Part shown: piece after piece, positions 1 through 64,000 of the stretch | Layout of the letters: every line of letters starts with the position of its first letter | Numbering within the stretch: position 1 is the stretch's first letter | Assembly: GCA_902555985.1 (NCBI GenBank) | Contig: CACDUI010000003.1 | Location: 12,432-76,431 of the forward strand | Source: an uncultured Candidatus Actinomarina sp. | Lineage (GTDB): Bacteria > Actinomycetota > Acidimicrobiia > Actinomarinales > Actinomarinaceae | Direction of reading: 5' to 3' | DNA length: 64,000 nucleotides | Program-made: the position numbers and the translations under genes | Notes under the pieces: generated by a model | The model's input: only the letters and a program-made list of their open reading frames with translations | The model's database searches: none | What the model was told of the DNA's origin: nothing

Positions 1-1
1 A

Positions 2-676
2 ATTATGGATGGAAATGGAAGATGGGCATTAAACCAAGATTTACCACGTACAGCTGGCCATGCAGCAGGGGAACATTCCCTTTCCAGGTCAATAGATTGG
101 GCTATTGAGAATAAATTAGAGTGGTTGACAGTGTATGCTTTTTCAACAGAAAACTGGCTTAGATCAGATGAAGAAGTAGAATTTCTAATGTTTTTCAACA
201 GAGATATTTTGATTAGAAGAAGAGAAGAGTTTAATCAAAAAGGAGTGAAATTTAAATTTTTAGGAGATTTAACTGATTCACAAATACCAGAAGAAAACAA
301 AGAACTTATGAAAGAAACTGAAGAGATAACTCAAAATAATAAAACTTTAAATCTTGTTTTTGCTTTTAATTATGGATCTCATAATGAAATTCATAAAGCT
401 GTCTTAGATCTACATAATGAAAACATATCTAAAAATCTTGAACTTAATGACATAGAAAATAAATTTTATGGTTTTTTTCAATATCCAGACATGCCTTTTC
501 CAGATGCTTTACTTAGGACTGCTGGGGAGAAAAGAATTAGTAATTTTTTGCTATATCAACTTTCATATTCAGAACTTATTTTTATAGATACTTTATGGCC
601 AGATGTAAATGGAGACATATTAGACGATGTGTTACTAGAATTTAACACAAGGAATAGAACATATGGAAGAAACTAA
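2..676 (+). CDS. uppS: Undecaprenyl (isoprenyl) diphosphate synthase, 5' truncated at the window edge
   Basis: The frame opens at position 2 inside the conserved IMDGNGRWA motif. The C-terminal RTAGEKRISNFLLYQLSYSELIF matches the UppS signature RTSGExRISNFLLWQ. The N-terminus lies outside the window. Confidence 0.85.
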   Translation: MMDGNGRWALNQDLPRTAGHAAGEHSLSRSIDWAIENKLEWLTVYAFSTENWLRSDEEVEFLMFFNRDILIRRREEFNQKGVKFKFLGDLTDSQIPEENKELMKETEEITQNNKTLNLVFAFNYGSHNEIHKAVLDLHNENISKNLELNDIENKFYGFFQYPDMPFPDALLRTAGEKRISNFLLYQLSYSELIFIDTLWPDVNGDILDDVLLEFNTRNRTYGRN

Positions 677-1958
677 CAAAGAGTTATTTGAAAAAGTAGT
701 AAAGATTGCACAAGCAAGGGGCTTTGTTTTCAATGCTTCTTCTATCTATGGTGGGTTACGAAGTTCTTATGATTATGGTCCTCTTGGAGTGTTGCTTAAA
801 AATAATATTTCGAATTATTGGTGGAAAGATATTAATCAGGATAACGAAATATCAGTTTTTCCTGTTGACACAGCTATAATTCAAAGTTCTGAAGTATGGA
901 AGGCATCTGGCCATTTAGCTGAATTCTCAGACCCAATGGTTGATCACAAACCTACTGGTGAAAGATATAGAGCTGATCAAGTACCTAAAGAATTGGATAA
1001 AAAAGATTTAACTGAGCCACGACAATTCAATTTAATGTTTGAAACAAGCATTGGTCCTGTTCAAAATGATAACTCAAATGTTTATTTAAGACCAGAAACC
1101 GCACAGGGCATTTTTGTTAACTTTGAGAATGTTTTAAGGACAATGAGAGCAAAGATTCCTTTTGGTATTGCAAACATTGGAAAATCTTTTAGAAATGAAA
1201 TAACACCTGGGCAATTTATTTTTAGAACTAGAGAATTTGAACAGATGGAGATTGAATTCTTTTGCAAAGAAGAAGATGAGAATAAATGGTTTGATTTTTG
1301 GGTGAACAAGAGAATGGATTGGTATAAATCTATTGGAATTCCAGAGTCTAACTTAAGGCTTAGAGAGCATAGTGATGATGAATTGGCTCATTATGCCTCA
1401 AAAACGGTTGATATTGAGTTTCTGTATCCATGGGGATGGGGTGAGCTTGAGGGCATAGCAAATAGAGGAACATTTGATTTATCTTCTCATGAAAAAGCAA
1501 GTGGGAAAGATTTGTCTTATTTTGATCCTGAAACAAATGAAAAAATAATTCCAACCGTTATAGAGCCAGCAGGAGGATTAACTAGGACACTTTTTGCATT
1601 ACTTTGTTCAAGTTATGATGAGGATGAAGTAAACGATACAACCAGAACTCTATTTCGCTTTGAATTTGATATTGCTCCAATACAAATTGGAATTTTACCA
1701 TTAAGTAAAAAAGATGAATTAATTGAAGTTTCAAATAATATCAAAAATTTATTACAAGAAAGATATAGAACTGAAATTGACGTAACTCAATCAATAGGAA
1801 AAAGGTACAGAAGACAAGACGAAATAGGTACACCATATTGTATTACAGTTGACTTTGAGACTCTAGACGACAAATCTGTGACAATAAGAAACAGAGACTC
1901 AATGGAACAGGAGAGAGTTGCTATTACAGATCTTCTTGATTTTTTCAGTGATATCTAA
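663..1958 (+). CDS. glyQS: Glycine--tRNA ligase, homodimeric alpha2 type (class II)
   Basis: 431 aa. The N-terminal region is typical of alpha2 GlyRS, and class II motif 2 is present (FRNEITPGQFIFRTREFEQMEIEFF). The gene sits between uppS and dnaG, as in actinobacteria. Confidence 0.85.
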   Translation: MEETNKELFEKVVKIAQARGFVFNASSIYGGLRSSYDYGPLGVLLKNNISNYWWKDINQDNEISVFPVDTAIIQSSEVWKASGHLAEFSDPMVDHKPTGERYRADQVPKELDKKDLTEPRQFNLMFETSIGPVQNDNSNVYLRPETAQGIFVNFENVLRTMRAKIPFGIANIGKSFRNEITPGQFIFRTREFEQMEIEFFCKEEDENKWFDFWVNKRMDWYKSIGIPESNLRLREHSDDELAHYASKTVDIEFLYPWGWGELEGIANRGTFDLSSHEKASGKDLSYFDPETNEKIIPTVIEPAGGLTRTLFALLCSSYDEDEVNDTTRTLFRFEFDIAPIQIGILPLSKKDELIEVSNNIKNLLQERYRTEIDVTQSIGKRYRRQDEIGTPYCITVDFETLDDKSVTIRNRDSMEQERVAITDLLDFFSDI

Positions 1959-3583
1959 TGGGAATAGCTAGACAGTCTATAGAAGATCTCAAGAAAAGGT
2001 CAAAAATTAGTGACTTTATTCTTTCAACAACATCAGGCAAGTTAAGAGGTACAAAAGGCATGGCCCTGTGTCCATTTCACGGAGAAAAAACTGCGAGTAT
2101 GAGTTTTACAGATGTTGAAAATCTTTTTCACTGTTTTGGATGTAAGGAGGGTGGGGACATTTTCAAATATGTCCAAGAAATAAATAATTTAGAGTTTCAA
2201 GATGCAATAGAGTTTGTAGCAGAAAAATATGGATTCAAATTAACTTATACACAAAGTAATGAAAATAATGACTTTAAAGTGTATCAAGAAAAGATAGATT
2301 TAATCAGTAACTATTTTTTAGAAACAATGGAATCTGATAAATCTAAAGATGCAAAAGTGTACTTAAAAAGTAGAAAATATGACAACAGTGACATAAAGAA
2401 ATATGCCATCTCCTTTGTTAGTAAAGATGAAGAGAGCTTTAATAAATTTTGTAAATTGAATGATATTACTAAAGATGATCTCAAGAGACTTGGGTTCATC
2501 AGTAGCAATGGCAACATGCTTTTTAAAAATAGAATAATGTTTCCAATTCTAAGTTTTAGAAATGATATTATTGCTTTTGGTGGAAGATCCATAGATGACT
2601 TTGGACCTAAGTATTTAAATTCTTCAGATTCAGTACTTTATAAAAAAAATAGGAATCTCTACTTTACCAATGATTTCATAAGTGCAACGAAAAAGAAGGG
2701 ATATGCAATTCTAGTTGAAGGTTATTTTGACGTTTTATCTTTAAATAAGTTAGGTTACGCAAATGCAGCATCCCCATCTGGTACTGCATTAACACATCAG
2801 CAATTAGAATCTGTCTCACGGTATACAAATAAAATACTTATTTGTTTTGACAACGATGAAGCAGGATTAAAAGCAACAGAAAGAGTTTTAGATATTAAAA
2901 ACCAAGTTTCAAAACAGCTTGAAATCCATTGTTTAAATCTTCCATCTGACTACAAAGATATATCGGAAGTTTATGAATTAAAACCAGACACTTTTAATGA
3001 AATATTGAAAAAAAATGATGAAATTGTTGAATATTTATTAACTAAATTTCTAAAAGAAGATTCTAATAAAAAAAATGTTTTCAATTATTTTCGTAAAATC
3101 ACAAACAAATTGAGTCCTCTAGAAGTAGATATTGCATTAGATTTGCTATCTAATAAGCTAAGCACTGAAAAAGAAATTCTTAAAAGAGAGCTTAACTTTC
3201 AAACAGAGAATGACGTTGTACAAGTGAATGAAACTTCTATAGATTCTGTTTCCATTTTTCAAGATATCGTAACTTCAAATATTGTTAAGAATAATTTTGA
3301 AATATTAGAGGAAGAAAAAGAAATTCTGTCATTAAATAATGAGTATGCAAACCTAATAAATTCTCTAAAAAAAGACAAAAATCAAAGCAAAGAGTATCTG
3401 AATGTATCTTTTTTACAAGATCAATATGAAGAGGCTATTGTACGACTGTTCCTTCATTTTGCAAATATAGAAATTGAAAATTTAATAAATAAATTTGAAC
3501 AAGAAGAGAGCAAAGATTTTTCACTATTGCAACAGGTTGAAGACTTAAAAAAGAAAAAAGAAATTTATCAGAATACTATTTGA
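1958..3583 (+). CDS. dnaG: DNA primase
   Basis: 541 aa. Zinc-binding CPFHGEKTASMSF...FHCFGCKEGGD and the TOPRIM motifs EGYFDVLSL and CFDNDEAG are present. The start overlaps the glyQS stop (TAATG). Confidence 0.85.
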   Translation: MGIARQSIEDLKKRSKISDFILSTTSGKLRGTKGMALCPFHGEKTASMSFTDVENLFHCFGCKEGGDIFKYVQEINNLEFQDAIEFVAEKYGFKLTYTQSNENNDFKVYQEKIDLISNYFLETMESDKSKDAKVYLKSRKYDNSDIKKYAISFVSKDEESFNKFCKLNDITKDDLKRLGFISSNGNMLFKNRIMFPILSFRNDIIAFGGRSIDDFGPKYLNSSDSVLYKKNRNLYFTNDFISATKKKGYAILVEGYFDVLSLNKLGYANAASPSGTALTHQQLESVSRYTNKILICFDNDEAGLKATERVLDIKNQVSKQLEIHCLNLPSDYKDISEVYELKPDTFNEILKKNDEIVEYLLTKFLKEDSNKKNVFNYFRKITNKLSPLEVDIALDLLSNKLSTEKEILKRELNFQTENDVVQVNETSIDSVSIFQDIVTSNIVKNNFEILEEEKEILSLNNEYANLINSLKKDKNQSKEYLNVSFLQDQYEEAIVRLFLHFANIEIENLINKFEQEESKDFSLLQQVEDLKKKKEIYQNTI

Positions 3584-3606
3584 TTCCTAGTAATATTAAT
3601 TTGCTA

Positions 3607-3682
3607 TCCGAGGTAGCTCAATTGGCAGAGCAGCGGACTGTTAATCCGTTGGTTGTGGGTTCAAGTCCCACCCTCGGAGCCA
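3607..3682 (+). tRNA. tRNA-Asn (anticodon GTT), CCA encoded
   Basis: Manual fold: acceptor tccgagg/cctcgga, D arm gctc-aattggc-agagc, anticodon stem gcgga/tccgt with loop ctGTTaa, T arm gtggg-ttcaagt-cccac, then g-CCA. Confidence 0.85.
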
Positions 3683-3724
3683 TACAATAAATTTGTCACT
3701 ATAATTAGAGTGAATGGAGGAATA

Positions 3725-4012
3725 ATGGATTTAGTAGCAATAGTAAAAGAAAGAGCTGAAGGAAAAGACCTAAGTGTTTTGGGAGGATCAGTGAAGTTTG
3801 TCGTTGATGAAAATGTAGTTCTGATAGATGGAAATAGTGGTGAAATATCATCAGATGATAATGAAGCTACATGCACAATCTCAACAGATGCTGATACCAT
3901 GCAATCAATAATGGATGGTTCTTCAAGTCCACAAGCTGCTTTCATGACTGGTAAATTAAAAGTTGCTGGAGATATGAGCATTGCACTTAAAGTTCAATCT
4001 GTAATATCTTAA
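3725..4012 (+). CDS. SCP2 (sterol carrier protein-2-like) domain protein
   Basis: About 95 aa with a C-terminal AFMTGKLKVAGDMSIALKV-type SCP2 motif. GGAGG lies 7 nt upstream of the ATG at 3725. The ORF-track start at 3653 would overlap tRNA-Asn, so it was rejected. Confidence 0.65.
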   Translation: MDLVAIVKERAEGKDLSVLGGSVKFVVDENVVLIDGNSGEISSDDNEATCTISTDADTMQSIMDGSSSPQAAFMTGKLKVAGDMSIALKVQSVIS

Positions 4013-4020
4013 AATAATTA

Positions 4021-4094
4021 GGGCCTGTAGCTCAGTTGGTTAGAGCAACGGACTCATAATCCGTCGGTCGCAGGTTCGAGTCCTGCCGGGCCCA
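4021..4094 (+). tRNA. tRNA with CAT anticodon (elongator Met, or tRNA-Ile2 read via lysidine)
   Basis: Manual fold: acceptor gggcctg/cgggccc (one GU pair), D arm tagctcagttggttagagc, anticodon stem acgga/tccgt with loop ctCATaa, T arm cgcaggttcgagtcctgc. There is no initiator-type C1:A72 mismatch or GGG/CCC anticodon stem. CCA is not encoded. Confidence 0.85.
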
Positions 4095-4096
4095 CA

Positions 4097-6076
4097 ATGA
4101 GTGAAAATGCAAAATTGATAAAAATGAATTCACGAATTATAGGAACAATTTTTGCATTGACTCTTTTAATACCCCCAAATATAGGAATAGATTTTTTTGG
4201 AATCAGCTTTGAAGACATACCATTAATATTTGTTTTCTTTTATTTACTTACTAAAAAAATTAGAAAATATGAAATTAAAAAATTTGATAGAGCCTATTTA
4301 TTTTTTATTATTTTCTTTGTTTTATATACAAGTTTTTTAGTTGACGAGGTAAAAATATTTAATCAAACAAATCTTAGGTTCTATTTTTACTTTAGTCTTG
4401 TATATTTATGTATCGATTTTCTTAACAAAAATAATGATAAAATAATAGAATTTTTTGAACCAATTTCAATTGTGATGATTGCAAATTTTCTTTTAATTCT
4501 CTTTCAAATACCTCTCCCAGGAACTATAGATGGTTGGATTTCAAACAATACCGTCAGTATGAACATATTTGCTTCTGGTAGGTTAGGAGGTATTCAAGGT
4601 GGCGGTCCAAATGTAATTGGAATTTTCTGCGCAATATATTCAGTTATTTGCTTGTTTAAAATATTAAATGATAAGGATTCTAAAAAATATTTTATTGAAA
4701 ACAAAACAAATACCTTCTTGCTTATAATCTCATTGATAAATTTACTTTTTACATTTTCAAGAGGATCTTTTCTTGCCTTAGTTGTTGGTATGTTTTCTTT
4801 ATTGATTTTTACTGAAAAATACAGTAGAAGTTTTAAATATAAGATAGTAATAATCTCAACTTTATTTGGAGTCATAGCAATATATATTTTCCCATCTATA
4901 TTTTTAAAAGAATCAAATCGAAGTTTTTTAAATAGCTTGGGATTACAAAATGCTGAAATATTCATTGGTGTTGGGGGTGGGAATTATATTAAAAGTGTTT
5001 ATAAAGATTACTTAATTACTTTAGAAGATGATGTTTTAATTGAACAATTTAATATTTCATATTCAGAAAGAGAAAATGTGTTAGAAAGTGTTAATAATGA
5101 AAAATCGTTACCTGCTCCTGTTGAGGGATATCTTAAATTAAAATTTGATTATCAAGATAATTTTTTACCAAGGTCAACTATATCTTTTCATTATTCCGAT
5201 GATGGAGTCAGTTGGAAGCAGCTTGGGTCAAATCACACAAACGGTGTAATAATAGATCTAATTGAGAATGATTCTTATTTTGAAGTTGGTGGATGGGGAG
5301 ATGGACAATCACCTGGAGGTCAGTATTTAAGTGGTTTTTTGAATAAAGTAATTATTCAGACAGATGAGTATAATCGTGAATTTACATTTTCAAAAGGAAA
5401 TAGAGATGAAGATTATTACCTTCTTACTCCTGAGTTTAGAAATGAATATGAAAATAACGTTGAATTTAAAAATAATTCAATTCGTCTAGATCGCCCAAGA
5501 GACTACTGGGTTGCATTACCTAACGAAGTAAACTTATCTGGTAAAGATTTTGAAATTTTAATAGATTTAAATCTTGATTCTATACCAAAAGGCCACGAGA
5601 CTCTCTTTAGTCAAAGTTCTATATTGAGATTAAATGAAGAATTTAATGATCAATCATGGAAGTGGTCAATTATTGATGGTCGGATGTACTTTTTCTGGAT
5701 TGAAGAAGTTATATCGGGATATTCAAATTTTGTTGGTGGCCAGAGTTTAAGATCTGGAAAGCTTATTTCAAATAATGGAAAATTTGACTCTATCATTTCA
5801 AACTTTTCACTTTCTCAATATGATGAAATTACAACCTCACATAATGGATTTCTTACTATGGCTGTAGAGTATGGTTCATTTCTAATATTATTAATTTTAA
5901 TTTTTGTAGTTTTTTTAATTATGAGAAATTTTAATAAATCAAATAAACTAGAAATTTCATTAATTCTTATGTTTTTGGTTCAAAACACTACAAATGATCT
6001 TGTTTATGCGCCTGATGTAGCAATATATTTTTGGATTGTCCCTTTTTATTTTTTATCCAGTGTTTTTAAAGATTAG
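4097..6076 (+). CDS. O-antigen ligase / Wzy_C-family polytopic membrane protein with a large (about 330 aa) extracytoplasmic insert, possibly lectin/LamG-like
   Basis: 659 aa. The N-terminal half is multi-TM with an FSRGSFLALVVGM-type Wzy_C motif. The central region is hydrophilic and beta-rich (WKWSIIDGRMYFFWI) and is followed by C-terminal TM helices. The gene starts 3 nt after tRNA-Met; an alternative start is M10 at 4124. Confidence 0.5.
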   Translation: MSENAKLIKMNSRIIGTIFALTLLIPPNIGIDFFGISFEDIPLIFVFFYLLTKKIRKYEIKKFDRAYLFFIIFFVLYTSFLVDEVKIFNQTNLRFYFYFSLVYLCIDFLNKNNDKIIEFFEPISIVMIANFLLILFQIPLPGTIDGWISNNTVSMNIFASGRLGGIQGGGPNVIGIFCAIYSVICLFKILNDKDSKKYFIENKTNTFLLIISLINLLFTFSRGSFLALVVGMFSLLIFTEKYSRSFKYKIVIISTLFGVIAIYIFPSIFLKESNRSFLNSLGLQNAEIFIGVGGGNYIKSVYKDYLITLEDDVLIEQFNISYSERENVLESVNNEKSLPAPVEGYLKLKFDYQDNFLPRSTISFHYSDDGVSWKQLGSNHTNGVIIDLIENDSYFEVGGWGDGQSPGGQYLSGFLNKVIIQTDEYNREFTFSKGNRDEDYYLLTPEFRNEYENNVEFKNNSIRLDRPRDYWVALPNEVNLSGKDFEILIDLNLDSIPKGHETLFSQSSILRLNEEFNDQSWKWSIIDGRMYFFWIEEVISGYSNFVGGQSLRSGKLISNNGKFDSIISNFSLSQYDEITTSHNGFLTMAVEYGSFLILLILIFVVFLIMRNFNKSNKLEISLILMFLVQNTTNDLVYAPDVAIYFWIVPFYFLSSVFKD

Positions 6077-7209
6077 GAGTTTTTCAATCCCTCAAGTTCT
6101 GCATAATCTGTAAAATTTTCAGTTATGATTAAAACTTGTCTACCATCATCTAATTCGTAAGGTTTAACTGGAATTGACAATTTATTAATATCCGATAAAT
6201 TAGATTCTCTAAAATTCCACAATATATTGACAGCATTATTTAAGGATAAATTTTCGTCAATAACAAATGCATCCTCTAAAGTATTTATCAAAGTAGTTAG
6301 TTCACCCAATGATCTAAAATTTTTAATTTCTTCCAAAAGTTGTAAAATTATATATTGCTGCCTATCGTTTCTTGACAAATCACTAACACCCTCCATTTTT
6401 TCCCATTCAGAAATATCGTTTCCATTTTTATCAATAACTTTTTCCCCAACAAGAACTTCTGTGTTTCTAGATACAACCCAATTAAGTGCAGTCAATCCCT
6501 TAACAGTTTGACATCCTTTTTGTAATTCAAAGGAAAAACCTTCTCGCTGAGTTTTTTCAACGCAGATTTCAATACCACCAAAAGAATCAATTATTTTCTC
6601 AAATCCCTCAAAATTAAAACTAGCAAAATGATTAACAGTTAAGCCAGTAAGTATCTGAATATTTGCAGCTAAATTTTCTGCGCTATTACCACAGTCATTT
6701 TTAGAAAATGTGGAGTTGATTCTTGCAATTGATTGAGTACATGAATTTTTAATAAGTAAATCTCTTGGTATTGAAAGAAGATACTGATCTGAGGTCTCCT
6801 CATTGATTATTCCAAGAATTATAACGTCCGCTCGTTGTCCATCAACATAACCTCTGGAAGCTGATGAATTAGTTGTTCTTTTATCTGATCCGATAATTAA
6901 GTATGTAGTGAAGTTTTCTAATGAAGTATTTGCAATTGTAAACTTGATTAATTCTTGTGCTGTATTTTCATCAACGATTTCAATTGATTCTTCTATATCT
7001 TCACTGTTTATTTCTTTAGGATCTTCGACATTATTATTTGTTTGTACAGTTGTGGAAGTAGTTGTAATTCCTTTTGATATATCCTCAATTACATCTGGGT
7101 CAAACTCAGTAGTTTCAAAGCTTGGTATTAAAAAAGAATAAGCCAAGCCTCCTATAGCAAAAATAATTATAAATAATAACAGGTATCTTTTTTGATTATC
7201 CATATTCAA
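6073..7209 (-). CDS. LytR-CpsA-Psr (LCP) family cell-wall glycopolymer phosphotransferase
   Basis: 378 aa with an N-terminal TM anchor. The LCP core (RADVIILGIINEETSDQYLLSIPRDLLIKNSC) resembles the LCP signature RSDTIMLxxxxxxxKxxxLSIPRD. Confidence 0.7.
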   Translation of the reverse strand: MNMDNQKRYLLLFIIIFAIGGLAYSFLIPSFETTEFDPDVIEDISKGITTTSTTVQTNNNVEDPKEINSEDIEESIEIVDENTAQELIKFTIANTSLENFTTYLIIGSDKRTTNSSASRGYVDGQRADVIILGIINEETSDQYLLSIPRDLLIKNSCTQSIARINSTFSKNDCGNSAENLAANIQILTGLTVNHFASFNFEGFEKIIDSFGGIEICVEKTQREGFSFELQKGCQTVKGLTALNWVVSRNTEVLVGEKVIDKNGNDISEWEKMEGVSDLSRNDRQQYIILQLLEEIKNFRSLGELTTLINTLEDAFVIDENLSLNNAVNILWNFRESNLSDINKLSIPVKPYELDDGRQVLIITENFTDYAELEGLKNS

Positions 7210-7243
7210 TCAAATTAAGAGTATAACCATATAATATATAATT

Positions 7244-7966
7244 GTGACAAAAATCAAATGTGTTATTGCTGCTGGAGGTCTTGGTACGAGGCTTCAAGGG
7301 TTTAGGCAAAATGATAAAACAAAAATCTTAATTGAAGTTAATGGTACCCCCATGATAAATCGTCAAATTCATCAGATAGCCAAATGGGGGATAGAAGAAT
7401 TTATTATAATTACGAATCCAGACTTTGATGAAATAATCAGAGAAGTTACAAGTAAAGAATTTCCAGATTTAAATATTAATTACTCTATTCAAGAATCACC
7501 AAAAGGTATTTCACATGCTTTTTCAAAGGCTGAAAAATTTGTCAACAAAGACGATATATTGATACTAGTTTTAGGAGATAATTTTTTTGGTGAGAATCCC
7601 TTGTTAGATGTTGATTTTTCAAAGCTTGAAAAAAATAAAGGTAGCATCATTTTTACTAAAGATGTAGACAATCCGAATGAGTTTGGAGTTGCAGAAGTAG
7701 ATAAAAATGGAAAAGTATTAGATATTCAAGAAAAACCTAATAATCCAAAAAGTAATCTTGCAGTTGTAGGTATATATATTTTTGACCATCTGGCTATAGA
7801 TAATATTAACCTTTTGAAACCTTCAAAAAGAGGTGAGTATGAAATAACAGATTTGATAAATATTTATATTAATCAAGATAAATGTTCAAATATTGAACTT
7901 TCTAGTTGGTGGATTGATGCTGGAACGCCCGAAAGGATACTAGACCTTGAAACTAGATTACTTTAA
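7244..7966 (+). CDS. Sugar-phosphate nucleotidyltransferase (RmlA/GlmU-like NTP_transferase)
   Basis: 240 aa with a GTG start. The N-terminal VIAAGGLGTRLQ fits the GxGTRL nucleotide-binding loop of sugar-1-phosphate nucleotidyltransferases. Confidence 0.65.
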   Translation: MTKIKCVIAAGGLGTRLQGFRQNDKTKILIEVNGTPMINRQIHQIAKWGIEEFIIITNPDFDEIIREVTSKEFPDLNINYSIQESPKGISHAFSKAEKFVNKDDILILVLGDNFFGENPLLDVDFSKLEKNKGSIIFTKDVDNPNEFGVAEVDKNGKVLDIQEKPNNPKSNLAVVGIYIFDHLAIDNINLLKPSKRGEYEITDLINIYINQDKCSNIELSSWWIDAGTPERILDLETRLL

Positions 7967-8989
7967 AATATCAAGTTTTTTAATATAGTTAAATAGAAAT
8001 AGAAACTGCACTAGATAAGCCATAAGAGCAATCATTGAAAAAACATTATTTAAAAAAACATATCCTAAAATTATAAAAAAATTGAAAATACTGTAAATTT
8101 TGAATATTAACAAAACTTTTTTTTCAGAAAAGCCTGTCGCAAGAAGTCTATGAGAGATATGATCAGTTCCGCCAGTAGTAGGTGAAACGCCTCTTTTATA
8201 CCTTCCTTCCAAGATAATTAAGAAATCTAATAAAGGGATAGTAAAAAATAATATTAATGGACTTAATGTATAGCTAAGAGTATATTGTTGACCACTGTTC
8301 CATGTAAATAAAATACTAAGAAACCCTAAACAAAAACCTATAAATAAACTTCCTGAATCACCCAGGTATAATTTTGCAGGTGGGAAATTAAATATAAAGA
8401 ATCCCAATAATACAAAAAGTAAAACTACAGATATATCTGTCAACTTATTTTGATTTAGAACATAAGTAAGGATTATTGATTGGTAACAAATACTTCCAGT
8501 AACAACCACAGCAAGACCATCCATATTATCTATAAAATTAATCGCATTAATTAATAAGACTATCCATAGAATTGATCCAAAATAATTTATTAAATTGTTA
8601 AAGTCAAAATTTAATAGTGATTCTATATTTAAGAATATATCTAAATTAATGATTGGAACAGCTACAAACAAAAATTGAAAGAAAAGTTTAGTTTTCCATT
8701 TTAAATTAAAAAAATCATCTACAGCACCTACAACAGAAAGCATTAATGCAAAGAAACCAATTAAAGCAAAATTATAATTAGCATCACCTAAGAAACTAAC
8801 ACCTATAAAAAAAGCAATAGCAGTCGAAATACCCCCTAAGGGAGGAATATTTTTATCTTTTAATCTTTGTTCATTTTTATCTGATGCTTTTTTAAATTTA
8901 AATGATTTTGTTATATGCAAAATACCCCAATTTAGTATTCCAGATAGAATAAAAGTTAAAATTGCTGTGTAATAAATATTTAGCTGCAT
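7958..8989 (-). CDS. Polyprenyl-phosphate N-acetylhexosamine-1-phosphate transferase (WecA/TagO/MraY family)
   Basis: 343 aa polytopic membrane protein. The motifs VGAVDDFFNLKWK and NAINFIDNMDGLAV match WecA/MraY family signatures. Confidence 0.7.
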   Translation of the reverse strand: MQLNIYYTAILTFILSGILNWGILHITKSFKFKKASDKNEQRLKDKNIPPLGGISTAIAFFIGVSFLGDANYNFALIGFFALMLSVVGAVDDFFNLKWKTKLFFQFLFVAVPIINLDIFLNIESLLNFDFNNLINYFGSILWIVLLINAINFIDNMDGLAVVVTGSICYQSIILTYVLNQNKLTDISVVLLFVLLGFFIFNFPPAKLYLGDSGSLFIGFCLGFLSILFTWNSGQQYTLSYTLSPLILFFTIPLLDFLIILEGRYKRGVSPTTGGTDHISHRLLATGFSEKKVLLIFKIYSIFNFFIILGYVFLNNVFSMIALMAYLVQFLFLFNYIKKLDILK

Positions 8990-10069
8990 CTAATCTTCAC
9001 TCTTTTCGTTATAAATTTTTGCAAATTGTGATGCAATATATAGTGTTGAGTAGTGTTTTGAAATTTCTTTTCTATTTTGACTACTAATTGATATTTTTTC
9101 ATTCAAAAATTCATTAATCTTATTTTCTAAATATTTTATATCTTTTGAGTTTAACAAAATTGTATTTTCAAAATTATTAATATATTCAGTACCGTTGTTT
9201 TCATATGCTACAACAAATAAGCCAACATACATTGCTTCAAGTAATACTCTAGAAAATCCTTCATGGTCAGAAAGAGATAATAACAAGTCATAATTATGTA
9301 TCTCTTTTTGTAAGTCTATGTATCCTAGGTAATTTAAAGATGAGATTTTCTTTAAATCTTCTAGTTCTTTTTGTGTAAGGGAGTTTGGATTACCTTTATC
9401 AAGATCACCTGCTAAATAGAAAGTTACATTTTGTGAACTGAAGTTATTTGATAGTTTAATATATTCATCAATTCCCTTGTCTTTAAGCAATCTTCCAGCC
9501 ATAATTATTTTCTTATTTTCATTAAAATTATTTTTCAATAAGTAGTCATAAGTATTAATTCCAGAACTTTCAATTAGATATGAGTTGTTTTTGTAATGGG
9601 AATATTTATTAAACGATAATTTGTCTTTTGAATTTTGATAAATTATATTTTTATAAGTCTTGTTAATTAATGTTATAAAAACTGGTTGGAGTATTATTTT
9701 AAATATTTTTGCTGATATATTTTTACTAAAAAAATAACCCAAACCAGTAATAGATAAAGTAGATTTAAAGTTTTTGTTTAAAAACAAATTAGAGATCATA
9801 AATAAAAAGCCTGTTTTTAATGTAAAAATATGAAAAATACTTCCATCATCGATATTTTTAAGTATTTTTCTTAAACTTAACACTGCGAAGAAATCAAAAT
9901 ATTTCTCTCTAGCTATCTTCCAGTTTAAAGATTCTGCATAATGCTTTTTAAGTTCATTCTCATTAGCAACTGGGCATATAGATCTGAATCTATAATTACT
10001 CAATTCATTTACTATTTGGCTTCTTGATTGGATTAATATTCTATCCCAATGAGCAACATAATTTATCAT
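8990..10069 (-). CDS. Glycosyltransferase family 1 (GT4-type, GT-B fold)
   Basis: 359 aa with the C-terminal motif EGFSRVLLEAMYVGLFVVAYENNG (EX7E-like retaining GT-B motif). Confidence 0.65.
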   Translation of the reverse strand: MINYVAHWDRILIQSRSQIVNELSNYRFRSICPVANENELKKHYAESLNWKIAREKYFDFFAVLSLRKILKNIDDGSIFHIFTLKTGFLFMISNLFLNKNFKSTLSITGLGYFFSKNISAKIFKIILQPVFITLINKTYKNIIYQNSKDKLSFNKYSHYKNNSYLIESSGINTYDYLLKNNFNENKKIIMAGRLLKDKGIDEYIKLSNNFSSQNVTFYLAGDLDKGNPNSLTQKELEDLKKISSLNYLGYIDLQKEIHNYDLLLSLSDHEGFSRVLLEAMYVGLFVVAYENNGTEYINNFENTILLNSKDIKYLENKINEFLNEKISISSQNRKEISKHYSTLYIASQFAKIYNEKSED

Positions 10070-10111
10070 TACTAATTATATTAAATCTATTAATTGTTAA
10101 CATGACATAAT

Positions 10112-11311
10112 ATGAACATTGTCATAGTTGGTACAGGCTATGTTGGCTTAGTTACTGGTGTTGGTTTCGCAGAACAAGGTCATAAAGTATCATTTATAGA
10201 CCTTGATTCTTCAAAGATTGAAAAACTTAAAAATAAACAATTACCTTTTTTTGAACCGGATTTAGATACTTATTTTTCAAAAGAAGAAAACTTTAAACGT
10301 ATGTCTTTTAATTCAAGCTATAACTCACTTAATTGGGATGATTCGGAGATTGTTTTTATTTGTGTTCAAACCCCTAATAATACTGAAACAAACTCGGTTG
10401 ATACAAAATTTTTAGAGTCTGCGATTAGTGAAATTTCAAAATTAGATAATAAAGAAATAGTTATTACAGTTAAATCAACGATTCCACCATATGAGATTGA
10501 AAATGTCTGTAATAATGTTGGTTATGATCAAAATCTTCTAACTTTCAATCCTGAATTTTTACGAGAAGGAAGTGCTGTCTATGATTTTTTCAATCCAGAT
10601 CGAATTGTAATAGGTGGTTTAAATACAGAAAAAACAAATAAATTGCAAGAGCTATATAAAGGCTACGAAGCAGAAATTATAGTAACTGACCCTATAAGTT
10701 CACAATTAATTAAATATCTTGCAAATACATATCTTCCAATGAGATTATCTTTTGTAAACGAGGCCACAAGACTCTCGAATTATTCAGGTGCCAATCTGAT
10801 AGATGTTTTAAAAGGTGTAGGGCTAGATACTAGGATTGGTTCGCATTATTTCAGGCCTTCACCGTCCTGGGGTGGATCATGTTTTCCAAAAGACTTAGTA
10901 GAAGTAAATAATTTTTATGAAAAAGATAAATTAAAATTACCTCTAATTTCGAATATCATTGAATCAAATAACGAACACTTAAATTGGACTGTAAATCAAC
11001 TTCTTTCCTTGAAAAATAATAATAATCTGGAAGAATTTGTTTTAGTTGGCGCAGCTTTTAAAGAAAATACAGATGACTTTAGGAATTCTCCTACACTTGA
11101 TATTTATAAAATATTAGATGATATGGGAGAGCAAGTCACTATATTAGATACTGAATTTGAAGTACCAAATCATAATTATATTTCATCAGTTCAAGACGTG
11201 GCTTCAAAATCATTAATTTCAATTATGTATCCTGTTAATGATGAATTAGATAAAAAATTATTAGATTATACATCTCTAAATAAATGTATTATTTATTATC
11301 CTTGGAGATAG
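10112..11311 (+). CDS. UDP-glucose 6-dehydrogenase family nucleotide-sugar dehydrogenase
   Basis: 399 aa. N-terminal Rossmann motif IVIVGTGYVGLVTG and catalytic-Cys motif GGSCFPKD are present. Confidence 0.75.
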   Translation: MNIVIVGTGYVGLVTGVGFAEQGHKVSFIDLDSSKIEKLKNKQLPFFEPDLDTYFSKEENFKRMSFNSSYNSLNWDDSEIVFICVQTPNNTETNSVDTKFLESAISEISKLDNKEIVITVKSTIPPYEIENVCNNVGYDQNLLTFNPEFLREGSAVYDFFNPDRIVIGGLNTEKTNKLQELYKGYEAEIIVTDPISSQLIKYLANTYLPMRLSFVNEATRLSNYSGANLIDVLKGVGLDTRIGSHYFRPSPSWGGSCFPKDLVEVNNFYEKDKLKLPLISNIIESNNEHLNWTVNQLLSLKNNNNLEEFVLVGAAFKENTDDFRNSPTLDIYKILDDMGEQVTILDTEFEVPNHNYISSVQDVASKSLISIMYPVNDELDKKLLDYTSLNKCIIYYPWR

Positions 11312-11312
11312 A

Positions 11313-12242
11313 GTGAATATATTAATAACAGGTGGTGCAGGGTTTGTTTGTTCCCACTTAGCTGACAAATTGTATGAAAAAAAACACAACTTATTTTTAC
11401 TTGATAATTTATTAACTGGAAACAAAAGAAATATAGATCATTTGTTAGGAAATGAAAATGTTAGATTTATTGAACACGATGTTCAAAATCATATTGAAAT
11501 TTCTGATGAAATAGATTTTATATTTCATTTTGCAAGTGCAGCATCTCCAATTGCTTACCAAGAAAATCCTATAAATACTTTAAAAGCAGGAAGTATTGGG
11601 ACTATCAACACTCTTGGATTAGCTAAAGTAAAAAAAGCAGACTATCTTTTAGCATCAACTTCAGAAATTTACGGTGATCCTGAAGTCTCGCCACAAAGCG
11701 AAAATTATTGGGGTAACGTTAATCCAAATGGAGAAAGAAGCATGTATGATGAAGCAAAACGGTTTGCTGAAGCAGCTACTGCAACATACAGCAGAACATA
11801 CAGTTTAAATACAAAGGTTGTGAGGATCTTCAACACATATGGTCCAAGAATGCAATTGAATGATGGTAGAGTTGTGACTAACTTTATTGTGCAAGCACTC
11901 AATAATGAAAATATAACTGTTTATGGGGATGGATTACAAACTAGGAGTTTTTCTTATGTTGATGATACAGTAGGTGGAATTATTGCCTTGATGGAATCTG
12001 ATCATAATGATGTGTTTAATATTGGAAATCCTAACGAAATAACTGTTAATGAACTTGCAACAAGAATTATCAGTTTAACAAATTCTAATTCAAAGTTAAT
12101 CAATAAAGATTTACCGAAGGATGATCCCAAACAAAGAAGACCGGACATTACTAAGGCAAAAAATTTACTTAAATGGGAACCTAAAATCGAACTTGAAGTC
12201 GGTTTAACTAAAACTATTGATTGGGTTAACTCACAATTGTAG
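11313..12242 (+). CDS. UDP-glucuronate decarboxylase (UDP-xylose synthase), extended SDR
   Basis: 309 aa with TGGAGFVCSHL. The hallmark UXS motifs YDEAKRFAEAATATYSR, RIFNTYGPRM and DGRVVTNFIVQAL are present. It lies immediately downstream of the UDP-glucose dehydrogenase gene. Confidence 0.75.
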   Translation: MNILITGGAGFVCSHLADKLYEKKHNLFLLDNLLTGNKRNIDHLLGNENVRFIEHDVQNHIEISDEIDFIFHFASAASPIAYQENPINTLKAGSIGTINTLGLAKVKKADYLLASTSEIYGDPEVSPQSENYWGNVNPNGERSMYDEAKRFAEAATATYSRTYSLNTKVVRIFNTYGPRMQLNDGRVVTNFIVQALNNENITVYGDGLQTRSFSYVDDTVGGIIALMESDHNDVFNIGNPNEITVNELATRIISLTNSNSKLINKDLPKDDPKQRRPDITKAKNLLKWEPKIELEVGLTKTIDWVNSQL

Positions 12243-13287
12243 CGATAACTCTATTGAATATTGTTTTAATGGACTGATTTGATACATTTTTTTGGCCTAA
12301 TTTAATAATTTCTAACAAATTTTTTTCTTCTAAATCATATACTAAATTTAATTTCTTAGTCAATGATGATTGATTTAATTTAAAGTTTGTAAATGAAGTT
12401 AATTCTTCTTTAAAAAGTATGTTGTAATCCGTATTTGAATAAAAGTTAAAAAGACCAGCTGATAGTGTTTCTAAAACGGATTTATCATAAAATCCAAAAG
12501 GTGTTGCGTTTATATGAAACGAATAATTTTTTAAGATAGATGGTAAGCTTTTGTGAGTAACTTTACCTTTAAAAAATACATTATCATTATGAAAATATTT
12601 TTCCTTTAGGTATTTTTTATATTCTTTATCTTTAGCAGTAACCGAATCACCCACAATAGTTATTGAGTTATTATGAAATTTACTATTTAGAAAACAATCT
12701 ATAGCCAATTCAATATTTTTAGATTGAGATACTCTACTTAAAATAATAAATTCTTTATTTAAAAGATCTCTTCTTTCATTATGAAATAATTGATAATCAA
12801 TAGCATGTCCTATAATTGCTACTTTTTTTGATTTATATGGAAATGAGGAATTAGAGGCTGTTACAACCTTATCACTAAAAATTAGACTTAGGAGAAGAAT
12901 AGCTCTTTTAGAAAATTCTTTTGGTTTGGGATGTGTGTACCAAAGGATTCTAGGGGTCTTTCTATTTTTGGAATAAATTCTAGTTAGAACTAAAAGTAGT
13001 GGAGACATATGTGAAAAACACAAGTCGTAGTTTGTTATGGTTGTTAATTTTTGAATAAGATTTTTAATTTGAATATATTTTTTCAATTTTGAAGACTTAT
13101 CACTATTTGAAATTCCATAGATCTTAATGTTTTCGTGTTCAGTAATTTCAGTAGGTCTATTTAATGTAATTACGTCAACATTTTTAAAATTTTCTGAGAA
13201 TTGATCTGTCCAAGTTTTCGCAAAACCTAAAGATATATCCTTTTCATCAACCGATAGGTTTAAATATAAAAGATTTTGCCTATTCAT
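12226..13287 (-). CDS. Putative GT-B fold glycosyltransferase
   Basis: 353 aa. There is a weak C-terminal FDKSVLETLSAGL (E..LEAxxxG-like) motif. The assignment is low confidence and rests mostly on context in the glycan cluster. Confidence 0.4.
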   Translation of the reverse strand: MNRQNLLYLNLSVDEKDISLGFAKTWTDQFSENFKNVDVITLNRPTEITEHENIKIYGISNSDKSSKLKKYIQIKNLIQKLTTITNYDLCFSHMSPLLLVLTRIYSKNRKTPRILWYTHPKPKEFSKRAILLLSLIFSDKVVTASNSSFPYKSKKVAIIGHAIDYQLFHNERRDLLNKEFIILSRVSQSKNIELAIDCFLNSKFHNNSITIVGDSVTAKDKEYKKYLKEKYFHNDNVFFKGKVTHKSLPSILKNYSFHINATPFGFYDKSVLETLSAGLFNFYSNTDYNILFKEELTSFTNFKLNQSSLTKKLNLVYDLEEKNLLEIIKLGQKNVSNQSIKTIFNRVIATIVS

Positions 13288-14392
13288 TACTTAGTATCAA
13301 TTCTGTATAATTTTTTATTGTTTCTTCGATATCAAATTTATTTTCTATTAATTTGTTTCCTTTTATAAATTTTTCTTCAGTATCACTTAAAGCTTTGTAA
13401 ATTGCATTTGCAACTGTTTCAACCTCAAATGAATTAACAAGATAGCCATATTTGTTATTATCAAGTAATTCAGAATTGCCCCCAAAATTAGAAGCGATAA
13501 CAGTTAATCCATAGTTCATTGCTTCAAGAACTGAATGTGGCATACCTTCGTAAGTTGAAATTTGTAAAAAATAATTTGAAGATTTATAAAAATTCTCAAG
13601 TTCCTTATCATGTTTTATACCTACTAAATTTACACAATCATTCAATTTAAGATTATTAATTAAATTATTTATGTTTTGGAACTCTGGTCCTTCACCTACA
13701 ATATTTAAAATAAAATCAACAGAGTATTTTTCTTTAACTACAGACAGTGATTTTAAAACTAGGTCTATATTTTTATGTCTAACTAATCTACTAACAATAA
13801 GAAATTCGTAATTATCTTTATTTTTTTGTACGCTATCAGATAGTTCAGTTCCATTATTAATTTTTAACAAATTACCTCTATACCCTAAGCTTTTAACAAA
13901 TGATAATAAATGTTTTGATGGTACCACAATTGTATTACTTGAGTTTAAAGTAATATTTCTTACAAATTTTAATAATTCAATTTTAAGAGAGTACTTTTTT
14001 TGCTGAAATTGATCGAAATCGTCATCAATTTTGTATTGGGTATAAAACTTTTCCCAAACAGGATCTCCAACAATTTTCCTTATTGTTTTTTTTCTGAGAA
14101 ATAAGTTTGCAATATACACCTCAAGCCAAAGGCCATTCACAAAAATTATATTTACATCTCGTCCTTTGTTAATAATCAATAAGACAGTTTTTAAGAAACG
14201 AAAAATTTTATTTTGCTTTCTAAATATTCTTGATACTTCATAGGAATAATTTTCAGTTTTTTCCACTTCTTCACTTAAGGTAATAATATTTAAAGTATGA
14301 TTTTCTGATAGTTTATTAGCTATAAGTGGTACAAATTTAGCTGGACCCCCAACATCTGGAGGAAATATTCCAGTTGTTATGAGAATATTCAT
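13280..14392 (-). CDS. Glycosyltransferase family 1 (GT4-type)
   Basis: 370 aa with the motif EGMPHSVLEAMNYGLTVIASNFGG. Confidence 0.65.
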   Translation of the reverse strand: MNILITTGIFPPDVGGPAKFVPLIANKLSENHTLNIITLSEEVEKTENYSYEVSRIFRKQNKIFRFLKTVLLIINKGRDVNIIFVNGLWLEVYIANLFLRKKTIRKIVGDPVWEKFYTQYKIDDDFDQFQQKKYSLKIELLKFVRNITLNSSNTIVVPSKHLLSFVKSLGYRGNLLKINNGTELSDSVQKNKDNYEFLIVSRLVRHKNIDLVLKSLSVVKEKYSVDFILNIVGEGPEFQNINNLINNLKLNDCVNLVGIKHDKELENFYKSSNYFLQISTYEGMPHSVLEAMNYGLTVIASNFGGNSELLDNNKYGYLVNSFEVETVANAIYKALSDTEEKFIKGNKLIENKFDIEETIKNYTELILSNE

Positions 14393-15361
14393 TTATTTTT
14401 TATTTTTTTTGGAATCGACTATATTTTCAACCATAAATTCAATATTTTTTGTTGGCTTCATACCAGTAAACTCAATTATTTTGTCTATACCAGGCGTACG
14501 TCTCTTAGGGTCTTCAAATGCTTTTCCAAAAACATCTTCATGACTTTTGTATATTATTTTTGAATTAGAATTGGTTTTAAAAATAACAAGTTCTGCGAGG
14601 TCTTTTATTGTAATTTCTTCAGTTTGCCCTATATTGAAAATTTCCCCATATGCTTTAATTTCTGCAAGTTTGATTAGGTAATTAACTACATCTTCAACCC
14701 AAGTAAATGATCTAGATTGAGAACCATCACCATGTATTAATATATCTTCATCTTTGAGTGCCGCTTCAATAAATTTTGGAACAACCATTCCATATTTTGA
14801 TAATTGGTTAGGTCCAATAATGTTAAATAATCTTACAATTATTGGTGAAATTTTCCCTTCTTCATATAGTGATAAAGCAATAAATTCATCAATCATTTTG
14901 GAAGCTGCATATGACCACCGTAATTTAGTTGTTGGGCCAATTAAACTTTTAGTTTCTTCAGTCCAGATATCATCTTCTGCAACACCATAAACTTCCGATG
15001 TTGAAGTTAGTAATACTGGAATATTGGTTGCTTGACATGCTTCAAAAACCTTATGAGTAGCTAAAATATTTGTTAAAAGCGAGTCGCTTAAATTGTCCAT
15101 AATATATTGAACTCCAACGCCAGCAGCAAGATGATAGCAAAAGTCATATGAACTAAATAAACTATCAAGATTTTCTATATCTTCAATTTTTGAATTAATA
15201 AATTCAATTCTTTTATCATTAAGAAATGATGAAATATTTGATTCACTTCCAGTGGATAAATCATCAATAATCAAAAGATTTTCAACATCTTTTTCAAGAA
15301 GTGCTTGTACGAGGCTAGAACCTATAAATCCTGCACCGCCGGTTATAATAATTTTTTTCAT
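14393..15361 (-). CDS. NAD-dependent nucleotide-sugar epimerase/dehydratase (extended SDR)
   Basis: 322 aa with ITGGAGFIGSSL, YAASK (YxxxK) and VRLFNIIGP. Confidence 0.7.
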   Translation of the reverse strand: MKKIIITGGAGFIGSSLVQALLEKDVENLLIIDDLSTGSESNISSFLNDKRIEFINSKIEDIENLDSLFSSYDFCYHLAAGVGVQYIMDNLSDSLLTNILATHKVFEACQATNIPVLLTSTSEVYGVAEDDIWTEETKSLIGPTTKLRWSYAASKMIDEFIALSLYEEGKISPIIVRLFNIIGPNQLSKYGMVVPKFIEAALKDEDILIHGDGSQSRSFTWVEDVVNYLIKLAEIKAYGEIFNIGQTEEITIKDLAELVIFKTNSNSKIIYKSHEDVFGKAFEDPKRRTPGIDKIIEFTGMKPTKNIEFMVENIVDSKKNKK

Positions 15362-15362
15362 T

Positions 15363-16337
15363 TTAATTAATATATGTAAAGTCTTTTATTTTGTCTTGAA
15401 ATGAAGAATACCATTCTATTGTTGCTTTAATACCGTCTTCAATATTTGTTTTTGGTTCCCATTTGAGTGTGTTTTTAGACTTAGAGAGACTAGGAAGAAC
15501 AACATCTGGGTCTCTAAAGGCTCTTGGCTCATTAACTACTTGTGCTTTTTTGTTTGAAAAATGCTCAATTATTTTGACAACTTCATTCAATGAAGAAGTT
15601 TTATTATTGCCTACATTAAATGTCTCGTTACTGTCACAATCCTGTACCTTAAGTAAAAGATCAACCACATCATCTATATACGTAAATGATCGTCTTTGCT
15701 CTCCATCACCAAAAATTTTTACTTCCTTGTTTTCCATTATCCAATGTATAAATCTCAATATTGACATATCTGGCCTTCCGTAAGGACCATATACTGTAAA
15801 AAATCTTGTAATTATTAAATTTGTATTATGAGACGAAAGTATTGTTTTAGCTAATGTTTCCCCGGATAACTTTGTTGATGCATAAATGGATGGTGGATTA
15901 ATCTTTTCATCTATGTCTTCAACCATCTCCTTTTCTCCACTATTACCATATATTGAGGAGGTAGAAGCAAGAATCATTTTTGAAATATTATTATTTTTAC
16001 AAAAATTAGCAACATTTGTTGTGGCTATTGTGTTGTCTTTTATGTAACTAAGAGGGTCGTTGAAGCTTTGCCTAACTCCGGCTCTTGCACCCATGTGATA
16101 AACAATATCGATATCTGCTAGATCATTAAGGGAATCTTCGTCAGATAAATCATTACTTATAAATTGAAAATTATTTTCTGATTCCAAGTTTTGTAGTCTT
16201 AGATCTTTAAATTTTTTATCGTAGGCATTATTTAGTGAGTCAATACCATATACATTGTTATTCTCTTTGATTAATGTTTTTGATAAATTAAAACCAATAA
16301 AGCCAGCACAACCGGTAACGAGAACATTTTTAGTCAT
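15363..16337 (-). CDS. NAD-dependent epimerase, UDP-glucuronate 4-epimerase-like (CapI/WbnF-like)
   Basis: 324 aa with VTGCAGFIGFNL, YASTK and TRFFTVYGPYGRPDMS (compare the RFFTVYGPWGRPDMA signature of UDP-GlcA 4-epimerases). Confidence 0.6.
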   Translation of the reverse strand: MTKNVLVTGCAGFIGFNLSKTLIKENNNVYGIDSLNNAYDKKFKDLRLQNLESENNFQFISNDLSDEDSLNDLADIDIVYHMGARAGVRQSFNDPLSYIKDNTIATTNVANFCKNNNISKMILASTSSIYGNSGEKEMVEDIDEKINPPSIYASTKLSGETLAKTILSSHNTNLIITRFFTVYGPYGRPDMSILRFIHWIMENKEVKIFGDGEQRRSFTYIDDVVDLLLKVQDCDSNETFNVGNNKTSSLNEVVKIIEHFSNKKAQVVNEPRAFRDPDVVLPSLSKSKNTLKWEPKTNIEDGIKATIEWYSSFQDKIKDFTYIN

Positions 16338-16478
16338 TTATATAATGCTAACAAAGAAAAAATGTATTAAACAAAAAAAATAAATACTGAGAATAAAATA
16401 AATAAGATGATAATTTACTAATAGGAGCTAAAAATTAAATTAAAAAACATTTTTCCATCAATCTTATTTTTAATCCCA

Positions 16479-17573
16479 TTGATTCCGCATTTTGAGGTTT
16501 ATGGTCCTTATTTGCATACAGATGATTTGCCGATTTTTATATTTTTGTCAATAGCTGTAACTTACATCATCAAAGATAAAATGTTTGTTTTAGATACGAC
16601 TGGAAAATATATTGTTTTATTTCTTATATTTTTAGTCTTGCAAAATCTATACATAAACCAAAGCCTTCTTTCTTCAGACATTTATAGGTTTGTATTTTAT
16701 TTTGTCTTGTATATTTTTATGACTAATAGTGATAGCAATTTTGATTATTTTTATCTTCCATTAATACTTTTTACAATTGTTGCAGGGTTTGCAGTAGGAG
16801 CATATGTATTCGAATTAAATTTTGGTAATGATGATTATCAAACATGGAATATAGGGTTTAATCCAAGTGATCTTGATTACTTAAAAGGCAGGATAAATGG
16901 TTTCCAAGCAGGCGGACCAAATAGTTTTGCTGATTTGATAACCATCACTGCTGTTTATAGTTTATTCAAATACAAGAATTCCTATGTATTTTTTATTGTT
17001 CCATTAGCACTATTTGCAGTAATAGTAACTTACTCAAGATTTTCTCTAGTAGTTCTTATGCTGTTTATATTTTTAAAGCTCATTAAAGAAAAATTGTATA
17101 CTGAATTAATTGTTTCAATATTGATATTGTTGTTTGCTGCAAATTCACTTGGAGTTTATGAGAGATTTATAAACGATGATAACAATGGTATTAGTGATAG
17201 GTTATTAATGTTAGAAGCATCGACAGACTATTTCATATCCAGTTCATTAGAATCAAAATTAATTGGAAATGGGTCAAATAAACTAATTTTTGAATCGAAC
17301 AATATATATCTTTATGACGAATTTGAAAAAAATCCATATAGTTATGGTCCTCATAACTCTTTTATTTTCTATCTTATAAATTATGGAATAGTTGGAATTT
17401 TATTGTATATTTTAATTTTTATGGCACTGTTTAAAAGACGATTACAATTTGATACTAATTTAATTACAGTCGCATTATTTTTTGTTCTCTCATGGTCAAC
17501 TGATTTATTACATAATCATTCTGTATCTTGGTTCTTATATTTTGTCTACTTTACCTACTTAAAAGCTGAATAA
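16479..17573 (+). CDS. O-antigen polymerase/ligase-like (Wzy family) polytopic membrane protein
   Basis: 364 aa and very hydrophobic, with at least 9 predicted TM segments and a periplasmic-loop Arg-containing region. Cluster context supports the call. Confidence 0.5.
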   Translation: MIPHFEVYGPYLHTDDLPIFIFLSIAVTYIIKDKMFVLDTTGKYIVLFLIFLVLQNLYINQSLLSSDIYRFVFYFVLYIFMTNSDSNFDYFYLPLILFTIVAGFAVGAYVFELNFGNDDYQTWNIGFNPSDLDYLKGRINGFQAGGPNSFADLITITAVYSLFKYKNSYVFFIVPLALFAVIVTYSRFSLVVLMLFIFLKLIKEKLYTELIVSILILLFAANSLGVYERFINDDNNGISDRLLMLEASTDYFISSSLESKLIGNGSNKLIFESNNIYLYDEFEKNPYSYGPHNSFIFYLINYGIVGILLYILIFMALFKRRLQFDTNLITVALFFVLSWSTDLLHNHSVSWFLYFVYFTYLKAE

Positions 17574-17619
17574 TAAAAAAATATAAATTACTTTTTATAG
17601 TCATATATCATTAAAAGTT

Positions 17620-18552
17620 ATGGATATATTAGTAGTAGGCGGTGCTGGCTACGTAGGTGGTGGCATTGTTGATTTACTTTCCAAAAAATACAAAGTTACA
17701 GTTTATGATTCTTTAATTTATGAAAATTCTTTTAGGAAAGATGTTGATTTTATATATGGCGACATAAGAGATTATCAAAAACTAAATCCAATATTAAAAA
17801 AATATGATGCAGTAATATGGCTGGCAGCTTTAGTTGGTGATGGAGCTTGTGCAATAAATCCAACTCTAACACATGAAATTAATGCAGAAACAGTAAATAA
17901 CCTCATTAAAAATTTTAAGGGAAAAATAGTATTCTTATCAACTTGTTCTGTCTATGGGGCTCAAGAAGGAGTGTTAAATGAAGATTCTTCCGTGAACCCT
18001 CTATCTGAATATGCATCTTCTAAACTAGTTGCTGAAAAGTATTTAGAGGATTCGAACGCAATAATTTTTAGATTAGGAACACTATTTGGTATTGGTGATC
18101 AATTTTCGAGAATACGTCTCGATCTAGTTGTGAATATTTTAACTACAAAAGCTCTACAAGATAAAAAAATGAGTGTGTTTGGAGGAGATCAGTGGAGACC
18201 CCTGCTTCATGTTAAAGATGTTGCTAATGCTATTGATAAAACTGTTGATGGAGATGTAAATGGTATTTTTAATTTACATCATAAAAATTATAAAATTATT
18301 GAGTTAGCTGAGAAAATCAAAGAAAAAATTCCAGATGTTGTAGTTGAAACCACACCACTCCCTTTTCAGGATACGAGGAATTATCAAGTTTCCAGTGAAA
18401 AGCTAAAGGCTAAAACAGGATTTGAAGCTTTAATTGATTTAGATCAAGGCATAAACGAAGTTTATGAATTAATTGCATCAAATAGAATAAAAGACATTAA
18501 TGACCCTAGGTATTCTAATCAATCATTTTTACAAACTTATGGAGTATCTTAA
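17620..18552 (+). CDS. NAD-dependent epimerase/dehydratase family protein
   Basis: 310 aa with VVGGAGYVGGGIV and YASSK. Confidence 0.65.
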   Translation: MDILVVGGAGYVGGGIVDLLSKKYKVTVYDSLIYENSFRKDVDFIYGDIRDYQKLNPILKKYDAVIWLAALVGDGACAINPTLTHEINAETVNNLIKNFKGKIVFLSTCSVYGAQEGVLNEDSSVNPLSEYASSKLVAEKYLEDSNAIIFRLGTLFGIGDQFSRIRLDLVVNILTTKALQDKKMSVFGGDQWRPLLHVKDVANAIDKTVDGDVNGIFNLHHKNYKIIELAEKIKEKIPDVVVETTPLPFQDTRNYQVSSEKLKAKTGFEALIDLDQGINEVYELIASNRIKDINDPRYSNQSFLQTYGVS

Positions 18553-18555
18553 GAT

Positions 18556-19002
18556 ATGAAACCGATACTTTTTGAAAGCAAGTCAAATTCAGATCATAGA
18601 GGTACAGTTTCATTTACAAACGAATTAAATCTAAGTACAGCTGTCAGAACCTACAAAGTAATTAATAATCAATCTAAAATTGTTAGGGCATGGCACGGAC
18701 ATAAAATAGAAGAAAAATGGATAAGCGTAGAAGATGGTGAGTTCTTGGTTTGTGCAGTTAAAATTGATGATTTTGAAAACCCAAATAAAAATCAAGAAGT
18801 CTTTAAGTTCAACATGACACCTGAAAGTGGGATATTATATATTCCAAATAATTATGCTAACGGTGCAATGAATTTGACTGAAAATAATGCTGTCAGATAT
18901 TATTCATCTCTTCTTTTAGAAGAATCTATAAAAGACGACTATCGATTTGAATCTAATTTTTGGGACCCATGGGGCGAGTTCAGTCCAAATCTTTATGAAT
19001 AG
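18556..19002 (+). CDS. Cupin-fold sugar epimerase/isomerase-like protein (RmlC / FnlB C-terminal-like)
   Basis: 148 aa, small and beta-rich. It lies between two SDR genes in a nucleotide-sugar module. The assignment is tentative. Confidence 0.4.
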   Translation: MKPILFESKSNSDHRGTVSFTNELNLSTAVRTYKVINNQSKIVRAWHGHKIEEKWISVEDGEFLVCAVKIDDFENPNKNQEVFKFNMTPESGILYIPNNYANGAMNLTENNAVRYYSSLLLEESIKDDYRFESNFWDPWGEFSPNLYE

Positions 19003-19897
19003 GATATTAGTACTTGGCAAAGATGGAATGTTGGGGACTATGGTTTCCAACTATTTCTCCTCTCTTAATGAATACGAAGTATATTTAACAAGTAGAAGAG
19101 ATGACCTCACAGTTTTTAATGATAATGTTCGAAAATTTGATGTATCAAAAGATCCACTAGAAATCTTAATCAATGAAATAAATCCTGACTTTTTAATAAA
19201 TTGTATTGGAATTATCAAGCCTGAAATAAATGAAGATAATAAAGAATCTATTGAGAAAGCCATAAATATTAATACTTACTTTCCTTTGAAGATTTCACAA
19301 TTGGCCAAAAATAAGAACTTCAAATATATTCAAATTGGAACTGATTGTGTATTCTCTGGTAGAGTAGGGGACTATCTCGAAGACGCTTCTCAAGATGCAA
19401 ACGACATTTATGGTAAAACTAAAATTGGTGGAGAAACTGAACATGCAGATAAATATATATTAAGAGGTAGCATCATAGGTCCCGAAAGCGGTGATGGTAA
19501 ATCATTGTTAAATTGGTTTCTGTCTCAAAATTCAAATAAAGTTAATGGTTTCTCAGACCATATGTGGAATGGTATAACTACTCTAAATTTTGCAAAAATA
19601 GTTGATGGAATGATTAAAAATAATAATTTTAATTTTCATACACAACATGTTGTTCCAAAAGATGAAGTTTCAAAATATGATTTGTTAATTTATTTCAAAA
19701 AATATTTTGACGTTGATGTAATCATTGAAAAATCAAATTCATCAAACTCAGTTAATAGAAGTTTAAAAACAAATAATCAGGATGAAAATATAAAATTATG
19801 GAAAGACGCTGGTTATAGCTCCGTTCCATCAATAGAGGAAAATATTAAGGAATTGTCTGAAAGCCATTTAACGAAAGGTATTCTTAATAATATATGA
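18995..19897 (+). CDS. RmlD-like (dTDP-4-dehydrorhamnose reductase family) SDR
   Basis: The ATG at 18995 gives MNRILVLGKDGMLG, an RmlD-type N-terminus. A YGKTK catalytic motif is present. The ORF-track start at 18947 is probably too early. Confidence 0.55.
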   Translation: MNRILVLGKDGMLGTMVSNYFSSLNEYEVYLTSRRDDLTVFNDNVRKFDVSKDPLEILINEINPDFLINCIGIIKPEINEDNKESIEKAININTYFPLKISQLAKNKNFKYIQIGTDCVFSGRVGDYLEDASQDANDIYGKTKIGGETEHADKYILRGSIIGPESGDGKSLLNWFLSQNSNKVNGFSDHMWNGITTLNFAKIVDGMIKNNNFNFHTQHVVPKDEVSKYDLLIYFKKYFDVDVIIEKSNSSNSVNRSLKTNNQDENIKLWKDAGYSSVPSIEENIKELSESHLTKGILNNI

Positions 19898-21051
19898 AAG
19901 AAATTGGATTAATTCTTGGAATAAGGCCTGACGTCATAAGGGCAAGTAAAATTATAAAGTTACTTAGTGAGAGTAGTGATATAGATTTTGATTTTATTTG
20001 GTCTGGACAACATTATTCAGAAAATATGAGAGATGTCTTTTTTAATCAATTAAATGTACCGGTTCCAGATTATGAATTTAATATTGATATCAAAAATGAT
20101 GCAACAACTGTCTCTTCTATAATAAATGAAACATACACACATTTAGAAAATCATAAATACAAAGCCGTTATGTTTTTAGGAGATACTAATACAGTTATGG
20201 GCTCAATAGCTGTAGCACAGCACAACATTCCAATTGTTCATATAGAAGGCTGCATGAGATCATATGATTGGAGAATGCCAGAAGAAAAATATAGAAAAAC
20301 AATAGATCATTTATCTGACAGAATATACTCCTATCTACCGTCTTATAAAAAACAGGGACTTAATGAGGGCATTTCTAAAAATATAATAAAAGTAACAGGA
20401 AATCCAATAGTTGATATTCTTGAAGAATTTAAAGATTTATTTAGCTCTGGTTGGGATTATCTAGATGAAAATGTTAAACAGTTTATAAATGATGAAGAAT
20501 TTTTACTTGTTACAAGCCATAGAAGAGAAAATATTTTAAATAAAAACAGCTTAAAAAATATAGTAGATTTGATAAATTCATCTGAAAAAAAAGTATTGTT
20601 TCCAATGGGATATGCTACCCAAAGGCAAATAAAAGAGTTTGGTTTTAATTTGAGCGACAATGTGTTGGTTATAGATCCAATAGGGTATTTAGAATTTATC
20701 TATCTACTAAAAAAATCTCAATATTGTATTTCAGATTCTGGAACAGTTGTTGAAGAGGCATGTATTTTAAATATTCCATCAATACAGATGAGGTACAGTA
20801 CTGAGAGGCCAGAAGTGTATGAGGTTGGTTCATCAATTAAATTTGATCCAACTTTAGAAGATCACAAATTTGAAGAGGTTCATTCAAAGGCAGATAGCTT
20901 GAAGAATATTGAATGGTCACATCCATTTGGGGATGGAACATCATCAAATGTAATAGTTGAGGATTTAATAGACTTAAGCAAGAACAACAAATTTCATATG
21001 CATAGTAAAGAAAATTATGATTTTGACATTTCAAGATCATTTTTACAATGA
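19894..21051 (+). CDS. UDP-N-acetylglucosamine 2-epimerase family (Cap5G/FnlC-like)
   Basis: 385 aa. The N-terminal GIRPDVIRASKII resembles the GTRPExIK motif of the WecB family. It overlaps the RmlD-like gene by 4 nt. Confidence 0.6.
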   Translation: MKEIGLILGIRPDVIRASKIIKLLSESSDIDFDFIWSGQHYSENMRDVFFNQLNVPVPDYEFNIDIKNDATTVSSIINETYTHLENHKYKAVMFLGDTNTVMGSIAVAQHNIPIVHIEGCMRSYDWRMPEEKYRKTIDHLSDRIYSYLPSYKKQGLNEGISKNIIKVTGNPIVDILEEFKDLFSSGWDYLDENVKQFINDEEFLLVTSHRRENILNKNSLKNIVDLINSSEKKVLFPMGYATQRQIKEFGFNLSDNVLVIDPIGYLEFIYLLKKSQYCISDSGTVVEEACILNIPSIQMRYSTERPEVYEVGSSIKFDPTLEDHKFEEVHSKADSLKNIEWSHPFGDGTSSNVIVEDLIDLSKNNKFHMHSKENYDFDISRSFLQ

Positions 21052-22229
21052 AAAAAACTTTATTCCATTCTTTAACATTTCCACCTGACACAATATCAAC
21101 AGGCATGATTGTGTCAGAAATAGCTGATGGAATTAATAGCGAGCTTAATAATGTTGAAGTGTTGGCAAGTTCTCCTCAATATAACATAAAGAGTGCTGAA
21201 TCTTTTAATCATAGTGAAGAAATATTAGATGATGGAATTTATAAAAATATTAAAGTACATTACATAAAATCTAAACTAAGAAAATTTTCCAATTCATCTA
21301 GATTTTTCCAATGGATTGATTTTAATTTTAAATCTATATTATTTATTTATAAAAATAGATCGCAATATGACAATATTTTAATATTCAGTTACCCCCCAAC
21401 TATGAACTTAGTTTGTATATTTACTTCTAAAATTCTTAAAATTAACACTGTTTACTCATTATGGGAGCTGTATCCGGAGATTGCTGAAAAATTAAATGAG
21501 CAACCCAATAAAATACTAAAATTAATTTTTAAATTTATTGATAATTATGCATTAAAAAATGTAAATCAAGTTGTTGTAAATTCAGATGAACTAAAAAATT
21601 ATTTGATAAATAAGCGAAAAATTACATCAAATAAAATTAAGGTAGTTAATCATTTCTCACCATTCAAAAAAAGTGATTACCAGCCAAATTTTGAATTAAA
21701 TAATATTTTTTATGCAGGAAATACAGGTAGGCCCCAAAACTTATCATCATTTTTAAGATATTTCGAAAAATACTTTCCAAGCGAATGGCAATTAGACATA
21801 TATGGTGCTGGTCAAGAATTCAATATCTTGTCCAAATTTTCAACCGAGAATATTCGAATAAATAGTTATTTAGAAAGAAAAGAGCTAGAAAATATAACTA
21901 AAGATATTCCATTTGCATTAATTAGCTTAGATTATGAAATTACTTTTGAGGGATTTCCTGGGAAAACGTTTGATTATTTAAATATGAATAAAGTACTAGT
22001 TAATTTTTCCAATCCAAACTCTGCTGTCTCTAAATTAATTGACAAATATGGCTTGGGATTCAACATAGATTTAGATAATCCTGAAAGCCTTGAACGAAAA
22101 CTTCAGGATATGAAAAATTCTGACGAAATTAATAAAATACAAGAAAATATAAAATATTTTCTGCAAAGTATTTCAAATAAAGAGATTGCTTTCAAAAGCT
22201 ATTTGGAATTAATTAGCTCCTCTTCTTGA
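21048..22229 (+). CDS. Putative GT4 glycosyltransferase (WbuB-like)
   Basis: 393 aa. It sits next to the Fnl-like module, as wbuB does in L-FucNAc clusters. The call rests on weak motif-level evidence. Confidence 0.4.
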   Translation: MKKTLFHSLTFPPDTISTGMIVSEIADGINSELNNVEVLASSPQYNIKSAESFNHSEEILDDGIYKNIKVHYIKSKLRKFSNSSRFFQWIDFNFKSILFIYKNRSQYDNILIFSYPPTMNLVCIFTSKILKINTVYSLWELYPEIAEKLNEQPNKILKLIFKFIDNYALKNVNQVVVNSDELKNYLINKRKITSNKIKVVNHFSPFKKSDYQPNFELNNIFYAGNTGRPQNLSSFLRYFEKYFPSEWQLDIYGAGQEFNILSKFSTENIRINSYLERKELENITKDIPFALISLDYEITFEGFPGKTFDYLNMNKVLVNFSNPNSAVSKLIDKYGLGFNIDLDNPESLERKLQDMKNSDEINKIQENIKYFLQSISNKEIAFKSYLELISSSS

Positions 22230-22844
22230 AATTACAGAAATAATTGTTTTAATAATTATCTGTAAATCATATATAAATGATTTTTTTTCTACATATATTA
22301 AGTCCCAGTAAAGCCTCTCTTGGAGACTTAGGTCTAAACGGCCTTGAATTTGAGCTAACCCAGTGATACCTGGTTTTATTGAGTTTCTAGATTCTAAATA
22401 CTCACCATACAAATCAGACTCATATTTAACAAGTGGTCTAGGTCCTACAAACGACATTTGTCCAAATAAAACATTTAATATATTAGGCAACTCGTCAAGA
22501 GAGGTTTTCCTCAAAAAACTTCCTATGTTTGTAATTCTGTCATCGTTTTCAATTCTTATGGGATCATCTGGACTCAATGATGGATGAATATTTTTATTTA
22601 AGGATAAATTTTTATAGTGATCTTCATGAATAGACTCATCAGAGGATTCTGTCATAGTTCTAAATTTGTATAATCTAAACTCCTTACCATTTAGACCTAC
22701 TCGGTATTGAGAATAAATGATAGGTTTTGAATCTAAAATTAATATTAAAATTGAAATTATTGGAAGAACAATTATTGAAATTGGCAAAATAAAAATTAAT
22801 AGGATAATATCTAATAAATATTTCATAACATTAACTTTAAACAA
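22209..22844 (-). CDS. Polyprenyl-phosphate sugar-1-phosphate transferase (bacterial sugar transferase, PglC / WbaP C-terminal type)
   Basis: 211 aa with one N-terminal TM helix. The hallmark DELPNILNVLFGQMSFVGPRP matches DELPQLxNVLKGxMSLVGPRP. Confidence 0.75.
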   Translation of the reverse strand: MFKVNVMKYLLDIILLIFILPISIIVLPIISILILILDSKPIIYSQYRVGLNGKEFRLYKFRTMTESSDESIHEDHYKNLSLNKNIHPSLSPDDPIRIENDDRITNIGSFLRKTSLDELPNILNVLFGQMSFVGPRPLVKYESDLYGEYLESRNSIKPGITGLAQIQGRLDLSLQERLYWDLIYVEKKSFIYDLQIIIKTIISVISRRGAN

Positions 22845-22893
22845 AAATAATTTAACTTCTTTAAATAAAAAATTTTACATTAAAGTTAGATAA

Positions 22894-24726
22894 ATGTGTG
22901 GAATAGGTGGAATTGTAAGTTTTAACAATTCTGAAATTGACCAAAAATTATCGGATGATATTAAAAATTCCCTAAATCATAGGGGACCAGATCATTCATT
23001 AACAAAAAAAATTCATCAAAACTGTACTTTTGTTCATTCTCGCTTAGCAATTATAGACCTTAACCCAAGGTCTAATCAGCCTTTTTCTACAGATGATAAT
23101 AAATACCATATAGTCTTCAATGGTGAAATTTTTAATTATAAAGAATTAAGAAGTGAATTAAGCAGTTTGGGTTATAAATTTAAATCAGAAGGTGATACAG
23201 AAGTATTACTTGCTGGATATCAACATTTTGGTGAAGCAATTTTAAATAAGCTAATTGGACAATTTGCATTTGTTATAGCTGATTACAATAAAAATCACTA
23301 TTTTATGGCTAGAGATCGAATTGGACTGAAGCCACTTTACTTTTCAATAAGTAATCAGTACCTTGTTTTCTCTTCAGAATTTAATGCTTTAAATGCATCA
23401 GATCTAGTAAACTTCTCACCAAATAAAGAAGCGTATGTCAGCTACTTAAGACACTTAGCTGTTCCAAATGGATCTACTGGTAATGAAAATATTCAAAAAG
23501 TACAACCAGGCGAATTTATAGTTGTTGATCTTGAAGGAAATTTGAAAAAAGAACTTTATTGGGATCCTTTTGATTATGTCACTGAAAAAGACATTACACG
23601 TACGGAAGCAGTTGATCGTTTAGATGAGTTACTGAAAAGCTCTGTAGAGTATAGAAAAATTAGTGATGTTGAAGTTGGGTTGTACCTTTCTGGCGGCCTA
23701 GATTCAACCCTAATAGGATCTCTCCTTGCTGCTGATACAAAAATAAAAAGTTTTAATGTAGATTACGATGAAATATTTGATGGATACAGGGGAGAGTATC
23801 AAGAAGCCAAATTTAGTGCAGATCAAATTGAAGTTGATTTAATACATAAATCAATAAGCTTTGAAGAATTTAAATCAATTATTTCAGACTATTCATTTTT
23901 ACAGGACGATTTAATAGGGGACGAAGTAGGTATCCCTCTATATTTCTTAGGTAAGCTAACAAAGTCAAATGGACTAAAGGTAGTTCAAGTTGGTGAGGGT
24001 GCTGATGAACTGTTTTATGGATATGAGCATTGGCTCAGATTTGCAAAGCTTTATAAAAGTACTCCAAAAATGCAAAAATCAACTGCGAAAAATAACTTTA
24101 AATCGCATAGAGCTAACCTTTTATTGAATATAATTCAAAATAACAATCCATTTCCAGGTGGTGCTTTAGGTTTTAACTTAGCCCAAATCAAACAATTAGT
24201 GGAATTTGATTTCGCAAACAATTCAAATCTTATTAACTATTCCGATAATTTATGGGAAAATTATTTATCAAGAGAAGATTTTTCAATTACAAAATGGATG
24301 ACTTTAATTGATTTAAAGATAAGACTGCCTGAACTTTTATTAATGAGAATGGATAAGCTAAGTATGCAATCAGGTGTTGAAGCAAGAGTACCTTTCCTAG
24401 ATCATCGAATTGTTGAATTTGTTTTAAGTCTTCCAGAAAATATTATTTTTGATTTGAAAAGAACTAAACCACTGCTTAAAGAGCTATCAACCAGACACAT
24501 TCCTGAAAAGGTTCTTAATAGAAAAAAACAGGGTTTTAGAGCTCCTATTTCAAATTGGATCCAAAGAGATCCAGACTATTTTTTCGACAGAATTTATGAA
24601 TTTAATTCAAGCTACAATTTTTTTAATAAAAAAGAGCTAAATAAAACACTCAAAGGTGGAGATGTACAAAAGATTTGGTATATTTATAATTTATCAAGCT
24701 GGCATCTATCAAGGATGGTCAAATAA
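22894..24726 (+). CDS. Asparagine synthase (glutamine-hydrolysing) family amidotransferase (AsnB/WbpS-like)
   Basis: 610 aa. It has an N-terminal MCGIGG nucleophile Cys and the SGGLDS PP-loop. Confidence 0.8.
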   Translation: MCGIGGIVSFNNSEIDQKLSDDIKNSLNHRGPDHSLTKKIHQNCTFVHSRLAIIDLNPRSNQPFSTDDNKYHIVFNGEIFNYKELRSELSSLGYKFKSEGDTEVLLAGYQHFGEAILNKLIGQFAFVIADYNKNHYFMARDRIGLKPLYFSISNQYLVFSSEFNALNASDLVNFSPNKEAYVSYLRHLAVPNGSTGNENIQKVQPGEFIVVDLEGNLKKELYWDPFDYVTEKDITRTEAVDRLDELLKSSVEYRKISDVEVGLYLSGGLDSTLIGSLLAADTKIKSFNVDYDEIFDGYRGEYQEAKFSADQIEVDLIHKSISFEEFKSIISDYSFLQDDLIGDEVGIPLYFLGKLTKSNGLKVVQVGEGADELFYGYEHWLRFAKLYKSTPKMQKSTAKNNFKSHRANLLLNIIQNNNPFPGGALGFNLAQIKQLVEFDFANNSNLINYSDNLWENYLSREDFSITKWMTLIDLKIRLPELLLMRMDKLSMQSGVEARVPFLDHRIVEFVLSLPENIIFDLKRTKPLLKELSTRHIPEKVLNRKKQGFRAPISNWIQRDPDYFFDRIYEFNSSYNFFNKKELNKTLKGGDVQKIWYIYNLSSWHLSRMVK

Positions 24727-25943
24727 TGTTTGCAACTTGGAAGAAAAATACGTTTTATATTTCATTAATGCAAATAGTTCTATTGGTTGTTAATTTTTTT
24801 CTTATAACTATTATTTCTAGAGAATATGGGGCAGAAATATACGGGGAGTACGCCTCTGCAAAGAGTTTATCTGTTTTATTAGGTACAGTAACAGTTTTAT
24901 CTTTGGCTCTTGTGGTGACAAGAACAAGTGCGAATATTGAAAACTTTGACAAAGGTCTCTTTTACACAACTTATAAAACAATAATTAGAAATACGATACT
25001 TGCATGTGTTCTTGTAGTGCCTTTATCGACCTTGTTTGGTAGAAATAGTGTCTATGTTTTCATATTTTTAATTGGTTTTGTATTTAACGAAATGCTTCAT
25101 GTTGCACTTGCATATCATCAATCAAAAGGAGATTTTGTTATTAGTTCTAAGCAGATAATTATAAGAACAATCTTATACGGTATTGGTGGTTGGTTAATAA
25201 TCTATTTTCAATATTCAATATTTTGGGTAATTGTTTTTCAAACGTTTATATTAATTATTTTTTCTATTGTTGCGCACAACTCTTTGCCTAATGAGAGAGT
25301 ATCTATAGAAGATAATTATTCATCTCAAGATCTTACAAATTCTGGAAGAAAAATGGTATTAACAACTTTCTCAGCAGCACTCTTGTCAGAACTAGATATA
25401 GTGATTCTTGGAGTTTTTTACTCTGGACCTATCCTTGGTGTATTAGCTTGGTCGAAAAGAATACTTGAAGGATTATATCAACTAGTTGGAGCGAGCCTAG
25501 ATATAGTTTTTCCCGAAATATCAAAACTTAATGATACAGAAGAGATTTCTGGCGTTAGGAGTAAATTACGGATAGTCATTTTAATTTCACTCCTAATCCC
25601 AGTTACTTATATTCTTTTAGAAAATGTTGCTAAGAGTGTTTTTATAAATGTTTTAGGATCTGAATTTGAAAATCTTGCTTCTATATTTAGCGTAGTTATA
25701 TTTTCTTTACCATTTATGCTTTGGTCAAGGATAAATATTATCTTTGCACGAGCTATGCACTACGAAATAGATTTATTTAAAATTATAATAGCTGCAGCGT
25801 CCTCATCATTTTTATTGTATTTCATAAATGATACGTACAATTATTTTGCAATAGAATATGGTATTTTAGGCTCACAAATACTGTTCTCTATTTTTACGTC
25901 GTTCTTAATAAATAGCCATATAAAAAAAGAAAGGAATATGTAA
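24726..25943 (+). CDS. Polysaccharide biosynthesis membrane protein, putative Wzx-type flippase
   Basis: 405 aa polytopic membrane protein in cluster context. There is no strong motif. Confidence 0.4.
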   Translation: MFATWKKNTFYISLMQIVLLVVNFFLITIISREYGAEIYGEYASAKSLSVLLGTVTVLSLALVVTRTSANIENFDKGLFYTTYKTIIRNTILACVLVVPLSTLFGRNSVYVFIFLIGFVFNEMLHVALAYHQSKGDFVISSKQIIIRTILYGIGGWLIIYFQYSIFWVIVFQTFILIIFSIVAHNSLPNERVSIEDNYSSQDLTNSGRKMVLTTFSAALLSELDIVILGVFYSGPILGVLAWSKRILEGLYQLVGASLDIVFPEISKLNDTEEISGVRSKLRIVILISLLIPVTYILLENVAKSVFINVLGSEFENLASIFSVVIFSLPFMLWSRINIIFARAMHYEIDLFKIIIAAASSSFLLYFINDTYNYFAIEYGILGSQILFSIFTSFLINSHIKKERNM

Positions 25944-25948
25944 AAAAT

Positions 25949-27604
25949 TTGAAACTATTAATTTATAATTTTTTATTTTTGTTTAAACGAAACAGATATT
26001 CTTATTACAAAGCTTCTGGTAAAAATTATTCGTATTCACATCCAGACTATTTTCAAGATATCCTTACTTTTTTAACTAAGAACGTCAATAAAAAAGATTT
26101 AAAAAACATATTTCAAAACTTTCTCTTGGAGAAAACTTACGTTTTTGGAAGAAATGTTGAAATTATTTTTAATAAGGATTTCTTCAATAATTTTATATTT
26201 AGTAACAAAGTAAAAAAGCCAGCATTTTTTAATAAAGCTGATGTTAAAGTTCCTTATGAAATTGGAAGATTACAATTTTTACAAAAAGTAATGCTGCATC
26301 TCTTTATAGAAGAAAATCAGGATACTAAGTTAAATATAAGTTACCTTAATGAAGTTATTTCATCACAAAAAAATAAAATAATTTGGAATAGTCCTATGGA
26401 TGTTGCAATAAGAATGATGAGTTTAATATTTGTAAAAAATTTTAGTAACAAAATTGAATTCTTTAAAGAATCTTCTATATACGAAAATTTAGATTCAATT
26501 ATTTCAAAAGATTTTGAATTTGTAAAAATGAATTATGAAAAAAAAGGTAATGTCGTTGGAAATCATTATTTTGTTGAATTGACATCTACATTGTTTTTTA
26601 TTGCTAATTATGATTACGATGGCAAAGAAGTAGATTTAAGATTAACTATTGACGAGATTTCAAAAGAAATAGAATTACAATTTAATAAAGATTTTACAAA
26701 TTTTGAAGGTTCTTCTCATTACACAGCACTCATGATGGAAGCCTTAGTAGTTATTTATATATCCCTTCGAAGTCTAAAGATAGAAAATGAACTTTATAAA
26801 AAAATTAAGGAAATACTAATTGTTAATAATTATTTTCTTAAATTAATTACTAATAATGGTGAGTTATCTCAAATAGGAGATAATGACTCCGGAAGATTAT
26901 TTTATTTTCAACATGATGAACAAGAGCCTTTAAACTTACAATGGTTAAGTTTTCTAATAGAAGAAATTATTCCTGAGTGTAAAAATTATAAACATATTTC
27001 TGAAAATATTGATGAATCAGAAAAAATTGACTTTTCCGTATTAAATAATGTGACTCATAAAGAAATTAAAGCATTCAAGAATGATTTCATCCACTATTCC
27101 TTTCCAGAATTTGGATTATTTATATGGAAGAATTCAGATGATTATTTTTCAATAAGATGCGGTGAAGTTGGCCAAAATGGTGTTGGGGGACATTCTCATT
27201 ATGACCAGCTATCCATTGAGTGTTTTTTAAACAATCAATGGATTGCAAGAGATCCTGGCACTGGAACATACACAGATGATATCAAGAAAAGAAATAAATT
27301 TAGATCTCTCGAATACCACTGGGGGCCTCTGGTAGAAATGAATTTACCAAAAGAAGATGCATTTGATTGTTTTAAATTAAATTATATGAGTAATGGAAAA
27401 GTTTTAAAATTTGATAAGTTTAATTTTGTTGGATATGCAGATTTTAATGGAAAAAGAGTATATCGAAAAGTTTCATTATCTGAGGAGACTATCACTATTC
27501 AAGATTTTTCAAGTGATGTTGAACTTGATGAATATACTTCATGGGGAGAAGAAAATAATGGAATCAAAGTTGAGTTTTCAGAAGGATATAAAAGATTTAT
27601 ATGA
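25949..27604 (+). CDS. Heparinase II/III-like family protein
   Basis: 551 aa. The C-terminal GHSHYDQLSIECF resembles the Hepar_II_III motif GHGHADxLSF. Confidence 0.5.
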   Translation: MKLLIYNFLFLFKRNRYSYYKASGKNYSYSHPDYFQDILTFLTKNVNKKDLKNIFQNFLLEKTYVFGRNVEIIFNKDFFNNFIFSNKVKKPAFFNKADVKVPYEIGRLQFLQKVMLHLFIEENQDTKLNISYLNEVISSQKNKIIWNSPMDVAIRMMSLIFVKNFSNKIEFFKESSIYENLDSIISKDFEFVKMNYEKKGNVVGNHYFVELTSTLFFIANYDYDGKEVDLRLTIDEISKEIELQFNKDFTNFEGSSHYTALMMEALVVIYISLRSLKIENELYKKIKEILIVNNYFLKLITNNGELSQIGDNDSGRLFYFQHDEQEPLNLQWLSFLIEEIIPECKNYKHISENIDESEKIDFSVLNNVTHKEIKAFKNDFIHYSFPEFGLFIWKNSDDYFSIRCGEVGQNGVGGHSHYDQLSIECFLNNQWIARDPGTGTYTDDIKKRNKFRSLEYHWGPLVEMNLPKEDAFDCFKLNYMSNGKVLKFDKFNFVGYADFNGKRVYRKVSLSEETITIQDFSSDVELDEYTSWGEENNGIKVEFSEGYKRFI

Positions 27605-28983
27605 AAATAAAAAACTTAAATTTACCTTTACTTATATTTGCAATAGCATTCTTTTTGGAGGGTTTAGACGCTTTTTCTATTGCTAAAATTCCTTTATCTT
27701 GGATCGGAATACTAGCTTATGTCTTTATATTTATTTATCTAAAATTTACTAAAAAAATTGAATATATTTTTGACATAACATTCATTAAGTATTTTCTGTA
27801 TTATTTAATTTTTGTCACAATAATCAGAGCCATAACCTTTGATTTAAACATGCCAGAATATGCCTCGACTTCACTTGTTGAATATATTGGACTTAGATTG
27901 TTGAAAATCTTAAGTTTTTACACAATAATTTCTCTAACTATTCACTTTATAAAGAAAAAAAATATTGAATACGTAATTAAACTTTTTGCATATATTGCCG
28001 TATTTATTTCTCTTTTATCTTTGTATTCTTATTTTTCTTATATATTCGATTGGACTGATTTTTCGCGTACCAGGGCTGGGACTGGTGGTTGGTCACAACC
28101 TATAAGAAGGGCGTGTTCAATTTTAAGGAATTATGGAACATTTAGAGAACCAAGTTTTCTTGCGGTATGGGTAACCCCAGCCATTCCTCTTATTTTTTAT
28201 TTAGCTAGGAAGTCAAAGATATGGTATTTAATCTCATTAATTCCAATATTGTCATTAGTTTTAACGAGAAGCCTTACCGGAATCATAAGTGTTATATTTG
28301 TTTTTTCTATTGCAATACTTTTAGATTTTTATAAAAATAGAACCTTTAATTTTTTGTTAGTATTACCAATTTTATTTATATTTCTAATGACTATATTTGG
28401 TAATAACTTTGGTTATAAATTTCCTGCACTTGACCCTTCAATGTGCCCACCAGAATCAGCAGATAAATGCGATTGTTCTATTTATGACAATGAACAAGAT
28501 ATTGCTAAGAATTCAAGTAACGTATATCAAAGTGTTTTTAATAGGATTTCTATAATTGCTTCTGGTGGAATCGGTGGATTTGAAAATATTGACATATTGA
28601 GTCAATACATTGGGAACAGTAATTTAAAAATTTTTGGAGATGGCCTTGGGCTTTCAAACATTAGATACTCTCCAGAGTTTGCTGAAATTACTAAACAAAC
28701 AAAAGATGGCCAATCAATTTACAGAAATCCTGGTCAAGTAGTGTCATTTAATAATCTTTATGCAAATTTATATTTTTCTGGTGGAATTATTGCTTTGTTA
28801 ATGTTTTTAATAATTTTAAGAAATATTTTTAAACAGTTATTTAAAAATGATTCAATTCTTGATACTTATTTATTTATTGGTTTTCTAACGATATTGCTCA
28901 TGTTTTTCTTTCAAGCAGAAGAATTAAGCTCTCAGCTTGCAATTTATTTTGGTTTAATAACAATGAAAATGTCACATGAATAA
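27601..28983 (+). CDS. O-antigen ligase/polymerase-like polytopic membrane protein
   Basis: 460 aa and multi-TM. It has an Arg-rich loop (FSRTRAGTGGWSQPIRRAC) of the type seen in Wzy_C proteins. Confidence 0.45.
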   Translation: MKIKNLNLPLLIFAIAFFLEGLDAFSIAKIPLSWIGILAYVFIFIYLKFTKKIEYIFDITFIKYFLYYLIFVTIIRAITFDLNMPEYASTSLVEYIGLRLLKILSFYTIISLTIHFIKKKNIEYVIKLFAYIAVFISLLSLYSYFSYIFDWTDFSRTRAGTGGWSQPIRRACSILRNYGTFREPSFLAVWVTPAIPLIFYLARKSKIWYLISLIPILSLVLTRSLTGIISVIFVFSIAILLDFYKNRTFNFLLVLPILFIFLMTIFGNNFGYKFPALDPSMCPPESADKCDCSIYDNEQDIAKNSSNVYQSVFNRISIIASGGIGGFENIDILSQYIGNSNLKIFGDGLGLSNIRYSPEFAEITKQTKDGQSIYRNPGQVVSFNNLYANLYFSGGIIALLMFLIILRNIFKQLFKNDSILDTYLFIGFLTILLMFFFQAEELSSQLAIYFGLITMKMSHE

Positions 28984-30196
28984 TACAAAAAAAATTCTTA
29001 TCGTCACACATCAATTCATACCACACCAAAGCCCAAGGACCACGCGTTGGAAATTGCTATATGATGAATTGATTGAATCAGGTTGTGATGTCACAGTTAT
29101 TACTGGAACATCACAATTAAGTGAAGATCCTAATATAAAATATGTAGGCAATAAAAAGGCTAGTGGAATTGTCAAAAACTTAAGAATCCAATCAAATATT
29201 AAACAGGATTCACATTATAAAAATTATTTATACAAACTACTTAAGAAAATTTATAGATTTTTTTATAAATTTTTTGCATGGCCAGACTATACAATGTTTT
29301 GGATATTTTCTATTTGGAAAAATCGAAAAAAAATTGATATAGATTATGATTTAATTATATCCGTGAGTCTTCCATTTTCTTCTCATGTTGCTGCATATAT
29401 TATTAATAAAGATAAAAATAAAAAATGGATAATGGACATTGGGGATCCATTTAGCCTAAAGACTAACGCCTTTGAAAATAATCGATTTCTCTATAAATCT
29501 CTTAACTATTATTTCGAGAATAAATTTTATAAAAAAGCATATCAAGTAGTTTTTACTCATCAAGAATCTGCTGATGAACATAAAATCTTTTTTAATATGC
29601 CAGAAAATAAAGTCACTATTGGTAGCCCTATCAGTACTTTTAGTCAGGAATTATTTCAAAAATCAGTTTCATTTAATTATGAAGCAAAGCCGATTACGAT
29701 CGGTTACTTTGGAGTACTTACTAAAGGTGTTCGGTCTCCCAGCCAGGTATTAAAGTTTTTTCAGCAAACAGATTTTGTACTACATTGGTATACAAATTCA
29801 GATTCAAAAGAGATGATTAAACAGAATAAAATTGATTTTAACCGTAATAAATTATTTGATATGGTCACTAGAAACGAAGCTTTAGAAAAAATGGTAACTT
29901 CTTTACATTGTCTTTTATCTATAGGGAATTTAAATCCGTCTCAACTACCTAGTAAAATTATTGAATACATATCAACGGGAAAACCAGTTTTACATTTTGT
30001 AGAAATCAAAGACGATCCAGTATTAGAAATTGCTAAAGAATTTAGCAATCTTATCGTTATTGATAAAAATTCAAATATTACGGAAGTTGAACAACAATTA
30101 AATAATGTGTTTATAAATATTGAAAAGTTTGATATTAAGAAATTTAATGAAAATTACTCAACTAGGGCAGTAACTAATAAGTTAAATATAATTTAA
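28976..30196 (+). CDS. Putative GT-B glycosyltransferase (GT4 N-terminal domain-like)
   Basis: 406 aa. The N-terminus ILIVTHQFIPHQSPRTTR is typical of GT4 N-terminal domains. Confidence 0.45.
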   Translation: MNNTKKILIVTHQFIPHQSPRTTRWKLLYDELIESGCDVTVITGTSQLSEDPNIKYVGNKKASGIVKNLRIQSNIKQDSHYKNYLYKLLKKIYRFFYKFFAWPDYTMFWIFSIWKNRKKIDIDYDLIISVSLPFSSHVAAYIINKDKNKKWIMDIGDPFSLKTNAFENNRFLYKSLNYYFENKFYKKAYQVVFTHQESADEHKIFFNMPENKVTIGSPISTFSQELFQKSVSFNYEAKPITIGYFGVLTKGVRSPSQVLKFFQQTDFVLHWYTNSDSKEMIKQNKIDFNRNKLFDMVTRNEALEKMVTSLHCLLSIGNLNPSQLPSKIIEYISTGKPVLHFVEIKDDPVLEIAKEFSNLIVIDKNSNITEVEQQLNNVFINIEKFDIKKFNENYSTRAVTNKLNII

Positions 30197-31147
30197 AATT
30201 TTTGACCAATTTTCGTTGTATATAAGCGCAGAAGATTTTTTAAGTTTTAAATTGATTGCTTGTTCAATTTTTTCACTAGCACTTTTTATATCATTATATT
30301 TGTATATAAATACATTTTCACTCATAAAATATTTTGAGTAAGGTTTATCAGGGACAATAATTTTTAATCCTAAATTTTGAGCTTCATATAAAGGCAAGCC
30401 AACAGTTTCGTACTCGCTTGCATGAAAATATATTTCATTTTCTGACATCACACTTAGTGTCTGATCCTGAGTTTCTGTATAAACACAATTAAAATCATTT
30501 ATATTTTTTGGAGGATTGATAACAGTAATCTCATTATTTTTTGTAATCGACTTTAAAGCTTGTACCATAAAATCAAAATTTTTATTTGAAACCTTACTTC
30601 CAAAAAAAACTATTCTATTTGATTTATTTTTTGCATTAACTGTGACTTCTTCTATTTCTCCAATTTCTATAATTTTATTTGCAAATTTTTGTCCGATCAC
30701 TTCACTCATATGTTTTAGTTGGACTATTACATAGTCAGATGATTTGATACTTCTAGATATAAATTTTTTAAGAACTATATTTTTCAAATCTTTAGATACA
30801 AAAGGCAGAATATTTTGTATAAGAACAAAAGATTTATTGTTCGTTTTAAAACCAAAGTTACCAAAGTGAACAATTGCATCATTAGATTCAATTAATTTTC
30901 TTTGAGTTTTATTTGTTATTAAATATAGAAAAGGATGGAGAAATCTTTTATTAGTTAGTTTTATAAATGTCACATATTGATTTTCTAAAGACTGATTTTT
31001 TAGCTCATTATAAAATTCATTTTCTGAATACAAAACTGTAATCTCAGTTCCTGCTTCAACTAGTAATTCAAATGCTTGAACAAATAATTTTACTCCTCCA
31101 AGAGATTTGACACCACAAGCATTTAAAACTAGTTTTTTTCTCACCAT
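30182..31147 (-). CDS. Glycosyltransferase family 1 (GT4-type)
   Basis: 321 aa with the C-terminal motif ETVGLPLYEAQNLGLKIIVP. Confidence 0.55.
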   Translation of the reverse strand: MVRKKLVLNACGVKSLGGVKLFVQAFELLVEAGTEITVLYSENEFYNELKNQSLENQYVTFIKLTNKRFLHPFLYLITNKTQRKLIESNDAIVHFGNFGFKTNNKSFVLIQNILPFVSKDLKNIVLKKFISRSIKSSDYVIVQLKHMSEVIGQKFANKIIEIGEIEEVTVNAKNKSNRIVFFGSKVSNKNFDFMVQALKSITKNNEITVINPPKNINDFNCVYTETQDQTLSVMSENEIYFHASEYETVGLPLYEAQNLGLKIIVPDKPYSKYFMSENVFIYKYNDIKSASEKIEQAINLKLKKSSALIYNENWSKILNYI

Positions 31148-31199
31148 TTCAATGATAGTTGTACATTAATAAATATTTAATCACTAAAATCATAAAGTA

Positions 31200-32279
31200 G
31201 TGACTAATAAATATGATATTGCTTTAGTAGTAGGAACAAGGCCAAATTTTGTTAAGGCTTCACCACTTTTAAAAAAATTAGAAGAACAGGGAAAAAAGGT
31301 CTTATTTATACATACAGGACAACATTTTGATAAAAATATGTCTAAGAGTATTTTTGAAGATTTGAGTATAAGAACTCCTGATATAAATTTAAATGCCCCT
31401 AATGATTCTCAAAGCAAACAATTTCAATATATTGTCCAAGAATTACAAAAAGTTTTCAGTAATTGTGAAATTGACAAAGTTGGAGTTTTTGGAGACGTAA
31501 CCTCAACTTTAGCTGCATCAATAGCCGCAAAACAATCAGATCTTTATTTATTTCATGTTGAATCAGGCCTACGATCAAATAATTTAAGCATGCCAGAGGA
31601 ACGTAATAGAATAATGGTAGATGCAATAAGCGACCTGCTTTTTATACCATCTGAAGACGCAAAAGAAAACTTATTAAAAGAAAAAGTGTCTTCAGACAAA
31701 ATTCACAATGTTGGAAATATTATGATTGATACTTTATTTGAAAACAAATCCAAAATAAGTAATAATTCAAAAATTGTTAAAAATAGTTTAATTATTAACA
31801 AACCATATTTTGTAATGACCCTACATAGGCCATCAAATTTAACTGATATTACCTTACAAAATATTTTTGAGGCAGTCAGTAGCTTTACAGAAGATTATCA
31901 AATTATTCTTCCAGCTCATCCAAGACTTAAAAATTATATTAACGAAGAAGATATTGAGTATAAAAATATTACCTTGATTGACCCGTTATCTTATATTGAC
32001 TTTATGGCTCTCGTTTACGGATGTGAATTAGTGCTCACTGATTCTGGGGGCATACAAGAAGAGACAACTTATTTAGGAATCAATTGTTTAACACTTAGAG
32101 AAGAAACAGAAAGACCAATAACAGTTCAAGAGGGCACTAATAAGGTTGTTGGTACTGATAAGGAAAATATAATTATTGAAATAAATAATGTTTTAGGCAG
32201 TAAAATTTCAAAAGAAGCAAAAATTAAATATTGGGATGGTGAAACCTCAAATAGAATTTTTCAAATTTTATTTGATTAG
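31200..32279 (+). CDS. wecB: UDP-N-acetylglucosamine 2-epimerase (non-hydrolysing)
   Basis: 359 aa. The N-terminal IALVVGTRPNFVKASPL matches the GTRPExIK motif. It is followed directly by a wecC-like dehydrogenase. Confidence 0.8.
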   Translation: MTNKYDIALVVGTRPNFVKASPLLKKLEEQGKKVLFIHTGQHFDKNMSKSIFEDLSIRTPDINLNAPNDSQSKQFQYIVQELQKVFSNCEIDKVGVFGDVTSTLAASIAAKQSDLYLFHVESGLRSNNLSMPEERNRIMVDAISDLLFIPSEDAKENLLKEKVSSDKIHNVGNIMIDTLFENKSKISNNSKIVKNSLIINKPYFVMTLHRPSNLTDITLQNIFEAVSSFTEDYQIILPAHPRLKNYINEEDIEYKNITLIDPLSYIDFMALVYGCELVLTDSGGIQEETTYLGINCLTLREETERPITVQEGTNKVVGTDKENIIIEINNVLGSKISKEAKIKYWDGETSNRIFQILFD

Positions 32280-32281
32280 TT

Positions 32282-33544
32282 ATGAGTAATTTTAAATTTA
32301 ATGTGGCAGTAATTGGATTAGGCTATGTTGGCTTACCATTAGCTATTGAGGCTGCAAATAATAAACTTAAAGTCGCTGGTTATGACATTAATGAATCTTT
32401 AGTAGGTAATCTTAATAAATCTCTATCTCATGTTGAGGATATTTCAGATAAAGATCTTGAAGATGCATTTTCAAACCAACTCTTAATTACTTCTGATCCA
32501 GAAATATTGGGAGATTCCGAGTATATTGTAATTAGCGTTCCAACACCGTTGACTGATTATCAGCCAGACTTAAGTTATGTTGAAGCAGCAACAAAAAGTA
32601 TTGCTGAAAATTTAAAAAAAAATCAAATAATAATTCTGGAATCTACAACATATCCTGGAACTACATTAGAAATAGTTAAACCAATACTTGAAAAAAATAC
32701 AAGTTTGGTCGCTGGAGAAGACTTTTTATTAGGATACTCACCCGAACGAATAGATCCTGGTAATAAAGAGTGGACATTCAAAAATACTCCGAAAATAGTT
32801 AGTGGTATAAATGAAAAATCTCTCAAAAAAATATCAGAATTTTACAATTCCATAATTGATGAAGTAGTCGAAGTTTCTGGTACTAGAGAAGCAGAAATGG
32901 TTAAATTAATCGAAAACACTTATAGGCAAGTAAACATTGCAATGGTTAATGAGTTAGCGATATTATCAAACATGTTAGACATAGATATTTGGGAAGTGGT
33001 AGATGCTGCAAAAACAAAACCTTTTGGGTTTCAATCATTTAGGCCCGGACCAGGAGTAGGGGGTCACTGCATTCCAATTGATCCTAAATATTTGTCATTT
33101 AAAACACGACAAATTGGACAGCCTGTTCGCTTTGTTGAATTGGCTCAAGAGATTAACAACTCAATGCCAAATTATGTTATTTCAAGAATTAGTGAATTAA
33201 TGAACAAAAAAGAAATACTTTTGAAAAACTCCAAAATACTTGTTCTTGGTGTAGCTTATAAAAAAGATATTGGGGACACCAGGGAATCACCAGCAATAGA
33301 TATAATTGAATCACTTTTAGATAAAAGCGTAGAAGTCTCTTTTTATGATCCATTTGTTGATGAACTTATAGTAAATAAAGAGAGTATATTAAAGGATGAA
33401 AATTTAGAAAACCTATCAAACTATGATTTGGTCATAATCCATACTCCACATACGTCTTTTAATAATATAGATTTTGAGAATATTAAATCATTAATATTTG
33501 ATACCACAGGAAGTTTTACGATTCCAAATGCCGAGAGGATATAA
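32282..33544 (+). CDS. wecC: UDP-N-acetyl-D-mannosamine dehydrogenase-like nucleotide-sugar dehydrogenase
   Basis: 420 aa with VIGLGYVGLPLA and catalytic GGHCIPIDP. The pairing with wecB supports the assignment. Confidence 0.7.
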   Translation: MSNFKFNVAVIGLGYVGLPLAIEAANNKLKVAGYDINESLVGNLNKSLSHVEDISDKDLEDAFSNQLLITSDPEILGDSEYIVISVPTPLTDYQPDLSYVEAATKSIAENLKKNQIIILESTTYPGTTLEIVKPILEKNTSLVAGEDFLLGYSPERIDPGNKEWTFKNTPKIVSGINEKSLKKISEFYNSIIDEVVEVSGTREAEMVKLIENTYRQVNIAMVNELAILSNMLDIDIWEVVDAAKTKPFGFQSFRPGPGVGGHCIPIDPKYLSFKTRQIGQPVRFVELAQEINNSMPNYVISRISELMNKKEILLKNSKILVLGVAYKKDIGDTRESPAIDIIESLLDKSVEVSFYDPFVDELIVNKESILKDENLENLSNYDLVIIHTPHTSFNNIDFENIKSLIFDTTGSFTIPNAERI

Positions 33545-35990
33545 AATTAGAACAGACTTTGATACTTTATCAAAAACTATAAACTTACTTGGTATTGAAC
33601 TTGGTAATGTAATAAAAGATCAAGCTGGAAACAAATACTTCAAAATAGTTGAAGATATAAGATTAAATTCTAAAAAGTATCGACAAACAAATAACAATAA
33701 ATACTTAGATATTATTTTTAAAACTCTTCAATCACTTGAACCAAATGAGATATATATTATTACTAAAGCATTTACAATATTTTTTTATTTATCAAATATT
33801 GCTGAACAAGTTTTTAGAGAACGTACTTTAGAGAGTTCAAATATTTCTGTTAACAAAAAAAATAGTAAAAAACTTATTTTTATGCCTGTTTTTACCGCAC
33901 ATCCTACTGAAAGTTCTCGACAATCAACTCTTAAAAAAATCTATAAAATAGCAGAAATTATTGAAGCTAATAACTCCAATAGTATGAATGAAATCAATTC
34001 CCTCATCACTCAACTTTGGTATACGAGAGAAGTTCGTTCCACTAAGCCAAATCCAATAGATGAAGTAAAATCATTAATTTATTATCTAGATATCTTATAT
34101 AAAGATGTTTACAACAAAATTATTAAAGATGATGAAATTTTAACTAATGCAAAAAATTTCGAACTTCAATTTGGATCATGGGTTGGTGCTGATAAAGACG
34201 GGAATCCATTTATAACTACAAACATTACTAAAGAGGCATTGAAAATATATTCAAGTCAAATACTGAATATCTATAAAGAGCAAATCGTTAAATTTTCTGA
34301 AGAATTCAGTATTTCGACAGATTTTGTTAAAAGTCCAAAAAACTTAACAAAAAAAATCGAAGAATATAAAAAAATTCTTCCCAAAGATTATAAGCATTAT
34401 AAGCGAGTAAATTTTGATGAACCTTTCCGTATATTTCTTTCATTAGTATTTCATAGGCTTGATAATTTTCAAAAAAACAAAAAAGGATATAAATATTTTC
34501 GTGAATTTTTAGATGATCTTATACTATTTCAAAATAGTGTTCTACAAATATTTGGTACAAAAATTCAAAACACAGAGTTAGATAATTTTATTGCTTTTGT
34601 CCATCAATTTGAATTCCATGGTGTGTCATTAGATATAAGACAAAACTCCTCAGTAATTAATTCTGAGTTAGGAAGTGAATACTCTGATTTTGAAAAGCTA
34701 ATAAAAGATATACCTGAACTTCAAAAAATCTATGGTGATAGAGTATTTAATTCAATAATTCTTTCAATGACAAGTTCTGAAGATGATGTACTTAATCTCT
34801 TCAATATATGCAAAAAGTATATTCCAAAAGAAAATATTCCGTCAATAACACCTTTAATCGAAGAAATTGAAGAATTACAAAAATCACACATTATATTACA
34901 AAAACTACTTTCAAACAGACAATACAAATCATTTATTGAAAAATTTAAAAATAATAATCAGGAAGTAATGCTTGGTTATTCCGATTCAAATAAAGATGGT
35001 GGAATAATATCCTCGCAATGGAATGTTTACAAAGCTCAAATTAATTTATTTAAAGAGGGTGAAAATAATAATGTAAATATCACATTTTTTCACGGTAGAG
35101 GAGGAACTATAAGTAGAGGAGGAGGACCTACTTACAATTCAATTTCTGCGCAGCCAAAAGGGACTATTTCATCTCAAATTAGATATACAGAGCAAGGGGA
35201 GGTAGTTTCTGACAAGTATTCAACAGCGTATCTAGGTTTTGAAAATATTAAACTTGGTTCATTGGCTTTTATTAATGAATCTGGAAATAAATTAAAAGTA
35301 AAAATACCAAATCAAAAATTTCTACAAGAGCTATCAGATAAATCATATGATGAATATAGGTCTTTTTTCACTGATCCAAATCTGATAGATTACTTTGAAA
35401 GAGGAACTCCGGTAAAACTCCTTTCAACATTAAATATTGGATCAAGACCTGCAAAGCGAACTAAAAATGTTAAAGCATTACAAAATTATAGAGCTATTCC
35501 TTGGGTATTTGGATGGGCACAAACCAGAAATACATTAACAGGCTGGTATGGATCTGGAACAGCTTTAAATTACATGATTAAAAAATATGGTATTAATCAT
35601 GTAAGAAAAATATATAAAAATTCAGCTTTTATGCAGAACTTAATTAGCAATGTTGAAATGACACTTTCAAAATCTGACTTGAAAATAGCTAGACGCTATG
35701 TTGACGAACTTCTTGATGAGGACGCATTAAAGATTTATAAAAAGATTCTAAAAGAGTCACAATTAGCCTTAAGTTCTATTAAGAAAATAAAAAATATAGA
35801 TGAACTGCTTGATGATAACAAAATTTTAAAAAACACTCTAAATGTAAGAAATGCATACTTAGATCCATTATCTTTAATTCAGATCACGCTTATGAAAAAA
35901 ATGAAAAAACGCAAGCTTAATCTAATAGAAAGTAATTCTTTATTGTTATCAGTAAATGGACTAGCTGCTGGTCTTAGAAATACTGGCTGA
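33528..35990 (+). CDS. ppc: Phosphoenolpyruvate carboxylase
   Basis: About 820 aa with VFTAHPTE, GYSDSNKDGG and a C-terminal ...RNTG. The start is ambiguous: ATG at 33528 or TTG at 33498. Either overlaps the wecC 3' end. Confidence 0.85.
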   Translation: MPRGYKIRTDFDTLSKTINLLGIELGNVIKDQAGNKYFKIVEDIRLNSKKYRQTNNNKYLDIIFKTLQSLEPNEIYIITKAFTIFFYLSNIAEQVFRERTLESSNISVNKKNSKKLIFMPVFTAHPTESSRQSTLKKIYKIAEIIEANNSNSMNEINSLITQLWYTREVRSTKPNPIDEVKSLIYYLDILYKDVYNKIIKDDEILTNAKNFELQFGSWVGADKDGNPFITTNITKEALKIYSSQILNIYKEQIVKFSEEFSISTDFVKSPKNLTKKIEEYKKILPKDYKHYKRVNFDEPFRIFLSLVFHRLDNFQKNKKGYKYFREFLDDLILFQNSVLQIFGTKIQNTELDNFIAFVHQFEFHGVSLDIRQNSSVINSELGSEYSDFEKLIKDIPELQKIYGDRVFNSIILSMTSSEDDVLNLFNICKKYIPKENIPSITPLIEEIEELQKSHIILQKLLSNRQYKSFIEKFKNNNQEVMLGYSDSNKDGGIISSQWNVYKAQINLFKEGENNNVNITFFHGRGGTISRGGGPTYNSISAQPKGTISSQIRYTEQGEVVSDKYSTAYLGFENIKLGSLAFINESGNKLKVKIPNQKFLQELSDKSYDEYRSFFTDPNLIDYFERGTPVKLLSTLNIGSRPAKRTKNVKALQNYRAIPWVFGWAQTRNTLTGWYGSGTALNYMIKKYGINHVRKIYKNSAFMQNLISNVEMTLSKSDLKIARRYVDELLDEDALKIYKKILKESQLALSSIKKIKNIDELLDDNKILKNTLNVRNAYLDPLSLIQITLMKKMKKRKLNLIESNSLLLSVNGLAAGLRNTG

Positions 35991-37106
35991 CAAATCTCTA
36001 AGCTCAAAATGCATTTCATCTGGAGATGTCCAAGTTCCTCCCCAAGCAAAACCCCAGGAATTGAAAATTTCAACAACTCTAGGGTGATAACTTGATTTTG
36101 TATTTATATCTATAGCTATACCCCAAGCGTGCCGAGAAATACTTCCTCCAGCATCGAATCGATTAATTCGTCGCGGAGCATAGCATCCACCAGATTTTTT
36201 AAAATCTTGAACTGAGAGAGTACTAGCCAAACCTTCTTCAAGAATTTGATTTAATGCCCCTTCAAGAGGTTCCCACATTAACCTATGGCATCTTGTATTA
36301 CCAAGAATAGGCACTCTTTTTACCTGAATATTTTGTTCCCTCCAAGAAGGTTCGGTAGTAATCCAAGTACCATCTCTTTCTTTAATTTGAAAGTCCCCAA
36401 ACATTTCCTTGACTAATGCATTTGGGAGTACCCAATTTTTATTTGGATTTCGATCTCTAAATGTAAATTTTACCTTTTCATATTGAATATTCTTATGCAG
36501 TTCTATTAGGTGATTTTCATTTATTTTTGAATCCCAAATGATAGCTTGAATGTTTCTAAAAATTCCAAGTTTGTAACCTAATTCTTTGTTCACAACGCCT
36601 TCAAACCATCCAAGTTCTGAATCTTTAAGAATCATACCGACGGATATTTCAGTTGGCTCTAAATTTATTCCAACAAAATTTATTTTATCATTCAATGAGA
36701 GACCGTATCTTTCGGCAGTTAATGATGAAATTACAATTTGATTGTTTTTTATGACTTCGGCAACTTCTTCATCATAAAAATATTCAACAACTGAAGATTC
36801 TATTGTTTTTACGGAAACACTGTAAAGATAATTTTCACGTGATGAAAGTTTTAATTCTCCACTTTCTGAAAGCACTGAATCAAGACCAATATTTGCCCTT
36901 CCAATGAAAGTAAGGTTTGTATTTAAATTCTTAGAACTTTCAATTATCTGATTTGTAACACTGTAAAAAAGGCTACCTGATTGAGAAATTGTTATAACAT
37001 CATAATTGTCTATTCTGTTTTTACTATATGCAGGTTCGGATTCATGATACATATTTGGCATCATTAATAAATTTATTAAAGTTGCAGAAATTAAAGTTGA
37101 AAACAT
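35961..37106 (-). CDS. Secreted peptidase M15 family (VanY-like D-Ala-D-Ala carboxypeptidase domain)
   Basis: 381 aa with an N-terminal signal/TM segment. The C-terminal HAWGIAIDIN (HxxGxAxD) and DEMHFE are Zn-ligand motifs of the M15/hedgehog fold. Confidence 0.55.
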   Translation of the reverse strand: MFSTLISATLINLLMMPNMYHESEPAYSKNRIDNYDVITISQSGSLFYSVTNQIIESSKNLNTNLTFIGRANIGLDSVLSESGELKLSSRENYLYSVSVKTIESSVVEYFYDEEVAEVIKNNQIVISSLTAERYGLSLNDKINFVGINLEPTEISVGMILKDSELGWFEGVVNKELGYKLGIFRNIQAIIWDSKINENHLIELHKNIQYEKVKFTFRDRNPNKNWVLPNALVKEMFGDFQIKERDGTWITTEPSWREQNIQVKRVPILGNTRCHRLMWEPLEGALNQILEEGLASTLSVQDFKKSGGCYAPRRINRFDAGGSISRHAWGIAIDINTKSSYHPRVVEIFNSWGFAWGGTWTSPDEMHFELRDLSASISKTSS

Positions 37107-37194
37107 AATATATATATTAATTTTTTTATAAATTTACATTTATTTAACATCATTAAATACTCTTAAATTAATTAGAACATTAATCTATTCACTT

Positions 37195-39786
37195 ATGAAA
37201 CTTTTAACAAACTTCTTTTCAAGTGCTGCGACCAAGAGACCTGTAACAACAATTCTTGTCATAGTTGCTATCACTGGTTTTTTTGGCTTTATGACAACAC
37301 AAGCAGAAGAACTAGATACTGGTTTTGGTGGAGAAATTGATACACCTGAAATTGAAGCACAAGGAAAACTTTCTGACTATTTTGGAGGATCTGGTACACA
37401 AAGCGTAATGCAATTAGTTTTTGAGGGAGAAGATGTTTTGACTGTTGAAGGCTATGAAACATATTTAGCTGCTATAGAAGTGATAGAAAATAGTGAAATA
37501 TTTAAGTATCTTGTAAACGATCCAAACCAAGGATTGGTTCAAGGTTTTTATTCTCCAATAGATTTAGCTAGAGCATTCAATCCAATGCTAGATGTAAGTA
37601 AATTGACAGATGAGCAATTTAAACAATTATATAAATCAACATCTGCTCAAATGCCACCAGAATTTCAACAATTTGCTACGGCTCTATTATCTAGCTCATA
37701 TAACGAAGATGAAGTTACAGCAACTGCTGGGCTCGGAATAATTACAGTTAATTCAGCAATAATTGGTGCTGAATTTGGACTTGATGGAGCTTTTGTAGAA
37801 CAGCCAAGATTAGAAGTTGCATTAAATAAAGAGTTAATTGAACTTAGTAATGGATTTGAAAATATTGATTTGGCTGGATTCTCTCTATCTTTACTTTTTG
37901 GAGACGAGCAAGATGACTTTCTTCAAGAAGTTGCTCAACTTTTTGGTGCAGCTTTTGCAATAATATTCTTAGTTCTTGCATTTATTTTCTTTATTAAGCC
38001 TTCAAAAACTTTTGGATTTTTTAAATCCTCTAGAAGAACACTTGCAGATATTTTTAACAGCCTTGCAGCAATTCTGCTAGCTATATTGTGGATGCAGGGA
38101 ATAGGGGTTGTCTTAGGTCCAGGTTATTTTGATATTATTGGTGCTCCAAATCAACTTTCTCAAATCTCTACAATTATTATTCTTGGTTTAGGAGTAGATT
38201 ATGCGATACACTTTACTGGCCGATATAGGGAAGAACTTGGTCTAAAAAATTCAGTAAGTGATTCAGCAACAAAGACTTTAAGTTCTGTTGGAGTAGCTCT
38301 CACACTTGCGACTCTTGCTACAATGGTAGGTTTTTTAACAAATATAGTTTCCCCCTTAACTCAGTTACAAGATTTTGGAATTACAACATCACTTGGAATA
38401 TTTTATGCTTTTATATTGGTAATGACTTTGGTTCCGGCTATCAGAACACTACTTGATAAAAGATCAGAAAGAAAAAATACAATTGATACCAGTGCCTTTG
38501 CATCTTCTGGAGAAAGTTTGTTTAACAAATTATCAGCTTCAACTTCTATTATTCCAAAAAAACTTAAATTTATTGCAGTTATATTGATTTTGGGAATAAG
38601 TGGTTATGGATACTACGGTTTCACAAATATCTCTACAGTATTTAATTTCACTGATTTTTTACCATCGGATAGCCCTACTGTTAAAACATTTAATACTCTT
38701 CAGGATGAGTTTGGTGGAGGTTTCGGCGAAACAACAAGTGTTTTAGTTGAGTCAGGCAATATTGCTACACCTGAAATTCATAATGCACTAATAGATTCAT
38801 TAAATAATTTAGCAAGTGTTGAAAACGTACTAGTTTTTTCTGGCAATGCAGCTGCAGAATCAGTAGTTGGATCTTTAGGGGCAATGTTAGCCCCTCCTTC
38901 AGCGAACCCTCAAGCACCACCACAAATGCCTGACATGGCATTAATTGGCCAACTAGGCAGCTATGGAGTCCAGATTATGAATGGACAAGGTTTAGATGCA
39001 CTTAGGGTAAGTTCTACTGGTGACGTTGAAGGCTTATATAATTATTTATTGGAAACTGATAATGATTTGTTTAGTACAAGTCTTTATGTAGATGATAAAA
39101 ATATGATTACTGCGATGCAGATTAGAATTACCACATCTGCAGGCACATCTGGTGCTGCTCAAATCAGAGATGATTTATATACAGCATTTGAACCTTTGTC
39201 AAACTTAGGATTATTTGTGGGTGTTACATCTGATAATATTGTTACAGAGAGTGTTAATGAATTAATAAATTCTTCTCAATTTCAGTCTTTAGTATTTGCG
39301 ATACTTGCCTCAATGATATTTCTTGTCTTGTATTATCTAATAGATATGAGAAGACCATTCTTGGGGGTCATTACTGTTCTGCCAGTTGCTGCAATAGTAC
39401 TTGGTACTTATATGGGAATGTATTTACTTGAAATACCACTAAATCCAGTAACATCAACTCTTTCCGGTTTAGCTATTGGTATAGGAGTTCCATTTGTTAT
39501 TCATGTCACGAATAGGTTTAGAGAGACAATTGCTACAGGCATAGAACCTGTTGAAGCCATTAGAACAACACTTAAAACTACAGGAGGATCTTTATTTGGT
39601 AGTGCATTTACAACTATGGCTGGTTTCGGTATTTTAACAACTTCATCTTTGGTACCATTTCAACAAATGGGAACTGTTATATTAGTCTCAATTGGATTTG
39701 CCCTCGTTGCATCATTAATGATACTTCCTACATTCTTAGTAATTTGGGCTAATTATCATAATAAAAAAACAGCTAAATCTTTATAA
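37195..39786 (+). CDS. MMPL/RND superfamily transporter
   Basis: 863 aa with two clusters of about six TM helices, each followed by a large extracytoplasmic domain. It has an MmpL-like architecture. Confidence 0.7.
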   Translation: MKLLTNFFSSAATKRPVTTILVIVAITGFFGFMTTQAEELDTGFGGEIDTPEIEAQGKLSDYFGGSGTQSVMQLVFEGEDVLTVEGYETYLAAIEVIENSEIFKYLVNDPNQGLVQGFYSPIDLARAFNPMLDVSKLTDEQFKQLYKSTSAQMPPEFQQFATALLSSSYNEDEVTATAGLGIITVNSAIIGAEFGLDGAFVEQPRLEVALNKELIELSNGFENIDLAGFSLSLLFGDEQDDFLQEVAQLFGAAFAIIFLVLAFIFFIKPSKTFGFFKSSRRTLADIFNSLAAILLAILWMQGIGVVLGPGYFDIIGAPNQLSQISTIIILGLGVDYAIHFTGRYREELGLKNSVSDSATKTLSSVGVALTLATLATMVGFLTNIVSPLTQLQDFGITTSLGIFYAFILVMTLVPAIRTLLDKRSERKNTIDTSAFASSGESLFNKLSASTSIIPKKLKFIAVILILGISGYGYYGFTNISTVFNFTDFLPSDSPTVKTFNTLQDEFGGGFGETTSVLVESGNIATPEIHNALIDSLNNLASVENVLVFSGNAAAESVVGSLGAMLAPPSANPQAPPQMPDMALIGQLGSYGVQIMNGQGLDALRVSSTGDVEGLYNYLLETDNDLFSTSLYVDDKNMITAMQIRITTSAGTSGAAQIRDDLYTAFEPLSNLGLFVGVTSDNIVTESVNELINSSQFQSLVFAILASMIFLVLYYLIDMRRPFLGVITVLPVAAIVLGTYMGMYLLEIPLNPVTSTLSGLAIGIGVPFVIHVTNRFRETIATGIEPVEAIRTTLKTTGGSLFGSAFTTMAGFGILTTSSLVPFQQMGTVILVSIGFALVASLMILPTFLVIWANYHNKKTAKSL

Positions 39787-39809
39787 ATTAATTTATTAGT
39801 ATTATTTAA

Positions 39810-40580
39810 GTGAAGGTTTCTGAACTTCTTAAAATTGTTGATGGCATTGTGCCTCTAGAAAATGCTTTTGAGGATGATTTAGTAGGAATAACTATTGGTT
39901 CTGAAGAAAATGAGGTAAACGGAATAGTAGTTGCTCATGAATTAGACAAACAACTTTTGGATTATTGTTTAGATTTAAATATCAATACAGTAATCACTTA
40001 TCATCCACCTTCTTTCAATAAAATTTTAGGAGATGATAATATTGAAAGCTTTCATCCAGAACCTACAACTTTAGAATTCATTGATAATTTAATGAATGTA
40101 ATTACACTTCATACTGCTCAAGATGTTTGTATAGGGGGAAATGCAGATACTTTGGCAGAGCTGTTTAATTTAAAAAATATAAAATTATTTGCAATGACAA
40201 ATGATAAATACGGAGCAGGAAGAATAGGGGATATTGATGGTATTTTAGTTTCTAAATTTAACGAGTTAGTTGAGAGAATATTAAATACAAAATCAATAAG
40301 AACTAATGAATTCTTTCATAAAATAAAAGAAGTAAAAAGGATAGCGATTTTACCGGGTTCAGGAACACAATTCATTGATGAAATTATTGAAGATATTGAT
40401 ATTTATGTGACAGGCGATATTTCTCATAGGTATTTATTAAAAGCAGATGATGCACGTGTTGGCTTGCTTCAAATAGGCCATATTTCAAGCGAAATACCTG
40501 GAATGAAAAGGTTTGTTAATAAATTAAATAATGCTTTAAGTAAAGAATTAGAGTACATATATAGAGAATTTTATGAATGA
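39810..40580 (+). CDS. Nif3-family dinuclear metal centre protein (GTP cyclohydrolase 1 type 2 / YqfO-like)
   Basis: 256 aa with a Nif3-typical N-terminus and two halves. The zinc-ribbon and RNase H genes follow, as in Rv2230c-Rv2228c. Confidence 0.8.
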   Translation: MKVSELLKIVDGIVPLENAFEDDLVGITIGSEENEVNGIVVAHELDKQLLDYCLDLNINTVITYHPPSFNKILGDDNIESFHPEPTTLEFIDNLMNVITLHTAQDVCIGGNADTLAELFNLKNIKLFAMTNDKYGAGRIGDIDGILVSKFNELVERILNTKSIRTNEFFHKIKEVKRIAILPGSGTQFIDEIIEDIDIYVTGDISHRYLLKADDARVGLLQIGHISSEIPGMKRFVNKLNNALSKELEYIYREFYE

Positions 40581-41277
40581 ACCTTTTCTCCTCAGTAACT
40601 TGATTGAGTTACAAGAACTAGATAATGAGATATTTAAATTAATATCCCAGAAATCAGAAGGCGATACAGTTGTAAAACTTAAATCACTTGAATTAGACTT
40701 CAAAAAACTTCAAAAAAACAAACAAAATTATGAACAGGATTTACAACTGTATTTTGATGCTAAAGATCATATTGAAAAAAATATCATAGAATCGAAACTT
40801 AAAATTGATACAATAAACGAAAAATTGGGTTCTAACTTAGATGCATCTGAGTTGCAAAATTATAATCTACAAAAACAAAATTTTGAAAAAAACTTATTAG
40901 ATTATGAAAAATCTTTAATTGAACTTAATGATGAAAATGAAGAAGAATTAAGCAGCATAAATAAAACAAATCAATCATTAGAAGAATTAAAACCTAATTT
41001 AATTAATTTATCTAAAACTCTTCAAGCTGAATGGAAAGACATTGATTTAGGTATTGGAAAGTTTGAAAATGAAAAAAAGTTACTTTTGACAAGTTTTCCA
41101 AAAGAAATCATAGATCTATATGATGATTTAAAATCTAAAGGCGTAGAAGTAATAGCAGCTTATAAACGTGAAAACCAATGTGGTTGTTGTGGAGTAGAGC
41201 TTACCTCAAATGAAATGTATGAAATTACTAATTCTAGTTTTCAGCAATGCCCATATTGTATGGGAGTAGTAATTTAA
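40573..41277 (+). CDS. C4-type zinc-ribbon / coiled-coil protein (COG1579-like)
   Basis: 234 aa, largely coiled coil. The C-terminal CGCCGVELTSNEMYEI...CPYCMGVV is a C4 zinc ribbon. Confidence 0.65.
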   Translation: MNEPFLLSNLIELQELDNEIFKLISQKSEGDTVVKLKSLELDFKKLQKNKQNYEQDLQLYFDAKDHIEKNIIESKLKIDTINEKLGSNLDASELQNYNLQKQNFEKNLLDYEKSLIELNDENEEELSSINKTNQSLEELKPNLINLSKTLQAEWKDIDLGIGKFENEKKLLLTSFPKEIIDLYDDLKSKGVEVIAAYKRENQCGCCGVELTSNEMYEITNSSFQQCPYCMGVVI

Positions 41278-41666
41278 TGTACAAAATATATTGTGACGGT
41301 GCGTCGCGTTCTAATCCTGGTGAAGCATCGATTGGAGTTTCAGTCACAAAAGAAGGTAATGAAATTGAATTTATTGCTAAAAAAATTGGTATAGCTACAA
41401 ACAATGTTGCAGAATATAAAAGCTTAAGATCAGCATTAATATATTGTGTAGAAAATAAAATTACAGATGCATGTATATATCTAGATTCTTTGCTTGTAGT
41501 TCAACAAGTCAATGAAAAATTTAAGGTAAAATCTGAAAACTTAAAAGAACTAAATGCACAATGTAAGGATTTAATGAGTCAGATTAATAGTCTCGAGATT
41601 ATTCATGTACGTAGGGAGAAAAATAAGCGTGCTGATGAGCTCGCAAATATTGCGTTGGATTCATGA
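41277..41666 (+). CDS. rnhA: Ribonuclease H (RNase HI-like, stand-alone)
   Basis: The N-terminal YCDGASRSNPGEASIG matches the DGASRGNPG RNase H motif, and NVAEYKSL and RADELAN fit the catalytic E and D. The start is taken at the TAATG overlap (41277); an in-frame ATG at 41247 is an alternative. Confidence 0.7.
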   Translation: MYKIYCDGASRSNPGEASIGVSVTKEGNEIEFIAKKIGIATNNVAEYKSLRSALIYCVENKITDACIYLDSLLVVQQVNEKFKVKSENLKELNAQCKDLMSQINSLEIIHVRREKNKRADELANIALDS

Positions 41667-42139
41667 TTATATTGTGGACTACCAGTTTTTCTATACTTCT
41701 TTTCCTTTATATTTTTAAGGACAAAAATGCTGATCTAAGATTTGTAATTTTAGGTAGTTTGTTTCCAGTTTTTTTGGATTTTTTGCTTTACTTTCTCGGC
41801 GTTACTCAACAAAGTAAATTTATTGGTCATAGTATTTTTTTTATTATTATTTTATTTTTTTTAGTTATGATTATTACAAAAAGAGGAACACTATTTCGGT
41901 CTAATGCTTTATTATTTTCAATTGGCTCATTCTTTTATTTAGTTCTCAGTTTTACTTGGTTAAATCAACAAGTGATCCTTTATCCACTTTTTGAACAATC
42001 AGATGATAATTTTGCATTAGCAAATAACATACAATTTTTACTGGGTGTTTTGGGTTTATTTTATCTATTTTTTAAAATTAGAAATTTTGCTTCGTTGAAA
42101 AACTTTATTAGAACTGGTAAATTTACTTACTCGAAATAA
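41663..42139 (+). CDS. Hypothetical small integral membrane protein
   Basis: 158 aa with 4 predicted TM helices. It has no recognisable motif. Confidence 0.35.
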   Translation: MIILWTTSFSILLFLYIFKDKNADLRFVILGSLFPVFLDFLLYFLGVTQQSKFIGHSIFFIIILFFLVMIITKRGTLFRSNALLFSIGSFFYLVLSFTWLNQQVILYPLFEQSDDNFALANNIQFLLGVLGLFYLFFKIRNFASLKNFIRTGKFTYSK

Positions 42140-42866
42140 ACATATTTATAGAAACTAATGTTAAAAATATTCCAAAACCAATGTTCAATAAATCTCTTGG
42201 TATTACATTAAATGCTAAGGTTCCACCAACAATTGAACCTAAAACTCCAAATACTCCAACAATTAAACCAATCTTTAGTAGTTCAGTATCTTTTCTAATT
42301 TTAGTGGCAGCCGCAGTTAGCGCAGTAGGTATTGTTGTAAGTAATGAAATCCCTTGGGCAATAATTTGTTCAAAACCACCAAAAAATATCAGCATAGGAA
42401 TTCTAATAATCCCTCCACCAATACCCAGAAGACCAGAACCTATTCCTGACACAAGGCCGATTAAGAAATAAAGAACTAAGTTGTCTTGAAAAGCAGATGA
42501 GACAGATGTTGAAAAAATGATCCTATACGCAGAAGCTATTAATAGAATTGCAAATAATTTTTTCAGTAGTGCAGTATTAATACTTTCAGTTAATTTGCTT
42601 CCAATGTAACTTCCAAATATCCCTCCAAAAACAATTATCAAAATTTCAAATAACAAATTTGAACCATTTGAAAAATCGTTGAGAACATAAGTAATACTGC
42701 TTCCAGATGCTACAAAGACTACAGCTAGGGATGACACACCTGTATTAATTTTGAAATCTGATTTAGTTAAATACGTTAAAAGAGGAACAAAGACAACCCC
42801 TCCACCTATGCCTAATATTCCCGAAAGCAGTCCACCAATGGAACCAATTATGAAATATATAATCAC
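42123..42866 (-). CDS. Sulfite exporter TauE/SafE family membrane protein
   Basis: 247 aa with two repeated 4-TM halves and Gly-rich motifs (GIGGGVVFVPLL, GIGGGIIRIPML) typical of the TSUP family. Confidence 0.7.
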   Translation of the reverse strand: MIIYFIIGSIGGLLSGILGIGGGVVFVPLLTYLTKSDFKINTGVSSLAVVFVASGSSITYVLNDFSNGSNLLFEILIIVFGGIFGSYIGSKLTESINTALLKKLFAILLIASAYRIIFSTSVSSAFQDNLVLYFLIGLVSGIGSGLLGIGGGIIRIPMLIFFGGFEQIIAQGISLLTTIPTALTAAATKIRKDTELLKIGLIVGVFGVLGSIVGGTLAFNVIPRDLLNIGFGIFLTLVSINMFISSK

Positions 42867-43847
42867 TTATTTTCGCAATTTGGGCAAAAGTTCTTTACCG
42901 AGTAATTTTATTGTTTCTTCCTGGTTAATAGAAGATATTTGAATAGTAACTATATCTGAATCAAATTCGTTAACTAAAGGACTATAAATTTCAACTAGAT
43001 CATCAATAGTCGATGCTTTTGAAAATTTAGCCATGATTTCTTCCTTAGGGAAGCTATCAGCTTCAATTCTTAGCGCTTCAGGATCTAATTGCTGAAGCCT
43101 GCTTGGAGCTCTAAGACCTCTCCATGACCTAAGGGCAGTCCATGCATCTTCATCGTTTTCAGCAAACATAGTCCATCTATATGTGTGAATAGATAGATTT
43201 TCCCTATTTAATTCACTACTTCTTTGTTTTGCTGGGTCGATAACTCTTTCATAGGAATCTTTAGGGTCTTTGACACTAATCATTAGCCCATCTGCATACT
43301 CCGCTGCTACTTGTGAAGATTTAGGCCCACCCGCAGCTAACCAAATTGGAATATTTTGATTAGGAGGTGAATATAATTTTGCTTTTTCTGTTGTGTAATA
43401 TTCACCATTAAAGTCTAATTTTTCTCCACTAAGCAATCTTCGAATAATAGTAAGGGCCTCTATAAGTCTATTTTTTCTTTCTTCATATTTAGGAAAATCA
43501 TACCCTAAAGGACCTTCATTTATATTTTCACCAGTTCCAACTCCAAGATGAAAAGTTGAAGGTGAAAGTCTATCAACTGTTGCAGCTGCCTGTGCAATAA
43601 CACCTGGATGAATTCTCCATAAAGGTGTTGTTACACCAGTACCAAGGTCCATTTCTGGAATTTTATTCGCAAGCGCACCTAGAGTCGTCCAGGTAAAATT
43701 TGATGCAGAATGGTCGTCTACCCATGGGTGAAAATGTTCCGAAATAGTTAACATATCAAAACCAGCTTCTCTTGCTATTTCTGCATGCTTTAATAAATCT
43801 TCAGGTTGCCACTGTTCAGATCCCAGAAAATAAGAAAATTTTGTCAT
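42867..43847 (-). CDS. Luciferase-like monooxygenase (LLM) family, F420-dependent oxidoreductase-like
   Basis: 326 aa TIM-barrel LLM signature (FDMLTISEHFHPW, LGVGTGENINEGPLGYDFP). Confidence 0.7.
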   Translation of the reverse strand: MTKFSYFLGSEQWQPEDLLKHAEIAREAGFDMLTISEHFHPWVDDHSASNFTWTTLGALANKIPEMDLGTGVTTPLWRIHPGVIAQAAATVDRLSPSTFHLGVGTGENINEGPLGYDFPKYEERKNRLIEALTIIRRLLSGEKLDFNGEYYTTEKAKLYSPPNQNIPIWLAAGGPKSSQVAAEYADGLMISVKDPKDSYERVIDPAKQRSSELNRENLSIHTYRWTMFAENDEDAWTALRSWRGLRAPSRLQQLDPEALRIEADSFPKEEIMAKFSKASTIDDLVEIYSPLVNEFDSDIVTIQISSINQEETIKLLGKELLPKLRK

Positions 43848-43879
43848 TTACATATATTAGCGAAACACTATTTTTAGGT

Positions 43880-43901
43880 GAGTGCCCCCTGAGGGGCACT
43901 C
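43880..43901. terminator. Strong GC hairpin immediately downstream of rnpB, a putative intrinsic terminator or processing structure
   Basis: Perfect 9-bp stem GAGTGCCCC/GGGGCACTC with loop CTGA in a 30% GC background. A T-run follows on the plus strand (GATTTTG) and an A-run precedes it. Confidence 0.45.
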
Positions 43902-43908
43902 GTGATTT

Positions 43909-44241
43909 TGTGAGATTATAAGCCGGATTCTGTATATGTTGCACATACGATAATCATCCATCTTGTATATTTGTTACCAAATATATCTAGCTACTTACCC
44001 GCAATTGTTTGCCGAGCCGGCTAATTGCTTCTTAGTATTGCTCCTAGAGGGGTTTACAAGCTTGTTTAATCACTTAAACAACTGGTGGTCTCTTACACCA
44101 CCTTTTCACCCTTGCTTATCTAAGATAAGCGGTTTGTTTTCTGCTGCACTTTCCGTCAATTACTTGCCTGGGAGTTACCCAGCTCTATTGCTCTACGGAG
44201 TCCGGACTTTCCTCGATAAATCGCGATTATCCATCTCACTT
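43909..44241 (-). ncRNA. rnpB: RNase P RNA, bacterial type A
   Basis: The minus-strand sequence contains GAGGAAAGTCCGGACTCC (P4 5' strand), AAGGGTGAAAAGGTGGTGTAAGAGACCACCAG (P10-P12 conserved region) and ACAGAATCCGGCTTATAA (P4 3' strand). P1 pairs GTGAGAT (5') with ATCTCAC (3'). The segment is GC-enriched. Confidence 0.9.
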
Positions 44242-44256
44242 AATTTATAGTAATTC

Positions 44257-44745
44257 TTAATTGGTTAGATGTGAATAGTTATTAATAATTTCTTGAAAAT
44301 CATTTATTGATATTGGACCAATGTACTTTTTGATCACTTCACCATTCTTCAAGATATGTGTTTCTGGAACCCCAAATACTCCAGAATAAATTGCTATTTT
44401 ACTTTTTTGGTCGACCAGGTAATTTATATTACCAGCTCCATATTCTGAAATGAATTTTAGTGCGTTGTCCCTACTGTCTTGAAAAGAAAGCATATACACA
44501 GAATCTTCGAATCCTTTAGTTTTTGATAATTCAATAAGGTAGGGGTGTTCTTCGATACATTCCAAACACCATGAAGCCCAGTAGTTGATAATCAGAAGCT
44601 CTTTATCTGATATATCAATATTTTCGCCTGTATCTAAAGTTTTTAAGTTATTTAAATCTGATGAATTTATAAAGATACCATCATCAGTAGCATTTGAACT
44701 ACAAAAAGAAATTAATAAGACGAATATAAGCAGTTTAATTTTCAT
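44257..44745 (-). CDS. ccmG: Thiol:disulfide oxidoreductase, CcmG/DsbE/TlpA family
   Basis: 162 aa with a signal peptide. The thioredoxin fold shows WASWCLECIEEHP (CxxC) and GVFGVPETHIL, matching CcmG GVYGxPETFLI. Confidence 0.7.
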   Translation of the reverse strand: MKIKLLIFVLLISFCSSNATDDGIFINSSDLNNLKTLDTGENIDISDKELLIINYWASWCLECIEEHPYLIELSKTKGFEDSVYMLSFQDSRDNALKFISEYGAGNINYLVDQKSKIAIYSGVFGVPETHILKNGEVIKKYIGPISINDFQEIINNYSHLTN

Positions 44746-45271
44746 AAATTGACAATATTTCCTCGATTATTTCTAGATCGTCACCTGATAAAATAGGATT
44801 AGTCCTTAGAAGACTTAATATGTCATATCCCTCATTTCTAGTCTCTTCTTGTTGAATAAGGATAATTCCAAAATACGTCTTTGCTAGAAGTGAGTCTGGA
44901 GATATCGTTAATGCTTCTTCAATATAATTTAAAGACGTTGCAGTGTCACCTGAGTCATGTACCATCCATCCTATCTGAGATAATGCAAGACTTTTTAGTT
45001 CTAGATCTTCTGAATTTTGTGCGACATACATGAAGTGGGGTAGAGCACTTGAATAGTTAAATTCTTCAAAATATCTATTTGCAAGAGCTATTCGCATAGG
45101 AAAAATATTTGGATTTAGCTCTATGACTTTTTCCATTTCAGCATTTGATACATCTTCTAAGTTAGTTGAAGTATTTTCATTATTTGATGTATTCTCATTT
45201 AAATTTAAGAATAGAAACATAGGAAAAAGAAATAGAAACATTCCTGCATAAAGCCATTTATTTTTTAGCAT
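44735..45271 (-). CDS. TPR-repeat protein, CcmI / CcmH C-terminal-domain-like
   Basis: 178 aa with an N-terminal TM helix followed by TPR-like repeats. It lies between ccmH and ccmG. Confidence 0.5.
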   Translation of the reverse strand: MLKNKWLYAGMFLFLFPMFLFLNLNENTSNNENTSTNLEDVSNAEMEKVIELNPNIFPMRIALANRYFEEFNYSSALPHFMYVAQNSEDLELKSLALSQIGWMVHDSGDTATSLNYIEEALTISPDSLLAKTYFGIILIQQEETRNEGYDILSLLRTNPILSGDDLEIIEEILSIYEN

Positions 45272-45617
45272 ATAATTTCCTTACAAATAACAAAATAAAA
45301 ATTGATATTAAAACTAATGGGATTATTAGTATTTCTAAATTTTGATTTATAGGATTTGTAATTATTCTTTCCCCATATCTTGAGACCCAAAAAGAGTATA
45401 TTTCATCATCTGTCATGCCGTTGTTTATTTGCTCTAAAAGAATAGCACCCATATCATCTGCATATTCTGATGGTGAGTCATAAATAGTCTCGCCTTGACA
45501 TACAGGGCACAATAACGATTTACTCCATTCTTCATATCTAGATTCATTATCGGGAAAAATACTTGGTAAAATCATTAACAGAACTAGTAGAAAAATAGTT
45601 AAATATTTATTTTTCAT
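45258..45617 (-). CDS. ccmH: Cytochrome c-type biogenesis protein CcmH
   Basis: 119 aa with a signal sequence and LCPVCQGETIYDSPSEYA, matching the CcmH LRCxxCQ motif. It has a C-terminal TM helix. Confidence 0.7.
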   Translation of the reverse strand: MKNKYLTIFLLVLLMILPSIFPDNESRYEEWSKSLLCPVCQGETIYDSPSEYADDMGAILLEQINNGMTDDEIYSFWVSRYGERIITNPINQNLEILIIPLVLISIFILLFVRKLYAKK

Positions 45618-47502
45618 ATTTTCTCAATCTAGGTAAAAATGAAATACTTGATATAAATAAGCCAATCCACATAATAAAAATTCCATAATTGTTTCTAACG
45701 ATAAGCTTATAACTGTTCTCATCAATAAATTTTACAGTTATATAAATATCATTTAAAAAAGTTCTAAATACTGCTGGAGAACTTATTGCTTGTTGAGAAG
45801 AATTTTTAAATATATTTAGTGATGTAAACTTTGTATTACTTCCGTTTGATATGGGTAGTTTAATTATATTCTTTTCAGGTAAACTTTCTTCGATTGAATC
45901 ATAAACAAAGAAAGTTTGATTGTTGAAACTGAATTCTTCAAATGAGTTAATTTCTTTTTCTGTAGAGTAACTTTGACTTACATTAAAAATTATTCCTAAA
46001 GCAAAAATTCCAATTCCTAAATGTGCAATTTGACCAGTCCAATAAGAAGTATTTGTTTTTTTATTTCTAAAGTTTTTATAAAAATTGTTAAAAGTAATAA
46101 CAATCAGCAAAACAGAAATAATAACCGTAAAGATTAAAATGTACGAATTATTCAAGTAAAACAATATGAAAATACTTAAAACCAATGAGCTGTTTATTAA
46201 AATATTATTTTCTTCAACCCATTTTTCAATATTTATATTTTTTATTGGAAGTTTTACTGAAAAGATCATTAGTCCTAATAAAATCAACAAAAGAGGACCT
46301 ACTAAAATATCGTAATAAGATCTTCCAATTGTGATCTGTCTGCTGTACAAAGTTTCATATATTAACGGAAATATAGTGCCTATAAAGATAACAAGGGCAG
46401 ATGAAAATAGAAATATATTGTTGTATACAAAGAAACCTGATTTTCCAAACCAGTTCTCAATCTTTTTAGATTTAGAAAAATATTCAATATTTTTTGATCC
46501 TATAAAAATAAAAATGAAACCAAAAAACAACATTCCAAATAACAAATAGGTGCCGATATTTCCATTAGAAAATGCATGAACTGATATGAGCACACCAGAA
46601 CGAGTAACAAATGTGCCAAATATTGTTGATAAAAACATTAGCCCGACAAGAATATAATTCCAATTTAATAATGTGTTTTGAGATTTCTGTATCTTTGCTG
46701 AATGAAGAAAAGCTGTAGCAAGTAGCCAGGGAATAAATGATACATTTTCAACTGGATCCCAAGCCCAATAACCGCCCCAGCCTAATACCTCATATGACCA
46801 AGCCGCACCTAGGGTAATCCCAATTGTTAAAAACAACCATGGTATGTATGTTGTTTTTTCGGCAACCTCAACCCATGCATTAGTGTCATCACTTTTTGAA
46901 TATAGCCTACTTGTTGCTGCAACAAATGGCATTGTCATACCAACATATCCCACGTACAGCATGGGCGGGTGTATAGCCATAAGAGGGTGGTTTTGAAGTA
47001 GAGGATTAGGCCCACGTCCAATATTGCTAATTACTAATTCTTGAAAAGGTAGAATTGTTGAGTTACTACAGCCCACAACTGCAAGTTCTATGCAACCAGC
47101 AAATGGAGATGAACTAAAAACTGTGTATCCTACAAAAAATATCATAATAAGAGAAAAAATTTTAATATCTAGATCTGAAGAGTTATCTTTATAAAGTTTT
47201 AAATAAATATACATAAAAAAACTTAAGCAAAGATTCCACAACAAAATAGACCCATCTAATGATCCCCAAAGGGATGCAAACTTATAAAGAGGGGGAGTAG
47301 ATTTAGCTGAATAATTAGCAATATAAGATACAGAAAAATCATTCAAGAAAAGACCGATTTCAAGAAGGCAAAATAAGAAGATTTGAATAAATAAATTCAC
47401 TCTGACAAGTATTTCTGTATAGATATCTTTATTCTTAAAAAATAAAAATATTAGCAAAGCAAAACTTATCCAGCTGAAAATAATACCAGTGTTATAAATC
47501 AT
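45607..47502 (-). CDS. ccmF: Cytochrome c-type biogenesis protein CcmF (haem lyase subunit)
   Basis: 631 aa. It has GRGPNPLLQNHPLMAIHPPMLYVGYVG and the WWD domain WGGYWAWDPVEN. Confidence 0.85.
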   Translation of the reverse strand: MIYNTGIIFSWISFALLIFLFFKNKDIYTEILVRVNLFIQIFLFCLLEIGLFLNDFSVSYIANYSAKSTPPLYKFASLWGSLDGSILLWNLCLSFFMYIYLKLYKDNSSDLDIKIFSLIMIFFVGYTVFSSSPFAGCIELAVVGCSNSTILPFQELVISNIGRGPNPLLQNHPLMAIHPPMLYVGYVGMTMPFVAATSRLYSKSDDTNAWVEVAEKTTYIPWLFLTIGITLGAAWSYEVLGWGGYWAWDPVENVSFIPWLLATAFLHSAKIQKSQNTLLNWNYILVGLMFLSTIFGTFVTRSGVLISVHAFSNGNIGTYLLFGMLFFGFIFIFIGSKNIEYFSKSKKIENWFGKSGFFVYNNIFLFSSALVIFIGTIFPLIYETLYSRQITIGRSYYDILVGPLLLILLGLMIFSVKLPIKNINIEKWVEENNILINSSLVLSIFILFYLNNSYILIFTVIISVLLIVITFNNFYKNFRNKKTNTSYWTGQIAHLGIGIFALGIIFNVSQSYSTEKEINSFEEFSFNNQTFFVYDSIEESLPEKNIIKLPISNGSNTKFTSLNIFKNSSQQAISSPAVFRTFLNDIYITVKFIDENSYKLIVRNNYGIFIMWIGLFISSISFLPRLRKYEK

Positions 47503-47900
47503 TCTGAGTAGTTTTCAACGTTATATGTTTCGCCATCACTTGAAACATATTCATTGTCATGTTTTACTAACATATCATCTGCAAAAAAAGCATCATCTTC
47601 AAATACACCATCAAGAATTACACCCATGTTTTCTTGAAATAGGTCTGGTATAAAACCATCAAATACTATTTCAATATCTTTATTTCCATCAGTGATCGTA
47701 AAAATTGTAAATCCAGCATCTTTAGATATTGAATTTTCTACAACAAAACCACCTAATTTAATTCTTTCATTTTTTGAAATTTCTATATTAGTTGTTTCTG
47801 ATGTCGTATAATAATAAATCGTATTCCTAGAGGCAATGATGGTACTTGCATAAATAATTAGTCCAATGCCCAAAAGGACAACGATAAAATTTTTCTTCAC
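47499..47900 (-). CDS. ccmE: Cytochrome c maturation haem chaperone CcmE
   Basis: 133 aa with an N-terminal TM anchor, an OB-fold, and a C-terminal VKHDNEY containing the conserved haem-binding His. Confidence 0.8.
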   Translation of the reverse strand: MKKNFIVVLLGIGLIIYASTIIASRNTIYYYTTSETTNIEISKNERIKLGGFVVENSISKDAGFTIFTITDGNKDIEIVFDGFIPDLFQENMGVILDGVFEDDAFFADDMLVKHDNEYVSSDGETYNVENYSE

Positions 47901-47905
47901 TCTAC

Positions 47906-48574
47906 TTAAATTTTAGCTCTTGATTTAGGATTTAAATAATCGTCCCACAATATATCATTAGAATTTCTAAATTTTTTGGCAAGAAATACATGAACAAGTG
48001 TCACTAATAATACACTTAGCAATAAAGTTAGGAGGATATCAGTTGACATAGGTGCATCGCCTGATGCAACAGTTTCCTGACTCAAGATACTTGCTTGTTG
48101 ATGAACTGATCTCCACCAAATTACACTAAAGTGCAATATAGGAATTTGAATCACGCCAAAAATCCCAATAAAGGATGAATTTCTTGCAGTCTTTCCTAAA
48201 TCTTTATTAAATTGTCTAGATGCAATGTATCCTAAGTAAACAAGTAAAAGAATGGCTGTTAAGTTAAGTCTTGCATCACCCCAAACCCACCAAGTTCCCC
48301 AGGTCTGCTTACCCCAATATGAACCTGCAAGTAGGGTAATAACAGTAAACACAACTCCAGACTTTGCATTTGATACTGCTAATGAATCGAATTTATGTTT
48401 TTTAGTAAAAAAATATAGAACGGAGTATACAAAAGTCAGAGTATATCCAAGATAGGCAACCCAGACAGTAGGCACATGAATATACAAAAGTTTTGAGTAT
48501 ATACCTTGAGTAACATCGTAAGGTCCAAAAAAAGACAATCCAAGCCATACAACTAATGGTCCGTACAACATCAT
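47906..48574 (-). CDS. ccmC: Haem exporter protein CcmC
   Basis: 222 aa with the WWD motif WGKQTWGTWWVWGDARLNLT. Confidence 0.85.
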   Translation of the reverse strand: MMLYGPLVVWLGLSFFGPYDVTQGIYSKLLYIHVPTVWVAYLGYTLTFVYSVLYFFTKKHKFDSLAVSNAKSGVVFTVITLLAGSYWGKQTWGTWWVWGDARLNLTAILLLVYLGYIASRQFNKDLGKTARNSSFIGIFGVIQIPILHFSVIWWRSVHQQASILSQETVASGDAPMSTDILLTLLLSVLLVTLVHVFLAKKFRNSNDILWDDYLNPKSRAKI

Positions 48575-49206
48575 TTTGCACTCCTTAAGTAAAAGTTAGT
48601 AAATGCATAAACTACCAAAGTAATACCTAAATACATTACTAAGTAAATATTACTGATGTCTTGATTTACACCTAACCAAAGTGGTGCAATCAAAATTGCG
48701 AAACCGATATAAATTGGAACAATTAGTGTAAATTGTACAAATCTATTACTGAAACTAGTAAATACCTGAAAAAATAGATTTATCATAATTGTGTTCAAAC
48801 AAAAAAATAATACAGCTAATGAAATGTGTATTAGAGGTGAATTAAGAGAAGTATTTGTGAATCCAGAAAAAAGGATTAACAGAAGAATAATCTGGGGATA
48901 AATTATTCCAACTTCTGAAACTGTTTTACTGTAAAAATAATCAACTTTTTTAATTGTTCCAAAATTTAATTCTTTAACTAATTTTTGTTCATCAAGAGGA
49001 TTTCTTATGGAAAAAAGAGTAGTAAAAATGATTAGAAATAAAAGTTCAACAATTAAAAAAATATCACTGTCAACTCGGAATCTATTTTCTGACAAAATAG
49101 GAAATAGAATTATTAGGACGCACATTGTTGGTGTAATTAAAAATAAAGAAGTGTTATTTCTAAATTCCATATTTATTTCTTTTTTAATTATGAATTTTTT
49201 AATCAT
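48571..49206 (-). CDS. ccmB: Haem exporter permease CcmB (ABC transporter membrane subunit)
   Basis: About 200 aa, six predicted TM helices, positioned between ccmA and ccmC. The call rests on position and topology. Confidence 0.6.
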   Translation of the reverse strand: MIKKFIIKKEINMEFRNNTSLFLITPTMCVLIILFPILSENRFRVDSDIFLIVELLFLIIFTTLFSIRNPLDEQKLVKELNFGTIKKVDYFYSKTVSEVGIIYPQIILLLILFSGFTNTSLNSPLIHISLAVLFFCLNTIMINLFFQVFTSFSNRFVQFTLIVPIYIGFAILIAPLWLGVNQDISNIYLVMYLGITLVVYAFTNFYLRSAK

Positions 49207-49792
49207 TTAAGTTTATGGTTCTTTCAACATCTTTAAGAGCATGGATGCTTTCCTGACTAGATAAAATTGTAGTTCTTCCCGCAGATTCTCTTTTGCTAAA
49301 TAAATCAAATAAAAGTTTTACCCCATTTTCATCGAGGTAGACTACTGGTTCATCAACACAAAGTACATCAGGATTTTTAATATCTGCAATAGCAATTTCA
49401 CTTCTCTTGACCATACCACTTGAGAAGTCTTCAATTAAGTCATCTTTAAAGTTGTATAGCTCGTACTTATTTAATATTTCTATTACATTTTCTTTAACCA
49501 AATTTTCATTATGAAGAAAATAATTTATATTCTCAATTAAGGACATTTTTGATATTAAAGAGGGCGTCGATCCAATTTCGATTATTGAATTGTTTCCTCT
49601 TTCAATATCTGATTTGAAAGTATTGCCTATAAAGTTATTGCTGATACACATAATCAGTGTTGTTTTACCTGAACCATTTTTACCAATAATTTCATAATTT
49701 TTTGAAAGCTCTAAAGAAATATCTTTATTATTTATTACAAGTTGATTCCCGTATCCAAGTGATAAATTATTTGATTTGAAAATTAAACTCAT
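49199..49792 (-). CDS. ccmA: Cytochrome c biogenesis ABC transporter ATPase CcmA
   Basis: 197 aa with Walker A GKNGSGKTTL, ABC signature FSSGMVKR and Walker B VLCVDEP. Confidence 0.7.
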   Translation of the reverse strand: MSLIFKSNNLSLGYGNQLVINNKDISLELSKNYEIIGKNGSGKTTLIMCISNNFIGNTFKSDIERGNNSIIEIGSTPSLISKMSLIENINYFLHNENLVKENVIEILNKYELYNFKDDLIEDFSSGMVKRSEIAIADIKNPDVLCVDEPVVYLDENGVKLLFDLFSKRESAGRTTILSSQESIHALKDVERTINLND

Positions 49793-51303
49793 TTACTTAT
49801 TGTATAAGGTTCTTTATTTCTAATAAAACGTAAAATTAATTGAAGTTCATTGAAATAGTTAATTTCTGTATAATTTTTATCATCAAATTTTAAAAATATA
49901 TCATTTTCATCTAAAAGGTCTAATTTCAGATTAATTTTATCTTGAGATATTTCTATGTTTGAATCCTTTAACAAATTGATAATTTCAGTATCTAGATTTA
50001 ATATGTTTGAAATAAAATTATCAAACTCAATATAATTCTCAAATATTATCTTAAAATTTTTTAATTTTTGAGCTTCTTCAAAATTCTGTAAAGCAGATTG
50101 TTGGTTCAAATTATTAATTAGTATTTCTAGTTCCTTCTCTTTATTTTTAAAAAATGATATTAATTTTTTATTTACATTCATTAAGTATTTATGAAGATCA
50201 AATGAATCTATACAAGCACAGTCAGTATTAAGCAATATGGATATATCACATTGCGATTTTCTAGAATTGTTTCTTTTGCAATTCAATGTTTCAAACTTGT
50301 AGTCTAAAAATTTTTTAAAATTTTTTGCTTTTGAATAACTTAAAAAAGGTCCTATTTGAAATAGCGTATTTTTTGTATTTTTTAATTTTGAAATTTCAAA
50401 GTTATGTTTGTTATTCTTTAATTTTATCCAATATATGTTTCTTGATATACGTCCACTTCTATTTAATGAAGGTTTTAATTTGTTAATCAGTCTATGTTCG
50501 ACAATTAGTGATGAAAGTTCGTTATTCAAATTAATAATATTCAATTTATCAGAAGAATTGACTATTTTGTTTGATTTATAACTTCTTGAATAACTTAAAT
50601 GTGAGTTAATTCTGTTTTTTAAGTTATTAGATTTACCAACATATTGTATATTTTTTTTGTTAGAAAATATATAAACACCGTGAGTGTTTGGAATATTTTC
50701 TATTTTGAATTTATTTTTTAAATGTGAATCAATACTATTTAAATAATAATTGACACTTTCAACATCTTTTTTATCTTTTATTTGATCAAAAACTGCGAGA
50801 TTTTTAAAAACTTCATATGTAGTCAGCACATCTGCTTTGGAGTTGTGTTCATTTTGATTAACTGTTTTAAAATATTTACTTAATGTTACTAATTTGTGGT
50901 TTTTTACCTTAGACCGCATCAGTGCTCTTGATAGATTTAATGTATCTATAGTTTCATTATCAAATTTTTGCAAGTTGTTGCTCGTTAATGCGTAATTTAA
51001 AAATGATAAATCGAACTTTAAATTGTGTCCTATTATTATCGAATCAGATACAAAGTTTTTAATATTTAATATTTCATCATCAATAATTGGAGCAGCTTCT
51101 ACATGCCATTGATATATACCGGTTAGATTAGATATGAATAGGGGAATGTTCTGTTTAGGGTTAAATTTTGAGTAATAATCGTCTACCACTTTTTCATTCA
51201 ATACTTTTAAAATATAGAGTTCAATAATTTTATTAGATCCAGCTTTAATGCCTGTGGTTTCTACATCTAGAATCGCTAAGTTCTTATTTTTTACAAAGTC
51301 CAA
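49789..51303 (-). CDS. DnaQ-like 3'-5' exonuclease / GIY-YIG nuclease fusion protein (Cho / Rv2191-like)
   Basis: 504 aa. The N-terminal DEDDh exonuclease motifs are LAILDVETTG and IIGHNLKFDLSFL. The central GIY-YIG is HGVYIFSNKKNIQYVGKSNNLKNRINSHL. Confidence 0.65.
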   Translation of the reverse strand: MDFVKNKNLAILDVETTGIKAGSNKIIELYILKVLNEKVVDDYYSKFNPKQNIPLFISNLTGIYQWHVEAAPIIDDEILNIKNFVSDSIIIGHNLKFDLSFLNYALTSNNLQKFDNETIDTLNLSRALMRSKVKNHKLVTLSKYFKTVNQNEHNSKADVLTTYEVFKNLAVFDQIKDKKDVESVNYYLNSIDSHLKNKFKIENIPNTHGVYIFSNKKNIQYVGKSNNLKNRINSHLSYSRSYKSNKIVNSSDKLNIINLNNELSSLIVEHRLINKLKPSLNRSGRISRNIYWIKLKNNKHNFEISKLKNTKNTLFQIGPFLSYSKAKNFKKFLDYKFETLNCKRNNSRKSQCDISILLNTDCACIDSFDLHKYLMNVNKKLISFFKNKEKELEILINNLNQQSALQNFEEAQKLKNFKIIFENYIEFDNFISNILNLDTEIINLLKDSNIEISQDKINLKLDLLDENDIFLKFDDKNYTEINYFNELQLILRFIRNKEPYTISK

Positions 51304-51305
51304 TT

Positions 51306-52097
51306 TTATTTAGTTAATTCCCACATACCTATAGCAGCAGCTGTTGAAGCATTTAAAGAATCTACATTATTAGTCGATCTGATACTCAAGGCTACATATT
51401 CGTTTTCAAACCACTCATTAGAAATGCCGTATTGCTCAGCACCTACCACTACAGCAAAGTTATTTTCAGGTTTAAAATTTTCTAGACTTTCTTCACCTTC
51501 AGGATCTAAAAGAAGAATTTGATAATTATTTGAATTTAAAAAATCTCTTATCTTCTTATTACTGCTGCTCCAGATGTTCATATTAAAAACATGCCCAACA
51601 GAAGCTCTGATTACATTTGGGTTAAAAATATCTGTTATTTCGTCAGAGAGAAAAATATTGTTTATACCAAAAGATTTTGCAGTTCTAATCATTGTTCCCA
51701 AGTTTCCAGGTTTCTCTATTTGATCTGGTATTAAAATAGGTCCATTTATTTTATCAGGTAGGCTCAAATCTCTTGTATTAAATACTGCTATGAAACCATC
51801 AGGCCTATCTCGATAGGACATAGCTTTAAAAACTTTTTCAGATACTTTGACAATTCGAATATTTTCTTGTTCACATTCATCAAGTAGATCTTTATTATTT
51901 TCTCCAATGAATAGATCGCTACAAAAATACAATGTATCAATTTCATAATTTGAATCTAATAATTTATAACATTCTCTGAAACCTTCAGAAATTGATTTAT
52001 TAGATGACTTCCTATTTCGATTTTTTTTTAAAGATACTAAGAATTTATATTCAGGATTATTGAGTGATTCAATATTTTTATTTGCTGAAAAATTCAT
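51306..52097 (-). CDS. TrmH/SpoU family RNA 2'-O-methyltransferase
   Basis: 263 aa with the SPOUT motif PGNLGTMIRTAKSFGI and a C-terminal knot region. Confidence 0.7.
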   Translation of the reverse strand: MNFSANKNIESLNNPEYKFLVSLKKNRNRKSSNKSISEGFRECYKLLDSNYEIDTLYFCSDLFIGENNKDLLDECEQENIRIVKVSEKVFKAMSYRDRPDGFIAVFNTRDLSLPDKINGPILIPDQIEKPGNLGTMIRTAKSFGINNIFLSDEITDIFNPNVIRASVGHVFNMNIWSSSNKKIRDFLNSNNYQILLLDPEGEESLENFKPENNFAVVVGAEQYGISNEWFENEYVALSIRSTNNVDSLNASTAAAIGMWELTK

Positions 52098-52683
52098 TAT
52101 GTGTAAGTTTCTTTTTTATATTTTGCTTTTTAGAGTTTACTATGTTGTCGTTTTCCACTCCTGCAGTAACCATTCCAACAATTTGATAATCATGTGGAAT
52201 TTTGAATAAATCATGAATTTTTTTTCTGTCAATACTGTGAAGTCCCATAAATCCTGTTGCAAAACCTTGTTCCTCAATAAGAAGTAAGCAGTTCATTAGT
52301 GCAGCTCCAGCGTCAACATACCAATATGGAATGTCCCATTCTTTAGAATTAACTGCATTTTTTTTGTCAGAAGATGAATATCTCTTGTGATACTCATCTT
52401 CATTTAACAATAAAAAAAATAATCCTAAAGAATTCGATATCCACGGAGATTGATTATCTTTTTTGAAACTATCTTCATTAAATATTTGTGATACAGTTTT
52501 TATTTTTTTTGTGTCGAAAGTATTTAGTATTTCAATTCCTCTTGAAAATCCAGCTGTAGGTATTTTTACTGCGTACTTTGCAATATCTTCTAAGCTATTT
52601 TTATCAAAGGAAGCTTTTTGATAACTTCTGACTACTTTCCTATTATTTAAAAGATTTTCGAGATAGGTAGTTTCATTAGTCAT
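52078..52683 (-). CDS. Nitroreductase family protein
   Basis: 201 aa. The N-terminal LLNNRKVVRSYQ...IAKYAVKIPTAGFSRG resembles the nitroreductase FMN-binding N-terminus. Confidence 0.5.
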   Translation of the reverse strand: MTNETTYLENLLNNRKVVRSYQKASFDKNSLEDIAKYAVKIPTAGFSRGIEILNTFDTKKIKTVSQIFNEDSFKKDNQSPWISNSLGLFFLLLNEDEYHKRYSSSDKKNAVNSKEWDIPYWYVDAGAALMNCLLLIEEQGFATGFMGLHSIDRKKIHDLFKIPHDYQIVGMVTAGVENDNIVNSKKQNIKKKLTHNEFFSK

Positions 52684-53743
52684 TAAAATTTTGCAATGAA
52701 TTTACTACAGCGTCTCCAACTTCGCTTGTAGTCATACCCATTTTTCCAGCCGAAAGTGAGTCAAGCTTTATAGCTGTATCAATTACAGCTTTCTCTATGT
52801 TGTCAGCGTATTTCTCTTCTCCTAGTTGCTTTACCATCATCGCAGCGGCTCCAACGCATGCTAAAGGGTTAATAACATTTTGATTTGTGTATTTTGGTGC
52901 AGAACCTCCTATAGGTTCAAACATGGAAACCCCTTCTGGATTAATATTACCACCAGCAGCAATACCCATACCACCCTGAATCATCGCACCTAAATCGGTG
53001 ATAATATCTCCAAACATATTATCAGTAACTATTACATCAAACCATTCTGGATTTTTCACCATCCACATACACACAGCGTCGACATGGCCATAGTCTGTTT
53101 CAATTTCAGGATAATCTTTTGCCACATCATAAAAGATTCTTTCCCATAAATCGTGTGCATAAGTTAAAACATTAGTCTTCGCACATAATGTAATTTTTTT
53201 ACGGTTATTATTTTTTGTATATTCAAAAGCATATTTTATACACCTGTGTATTGCATAATATGAATTAATCGATTCTTGAGTAGCAATTTCATTTTCAGTT
53301 CCGTAATGAATATAGCCTCCAGCACCTGCATAAAGTCCTTCAGTATTTTCTCTAACAACAACAAAGTTGATATCTTCTGGATTCTTGTTTGCTAGGGGAG
53401 TTTCTACACCAGGATACAGAACCACAGGCCTTAAATTTATATACTGATCAAATTCTTTTCTAAGTTTAAGGAGTATTCCTTGCTCAAGTATTCCAGGCTT
53501 TACACCAGGGTGACCTATTGCTCCTAACAAGACAGCATCAGCATTCTTTAATTGCTCAATATCTTGATCCGTGACAAGTTCTCCTGATTTTAGATACCTG
53601 TCACCACCTAAATCATTATTACTAAAAATAAATTCTACACCATAGTCTGCAGAAGTTGCTTTAAGAACTTTAACTGCTTCATTTACTACTTCTGGACCAG
53701 TTCCATCACCAGGAAGTAATGATATGTTATATTGTTTACTCAT
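52676..53743 (-). CDS. leuB: 3-isopropylmalate dehydrogenase (short form)
   Basis: 355 aa with [11 protein letters not shown] and the isocitrate/isopropylmalate DH fold. It is adjacent to a leuA-like gene. Confidence 0.8.
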
Positions 53744-55230
53744 TTGTTTAACGCATTCAAAAATGACTCTACGGAACCTTGTACAACATCAGTTGAAACA
53801 GCTCTTCCTTGCTTCATTAAGTGCCCATCATTTATTATTGTTACAATTTCAGCAGTTGCATCAGCACCTTTTGTAATACTCTCAACTCTATAGTCAATTA
53901 AAGTTGCGTCTGATTTAAGAATAGTTTTAACTGCAGTAAATGCAGCATGAATCATTCCATCTCCAGTTGCTTCTTCAGTCACTTCCTCATCACCAACTTT
54001 AAGAGTTACACTAGCTGATGCGAATTCATCTTTACTGTTTACAGAAACTGAAATAAGCTTTGCAGCATCATTTTTTGTTTCAACTTGTCCTACTATTGCT
54101 CTTAGTTCATTTTCTACAATTTCACCTTTTCTATCAGCAATTTTTTTAAATGTATCAAAAGCATTATTAAAAGCATCATCATCTAAAATAATTTCTAATT
54201 TATCTAGGGCGTCTTTGAATCCCGCTCTACCAGAATGTTTTCCTAGTATAATTTTTGCCTCTTGACCTACTGAATCAGGGGACATGATTTCATAAGTAGT
54301 TGTATTTCTTAAATAACCATGTTGATGAATTCCTGATTCGTGGCTAAAGGCATTTTTGCCAACAACTGCCTTATTATATTGAACAGGATATCCAGTGAGT
54401 TTAGATACTAATCTAGATGTTTCAAATATCTCTTGAGTTTCAGCTTTAATTTCCACTCCAAATTGATCTTGTCTTGTTTTCACTGCCATAATAATTTCTT
54501 CAGTAGAAGTATTTCCTGCTCTTTCACCAATTCCATTTATAGCACCTTCAATTTGTCTCGCACCTGCAGTAATTGCTGTTAATGAATTAGCAACTGCTAA
54601 ACCTAAATCATTATGGCAGTGTGTAGAAATGATTACATCTTCGTTACCACCTTTGACTTCATCATAAACTGCCGTTAATAAATCTAGGTAATCCTGAGGA
54701 GTTGCATATCCAACTGTATCTGGAACATTAATTGTTGTGGCACCTTCTTCTACAGCCACCTTCAATACCTCAATAAGAAAATCTTTGTCAGTCCTTGTAG
54801 CATCTTGTGCTGAGAATTCTATGTTTTCACAAAGCTTTTTTGCATACTTTACAGACTCTTTTGTATCATTTAATACTTCCTCTTTGGTTTTTCGCAACAT
54901 GTGCTCCATATGAATTTGAGATGTAGAAGTAAAAACATGTATTCTTGAATCTTTAGCAACTTTTATTGCTTCCCATGCCTGTTCTATGTCATCTGGGTGA
55001 CATCTAGCAAGAGAAGCAATAGTTGAATTTTTTATATTTTTTGCAATCAAATTTACACCTTCCCAGTCGCCAGGTGATGATGCTGCAAAACCAGCTTCAA
55101 TTACATCAACCTTTAATTTTTCTAGCTGTTGTGCAATTAACAACTTCTCTGATGGGGTTAAGGCTATTCCGGGACTTTGTTCACCATCTCTAAGTGTTGT
55201 GTCAAATATGACTAGTTTATCGTCGCTCAT
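53740..55230 (-). CDS. leuA: 2-isopropylmalate synthase / (R)-citramalate synthase family (LeuA/CimA, short form)
   Basis: 496 aa with [16 protein letters not shown] and the HxH motif [13 protein letters not shown]. Confidence 0.75.
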
Positions 55231-56243
55231 TTATCTTTTGATATATCCTTAGCATTCAAAAAAGGCATCATTTCTCTTAGACCCTTGCCAACTTCTTCAA
55301 GTTGGTGTTTTGAAGCTTCCGCTCTTTTTTCGTTTAAAAAAGGAGACCCTTCTCTAGCTTGTGCCATCCACTCTTTAGCAAATGCACCAGATTGTATTTC
55401 TTCAAGAACTTTTTTCATTTCACCTTTTGTTTCAGAAGTTATAATTCTTGAACCCCTTGAAAAATCACCATATTCTGCTGTATCAGATATTGAATGCCTC
55501 ATCCACTCAAAGCCACCTTCGTACATCAAATCAACAATTAGTTTTACTTCATGCAAGGTTTCAAAGTAAGCACTTTCTGGTTGGTATCCAGCTTCTACGA
55601 GTGTTTCAAAGCCGTTTCTTATTAATTCAGTCAAACCTCCACATAGAACAACTTGTTCACCAAATAAATCAGTTTCAGTTTCTTCTTTAAATGTGGTTCT
55701 TAAAATACCAGCTCTACCTCCACCAATTGCCGATGCATATGACATTGCAACATTTTCAGTATTTCCTGAAGCATCTTTATGAACGGCTACCAGACATGGC
55801 ATTCCGCTACCTTCTGCATAGGTTCTTCTTAAAAGATGACCAGGACCCTTTGGTGCAACCATAGCAACAGACAGGTCTTCTCTTGGAACTATTTCATTAA
55901 AATGAATGTTGAAACCGTGTGCGAATAGTAGGGTAGCCCCTTCTTTCATATGCAATGAAATTTCAGAGTTGTAAACATCTGCCATAACTTGATCTGGTAA
56001 AAGAAGCATTACTATGTCAGCATCTTTAGTAGCATTTTCTAAGTTTGCGACTTTTAAACCCATTTCTTCAGCTCTATTGAAAGATTCAGATTCCTCTCTT
56101 AACCCAACAGTTATATCTACGCCAGACTCATGCAAGTTAAGTGAGTGAGCATGACCTTGACTACCAAAACCTATTACTGCTACTTTCTTTGACTTTATCA
56201 ATTCTTGATCTATTGATGAGTCATAAATTATTTTGCTTTCCAT
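55227..56243 (-). CDS. ilvC: Ketol-acid reductoisomerase (class I)
   Basis: 338 aa with [13 protein letters not shown] and C-terminal KARI helices. Confidence 0.9.
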
Positions 56244-56252
56244 ATATCCTCC

Positions 56253-56726
56253 TTACAAATTAGATTGCAGTGCTATTCTTCCACCTCTAACCATTTCTAT
56301 TATTCCAAACGGTTTCATTAAAGATTCAAACTTGTCTAACTCCTTAGATGAACCTGTTAATTCAAAAATTGCAAAATCCTGTCCGACATCTACAGAAGTA
56401 GCATTTGATAGAGAAGCTTTTTCAATTACAGAAGTTTGAGAATCTTTGTTTATAGAAACTTTCAATAATAAAACTTCAGTTTCAATTGTCATAGATGGAT
56501 CAAGTTCAACTATTTTTATAACATTAACTAATTTGTTTAATTGTTTTTTTACTTGTTCAACAGCATCAAGTTCAGTAACTATTGTCATCTTGGACCTGCC
56601 TTCAATATTTGTTGGCCCAACAGAAAGAGAATTTATATTGAAACCTCGTCTTGAAATAGTTGATGACACCCTTGCTAGGACTCCAGGTTTATCCTCTACT
56701 AAAACTGATAAAATTCTTTCACTCAT
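56253..56726 (-). CDS. ilvN: Acetolactate synthase small (regulatory) subunit
   Basis: 157 aa. The N-terminal ILSVLVEDKPGVLARVSS is an ACT domain. Confidence 0.8.
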   Translation of the reverse strand: MSERILSVLVEDKPGVLARVSSTISRRGFNINSLSVGPTNIEGRSKMTIVTELDAVEQVKKQLNKLVNVIKIVELDPSMTIETEVLLLKVSINKDSQTSVIEKASLSNATSVDVGQDFAIFELTGSSKELDKFESLMKPFGIIEMVRGGRIALQSNL

Positions 56727-58435
56727 AAGTTTTTAAGATCTTCTTTATTCATAATTATCTGATCGTTGCTTCCACCTGCAGGCACCATAGGAAATACCAT
56801 ATCATCTGGGTCAACAACACAATCTACCAAAACTGGTTTATCGTTTACTTCTAACATTTTGTTAAAAACTTTTTCAACATCAGATTTTTCCATCATTCTC
56901 ATGCCAATAGCACCCATTGATTCTGCTAATTTAACATAGTCAGGTGTATCGTGGGTTAGTTCAGAAGCAGAAAACTTACTATTGTAAAATATCTTTTGCC
57001 ACTGACGTACCATCCCATGGTTACCATTATTAAAAACAACAATCTTTATAGGAATATTTTCTGTTGAAGCTGTAATAAGCTCCTGACATGTCATTTGAAA
57101 ACATCCATCACCATCTAAAGCCAAAACTAATTTATTTGGGTAGGCTGTTTTAGCTCCAATTGCACCAGGTAGAGCATAGCCCATTGTTCCTAAACCACCT
57201 GAATTTAACCAAGTATTAGGTTCAGTAAAATTCCAGTGCTGGGAAATCCACATTTGATGTTGCCCAACTCCTGAAACTACAATTGCTTCCTCTTTAGTAA
57301 GTTTTTGTAGCTCTTCAAGTACATAAGGAACTTTGAGAGGCCCCTTGTCTTCTTGTTTGTAAGATAGAGGAAACTTAGATTTCATATCTTTAAGTTCTGA
57401 TATCCAGCTTTCAGTATCTAGATTTGTGTCGCCAAGTGATTCCATGAGTCCTTTTATTACACTTTTTGCATCACCAACAATAGGTACTTCTGCATCTCTT
57501 ACTTTTCCAATCTCTGCTGGATCTATATCTGCGTGAATAACTTTTGCATTTTGTGCAAAAAAAGATGGATTAGCAGTTACTCTGTCATCAAACCTTACAC
57601 CTATTGCAATCAATAAGTCTGCATTTTGGATAGAAGTTGTTGCGGTATAATTTCCATGCATTCCTGGCATTTCAAGACATAATTCATTTCCATCAGGGAA
57701 TGCACCTCTTCCCATGAGAGTAGTAACAACGGGGATCTTAAATTTTGTAGCTAAATCGAACAGTTCGGTATTTGCTTTAGAGTGAATGATTCCTCCACCA
57801 ACGTATAAAATCGGTTTTTTAGATTTTTTAATTAAATTTGCAGCCTGTTGAACCATTTTAGGGTTTGGCTCAAGAGTTGGTTTGTATCCAGGTAGGTCTA
57901 ATTTACCTGGTTCAACCCAAGAAGCTTGTTGATTAAGAATATCTTTTGGTATATCGATTAATACTGGGCCGGGTCTTCCAGTAGTGGCAATATATTTTGC
58001 CTCTTTTAAAATCTGAGGTATTTCAGAAGCATCTGTAATTAAATAATTATGTTTTGTTGCTGCCATTGAAAGGCCAACAGTGTATGCCTCTTGAAAAGCA
58101 TCATTTCCAATTGCATCTGATGCTACTTGTCCAGTAATAGCTAATAAAGGAGTAGAGTCCATTAATGCATTTGCTAAAGGTGTAATTAAGTTTGTTGCAC
58201 CAGGGCCAGAAGTAGCTATTACAACACCAAGTTCACCTGTTGCTTGAGCATATCCTTCAGCCATGTGCCCAGCACCTTGTTCATGTCTAGCGAGTATGTG
58301 TCGAATAGGACTATCGTATAAAGGATCATAAGCAGGGAGTATTGCACCACCTGGCACACCAAAGACTGTAGAAACATTAATATGCTCTAAACCTCTTATT
58401 ACTAATTCCGCTCCACTTAATTTGTCTTTTGTCAT
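56723..58435 (-). CDS. ilvB: Acetolactate synthase large subunit
   Basis: 570 aa with the TPP enzyme motifs GAGHMAEGYAQATG and GGLGTMGYALPGAIGA. Confidence 0.9.
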   Translation of the reverse strand: MTKDKLSGAELVIRGLEHINVSTVFGVPGGAILPAYDPLYDSPIRHILARHEQGAGHMAEGYAQATGELGVVIATSGPGATNLITPLANALMDSTPLLAITGQVASDAIGNDAFQEAYTVGLSMAATKHNYLITDASEIPQILKEAKYIATTGRPGPVLIDIPKDILNQQASWVEPGKLDLPGYKPTLEPNPKMVQQAANLIKKSKKPILYVGGGIIHSKANTELFDLATKFKIPVVTTLMGRGAFPDGNELCLEMPGMHGNYTATTSIQNADLLIAIGVRFDDRVTANPSFFAQNAKVIHADIDPAEIGKVRDAEVPIVGDAKSVIKGLMESLGDTNLDTESWISELKDMKSKFPLSYKQEDKGPLKVPYVLEELQKLTKEEAIVVSGVGQHQMWISQHWNFTEPNTWLNSGGLGTMGYALPGAIGAKTAYPNKLVLALDGDGCFQMTCQELITASTENIPIKIVVFNNGNHGMVRQWQKIFYNSKFSASELTHDTPDYVKLAESMGAIGMRMMEKSDVEKVFNKMLEVNDKPVLVDCVVDPDDMVFPMVPAGGSNDQIIMNKEDLKNL

Positions 58436-58452
58436 ATATTTTTATCGTTCCT

Positions 58453-58506
58453 AAAAAAAAACCTCCCTATTTTTTTGGGAGGCGCTCATCAAAGCAAAAT
58501 GAGCGC
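58453..58506 (-). promoter_or_regulatory. ilvBNC leader attenuator: pause hairpin plus intrinsic terminator
   Basis: On the mRNA (minus) strand: an 8-bp hairpin GCGCUCAU-N9-AUGAGCGC (58482-58506), then CCUCCC-AAAAAAAUA-GGGAGG (58462-58482), then U9 (58453-58461), then an RBS and the ilvB AUG at 58435. Confidence 0.6.
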
Positions 58507-58556
58507 TAAATAAGTAATAGCACCAATTCTGAAATGACTACATTTAAATTTTTCAT
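58506..58556 (-). CDS. Putative ilv leader peptide MKNLNVVISELVLLLI
   Basis: A 16-codon ORF on the minus strand with 10 of 15 post-Met residues V/I/L. Its stop codon abuts the first leader hairpin. It lies upstream of ilvB and is co-directional. Confidence 0.5.
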   Translation of the reverse strand: MKNLNVVISELVLLLI

Positions 58557-58586
58557 TTAGAATAACTATAGTAAAGCCAAAAAAAA

Positions 58587-59696
58587 ATGAAAGAAATAAA
58601 TATTATAAATTTTTTAGAAGACAACGATATTAAATTGTCTTCCAATTTCAAATTAGGAGTAACTAGCCTGCCTTCTAATATAAATTTTGAAAAAAAAATT
58701 AGTGAAATAAAAGATAAACAACTTCATGCAAATATGAAGTTTACTTTTTCAAAACCAGAATATTCAGGTTTAGCCGATAAATTTAGTTGGGCTAAATCAG
58801 CATTACTCTTAACTTACAACTATAAAAATAAAACTCAGCCCTCAATGCTTGTTTCCCCTGGCTATGGTCAAATAGCTAGGTTTGCAGAAGAAGATTATTA
58901 TCTTCCTTTAAAAAATAAAATTTTAGAAATTGAAAAAGTATTTGAAAATTTAGATATAAAATTTCAGTCATTTATTGATAATCCAAGTCACTATGATCGT
59001 ACTTTTTTTGTATCTTCAGGACTAGGCTGGCAGGGTAAAAGCACAATGATGCTTACACCCGGTTCAGGACCATGGCAGCTGCTAGCAACTATCTATGTCG
59101 ATTTTAATTTTAAAGAAAATAAAAATTCCGAATTTTCTTGTGGAGAATGTAATTTGTGTCAAATTTCATGCCCAACAGGAGCATTAGACATGGATTATAA
59201 ATTAGATTCTAATAAGTGCATTTCTTACTGGTTACAATCTCCTGAGATTATTCCATATGAAATAAGAGATGCAATTGGAAATAAGTTTTACGGTTGTGAT
59301 GATTGTCTAACCTCATGTCCACCAGGTCAAGAGAACAAAATTTTTGTTACATTTAATAAAAACCAAAGAGTGAATCTTCAAGAAATTATTGAATCTGACG
59401 ATGAGCGTTTACTTGAAAAATACTATTGGTTTTATATACCAAAAAGGAATGCTGAATTTTTAAAAAGAAATGCCATTATTGCATTGGGGAATAATCCTGA
59501 TAACAGTACTTCAGAATTTTTTAGAAATGTTTATTCGAAATTCTCAACACACTTAAAAATTTATACTCTTTGGGCTCTTTTTAAAAATAATAATGTTGAG
59601 TTATGTGAACAATTAATTAAATTATATGATTCAGGTAATCCAAACATACTGGAAGAATATGAAAAATTAAAAGAAATGATTTCGTTGGTTAAATAA
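58587..59696 (+). CDS. queG: tRNA epoxyqueuosine(34) reductase
   Basis: 369 aa with 4Fe-4S motifs [16 protein letters not shown] and CDDCLTSCP, and a C-terminal HEAT-like region. Confidence 0.7.
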
Positions 59697-59710
59697 TCTA
59701 TTCTTATTCT

Positions 59711-61372
59711 ATGGCAAAAATATCTGATGACGTAACACAAGGTGTAAACAAATCTGCTGCGCGTGCAATGCTTCGTGCAGTTGGACTAAAGGATGATGAT
59801 TTTAATAAATTTCAAGTTGGCATTGTCTCTGCTGGTAATGAAGTAACACCATGTAATCTCACAGGACCTGAATTATCTGAACATGCAAAGGTAGGAGTTA
59901 ATGGTCCAGATTCTGCAGGATTAATTTTTTCAACTATTGCAGTTTCTGACGGTATTTCTATGGGTCATGAAGGAATGAGAGCTTCACTTGTCTCTAGAGA
60001 AGTTATAGCAGACTCAGTTGAATTAGTTATGCACGCTGAAAGATTCGATGGAATGGTTACAATAGCTGGATGCGATAAGTCGTTACCAGGTATGTTGATG
60101 GCTGCAGGAAGAATTAATAGACCTGCCATATTTCTTTATGGCGGAAGTAGTTTGCCTGGTGTTTACAACGGTAAAGATATATCTATAGTCGATGTTTTTG
60201 AAGGTATTGGCGCGTATGAAAAAGGAATGATATCAAAGGAAGATTTATATGAAATTGAGTGTGCAGCATGTCCTGGAGTAGGCTCCTGTGCAGGAATGTT
60301 TACCGCAAATACTATGGCATCTGTTGGTGAAGCTATAGGTATGAGCTTACCTGGCACTGCGTCAATACCAGCAGAGGATGATAGATTAAGGGTGGCTGCC
60401 AAAGAATCAGGTAAACAATTAAATTATCTATTAAAGAACGATATAAAACCTCGAGATATTATGACTAAAGATGCATTCACCAATGCAATAACAACTGTTC
60501 TTGCATTAGGAGGTAGTTCAAATGCCGTACTTCATCTGTTAGCTATCGCGCATGAGTCAAAAATGGACTTAGGTTTAGAATCTTTTGATCAGCTAAGTCG
60601 CAATGTGCCACATCTTGCAGATATGAAACCATTTGGAAAATTTCATATGGTTGATTTAGATAAAATTGGTGGTGTACCTGTTGTTTCAAAAATACTTTTA
60701 GAAAATAATCTAATAAATCCCGATTGTTTGACTGTTACTGGAATGACTGTTGGAGAAAATTTAGAGAAAGTAGAAATACCGAAAAATCAAGATGTTATCA
60801 GTTTTCCTGACAATCCAATATCTAAAGAGGGAGGTATAGCTGTCTTGAAGGGTAGTTTGTCACCAAAAGGTTCAGTAGTCAAAACTGCTGGAATTGATGT
60901 CAATAATTTTTCAGGACCAGCAAATGTATTTGACAGTGAACAAGATGCACTAGATGCACTTTTTAATGGTGATATAGAAAAGGGTCAGGTAGTTGTAATA
61001 AGAAATGAGGGACCAAAGGGAGGTCCAGGCATGAGAGAAATGCTACAAATAACTGCAGCAATCAAAGGTGCTGGGCTTGGCAAAGATGTTTTGTTAATTA
61101 CAGATGGAAGATTTTCAGGAGGTACAACTGGTTTATGTATAGGCCATGTAGCTCCCGAAAGTTTTGATAAAGGACCTATATCTATATGTAAAGATGGAGA
61201 CATTATTAGTCTTGATATTTCAAACAGAACTATAGATTTAAACATATCTGAACAGGAAATGAATAAACGGCTTGGGTTACTCACTCTTCCAGAACCTCGA
61301 TATAATTCTGGGGTGCTCTTCAAGTATTCTAAATTGGTCAGCGGTTCAGACACCGGAGCAGTTACAAATTAA
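59711..61372 (+). CDS. ilvD: Dihydroxy-acid dehydratase
   Basis: 553 aa with [28 protein letters not shown] and the ILVD_EDD signature. Confidence 0.9.
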
Positions 61373-61377
61373 ATAAC

Positions 61378-62148
61378 ATGATTTTTATATCGGATGTCCA
61401 CTATCAATTAGATCATCTCAACTCTTTGCCGAAAAACAAAGGTCCAATTGTAATATTAGGTGATTTAATTAACTGGATTGATTACAGAGACGGACAAGGG
61501 ATTGCTATGGATGTATTTGGGAAAGACAATGTGAAAAAATTAGTTAACTTGCGAAAGGAACATAGGTTTGATGAAAGAAAAAGTCTCTGGAAAGAACTTT
61601 ATCAAAATGATCCAGATGAAATATCAAAAAAAATGCAAAATGCTATTTTAAAACAATATGAAGATGTTTTCGGTGTACTTAAGAATTATGAAGTTTGGTT
61701 TATACCTGGCAATGTAGACGATGTAAATATTATGAATTCATATACAAACAATTCAATTAAGAATGTAGATGGTCTAATCGTGGAATACAATAATAAAAAA
61801 ATTGGATTTGCGGGCGGTGGTGTTCCAACACCAATTAATGCTAGAGGTGAAATTGATGAAGATACTTTTTCTGAAACTTTGTCCACATTAAGAGAATCAG
61901 AAATTATTTGTACGCACGCACCACCATTAGTGGATGAATTAGTAACGGATGTTATAACAAATAAAATTGAACAAGGATGGCCAGCTTTAAAAGAATTTAT
62001 TGAAAAGTATCAGCCCCAGTTTTCATTATTTGGTGACGTTCATCAGCCACAAGCTTCAAATTGGGTTATAAAATCAACAAGGTGTATTAATGTAGGTTAT
62101 TTTCGAGCAACTAATCAATATTTAGAATTATCATCAATTTATATATGA
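61378..62148 (+). CDS. Calcineurin-like metallophosphoesterase
   Basis: 256 aa with the metal-ligand motifs DVHYQ, GDLINWID, GNVDD and CTHAPP. Confidence 0.55.
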   Translation: MIFISDVHYQLDHLNSLPKNKGPIVILGDLINWIDYRDGQGIAMDVFGKDNVKKLVNLRKEHRFDERKSLWKELYQNDPDEISKKMQNAILKQYEDVFGVLKNYEVWFIPGNVDDVNIMNSYTNNSIKNVDGLIVEYNNKKIGFAGGGVPTPINARGEIDEDTFSETLSTLRESEIICTHAPPLVDELVTDVITNKIEQGWPALKEFIEKYQPQFSLFGDVHQPQASNWVIKSTRCINVGYFRATNQYLELSSIYI

Positions 62149-63059
62149 ATTGCTTATCTTTTGATGTTGGAGGTACAACTGTAAAATACGGTTTGATAAA
62201 TTCATCTCACAAAGTTTTAAAGAAAGATAAGTTTCCTACACCAGAAAATGAAGAAGAATTAATTTACTTGTTTTCTAAAATTATTAAAGATAATTTATCA
62301 GATATTTCAAAAATTTCAGTGGCGATGCCAGGTTACGTAAGTGTAGCTAACAACAAATATTTGTACGGCCCACATTTACAATATGATATTGATTTTTCAA
62401 AATTAACAAATTTTTCAGAATACGATTTTTATTTAGACAATGATGGCAATGTGGCAGCTTATTGTGAATATATTTTAAATTATAAAAACAAATATTCAAA
62501 TTTAATAATGTTAACTTTTGGTACAGGAGTCGGTGGGGGAATAATATCTGAAGGTAAATTATTAAGAGGAAAAGGAAATGCAGGTGAGATTGGGCATATG
62601 CTTACCTCTAATGATAGAGAAGTCGAAGGTGACAGTGGAAAAAGAGGTAGTTTTGAACAATCGGTCGCTGCATCAGTATGGACAAAGAAATGTATAGAAT
62701 TAACTGAGGAAAATCATGATTCAGAACTTTCCAAAAAATTTGCTATCAAAAATGTTGGATCAGTACTGTTTGATAATGAACTGAGTTTAACTAATTCAGA
62801 AACTGCTGTTAGAGATGAAATAATTCAAAACATCTCAAATGGACTGTTAAGTTTGTTTGAGATATTCGACAATGAAGCTTTTGTTCTTGGGGGAACTATG
62901 TCTTCTGAACCTTTTGATTTAATTAAGCTTATACAAAGTGATATAAAGAATAGATTTAAATTTCCATCTCGAAATTTCCCTGAGATATTTATTGCTTCAC
63001 AAGGAGAAGATTCTGGAATAATTGGCGCAGCAGCTTTAGCTTTTAATGAACAAAATTAA
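62145..63059 (+). CDS. ROK family sugar kinase/regulator-like protein
   Basis: 304 aa. The N-terminal LSFDVGGTTVKYGLI is an ATP-binding motif. GTGVGGGII and GEIGHM are present. Confidence 0.65.
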   Translation: MNCLSFDVGGTTVKYGLINSSHKVLKKDKFPTPENEEELIYLFSKIIKDNLSDISKISVAMPGYVSVANNKYLYGPHLQYDIDFSKLTNFSEYDFYLDNDGNVAAYCEYILNYKNKYSNLIMLTFGTGVGGGIISEGKLLRGKGNAGEIGHMLTSNDREVEGDSGKRGSFEQSVAASVWTKKCIELTEENHDSELSKKFAIKNVGSVLFDNELSLTNSETAVRDEIIQNISNGLLSLFEIFDNEAFVLGGTMSSEPFDLIKLIQSDIKNRFKFPSRNFPEIFIASQGEDSGIIGAAALAFNEQN

Positions 63060-63729
63060 TTCTGTTTTACTGCCTGGGTCATTTTTCACAAATGATTATG
63101 TTGAAAAAGCAAAAAAATTAACTTCACTAGAAATTGATACTATATATTTTTATGATCATACGGTAAATCCTGTTGATAAAAATCTAGAGGTTTATCAATT
63201 AATAGATGGACTTTATAAGCTCTACGATATTGTAAAAAATGATATAAGTTTGGGTGTATGTGTGTTGAATATTAATTCAAGACCCCATCAGAATTTGTTC
63301 CAGGATTATATAAATAAATTACTAGACATAAAAAACTTTAAATTAGGAGTAGGAACTGGTGATGATAAATTTGAAAAAAGAAAGAATTTTTCAAACAATG
63401 TTGAACAAATTATAAATGAAGTAAAATCTTCAAAAAAGTTTGAATCAAACAATACTCAATTATTTATTGGAGGAAATTCAAAAGAAAAACTTAATTTTAT
63501 GAAAAAGTATGATCTAGGAATAAATCAATGGATGGGTACTAAAAAAGCTTTTCAAGAAAAAGAGTCAATATACAATAAAATAAAACATCCTATAGGAAGA
63601 TTGAGTATATGCTTGAATCCTGATAACCCAATTATTTTTAAAAGTGATTTGAGTTATGAAAAAATATTTGTATTAAAAGATTCAAATAATGAGATTTTTT
63701 ATAAAACACTAGATAATATTTTTAAATGA
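63046..63729 (+). CDS. Hypothetical protein
   Basis: 227 aa with no recognisable motif. It overlaps both neighbours by a few nt. Confidence 0.3.
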   Translation: MNKINSVLLPGSFFTNDYVEKAKKLTSLEIDTIYFYDHTVNPVDKNLEVYQLIDGLYKLYDIVKNDISLGVCVLNINSRPHQNLFQDYINKLLDIKNFKLGVGTGDDKFEKRKNFSNNVEQIINEVKSSKKFESNNTQLFIGGNSKEKLNFMKKYDLGINQWMGTKKAFQEKESIYNKIKHPIGRLSICLNPDNPIIFKSDLSYEKIFVLKDSNNEIFYKTLDNIFK

Positions 63730-64000
63730 ATAAGTTCAGCAACGATTTAATAAATAATTTTCCAGAATATTTATTTAATGAAATCAATCAAAAGAAAATT
63801 TCTGCTCGTCATTCCGGAAAAGATATAATTGATTTAGGTTATGGAAATCCAGACCTACCAACTCATGAAAAAGTTGTTGAAAAGCTGATTGAAACAGCGA
63901 AGATTAAAAAAAATCACAAATATTCAGTTTCAAAAGGGATATATGGACTTAGGGAAGCTATATCAAAAAAATATGAAAGTAATTATCAAGTAAGTCTTGA
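63726..64000 (+). CDS. Pyridoxal phosphate-dependent aminotransferase (class I/II), 3' truncated at the window edge
   Basis: The ATG at 63726 overlaps the upstream stop (ATGA). The N-terminal FPEYLFNEINQKK...DLGYGNPDLPTHEKVVEKL...YSVSKGIYGLREAISKKY is typical of AlaA/AspC-like aminotransferases. It is not in the ORF track because it has no stop codon inside the window. Confidence 0.6.
   Translation, partial: MNKFSNDLINNFPEYLFNEINQKKISARHSGKDIIDLGYGNPDLPTHEKVVEKLIETAKIKKNHKYSVSKGIYGLREAISKKYESNYQVSL

Follow-up and report, generated by a model that had tools for sequence, protein, structure and literature searches.

A run of glycan genes that starts directly at a tRNA gene raises the question of whether it is an inserted, strain-specific island or a resident part of the chromosome, and of what it makes. 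We analysed such a run in a 64,000-nucleotide window (the whole stretch of DNA considered here) from an uncultured Candidatus Actinomarina sp., a streamlined marine bacterium, as had been supposed. The initial annotation had seen a cell-envelope glycan locus beginning at tRNA-Met, which holds, and had taken it for an inserted island of strain-specific content, which does not. With a probability of about three in four, we regard it as an order-wide conserved chromosomal locus for one or two wall-linked acidic heteropolysaccharides, exchanged as divergent alleles in Ca. Actinomarina.

Gene content and predicted product

The tRNA-Met(CAT) gene lies at 4021-4095 on the forward strand (ARAGORN, with which Rfam agrees), and the divergent segment described below begins at its 3' end. 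The first ORF of the cluster starts at 4097, 2 nt past the tRNA discriminator base, and 26 back-to-back ORFs, nearly all for glycan synthesis (ORF list, Pfam and NCBIfam), fill 4097-33544, much as first described. The conserved left flank carries a second tRNA gene, tRNA-Asn(GTT), at 3607-3682 (forward strand; ARAGORN and Rfam), which a scan placed at the matching position in nine related loci. Between both tRNAs is a small ORF with an SCP2 domain (3653-4012, forward strand; Pfam SCP2, 55 bits), called as 95 aa in relatives (L081-L083, L085 and L179). Further upstream are uppS, a class II aaRS gene and dnaG. Downstream follow three Pfam-assigned genes outside glycan synthesis, namely ppc (from 33498, forward strand), a gene for an M15 D-Ala-D-Ala carboxypeptidase-like protein (35961-37106, reverse strand) and one for an MmpL/HAE3 RND transporter (37195-39786, forward strand), so that dnaG, the tRNA, ppc and mmpL flank the cluster as originally listed. 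On the left of the cluster core genes continue for at least 12 kb, on the right for at least 24 kb, and the GC deviation proposed as a check is present (28.1% in the cluster versus 31.4-31.7% in the flanks).

By Pfam and NCBIfam, the cluster encodes six GT-B glycosyltransferases, two initiating transferases (one WecA/MraY-family GT4 and one small PglC-like Bac_transf enzyme), two NDP-sugar dehydrogenases, two WecB equivalogs and five SDR-fold proteins (Epimerase/RmlD-family). LCP, a sugar nucleotidyltransferase, a cupin, AsnB, a Polysacc_synt_3 flippase and a Hepar_II_III_C protein are encoded once each. Two ORFs have a Wzy_C domain, and a third polytopic candidate (~9 TM) has no Pfam match. 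The most likely function of this set is undecaprenyl-phosphate-linked, Wzx/Wzy-type synthesis of acidic wall polysaccharide(s) that are attached to peptidoglycan by LCP. The predicted polymer chemistry, the number of polymers (given two initiating transferases) and the attachment to peptidoglycan are read from protein families, and the assignments that fall under equivalog cut-offs include WecA, TuaD, WecC and FnlA.

Repeat units would be started on undecaprenyl phosphate by one or both initiating enzymes. The first is a WecA/TagO/MraY-family polyprenyl-phosphate HexNAc-1-P transferase with 11 TM segments (7958-8989, reverse strand; Pfam Glycos_transf_4, 108 bits), assigned at family level only because it scores 91.6 bits against the TIGR02380 wecA model (cut-off, 326). 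The second is a small PglC-type polyprenyl-phosphate sugar-1-P transferase (22209-22844, reverse strand; Pfam Bac_transf, 193 bits) whose TIGR03025 match covers the C-terminal domain only. The six GT-B transferases would then lengthen the units. Those on the reverse strand lie at 8990-10069 (GT4 family; Pfam Glycos_transf_1, 72 bits), 12226-13287 (Glycos_transf_1, 29 bits), 13280-14392 (Glycos_transf_1, 123 bits) and 30182-31147; on the forward strand are a GT-B enzyme at 21048-22229 (weak Glyco_transf_4 match) and a weakly matching glycosyltransferase at 28976-30196.

The sugars used may be made in situ, and would comprise UDP-GlcA, UDP-Xyl, a UDP-GalA-like sugar, UDP-ManNAcA, a 6-deoxy sugar and an AsnB-amidated uronate. 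A UDP-glucose 6-dehydrogenase-like NDP-sugar dehydrogenase (10112-11311, forward strand) passes the TIGR03026 cut-off (322 versus 189.8 bits) and reaches 241 bits against the TuaD model, under its cut-off. It is followed by a UDP-glucuronate decarboxylase (UDP-xylose synthase; 11313-12242, forward strand; phmmer to human UXS1 structures, E 7e-102). An extended SDR nucleotide-sugar enzyme of UXS/ArnA-like type (14393-15361) and a UDP-glucuronate 4-epimerase-like SDR (15363-16337) are on the reverse strand; the best full-length PDB sequence matches of the latter are 6zl6 (E 6e-52) and MoeE5 (E 1e-37), which we take to be UDP-GlcA 4-epimerases. These matches bear out the UDP-Xyl-forming and UDP-GalA-like enzymes that had been proposed. 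A sugar-1-phosphate nucleotidyltransferase of RmlA/AglF-like short form (7244-7966, forward strand; Pfam NTP_transferase, 146.8 bits) stays under the NCBIfam equivalog cut-offs.

A four-gene sugar-modification module on the forward strand consists of an SDR (17620-18552), a cupin (18556-19002), an RmlD-like reductase (18947-19897) and a WecB-type 2-epimerase (19894-21051; wecB equivalog, 221 bits versus a cut-off of 210). Its predicted product is probably a 6-deoxy-hexosamine; the earlier label FnlABC-like is not sustained, as the highest FnlA score in the cluster, 36.7 bits, is far below the cut-off of 730. At the right end, WecB UDP-GlcNAc 2-epimerase (31200-32279, forward strand; 301 bits versus 210) and a WecC-like NDP-sugar dehydrogenase (32282-33544, forward strand), whose top models are UDP-ManNAc dehydrogenases at scores under equivalog cut-offs, probably form UDP-ManNAcA jointly. 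Judged by its context, the AsnB-type glutamine amidotransferase (22894-24726, forward strand; TIGR01536, 405 bits versus 267) may amidate a uronic acid. A soluble protein with a Heparinase II/III C-terminal domain (25949-27604, forward strand; Pfam, 39.6 bits) has no PDB sequence match and no TM segment predicted by a hydropathy scan.

A Wzx-type protein (Polysacc_synt_3, at least 9 TM; 24726-25943, forward strand) would move the units across the membrane, and one of the Wzy-like polytopic proteins would polymerize them. The candidates, all on the forward strand, are the first protein of the cluster (4097-6076; Pfam Wzy_C, 33 bits), a polymerase or ligase candidate (16479-17573; Wzy_C, 44 bits) and a protein with ~9 TM segments and a large loop (27601-28983), recognized by its TM count, that matches nothing in Pfam or NCBIfam and is kept order-wide. 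Transfer to peptidoglycan would fall to the membrane-anchored LCP (LytR-CpsA-Psr) enzyme (6073-7209, reverse strand; Pfam, 82.9 bits; TIGR00350, 75.5 bits versus 62.3), which has a single TM segment as an N-terminal anchor.

The products could instead stay free, as capsule or exopolysaccharide, or the Wzy_C/PglL-like first protein could place glycans on proteins; we consider this doubtful. Wzy_C-domain proteins include O-oligosaccharyltransferases, which counts for this alternative, and two initiating transferases with three Wzy-like proteins leave room for more than one product. The first protein has ~7 predicted TM segments (six in residues 14-268 and one at 590-608) around a beta-rich central domain with strands within residues 343-533. 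This extra beta-sandwich is weakly ConA-like (E 0.011) in an AF2 model of pLDDT 63 that also weakly resembles WaaL (E 0.2), but these structural matches are not significant, with none at E <= 1e-3 in Foldseek, and the LCP enzyme is second in the locus and conserved everywhere. As first suggested, the pairing of LCP and a WecA-like enzyme fits a polymer linked to the wall rather than LPS, the organism being a monoderm actinobacterium; López-Pérez et al. (2020; PMC7771536) did not find mycolic-acid genes and deemed an outer membrane unlikely.

Conservation across Actinomarinales

The left third of the cluster is syntenic in 45/45 DnaG-anchored loci that reach past the tRNAs (3 from assemblies and 42 from metagenomes), whose DnaG identity ranges between 97% and 48%; GC content is 26-33% in the 27 left-third loci checked. 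The order tRNA-Asn, SCP2, tRNA-Met and first gene is fixed in all nine DnaG-anchored loci scanned for it. A scan for ppc gave 22 loci, all of them from genomes of Ca. Actinomarina, Actinomarinales or related marine actinobacteria; 17 of these extend far enough upstream, and each has the right third in syntenic order. For the middle, L089-L093 and L185 show synteny, and protein identity falls as low as 42-72% in L091-L093. One further contig (L179 + L090) carries the complete cluster in 29.4 kb. Between strains, the blocks are homologous gene for gene at 35-85% identity. Gene content was seen to differ only at the wzy slot (16479-17573), where L180-L184 carry a cassette of Rieske, GT2, Wzy_C and GT1 genes, of which Rieske, GT2 and GT1 are additional.

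The gene set and order of the locus are thus ancestral to Actinomarinales, and the locus is not an inserted element. A strain-specific, horizontally acquired island, integrated at tRNA-Met and differing in content by strain, would account for the adjoining tRNA, the lower GC, the sharp fall of identity exactly at the tRNA 3' end and the tendency of metagenome contigs to end there. It is nevertheless very improbable, because every related locus that reaches the region, more than 40 across the order, has these genes at this place and in this sequence, and because the tRNA arrangement is fixed in the nine loci scanned for it. The absences noted earlier also stand against it: Pfam finds no integrase, recombinase or transposase domain in the 26 ORFs, and the last 16-30 nt of tRNA-Met have no second copy anywhere in the window.

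Divergent alleles and their probable exchange

Strains differ in the version of the whole block that they carry, and these versions are highly divergent. Genomes that are 94-98% identical in nucleotide sequence in the flanks drop to no alignment or 59-83% inside the locus, in keeping with the sharp conspecific differences originally expected. The window and SAG L081 are 94.4% identical over 1-4095, after which 4096-6096 is unaligned and identity beyond it is 63-78%; the blastn alignments of the window to L081 and to L083 (87.3%) both stop at 4095. L121 and L124 are 97.6% identical over 4.8 kb, in an alignment that ends 1 nt past tRNA-Met and gives way to patches of 66-69% only; in their shared flank, most identity windows are at 98-100% and the switch at the tRNA is abrupt. 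The left break is the tRNA-Met 3' end in 3/3 genome pairs tested, two of which are conspecific.

On the right, the window and SAG AG-447-I21 (L007) are 59-83% identical before 39.8 kb and 93-98% from there on, and 100-bp identity windows (72% at 39600, 85% at 39700 and 98% at 39800) place the breakpoint at 39700-39810, between the mmpL stop and the NIF3 start. The divergent segment in this conspecific pair therefore includes ppc, the M15 peptidase gene and mmpL, and runs well past the edge of 33.5 kb given at first. The two borders rest on different pairs (L081, L083 and L121/L124 for the left; L007 and the L001-L003 pairs for the right), and the right one varies: it lies between M15 and mmpL in L001/L003, mmpL alone is swapped in L001/L002, and conspecific pairs are mosaic on this side. 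The population contains many versions of the segment from 4096 to ~39.8 kb, deeply divergent yet homologous gene for gene. The most variable gene of the locus is 4097-6076 (at least 11 types at 60% identity, in two length classes). The earlier idea of a tRNA-linked hypervariable region is right for the sequence; the variability is allelic, with genes kept except for the cassette at the wzy slot.

Among pairs with DnaG at least 95% identical, the protein identity of LCP, nucleotidyltransferase and WecA is bimodal, at 92-100% or 46-58%. The allele set of the window recurs in L100 (95-97%), and types are common to different species (one to L081 and L083, that of the window to L082 and L179). First-gene type 0 also occurs in a clade with DnaG only 53% identical. 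Such sharing between distant clades indicates homologous allelic replacement. Fast vertical evolution under relaxed or positive selection, without recombination, would agree with L081 and L083, which are of the same type in different species and are 79-86% identical in the cluster versus 84-90% in the flanks. The bimodality, the switch in L121/L124 after a 97.6% flank and allele types that ignore DnaG/core grouping make it a most improbable explanation. Of the 23 metagenome contigs in the clade of the window, 16 have an end no more than 700 bp downstream of dnaG, compared with 3 upstream (p = 0.004), an asymmetry that may partly reflect assembly tangles at tRNAs conserved between co-occurring species.

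We suppose that versions are exchanged whole or piecewise by homologous recombination across species and clades. The conserved flanks would serve as its anchors, on the left side through the near-invariant tRNA. Frequency-dependent selection acting on the cell surface, with phages as one possible agent, may maintain the diversity of the versions.

Relation to known systems

The locus could be, or be part of, the published Actinomarinales fGI1, also described as a tRNA-bounded HVR; we think this unlikely. fGI1 is a cell-envelope ‘glycotype’ island of ~28% GC that uses tRNAs, with wecB, wecC, asnB, UGDH, UXS1 and UDP-glucuronate 4-epimerase in its KEGG table (PMC7771536), and Met is among the tRNAs enriched at one HVR boundary (bioRxiv 10.64898/2026.04.03.716425). 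Organisms, envelope-glycan theme, GC, tRNA association and evidence of transfer between genera are common to both. However, fGI1 spans 43-79 kb with five tRNAs, grows by cassettes that bring tRNA-fragment repeats, and is highly variable in content even within species. Our locus covers 29 kb (36 kb if the whole divergent segment is counted); its two tRNAs lie at the same end, tRNA repeats are absent, the repertoire is nearly constant, and core genes bound it on both sides. Genes for sialic, legionaminic and pseudaminic acids, for heptose and for KDO belong to the fGI1 repertoire, together with R-M systems. The fGI1 table has selA, argS and fmt as well; ppc, dnaG, uppS, mmpL and wecA are all missing from it.

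With replacement-type ‘glycotype’ islands (Lopez-Perez and Rodriguez-Valera; PMC4898812; PMC7771536) our locus shares a fixed chromosomal position, a surface-polysaccharide role, lower GC, alternative conspecific versions, a sharp identity drop at conserved flanks and, probably, double-crossover exchange, also between species. It differs in that its versions are gene-for-gene homologous in the same order order-wide, rather than different gene sets, in that replacement is often partial (mosaic), and in that ppc, the M15 peptidase gene and mmpL are brought along.

LCP-dependent wall glycopolymer systems include wall teichoic acid (TagO/TagA/TagTUV), B. subtilis tuaA-H and the S. aureus cap5A-P type 5/8 capsule. 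Common to these and our locus are initiating polyprenyl-phosphate transferases of TagO/WecA and TuaA/CapM type, a TuaD-like UDP-glucose dehydrogenase, a Cap5P/Cap5O-like pair of UDP-GlcNAc 2-epimerase and ManNAc dehydrogenase, GT4 transferases, a Wzx flippase, a Wzy polymerase and an LCP ligase. In the cluster, no NCBIfam match to TagO/WecA, TuaC/TuaD, TagU or FnlA/CapE is at equivalog level, and no Pfam match at E <= 0.001 points to a TagA/WecG-type (GT26) ManNAc transferase. Our locus adds UXS, the AsnB amidotransferase, the heparinase II/III-like protein and three Wzy-like proteins.

Conserved architecture with deeply divergent alleles is also known from Streptococcus pneumoniae cps serogroup variants and Klebsiella K loci. 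Like our locus, these combine conserved genes in the flanks or framework with central variability at wzy and the glycosyltransferases, and show flank recombination with hitch-hiking of neighbouring genes. In contrast to them, the Actinomarina locus is conserved nearly throughout, beyond a framework, and its architecture spans genus-level divergence.

A glycan-synthesis cluster behind tRNA-Met

The initial annotation described a run of glycan genes directly after tRNA-Met(CAT) (4021–4095), and it did so accurately: 26 tightly packed open reading frames (ORFs) occupy both strands of 4097–33544, nearly all of them polysaccharide-synthesis genes according to Pfam and NCBIfam. ARAGORN and Rfam agree on this tRNA and on tRNA-Asn (3607–3682). 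Between the two tRNAs lies a small SCP2 (sterol-carrier-like) ORF (3653–4012), which is gene-called at the equivalent place in related loci (L081–L083, L085 and L179). The left flank carries uppS, an aaRS gene and dnaG, and the right flank carries ppc, genes for an M15 peptidase and an MmpL/HAE3 transporter, NIF3, RNase H, RNase P RNA, and ccm and ilv/leu genes. The RNase P RNA (class A, bacterial; 43903–44242, minus strand; 269 bits) coincides with a local GC peak. A 504-amino-acid protein on the minus strand (49789–51303) joins RNase_T/DEDDh exonuclease and GIY-YIG nuclease domains.

Two polytopic proteins in the cluster match Pfam Wzy_C (4097–6076 and 16479–17573), and a third, with about nine transmembrane segments (27601–28983), has no family match. 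The LCP enzyme (6073–7209; TIGR00350, 75.5 bits against a cut-off of 62.3) is membrane-anchored through one N-terminal transmembrane segment. Candidate initiating enzymes are a WecA/MraY-family transferase (7958–8989; Glycos_transf_4, 108 bits), assigned at the family level only (wecA model, 91.6 bits against 326), and a PglC-type small transferase (22209–22844; Bac_transf, 193 bits). Pfam and NCBIfam also identify six GT-B glycosyltransferases, a sugar nucleotidyltransferase, a UDP-glucose dehydrogenase (UGDH), AsnB, a Wzx-type flippase (Polysacc_synt_3) and, from Pfam, a heparinase II/III-domain protein. A search of PDB sequences added a UDP-xylose synthase (UXS; UXS1 match, E = 7e-102) and a UDP-GlcA 4-epimerase-like short-chain dehydrogenase (SDR); it returned no solved relative of the heparinase-like protein or of a cupin encoded in the cluster. 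One gene is a WecB equivalog in NCBIfam (non-hydrolysing UDP-GlcNAc 2-epimerase, 301 bits against a cut-off of 210). The adjacent dehydrogenase is matched best by UDP-ManNAc dehydrogenase models, with scores (293 and 255 bits) below their cut-offs (750 and 459), and TviB scores similarly.

The four-gene module at 17620–21051 had been likened to FnlABC, and this likeness, alone among the enzyme labels, fails. The FnlA/CapE model (TIGR04130) reaches at best 36.7 bits against a cut-off of 730, and does so in another gene outside the module (14393–15361). The FnlABC/CapEFG pathway for L-FucNAc is therefore rejected at the family level, and we describe the module as SDR, cupin, RmlD-like and WecB-like. 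As listed, the cupin ORF (18556–19002) and the RmlD-like reductase ORF (18947–19897, TTG start) overlap by 56 nt; because gene calls in a relative (L089) place the reductase start later, with an 8-nt overlap, the listed start is probably too early.

Few free-living marine bacteria are as small or as abundant as the uncultured Candidatus Actinomarina. At the level of protein families, the cluster contains the components that define an LCP-dependent wall glycopolymer pathway: an anchored LCP enzyme, initiating transferases, glycosyltransferases, a flippase and two Wzy_C proteins. The pairing of a WecA-like transferase with LCP had been read as pointing to a wall-linked polymer rather than to lipopolysaccharide. 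That reading is supported, because mycolic-acid genes were not found and an outer membrane was judged unlikely (López-Pérez et al. 2020, PMC7771536).

We propose that undecaprenyl phosphate carries the growing repeat units (uppS is found a short way upstream of the cluster), and that synthesis would begin with the WecA/TagO-type transferase, the PglC-type transferase or both. Given two initiators and three Wzy-like proteins, the locus could make two products, or a linkage unit plus a main chain. Donor sugars would be made in situ (UDP-Glc, UDP-GlcA, UDP-Xyl, a UDP-GalA-like sugar and UDP-ManNAc(A)), the SDR/cupin/RmlD-like/2-epimerase module would supply a 6-deoxy sugar and AsnB would probably amidate a uronate. 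The Wzx-type protein would then flip the unit, a Wzy-like protein would polymerize it and the LCP enzyme would transfer the polymer to peptidoglycan. Judged by gene families, the locus is the best candidate for the universal wall-linked polysaccharide pathway of Ca. Actinomarina, with GlcA, Xyl, a GalA-like sugar, ManNAcA, a 6-deoxy sugar and an amidated uronate as likely building blocks. It thus offers a concrete candidate pathway for the wall polymer of an abundant uncultured lineage.

Gene content and order in relatives

A ppc protein scan with one genome per species gave 22 close loci, mostly from Candidatus Actinomarina or Actinomarinales, which identifies the host as a streamlined marine actinobacterium. 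In all 17 of those that reach far enough upstream, tblastn with the window proteins recovered AsnB, the flippase, the heparinase-like protein, a 460-amino-acid membrane protein, two glycosyltransferases, WecB and WecC in one order, at identities down to 31–60%. The left side was followed through DnaG homologues, the exact DnaG sequence of the window not being on record. All 45 DnaG-anchored loci that reach past the tRNAs (3 from assemblies and 42 from a metagenome scan; DnaG identity from 97% to 48%) share a fixed arrangement: dnaG, tRNA-Asn, SCP2, tRNA-Met, polytopic protein, LCP, NTP-transferase, WecA-like transferase, glycosyltransferase, UGDH, UXS and two further glycosyltransferases. GC content was 26–33% in the 27 of these loci that were checked. 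Gene order in the middle of the cluster is kept in AsnB-anchored loci, even at 42–72% identity, and the complete cluster occurs at equal length (29.4 kb) on one 501-kb contig, which is covered by two overlapping loci.

The sole difference in gene content that we found within the cluster concerns the second Wzy_C gene. Five loci (L180–L184, positions 119–4666) encode a 524-amino-acid Rieske-domain protein, a GT2, a Wzy_C protein and a GT4/GT1 instead of a single Wzy_C protein, a cassette that corresponds to about 16.3–17.6 kb of the window. Beyond the cluster, a deeper-branching lineage (L091 and L092, positions 19343–21780) has no ppc between its WecC-like and M15 peptidase genes, and in L012 ppc stands in an unrelated context, so not every relative has this gene beside the cluster. 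In long-read metagenome assemblies (L082, L090 and L179; ERZ285480xx), many cluster genes, such as those for UGDH, LCP and GT1, are fragmented by apparent frameshifts, which are probably homopolymer errors in AT-rich sequence and not pseudogenes.

The initial annotation took the cluster for an inserted, strain-specific island and named conserved gene content in relatives as the observation that would speak against this. Relatives carry the same genes in the same order, apart from the cassette at the second Wzy_C gene, and by that standard the inserted-island reading is largely refuted. An empty site was found in none of the 45 DnaG-anchored and 17 ppc-anchored loci that reach the region, all of which carry the cluster. 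No ORF in 4097–39786 has an integrase, recombinase or transposase Pfam domain, and coding there runs back to back with no unassigned gap above about 150 bp. As had been noted, a direct repeat of the tRNA 3′ end is absent: searched on both strands with as many as one position in six allowed to mismatch, the last 16–30 nt of tRNA-Met match only the tRNA itself in the window. What stands of the original interpretation is the function, the border at the tRNA and the variability between strains; strain-specific gene content and the right border do not.

Divergent alleles and their probable exchange

Between the window and a conspecific single-cell genome (L081, GCA_902609265.1), nucleotide identity is 94.4% over 1–4095 and the alignment stops at the 3′-terminal base of tRNA-Met; no alignment is obtained for 4096–6096, and the remainder aligns at 63–78%, confirming sharp variability between conspecific strains. 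Protein identity falls from 96–97% (uppS, aaRS and DnaG) to 35–61% in the cluster, where UGDH and UXS alone are higher (77–84%). The same abrupt drop marks the left border in a second, unrelated pair (L121 and L124), which is 97.6% identical over 4.8 kb ending 1 nt past tRNA-Met, beyond which only patches of 66–69% align.

The right border had been placed at 33.5 kb, which is wrong. Against another conspecific single-cell genome (L007, AG-447-I21), identity is 59–83% over 23.5–39.7 kb and 93–98% from about 39.8 kb on. Because this switch falls between the mmpL stop and the NIF3 start, the divergent segment ends at about 39790; it spans about 4096–39790 (35.7 kb) and takes in ppc, the M15 peptidase gene and mmpL. 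This border is not fixed, lying between the M15 gene and mmpL in L001 and L003. In the conspecific loci L001 and L002, essentially only mmpL and one glycosyltransferase gene differ, mmpL being the main differing stretch (64–78% nucleotide identity; glycosyltransferase region, 70–73%), besides a patch at the far right end of the locus. A second short patch of low identity between conspecific genomes (L002 compared with L001 and L003, about 21000–22400; window, about 44.3–45.6 kb) covers thioredoxin-like, TPR and CcmH genes and is 76–83% identical, against 91–97% around it. The MmpL/HAE3 transporter gene (37195–39786; compared across L001–L021) has two allele types; identity is about 67% between the types and 88–99% within one, even across genera, and their distribution is independent of the core genome.

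Versions of the cluster are collinear, each gene having its homologue in the others. When two loci have DnaG proteins at least 95% identical, the mean identity of their LCP, NTP-transferase and WecA-like proteins is either 92–100% or 46–58%, with none between. The allele set of the window recurs in an independent metagenome contig (L100, 95–97%) and matches L082 and L179, and that of L081 is shared, collinearly and at 79–86%, with a different species (L083). Allele similarities on the right side also cut across species, the stretch from WecB to M15 in the window being closer to L001 and L002 than to the conspecific L007.

The most variable gene is the first, at 4097–6076: the 35 sequences compared fall into at least 11 types when grouped at 60% identity. 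Its length classes (about 660 and about 807–834 amino acids) each occur in at least three DnaG clades, and the type in the window recurs, at 66% identity, in a clade with just 53% DnaG identity. In 23 of 23 lineages the long ORF begins 1–15 nt past the tRNA-Met discriminator base (2 nt in the window; 4094–4100 compared with the equivalent site in L081, L083, L100 and L116–L175), a spacing that leaves no room for a promoter or a Shine–Dalgarno sequence. This arrangement suggests that the gene may be co-transcribed with the tRNA, whose 3′ processing would yield a near-leaderless mRNA. A moderate-quality AlphaFold2 model of the protein, from a 27-sequence alignment (mean pLDDT 63), has a β-rich central domain and no Foldseek match in the PDB at E = 1e-3 or better; as the resemblances found are weak (ConA-like, E = 0.011; WaaL, E = 0.2), we make no claim about its fold.

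The bimodal pairs, the mosaic right side and the spread of first-gene types across DnaG clades together indicate that locus versions are distributed independently of core phylogeny, and the pattern indicates replacement and not fast vertical change. From the bimodal pairs, the alleles shared across species and the mosaic right side, we infer that homologous recombination from conserved flanks swaps whole or partial versions between species and even clades, with the near-invariant tRNA-Met as a probable left anchor. Contig ends served as a stand-in for read recruitment: in the clade of the window, the only one with a significant asymmetry, 16 of 23 metagenome contigs end within 700 bp after dnaG and 3 before it (p = 0.004), a pattern that branching of assemblies at this point would produce, with the conservation of tRNAs among co-occurring species as a confounder. 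Phage pressure is a plausible force that may keep the surface diverse.

We tentatively hypothesize, with a probability of about three in ten, that an order-wide and otherwise invariant core wall-polymer pathway exists as ancient, co-adapted allele blocks of 30–36 kb, a surface-glycan ‘supergene’ whose polymorphism is common to species and genera and is shuffled by homologous recombination. Its left anchor would be tRNA-Met, whose 3′ processing site precedes the first codon of the most variable gene by 1–15 nt, and ppc, the peptidoglycan peptidase and the dimorphic MmpL would be swept along or co-selected. If so, a streamlined 1.1-Mb genome would vary its phage-exposed surface at unchanged gene content, and pangenome methods based on presence and absence would misread the locus.

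More broadly, the locus illustrates cleanly how a streamlined genome can hold large surface diversity while its gene content stays constant, by swapping deeply divergent alleles. Gene clustering at 90–95% identity would count such alleles as ‘flexible’ or ‘singleton’, and presence/absence pangenomics would misclassify the variation. Metagenome assemblies break at the locus, which affects how pangenomes and hypervariable regions are read.

Comparison with known glycan loci

Functionally, the cluster appears similar to LCP-dependent pathways for wall polymers, teichuronic acid and capsules in Gram-positive bacteria, but has no equivalog-level membership of the Tua, Tag or Cap/Fnl sets. For teichuronic acid of the Bacillus subtilis type (tuaA–H), the scores stay far short of the equivalog cut-offs, at 241.6 bits for the TuaD model (cut-off 700) and 38–50 bits for TuaC (cut-off 550). 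Our search found no literature on Actinomarina together with LCP.

The published envelope island fGI1 is order-wide, spans 43–79 kb at 28% GC with five tRNAs, enlarges by cassettes with tRNA-fragment repeats and varies in gene content; its KEGG table lists nonulosonic-acid, heptose, KDO and restriction–modification genes as well as selA, argS and fmt (López-Pérez et al. 2020, PMC7771536). A 2026 preprint (bioRxiv 10.64898/2026.04.03.716425) puts this hypervariable region at 85–90% of the distance from dnaA, bordered by selA. By comparison, the locus in the window is 29.4 kb long (35.7 kb divergent), has just two tRNAs, both at the same end, and lacks repeats. The fGI1 table contains none of ppc, dnaG, uppS, mmpL and wecA (PMC7771536), and the window contains neither dnaA nor selA. 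Identity with fGI1 is unlikely, as features in the text and Table S3 of PMC7771536 and in the preprint do not match. We regard the locus as a probable second glycan locus of conserved architecture, set apart from the variable-content fGI1 by its features and gene table.

Conceptually, it is a replacement-type ‘glycotype’ island (PMC4898812), with which it shares a fixed position, a surface-glycan function and an abrupt drop in identity at the flanks. It is unusual among such islands in that its versions are homologous gene for gene and, apart from the cassette at the second Wzy_C gene, do not differ in their gene sets.

Follow-up and report, generated by a model that had tools for sequence, protein, structure and literature searches.

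Why does a genome with hardly any intergenic DNA keep a long gap in front of ilvB? In "Candidatus Actinomarinales", which has two sigma factors, the median spacer between genes is 2 to 3 bp (PMC7771536), and still the window analyzed here, a stretch of 64,000 nucleotides from an uncultured Candidatus Actinomarina sp. (a tiny marine member of the Acidimicrobiia), gives ~150 bp to what appears to be a protein-free RNA switch, a single one for the merged ilvBNC-leuAB block. This leader is quite probably a ribosome-mediated transcription attenuator, which would tie the expression of ilvBNC-leuAB to the charging of the tRNAs for Leu, Val, and possibly Ile. The first-pass annotation had read it as ribosome-mediated attenuation of the E. 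coli and Corynebacterium type; conservation, covariation, and folding with a masked ribosome footprint support that reading, but the geometry is unlike that of either model.

The leader and the genes behind it

The identities of the listed ORFs downstream of the leader were confirmed by NCBIfam as ilvB (56723-58435), ilvN (56253-56726), ilvC (55227-56243), leuA (53740-55230), and leuB (52676-53743), all on the minus strand. Their junctions define a tightly packed block (52676-58435, minus strand), and co-directional genes run on beyond leuB. Overlaps of 4 nt had been described throughout the block; they are present at ilvB/ilvN, ilvC/leuA, and leuA/leuB, but ilvN and ilvC are separated by a 9-nt gap. 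Gene spacing suggests that the five genes are co-transcribed. The ORF list upholds that the leader fills the only large gap of this operon, 5' of the confirmed ilvB. The earlier placement, on the minus strand some 120 nt upstream of ilvB, agrees with the coordinates: the two ATG codons are 121 nt apart, and the U tract lies exactly 17 nt from the ilvB ATG at 58435, as had been estimated.

The leader ORF (58506-58556, minus strand; ATG 58556-58554, TAG 58508-58506) has 16 codons plus TAG, the length found in all Actinomarina-type loci. It encodes MKNLNVVISELVLLLI, in which 10 of the 15 residues after Met are Val, Ile, or Leu, base for base as first annotated. A -10-like box, TATAGT (58570-58565), lies 8 nt 5' of this ATG within the perfect palindrome ACTATAGT (58565-58572, minus strand), and no Shine-Dalgarno sequence is found in between. 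Since box and ATG are so close, a leaderless or near-leaderless transcript is implied, with transcription probably starting at or a few nucleotides from the ATG. The 8-nt distance is kept in all Actinomarina-type loci except L081 (7 nt). Across the wider family, a strict TANNNT stands 5 to 10 nt 5' of an in-frame start in 32/124 members versus 4/124 displaced controls, so the term "leaderless" is firm only as a conserved spacing of Actinomarina. The palindrome also gives TATAGT on the plus strand, 14 nt ahead of the queG ATG (58587), and the poor -35 region of the leader overlaps the queG start. Matches in a promoter consensus scan of the window were no more frequent than in shuffles; hence, it is conservation that carries the promoter calls.

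The UAG stop leads straight into an 8-bp hairpin, as had been noted, its third base being the first G of the stem. This hairpin, H1 (58482-58506, minus strand), is the candidate antiterminator and has the form GCGCUCAU(U)/(G)AUGAGCGC, with a loop of 7 to 9 nt and a predicted energy of -13.1 kcal/mol. Its arms run from 58506 to 58499 and from 58489 to 58482 around a loop of 9 nt, and its closing pair joins G58506 to C58482. Then follows a predicted intrinsic terminator (58453-58483, minus strand), G-CCUCCC (58483-58477)/GGGAGG-U (58467-58461) with a 9-nt loop, the core of which comprises CCUCCC (58482-58477) and GGGAGG (58467-58462) before nine U residues (58461-58453). The GC hairpin and its U run had been given base-exactly, but as an element following H1; the two hairpins are not separate, since they have C58482 in common, plus G58483 when its G-U pair with U58461 is counted. 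The terminator has -11.5 kcal/mol with all 7 bp; if H1 holds G58483 and C58482, 5 bp remain, with -7.7 kcal/mol. The pattern CCTCC-N3-14-GGAGG occurs once in the 64 kb (expected, 0.07), and the leader region has a fold z-score of -2.8. A consensus terminator scan of the window did not pick up this terminator because it allowed loops of 3 to 8 nt.

A third element, region 1 (GGUGCUA, 58518-58524, minus strand), covers the end of codon 11 and codons 12 and 13. In both minimum-free-energy and partition-function folds it is predicted to pair with UAGCGCU (58508-58502) at -7.1 kcal/mol when no ribosome covers it, and would act as an anti-antiterminator. Every Actinomarina-type leader has GUG-CUN, at codons 12-13 or 14-15. 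In the genes of the window, GTG accounts for 8% of the codons for Val, and of 116 Val-Leu dipeptides only 5 are encoded by GTG-CTN; these rare codons apparently maintain the 1:2 pairing. Three further candidates were dropped: a second ORF from an NUG in the 3' arm of H1 (no Shine-Dalgarno sequence, and at N three bases in four would make a start codon by chance), kissing between the loops of H1 and the terminator (not conserved), and the terminator GGGAGG as the Shine-Dalgarno sequence of ilvB (27 nt from the ATG).

Conservation and covariation in Acidimicrobiia

The alignment with relatives proposed at first pass gave a clear result. In 7 other Actinomarina-type loci, the 16-codon V/I/L-rich ORF is kept while the nucleotide sequence diverges, and all seven have TAG fused to the H1 hairpin GCGCUC(A)/(U)GAGCGC, followed by CCUCCC/GGGAGG and U9; a diverged form of the same arrangement is present in 77/80 Acidimicrobiia. 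The H1-terminator junction, GAGCGCCUCCC, is invariant in the seven, and loops and codons vary. A metagenome scan contributed just three further Actinomarina-type loci, too few for covariation to be assessed within the genus, where the stems of H1 and the terminator are invariant.

The class as a whole is more informative. A covariance model, R1, was trained on high-GC Acidimicrobiia leaders only, without Actinomarina sequences. Its single match in the 64-kb window is this leader (58452-58526, minus strand; 31.5 bits, E value of 4.6e-7), full-length over model positions 1 to 82; L001 to L004 score 32.6 to 36.2 bits. Among the relatives, 77/80 loci have one R1 match, 5' of ilvB and in the orientation of the gene, and there is none elsewhere in 671 kb of flanks. 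By this model, the leader is evidently homologous to a class-wide family of Acidimicrobiia ilvB leaders. Rfam 15 does not contain this family, nor does the literature searched describe it. At the gathering score, Rfam 15, its T-box, ppGpp riboswitch, and ilvB-OMG families included, gave no relevant match in the window, the leader region, or 15 relatives, and at E values up to 10 the leader region gave only a chance-level Enterococcus-1 hit (14.5 bits versus a threshold of 71.4 bits).

Both helices covary. In the family alignment, 89% of cells are paired versus 40 to 59% in slid controls, and compensatory changes occur at 14/16 pairs (score of 0.341 versus 0.198; 0/500 shuffles). All 10 modelled pairs of H1 show compensatory changes. 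Its closing pair is G-C in 97 sequences and A-U in 8, following UAG versus UGA/UAA stops, and in the terminator helix CG and UA replace each other at 3/6 core pairs. RNAalifold on the MAFFT alignment retrieved the terminator only, and H1 was scored via an explicit structure string. H1 starts at an offset of 0 to +3 from the stop in 55/70 loci, the spacer between H1 and terminator is 0 to 3 nt in 54/70 loci and 4 to 8 nt in some members, and U runs are retained across the family.

The ORF, annotated in 124 family members, is conserved in another way. Over a stretch of four codons, at least 90% of the 117 leaders that were aligned have T in the second position, and outside the V/I/L run the peptide sequence shows no conservation across the family. 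This run begins 5 to 6 codons ahead of the stop in 43/64 leaders, which, together with the offset of H1, is a geometry suited to sensing by a ribosome. TAG ends 111/124 family leaders; in the window it is the rarest stop codon (6/47).

Ribosome position and the choice between hairpins

How could a ribosome on the leader ORF decide between H1 and the terminator? The leader was folded with a masked ribosome, and the results depend on its assumed footprint (-15 to +11 from the A site). With codons 9 to 13 in the A site, H1 forms with a probability of ~1, and the two basal pairs of the terminator fall to 0.1 and 0.3 to 0.5; at other positions these pairs have probabilities of 0.8 to 1.0. The terminator is predicted to be complete when the ribosome stands on any of codons 14 to 16 or on the stop, and also when there is no ribosome. 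The same behavior was repeated in 7/7 other Actinomarina-type leaders. The sensing codons are predicted to be roughly codons 9 to 13 (S E L V L); the V/I/L codons 14 to 16 fall outside this predicted window, and I8 hardly affects the terminator.

In the attenuation model, a ribosome would translate the 16-codon ORF while RNA polymerase transcribes the following ~50 nt. If amino acids are plentiful, the ribosome would reach UAG with the whole 5' arm of H1 inside it, since the G of the stop codon is the closing base of H1. G58483 and C58482 would then be free, the 7-bp terminator would zip up to U9, and the transcript would end ~20 nt before ilvB. If Leu or Val is scarce, the ribosome would stall with codons ~9 to 13 in the A site, covering GGUGCUA and leaving H1 free; H1 would form first and keep the two nucleotides needed for the basal pairs, so that the terminator, cut to 5 bp and detached from the U tract, would allow read-through. 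The bulk of the abutting helix may aid the loss of termination beyond these two pairs. If nothing is translated, the pairing of GGUGCUA with UAGCGCU would prevent H1 and leave the terminator complete.

Mutually exclusive pairings had been proposed as a check on this model. H1 and terminator are position-dependent alternatives, but they are exclusive for two basal pairs only because only 2 nt are common to both. The 5-bp core is never excluded, and even with the ribosome stalled, folding predicts a GC stem of 5 to 6 bp with U9. Given this persistent short stem and the second basal pair at 0.3 to 0.5, base-pair competition alone would afford a modest regulatory range. In the trp leader of Bacillus subtilis, which is sensed by a protein (TRAP) and has no leader peptide, a 4-nt overlap makes antiterminator and terminator exclusive, so an overlap of a few nucleotides at the base can be enough. 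Also to be set against the attenuation model is a report from Streptomyces coelicolor, as cited in another study, that codon mutations in the ilvB leader were without effect (cited in PMC1262725).

The high-GC relatives differ from the window leader in this respect. Most of them have no overlap between H1 and terminator, unlike the 2 nt here, and the terminator is predicted at every ribosome position in 57/64, so that ribosome-mask folding does not support classical exclusivity for them. A hidden antiterminator was sought among 13 segment pairs (drawn from the leader codons, the arms and loop of H1, the spacer, the arms and loop of the terminator, and the downstream sequence) in 124 leaders versus shuffles, and none was enriched; complementarity between the 3' arm of H1 and the 5' arm of the terminator was in fact depleted. 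Classical strand-sharing, therefore, cannot be the general mechanism of this family.

Could adjacency itself couple the two hairpins? A stable H1 lying 0 to 3 nt upstream might prevent completion of the terminator stem in the RNA exit channel, through its bulk or a rigid junction, or might act directly on RNA polymerase; in that case, Actinomarina would owe its 2-nt overlap to the loss of the spacer as the genome was streamlined. We regard this as rather unlikely. In its favor are the short spacers in 54 of the 70 loci, terminators predicted at all ribosome positions in most relatives and in the working leader of Mycobacterium tuberculosis (Mtb), the failure of all 13 segment pairs to be enriched together with the depletion just described, and the R1 alignment, in which the window leader lacks the spacer and the outer terminator pairs seen in the family. 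On the other side, some members have spacers of 4 to 8 nt, equilibrium folding ignores kinetics so that small overlaps may count more than computed, and base-pair competition is present in the window leader and sufficient in principle. To our knowledge, purely steric antitermination by an adjacent hairpin has no precedent. The wider proposition, that actinobacterial ilvB attenuators including Mtb ilvB1 work without strand-sharing and that a ribosome-gated abutting hairpin (spacer of 0 to 3 nt, at most 2 shared nt) suffices against terminator completion, is likewise a tentative one that we do not favor. If true, adjacency-based attenuation would be a mechanistically distinct form. The CCUC/GAGG stem, which resembles an anti-Shine-Dalgarno/Shine-Dalgarno pair and is kept from Actinomarina to Mycobacterium, might have a sequence-specific role too.

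Two other readings are far less probable than ribosome-gated attenuation. An RNA-binding protein, a riboswitch ligand, or a T-box tRNA could bind H1 or the leader in trans, the ORF being incidental; ilvB is under T-boxes or ppGpp riboswitches in other phyla (PMC10272879), and the H1 sequence is fairly conserved class-wide (GCGCAC.../...GUGCGC). We give this very little credence: Rfam yields no match, the element is ~100 nt with just two simple hairpins, H1 covaries instead of holding its sequence, and a trans-acting factor leaves unexplained the periodicity of the ORF, the fixed distance from V/I/L run to stop, and the covariation of the third base of the stop with the last base of H1. The control could also be translational, with stalling remodeling the RNA to free the ilvB ribosome-binding region, as proposed for cysteine uORFs of mycobacteria, and the hairpin and U run not being a terminator. 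This, too, is highly improbable. Translation attenuation by leaderless uORFs is found in mycobacteria, according to work cited in PMC13236596, and the ilvB start here has a weak and distant AGGA 13 nt upstream; against this, a GC stem with U9 is a canonical intrinsic terminator and U runs are found family-wide, leader segments showed no enriched pairing with the 40 nt downstream of the terminator in the 124 leaders, and the Mtb homologue yields a terminated transcript ending at the U tract (PMC13236596).

The conservation data effectively refute a chance origin, in which a leaky, constitutive terminator (or an insulator) separating divergent promoters adjoins a meaningless AT-rich mini-ORF or one for a hydrophobic peptide with its own function: AT-rich DNA is rich in V/I/L mini-ORFs (of 878 ATG mini-ORFs of 8 to 30 codons in the window, 9 have a V/I/L-rich end), but only this one of the nine is followed by a GC hairpin with T7 or longer, the combination stands 5' of ilvB in nearly all class genomes and nowhere else in their flanks, and a functional peptide is at odds with the unconserved sequence outside the V/I/L run.

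Relation to known attenuators

The device is a well-known one and of a known actinobacterial kind, not a new type of system. In the enterobacterial trp, ilvBN, and ilvGMEDA leaders, ribosome position over regulatory codons selects among 1:2, 2:3, and 3:4 pairings, and leaders that are not translated show superattenuation. The three alternative pairings have an in-silico counterpart in the window leader, but region 3 is fully shared in the enterobacterial systems and only 2 nt are shared here, and the enterobacterial ORF has a Shine-Dalgarno sequence and a 5' untranslated region, whereas the ORF here appears leaderless. Enterobacterial leader families of Rfam did not match the window leader, and no sequence relationship was found between them.

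The Corynebacterium ilvB-II leader (ilvBNC of C. glutamicum), whose expression is switched off in rich medium (Narunsky et al. 2023, PMC10272879), is closer, with a V/I/L-enriched uORF of 15 to 17 codons and stem-loops P1 and P2, P2 being the terminator (PMC10272879). Compared by its published description, its uORF spans most of P1, whereas the window ORF goes no further than the base of H1. In the antiterminator proposed for Corynebacterium, the loop of P1 pairs with the 3' shoulder of P2a (PMC10272879). The corresponding pairing, the H1 loop with the 3' arm of the terminator, is not enriched in the 124 leaders versus shuffles (mean z, -0.04). With the Acidimicrobiia family, the window leader shares the order of parts, the TAG-H1 fusion, and the terminator core. 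Actinomarina-type leaders differ in several respects: their ORF is longer (16 codons, 13 of them spanned by scattered V/I/L), their loops are AT-rich, H1 runs into the terminator without a spacer and has 2 nt in common with it, and there is an extra upstream pairing, GUGCU:AGCGC, not shown by the high-GC members.

The best comparison is the Mtb ilvB1NC leader, at a locus (L161) located through the N terminus of IlvB1, a 100% match to database entries. Folded in the same way as the window leader, it has the same abutting hairpin-terminator design. R1 gives weak scores there (19.1 bits for Mtb, 20.4 for M. xenopi, and 5.7 for Nocardia in an 8-kb search with filters off), at most suggestive of homology. 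An attenuator at Mtb ilvB1NC was predicted by Seliverstov et al. in 2005 (PMC1262725), and recent work found a terminated transcript of ~120 nt, a translated uORF, and loss of inducibility when LVVI is changed to AAAA (Nat Microbiol 2026, PMC13236596). The two leaders belong to the same phylum and directly precede ilvB on its strand; each has a V/I/L run in its short ORF (LVVI in Mtb) and a GC hairpin that is free at a stall on the run, masked at the stop, and abuts a CCUC/GAGG terminator with a U run. In Mtb, however, the ORF extends six codons into the 5' arm of the hairpin and its UGA lies in the loop, whereas here UAG lies at the base and supplies the closing pair; hairpin and terminator overlap by 1 nt in Mtb, against 2 nt in the window; and Mtb has experimental support, whereas the window leader is known from sequence and folding.

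Previously described in Corynebacterium and Mycobacterium, the ilvB attenuator thus now reaches a second actinobacterial class, and more than 130 natural variants with a covariance model become a resource for studying its mechanism. The Mtb ilvB1 attenuator has recently been linked to a collateral vulnerability of rifampicin-resistant strains (PMC13236596), which makes hairpin-terminator adjacency relevant there: in the Acidimicrobiia family, as in the validated Mtb leader, the antiterminator adjoins the terminator rather than overlapping it.

Architecture of the leader and its genomic setting

The predicted attenuator lies on the minus strand before ilvB. A 16-codon leader ORF (MKNLNVVISELVLLLI; ATG at 58556, TAG at 58508-58506) is followed by hairpin H1, the predicted antiterminator (GCGCUCAU, 58506-58499, with AUGAGCGC, 58489-58482), and by a terminator stem (CCUCCC, 58482-58477; 9-nt loop; GGGAGG, 58467-58462) with nine U residues directly after it (58461-58453), 17 nt from the ilvB ATG (58435). 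Re-reading of the sequence showed that the ORF, hairpins, U run, and distance to ilvB described in the first-pass annotation are exact, except that H1 and the terminator are not the separate hairpins it had assumed: C58482 is common to both, and G58483 has alternative partners, C58505 in H1 or U58461 in the terminator. V/I/L-rich ends are found in 9 of 878 ATG mini-ORFs of 8 to 30 codons in the window, only the leader ORF being followed by a GC hairpin and T run, and the 64-kb window has a single CCTCC...GGAGG stem where 0.07 would be expected; the combination is thus no chance outcome of AT-rich DNA. Another V/I/L-ending mini-ORF, MKEQSYNSLFILIL at 3457 (minus strand), has a T run after it and no GC hairpin, and probably arose by chance; two tRNA genes (3607-3679 and 4021-4094, plus strand) are close by. 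The minus strand also carries a bacterial class A RNase P RNA (43903-44242, 269 bits).

The genes downstream were identified with NCBIfam as ilvB, ilvN, ilvC, leuA, and leuB. The 4-nt overlap proposed for every gene junction does not hold for all of them, ilvN and ilvC being separated by a 9-nt gap. Codirectional genes after leuB, namely an ORF of the nitroreductase family, an RNA methyltransferase, and a DEDD exonuclease, may be cotranscribed with the ilv-leu block. The first of these, a 201-aa ORF (52078-52683, minus strand), has a hit to the Pfam nitroreductase family (E 4e-9) and none in NCBIfam, and shares 8 nt with leuB and 20 nt with the gene after it. On the opposite strand, queG-ilvD starts at 58587 (NCBIfam). 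Between the two start codons lies a perfect palindrome, ACTATAGT (58565-58572, both strands), kept in all Actinomarina-type loci (close relatives whose leaders have AT-rich loops). On the minus strand it gives TATAGT 8 nt 5' of the leader start codon, and on the plus strand TATAGT 14 nt 5' of the queG ATG, so this one 8-bp palindrome may provide the -10 box of both leader-ilvBNC-leuAB and queG-ilvD, which would be near-leaderless transcripts running in opposite directions. Two features point to a putative leaderless start of the leader: the conserved -10 spacing and the lack of a Shine-Dalgarno sequence.

Conservation and covariation within Acidimicrobiia

The window, with a GC content of ~30%, encodes an IlvB with 84 to 86% identity to those of Candidatus Actinomarina genomes and 52 to 64% to those of other Acidimicrobiia. 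The first-pass annotation's reading called for a V/I/L mini-ORF and U-tract hairpin conserved in relatives, and alignment revealed both in seven other Actinomarina-type loci, four genomic (two identical in the leader region) and three metagenomic. These loci have a TATAGT box 8 nt (7 nt once) 5' of the start codon, an ORF always 16 codons long and encoding MKNLIVLILEVVLLLK, MKKSVNLISLLVLVLM, MKKLYVLITLLVLVLM, MKNLAVFISVLVLLLI, or MKRIQILITLLVLVLM, the GCGCUC(A).../...(U)GAGCGC hairpin fused to TAG, and the invariant junction GAGCGCCUCCC followed by GGGAGG and U9, while loops and most codons vary.

The more distant high-GC leaders share a common plan with different sequences. Their ORFs of 9 to 19 codons close with four to six consecutive V/I/L and then zero to two other residues, and in a 117-leader alignment T reaches at least 90% at every third position across four codons, corresponding to the second positions of V/I/L codons. 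Counting from the first stop-codon base, 55 of 70 loci have a strong GC hairpin that begins at offset 0 to +3, most commonly at the third base of the stop (29/70), and a spacer of 0 to 3 nt (54 of 70 loci) leads to a terminator of the CCUCC/GGAGG or CCCCUCGC/GCGAGGGG type. In genomes of 60 to 70% GC (for example loci L006, L022, and L037), the V/I/L run uses the A/T-ending codons GUA, GUU, CUU, and AUU, presumably rare in such genomes, so that tRNA charging would be sensed more sharply. Some high-GC leaders (L006, L018) have a third hairpin before ilvB, within 40 nt 3' of the terminator, as well as a GGCACACC segment like the 5' arm of H1; pairing of the H1 arms with this downstream region is not enriched across the family.

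Both helices were tested on a MAFFT alignment not fitted to any structure. Paired cells amount to 89%, compared to 40 to 59% in controls with the partner slid by 1 to 3 columns; compensatory changes occur in 14 of 16 pairs, and the covariation score is 0.341 versus 0.198 in shuffles, none of 500 reaching the observed value. At the H1 closing pair, 97 sequences have G-C and 8 have A-U, in step with UAG versus UGA/UAA stops, and thus the last base of the stop codon belongs to the H1 helix. The need for this G explains, at least in part, the preference for TAG, which is used in 111 of 124 leaders family-wide (next base C in 86 and G in 33) and is the rarest stop among window genes (6/47).

R1, a covariance model trained on 64 high-GC leaders and on no Actinomarina-type sequence, yielded a single match in the whole window, both strands included, at 58452-58526 (minus strand; 31.5 bits, E 4.6e-7, over the full length of the model). 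In this alignment the window has neither the family's spacer nor its outer terminator pairs, H1 being fused onto the terminator. Of 80 genome loci, 77 gave one R1 match each, in every case 5' of ilvB and on its strand, and no second copy was found in 671 kb of these loci. No Rfam family matched the window's leader or the leaders of 15 relatives.

The CCUC/GAGG core of the terminator stem is kept from Actinomarina to Mycobacterium (window 58462-58482; about 1124-1157 in L161, the Mycobacterium tuberculosis complex ilvB1 locus; family leader alignments A1 and A2), in the forms CCUCCC/GGGAGG, CCCUCC/GGAGGG, CCCCUCGC/GCGAGGGG, and ACCCUCG/CGAGGGU. Such conservation of stem sequence is uncommon for a terminator; the 3' arm resembles a Shine-Dalgarno sequence and the 5' arm the 16S anti-Shine-Dalgarno.

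Ribosome position and the coupling step

In the proposed mechanism, plentiful amino acids would lead to termination, a stalled ribosome to read-through, and lack of translation to termination, which is the logic of the classical attenuator. The leader was folded with the ribosome footprint masked at each codon, from -15 to +11 nt of the first A-site base; probabilities are from two longer transcripts (ending at +1U or through the U9 tract), and a third, shorter one was also folded. With no ribosome or the A site at codons 4 to 8, GGUGCUA (codons 11 to 13) pairs with UAGCGCU, the two outermost H1 pairs have P <0.2, and the 7-bp terminator is complete (basal pairs P 0.65-0.97). At codons 9 to 13 the upstream segment is masked and H1 forms (core P about 1), with terminator basal pairs at P about 0.1 and 0.3-0.5 and a 5-bp stem remaining at a distance from the U tract. 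At codon 14 the H1 closing pair is gone, its core still at P about 1, and the second basal pair of the terminator is back (P 0.99), the outermost G-U staying low (P 0.2-0.3). At codons 15, 16, or the stop, the 5' arm of H1 is inside the ribosome, H1 is absent, and the terminator is complete (basal pairs P 0.8-1.0). The 7-bp terminator has a predicted energy of -11.5 kcal/mol and its 5-bp form one of -7.7; H1 is computed at -13.1 and the upstream pairing at -7.1.

This three-state pattern recurs in 7 of 7 distinct Actinomarina-type leaders, the GUGCU segment lying at codons 12-13 or 14-15. Its retention demands rare codons, GTG making up 8% of valine codons in the window and GTG-CTN 5 of 116 Val-Leu dipeptides, which argues that the upstream pairing is under selection. 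The folding model predicts a sensing window that includes L11, V12, and L13 and excludes I8 and I16, its extent varying with the assumed footprint.

Of the mutually exclusive terminator and antiterminator pairings that the first-pass annotation proposed to look for, the folds show a predicted ribosome-dependent competition over two nucleotides only. The high-GC relatives usually show no such competition: in 57 of 64 loci the terminator is predicted wherever the ribosome stands. No hidden complementary segments were found among 13 segment pairs in 124 leaders, in which pairing of the H1 3' arm with the terminator 5' arm is depleted. The step from H1 formation to absence of termination is thus not explained by equilibrium base pairing alone. 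It may depend on the basal pairs being kinetically trapped or on the abutting helix acting as a steric obstacle, the latter a rival for the coupling step and not for the identity of the element.

Comparison with known ilvB attenuators

A leader peptide and terminator before ilvB were predicted in 2005 in Corynebacterium, Mycobacterium, and Streptomyces, the mode of regulation being called unclear (PMC1262725). In the literature searched, no description of this element was found for Acidimicrobiia or Actinomarinales, and the Actinomarinales genome paper does not mention attenuators (PMC7771536). In the Corynebacterium ilvB-II motif, the uORF spans P1 and the antiterminator is formed by the P1 loop with P2a (PMC10272879), a geometry not shared by the window element.

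The actinobacterial ilvB attenuator that experiments have recently supported is M. tuberculosis ilvB1: a ~120-nt transcript is terminated, the uORF is translated, and induction is lost when the LVVI regulatory codons are changed to alanines; the published model has the anti-terminator masked by a ribosome at the stop (PMC13236596). In L161 (CP130797.1, about 1034-1157), the uORF MDKAGKPGMLVVIGRRVGA and UGA stop agree with that report. With RNAfold and the same ribosome masks, the hairpin CGCGUUGGUG/CACCAACGCG is present when the A site is at K6 to V12, ahead of or within LVVI, is progressively shorter at I13 and G14, and is absent from R15 on. It directly adjoins the terminator (ACCCUCG.../...CGAGGGU plus U6) and costs it the outermost pair at most; the terminator is predicted in every state, and the published mutually exclusive structures were not reproduced by equilibrium folding. 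The M. tuberculosis leader thus folds like the Acidimicrobiia family, its hairpin abutting the terminator with minimal overlap. A working attenuator of this lineage therefore has minimal overlap, which is no ground to doubt the Actinomarina element. R1 aligns only weakly to mycobacterial leaders (19 to 20 bits, small search), and the stop codon, which in M. tuberculosis falls in the hairpin loop, lies at the hairpin base in the window. Comparison with the described ilvB leaders suggests that the window element is a lineage-specific form of the known actinobacterial ilvB attenuator, whose variant features are a stop codon in the antiterminator closing pair, a lost spacer, and an added upstream pairing.
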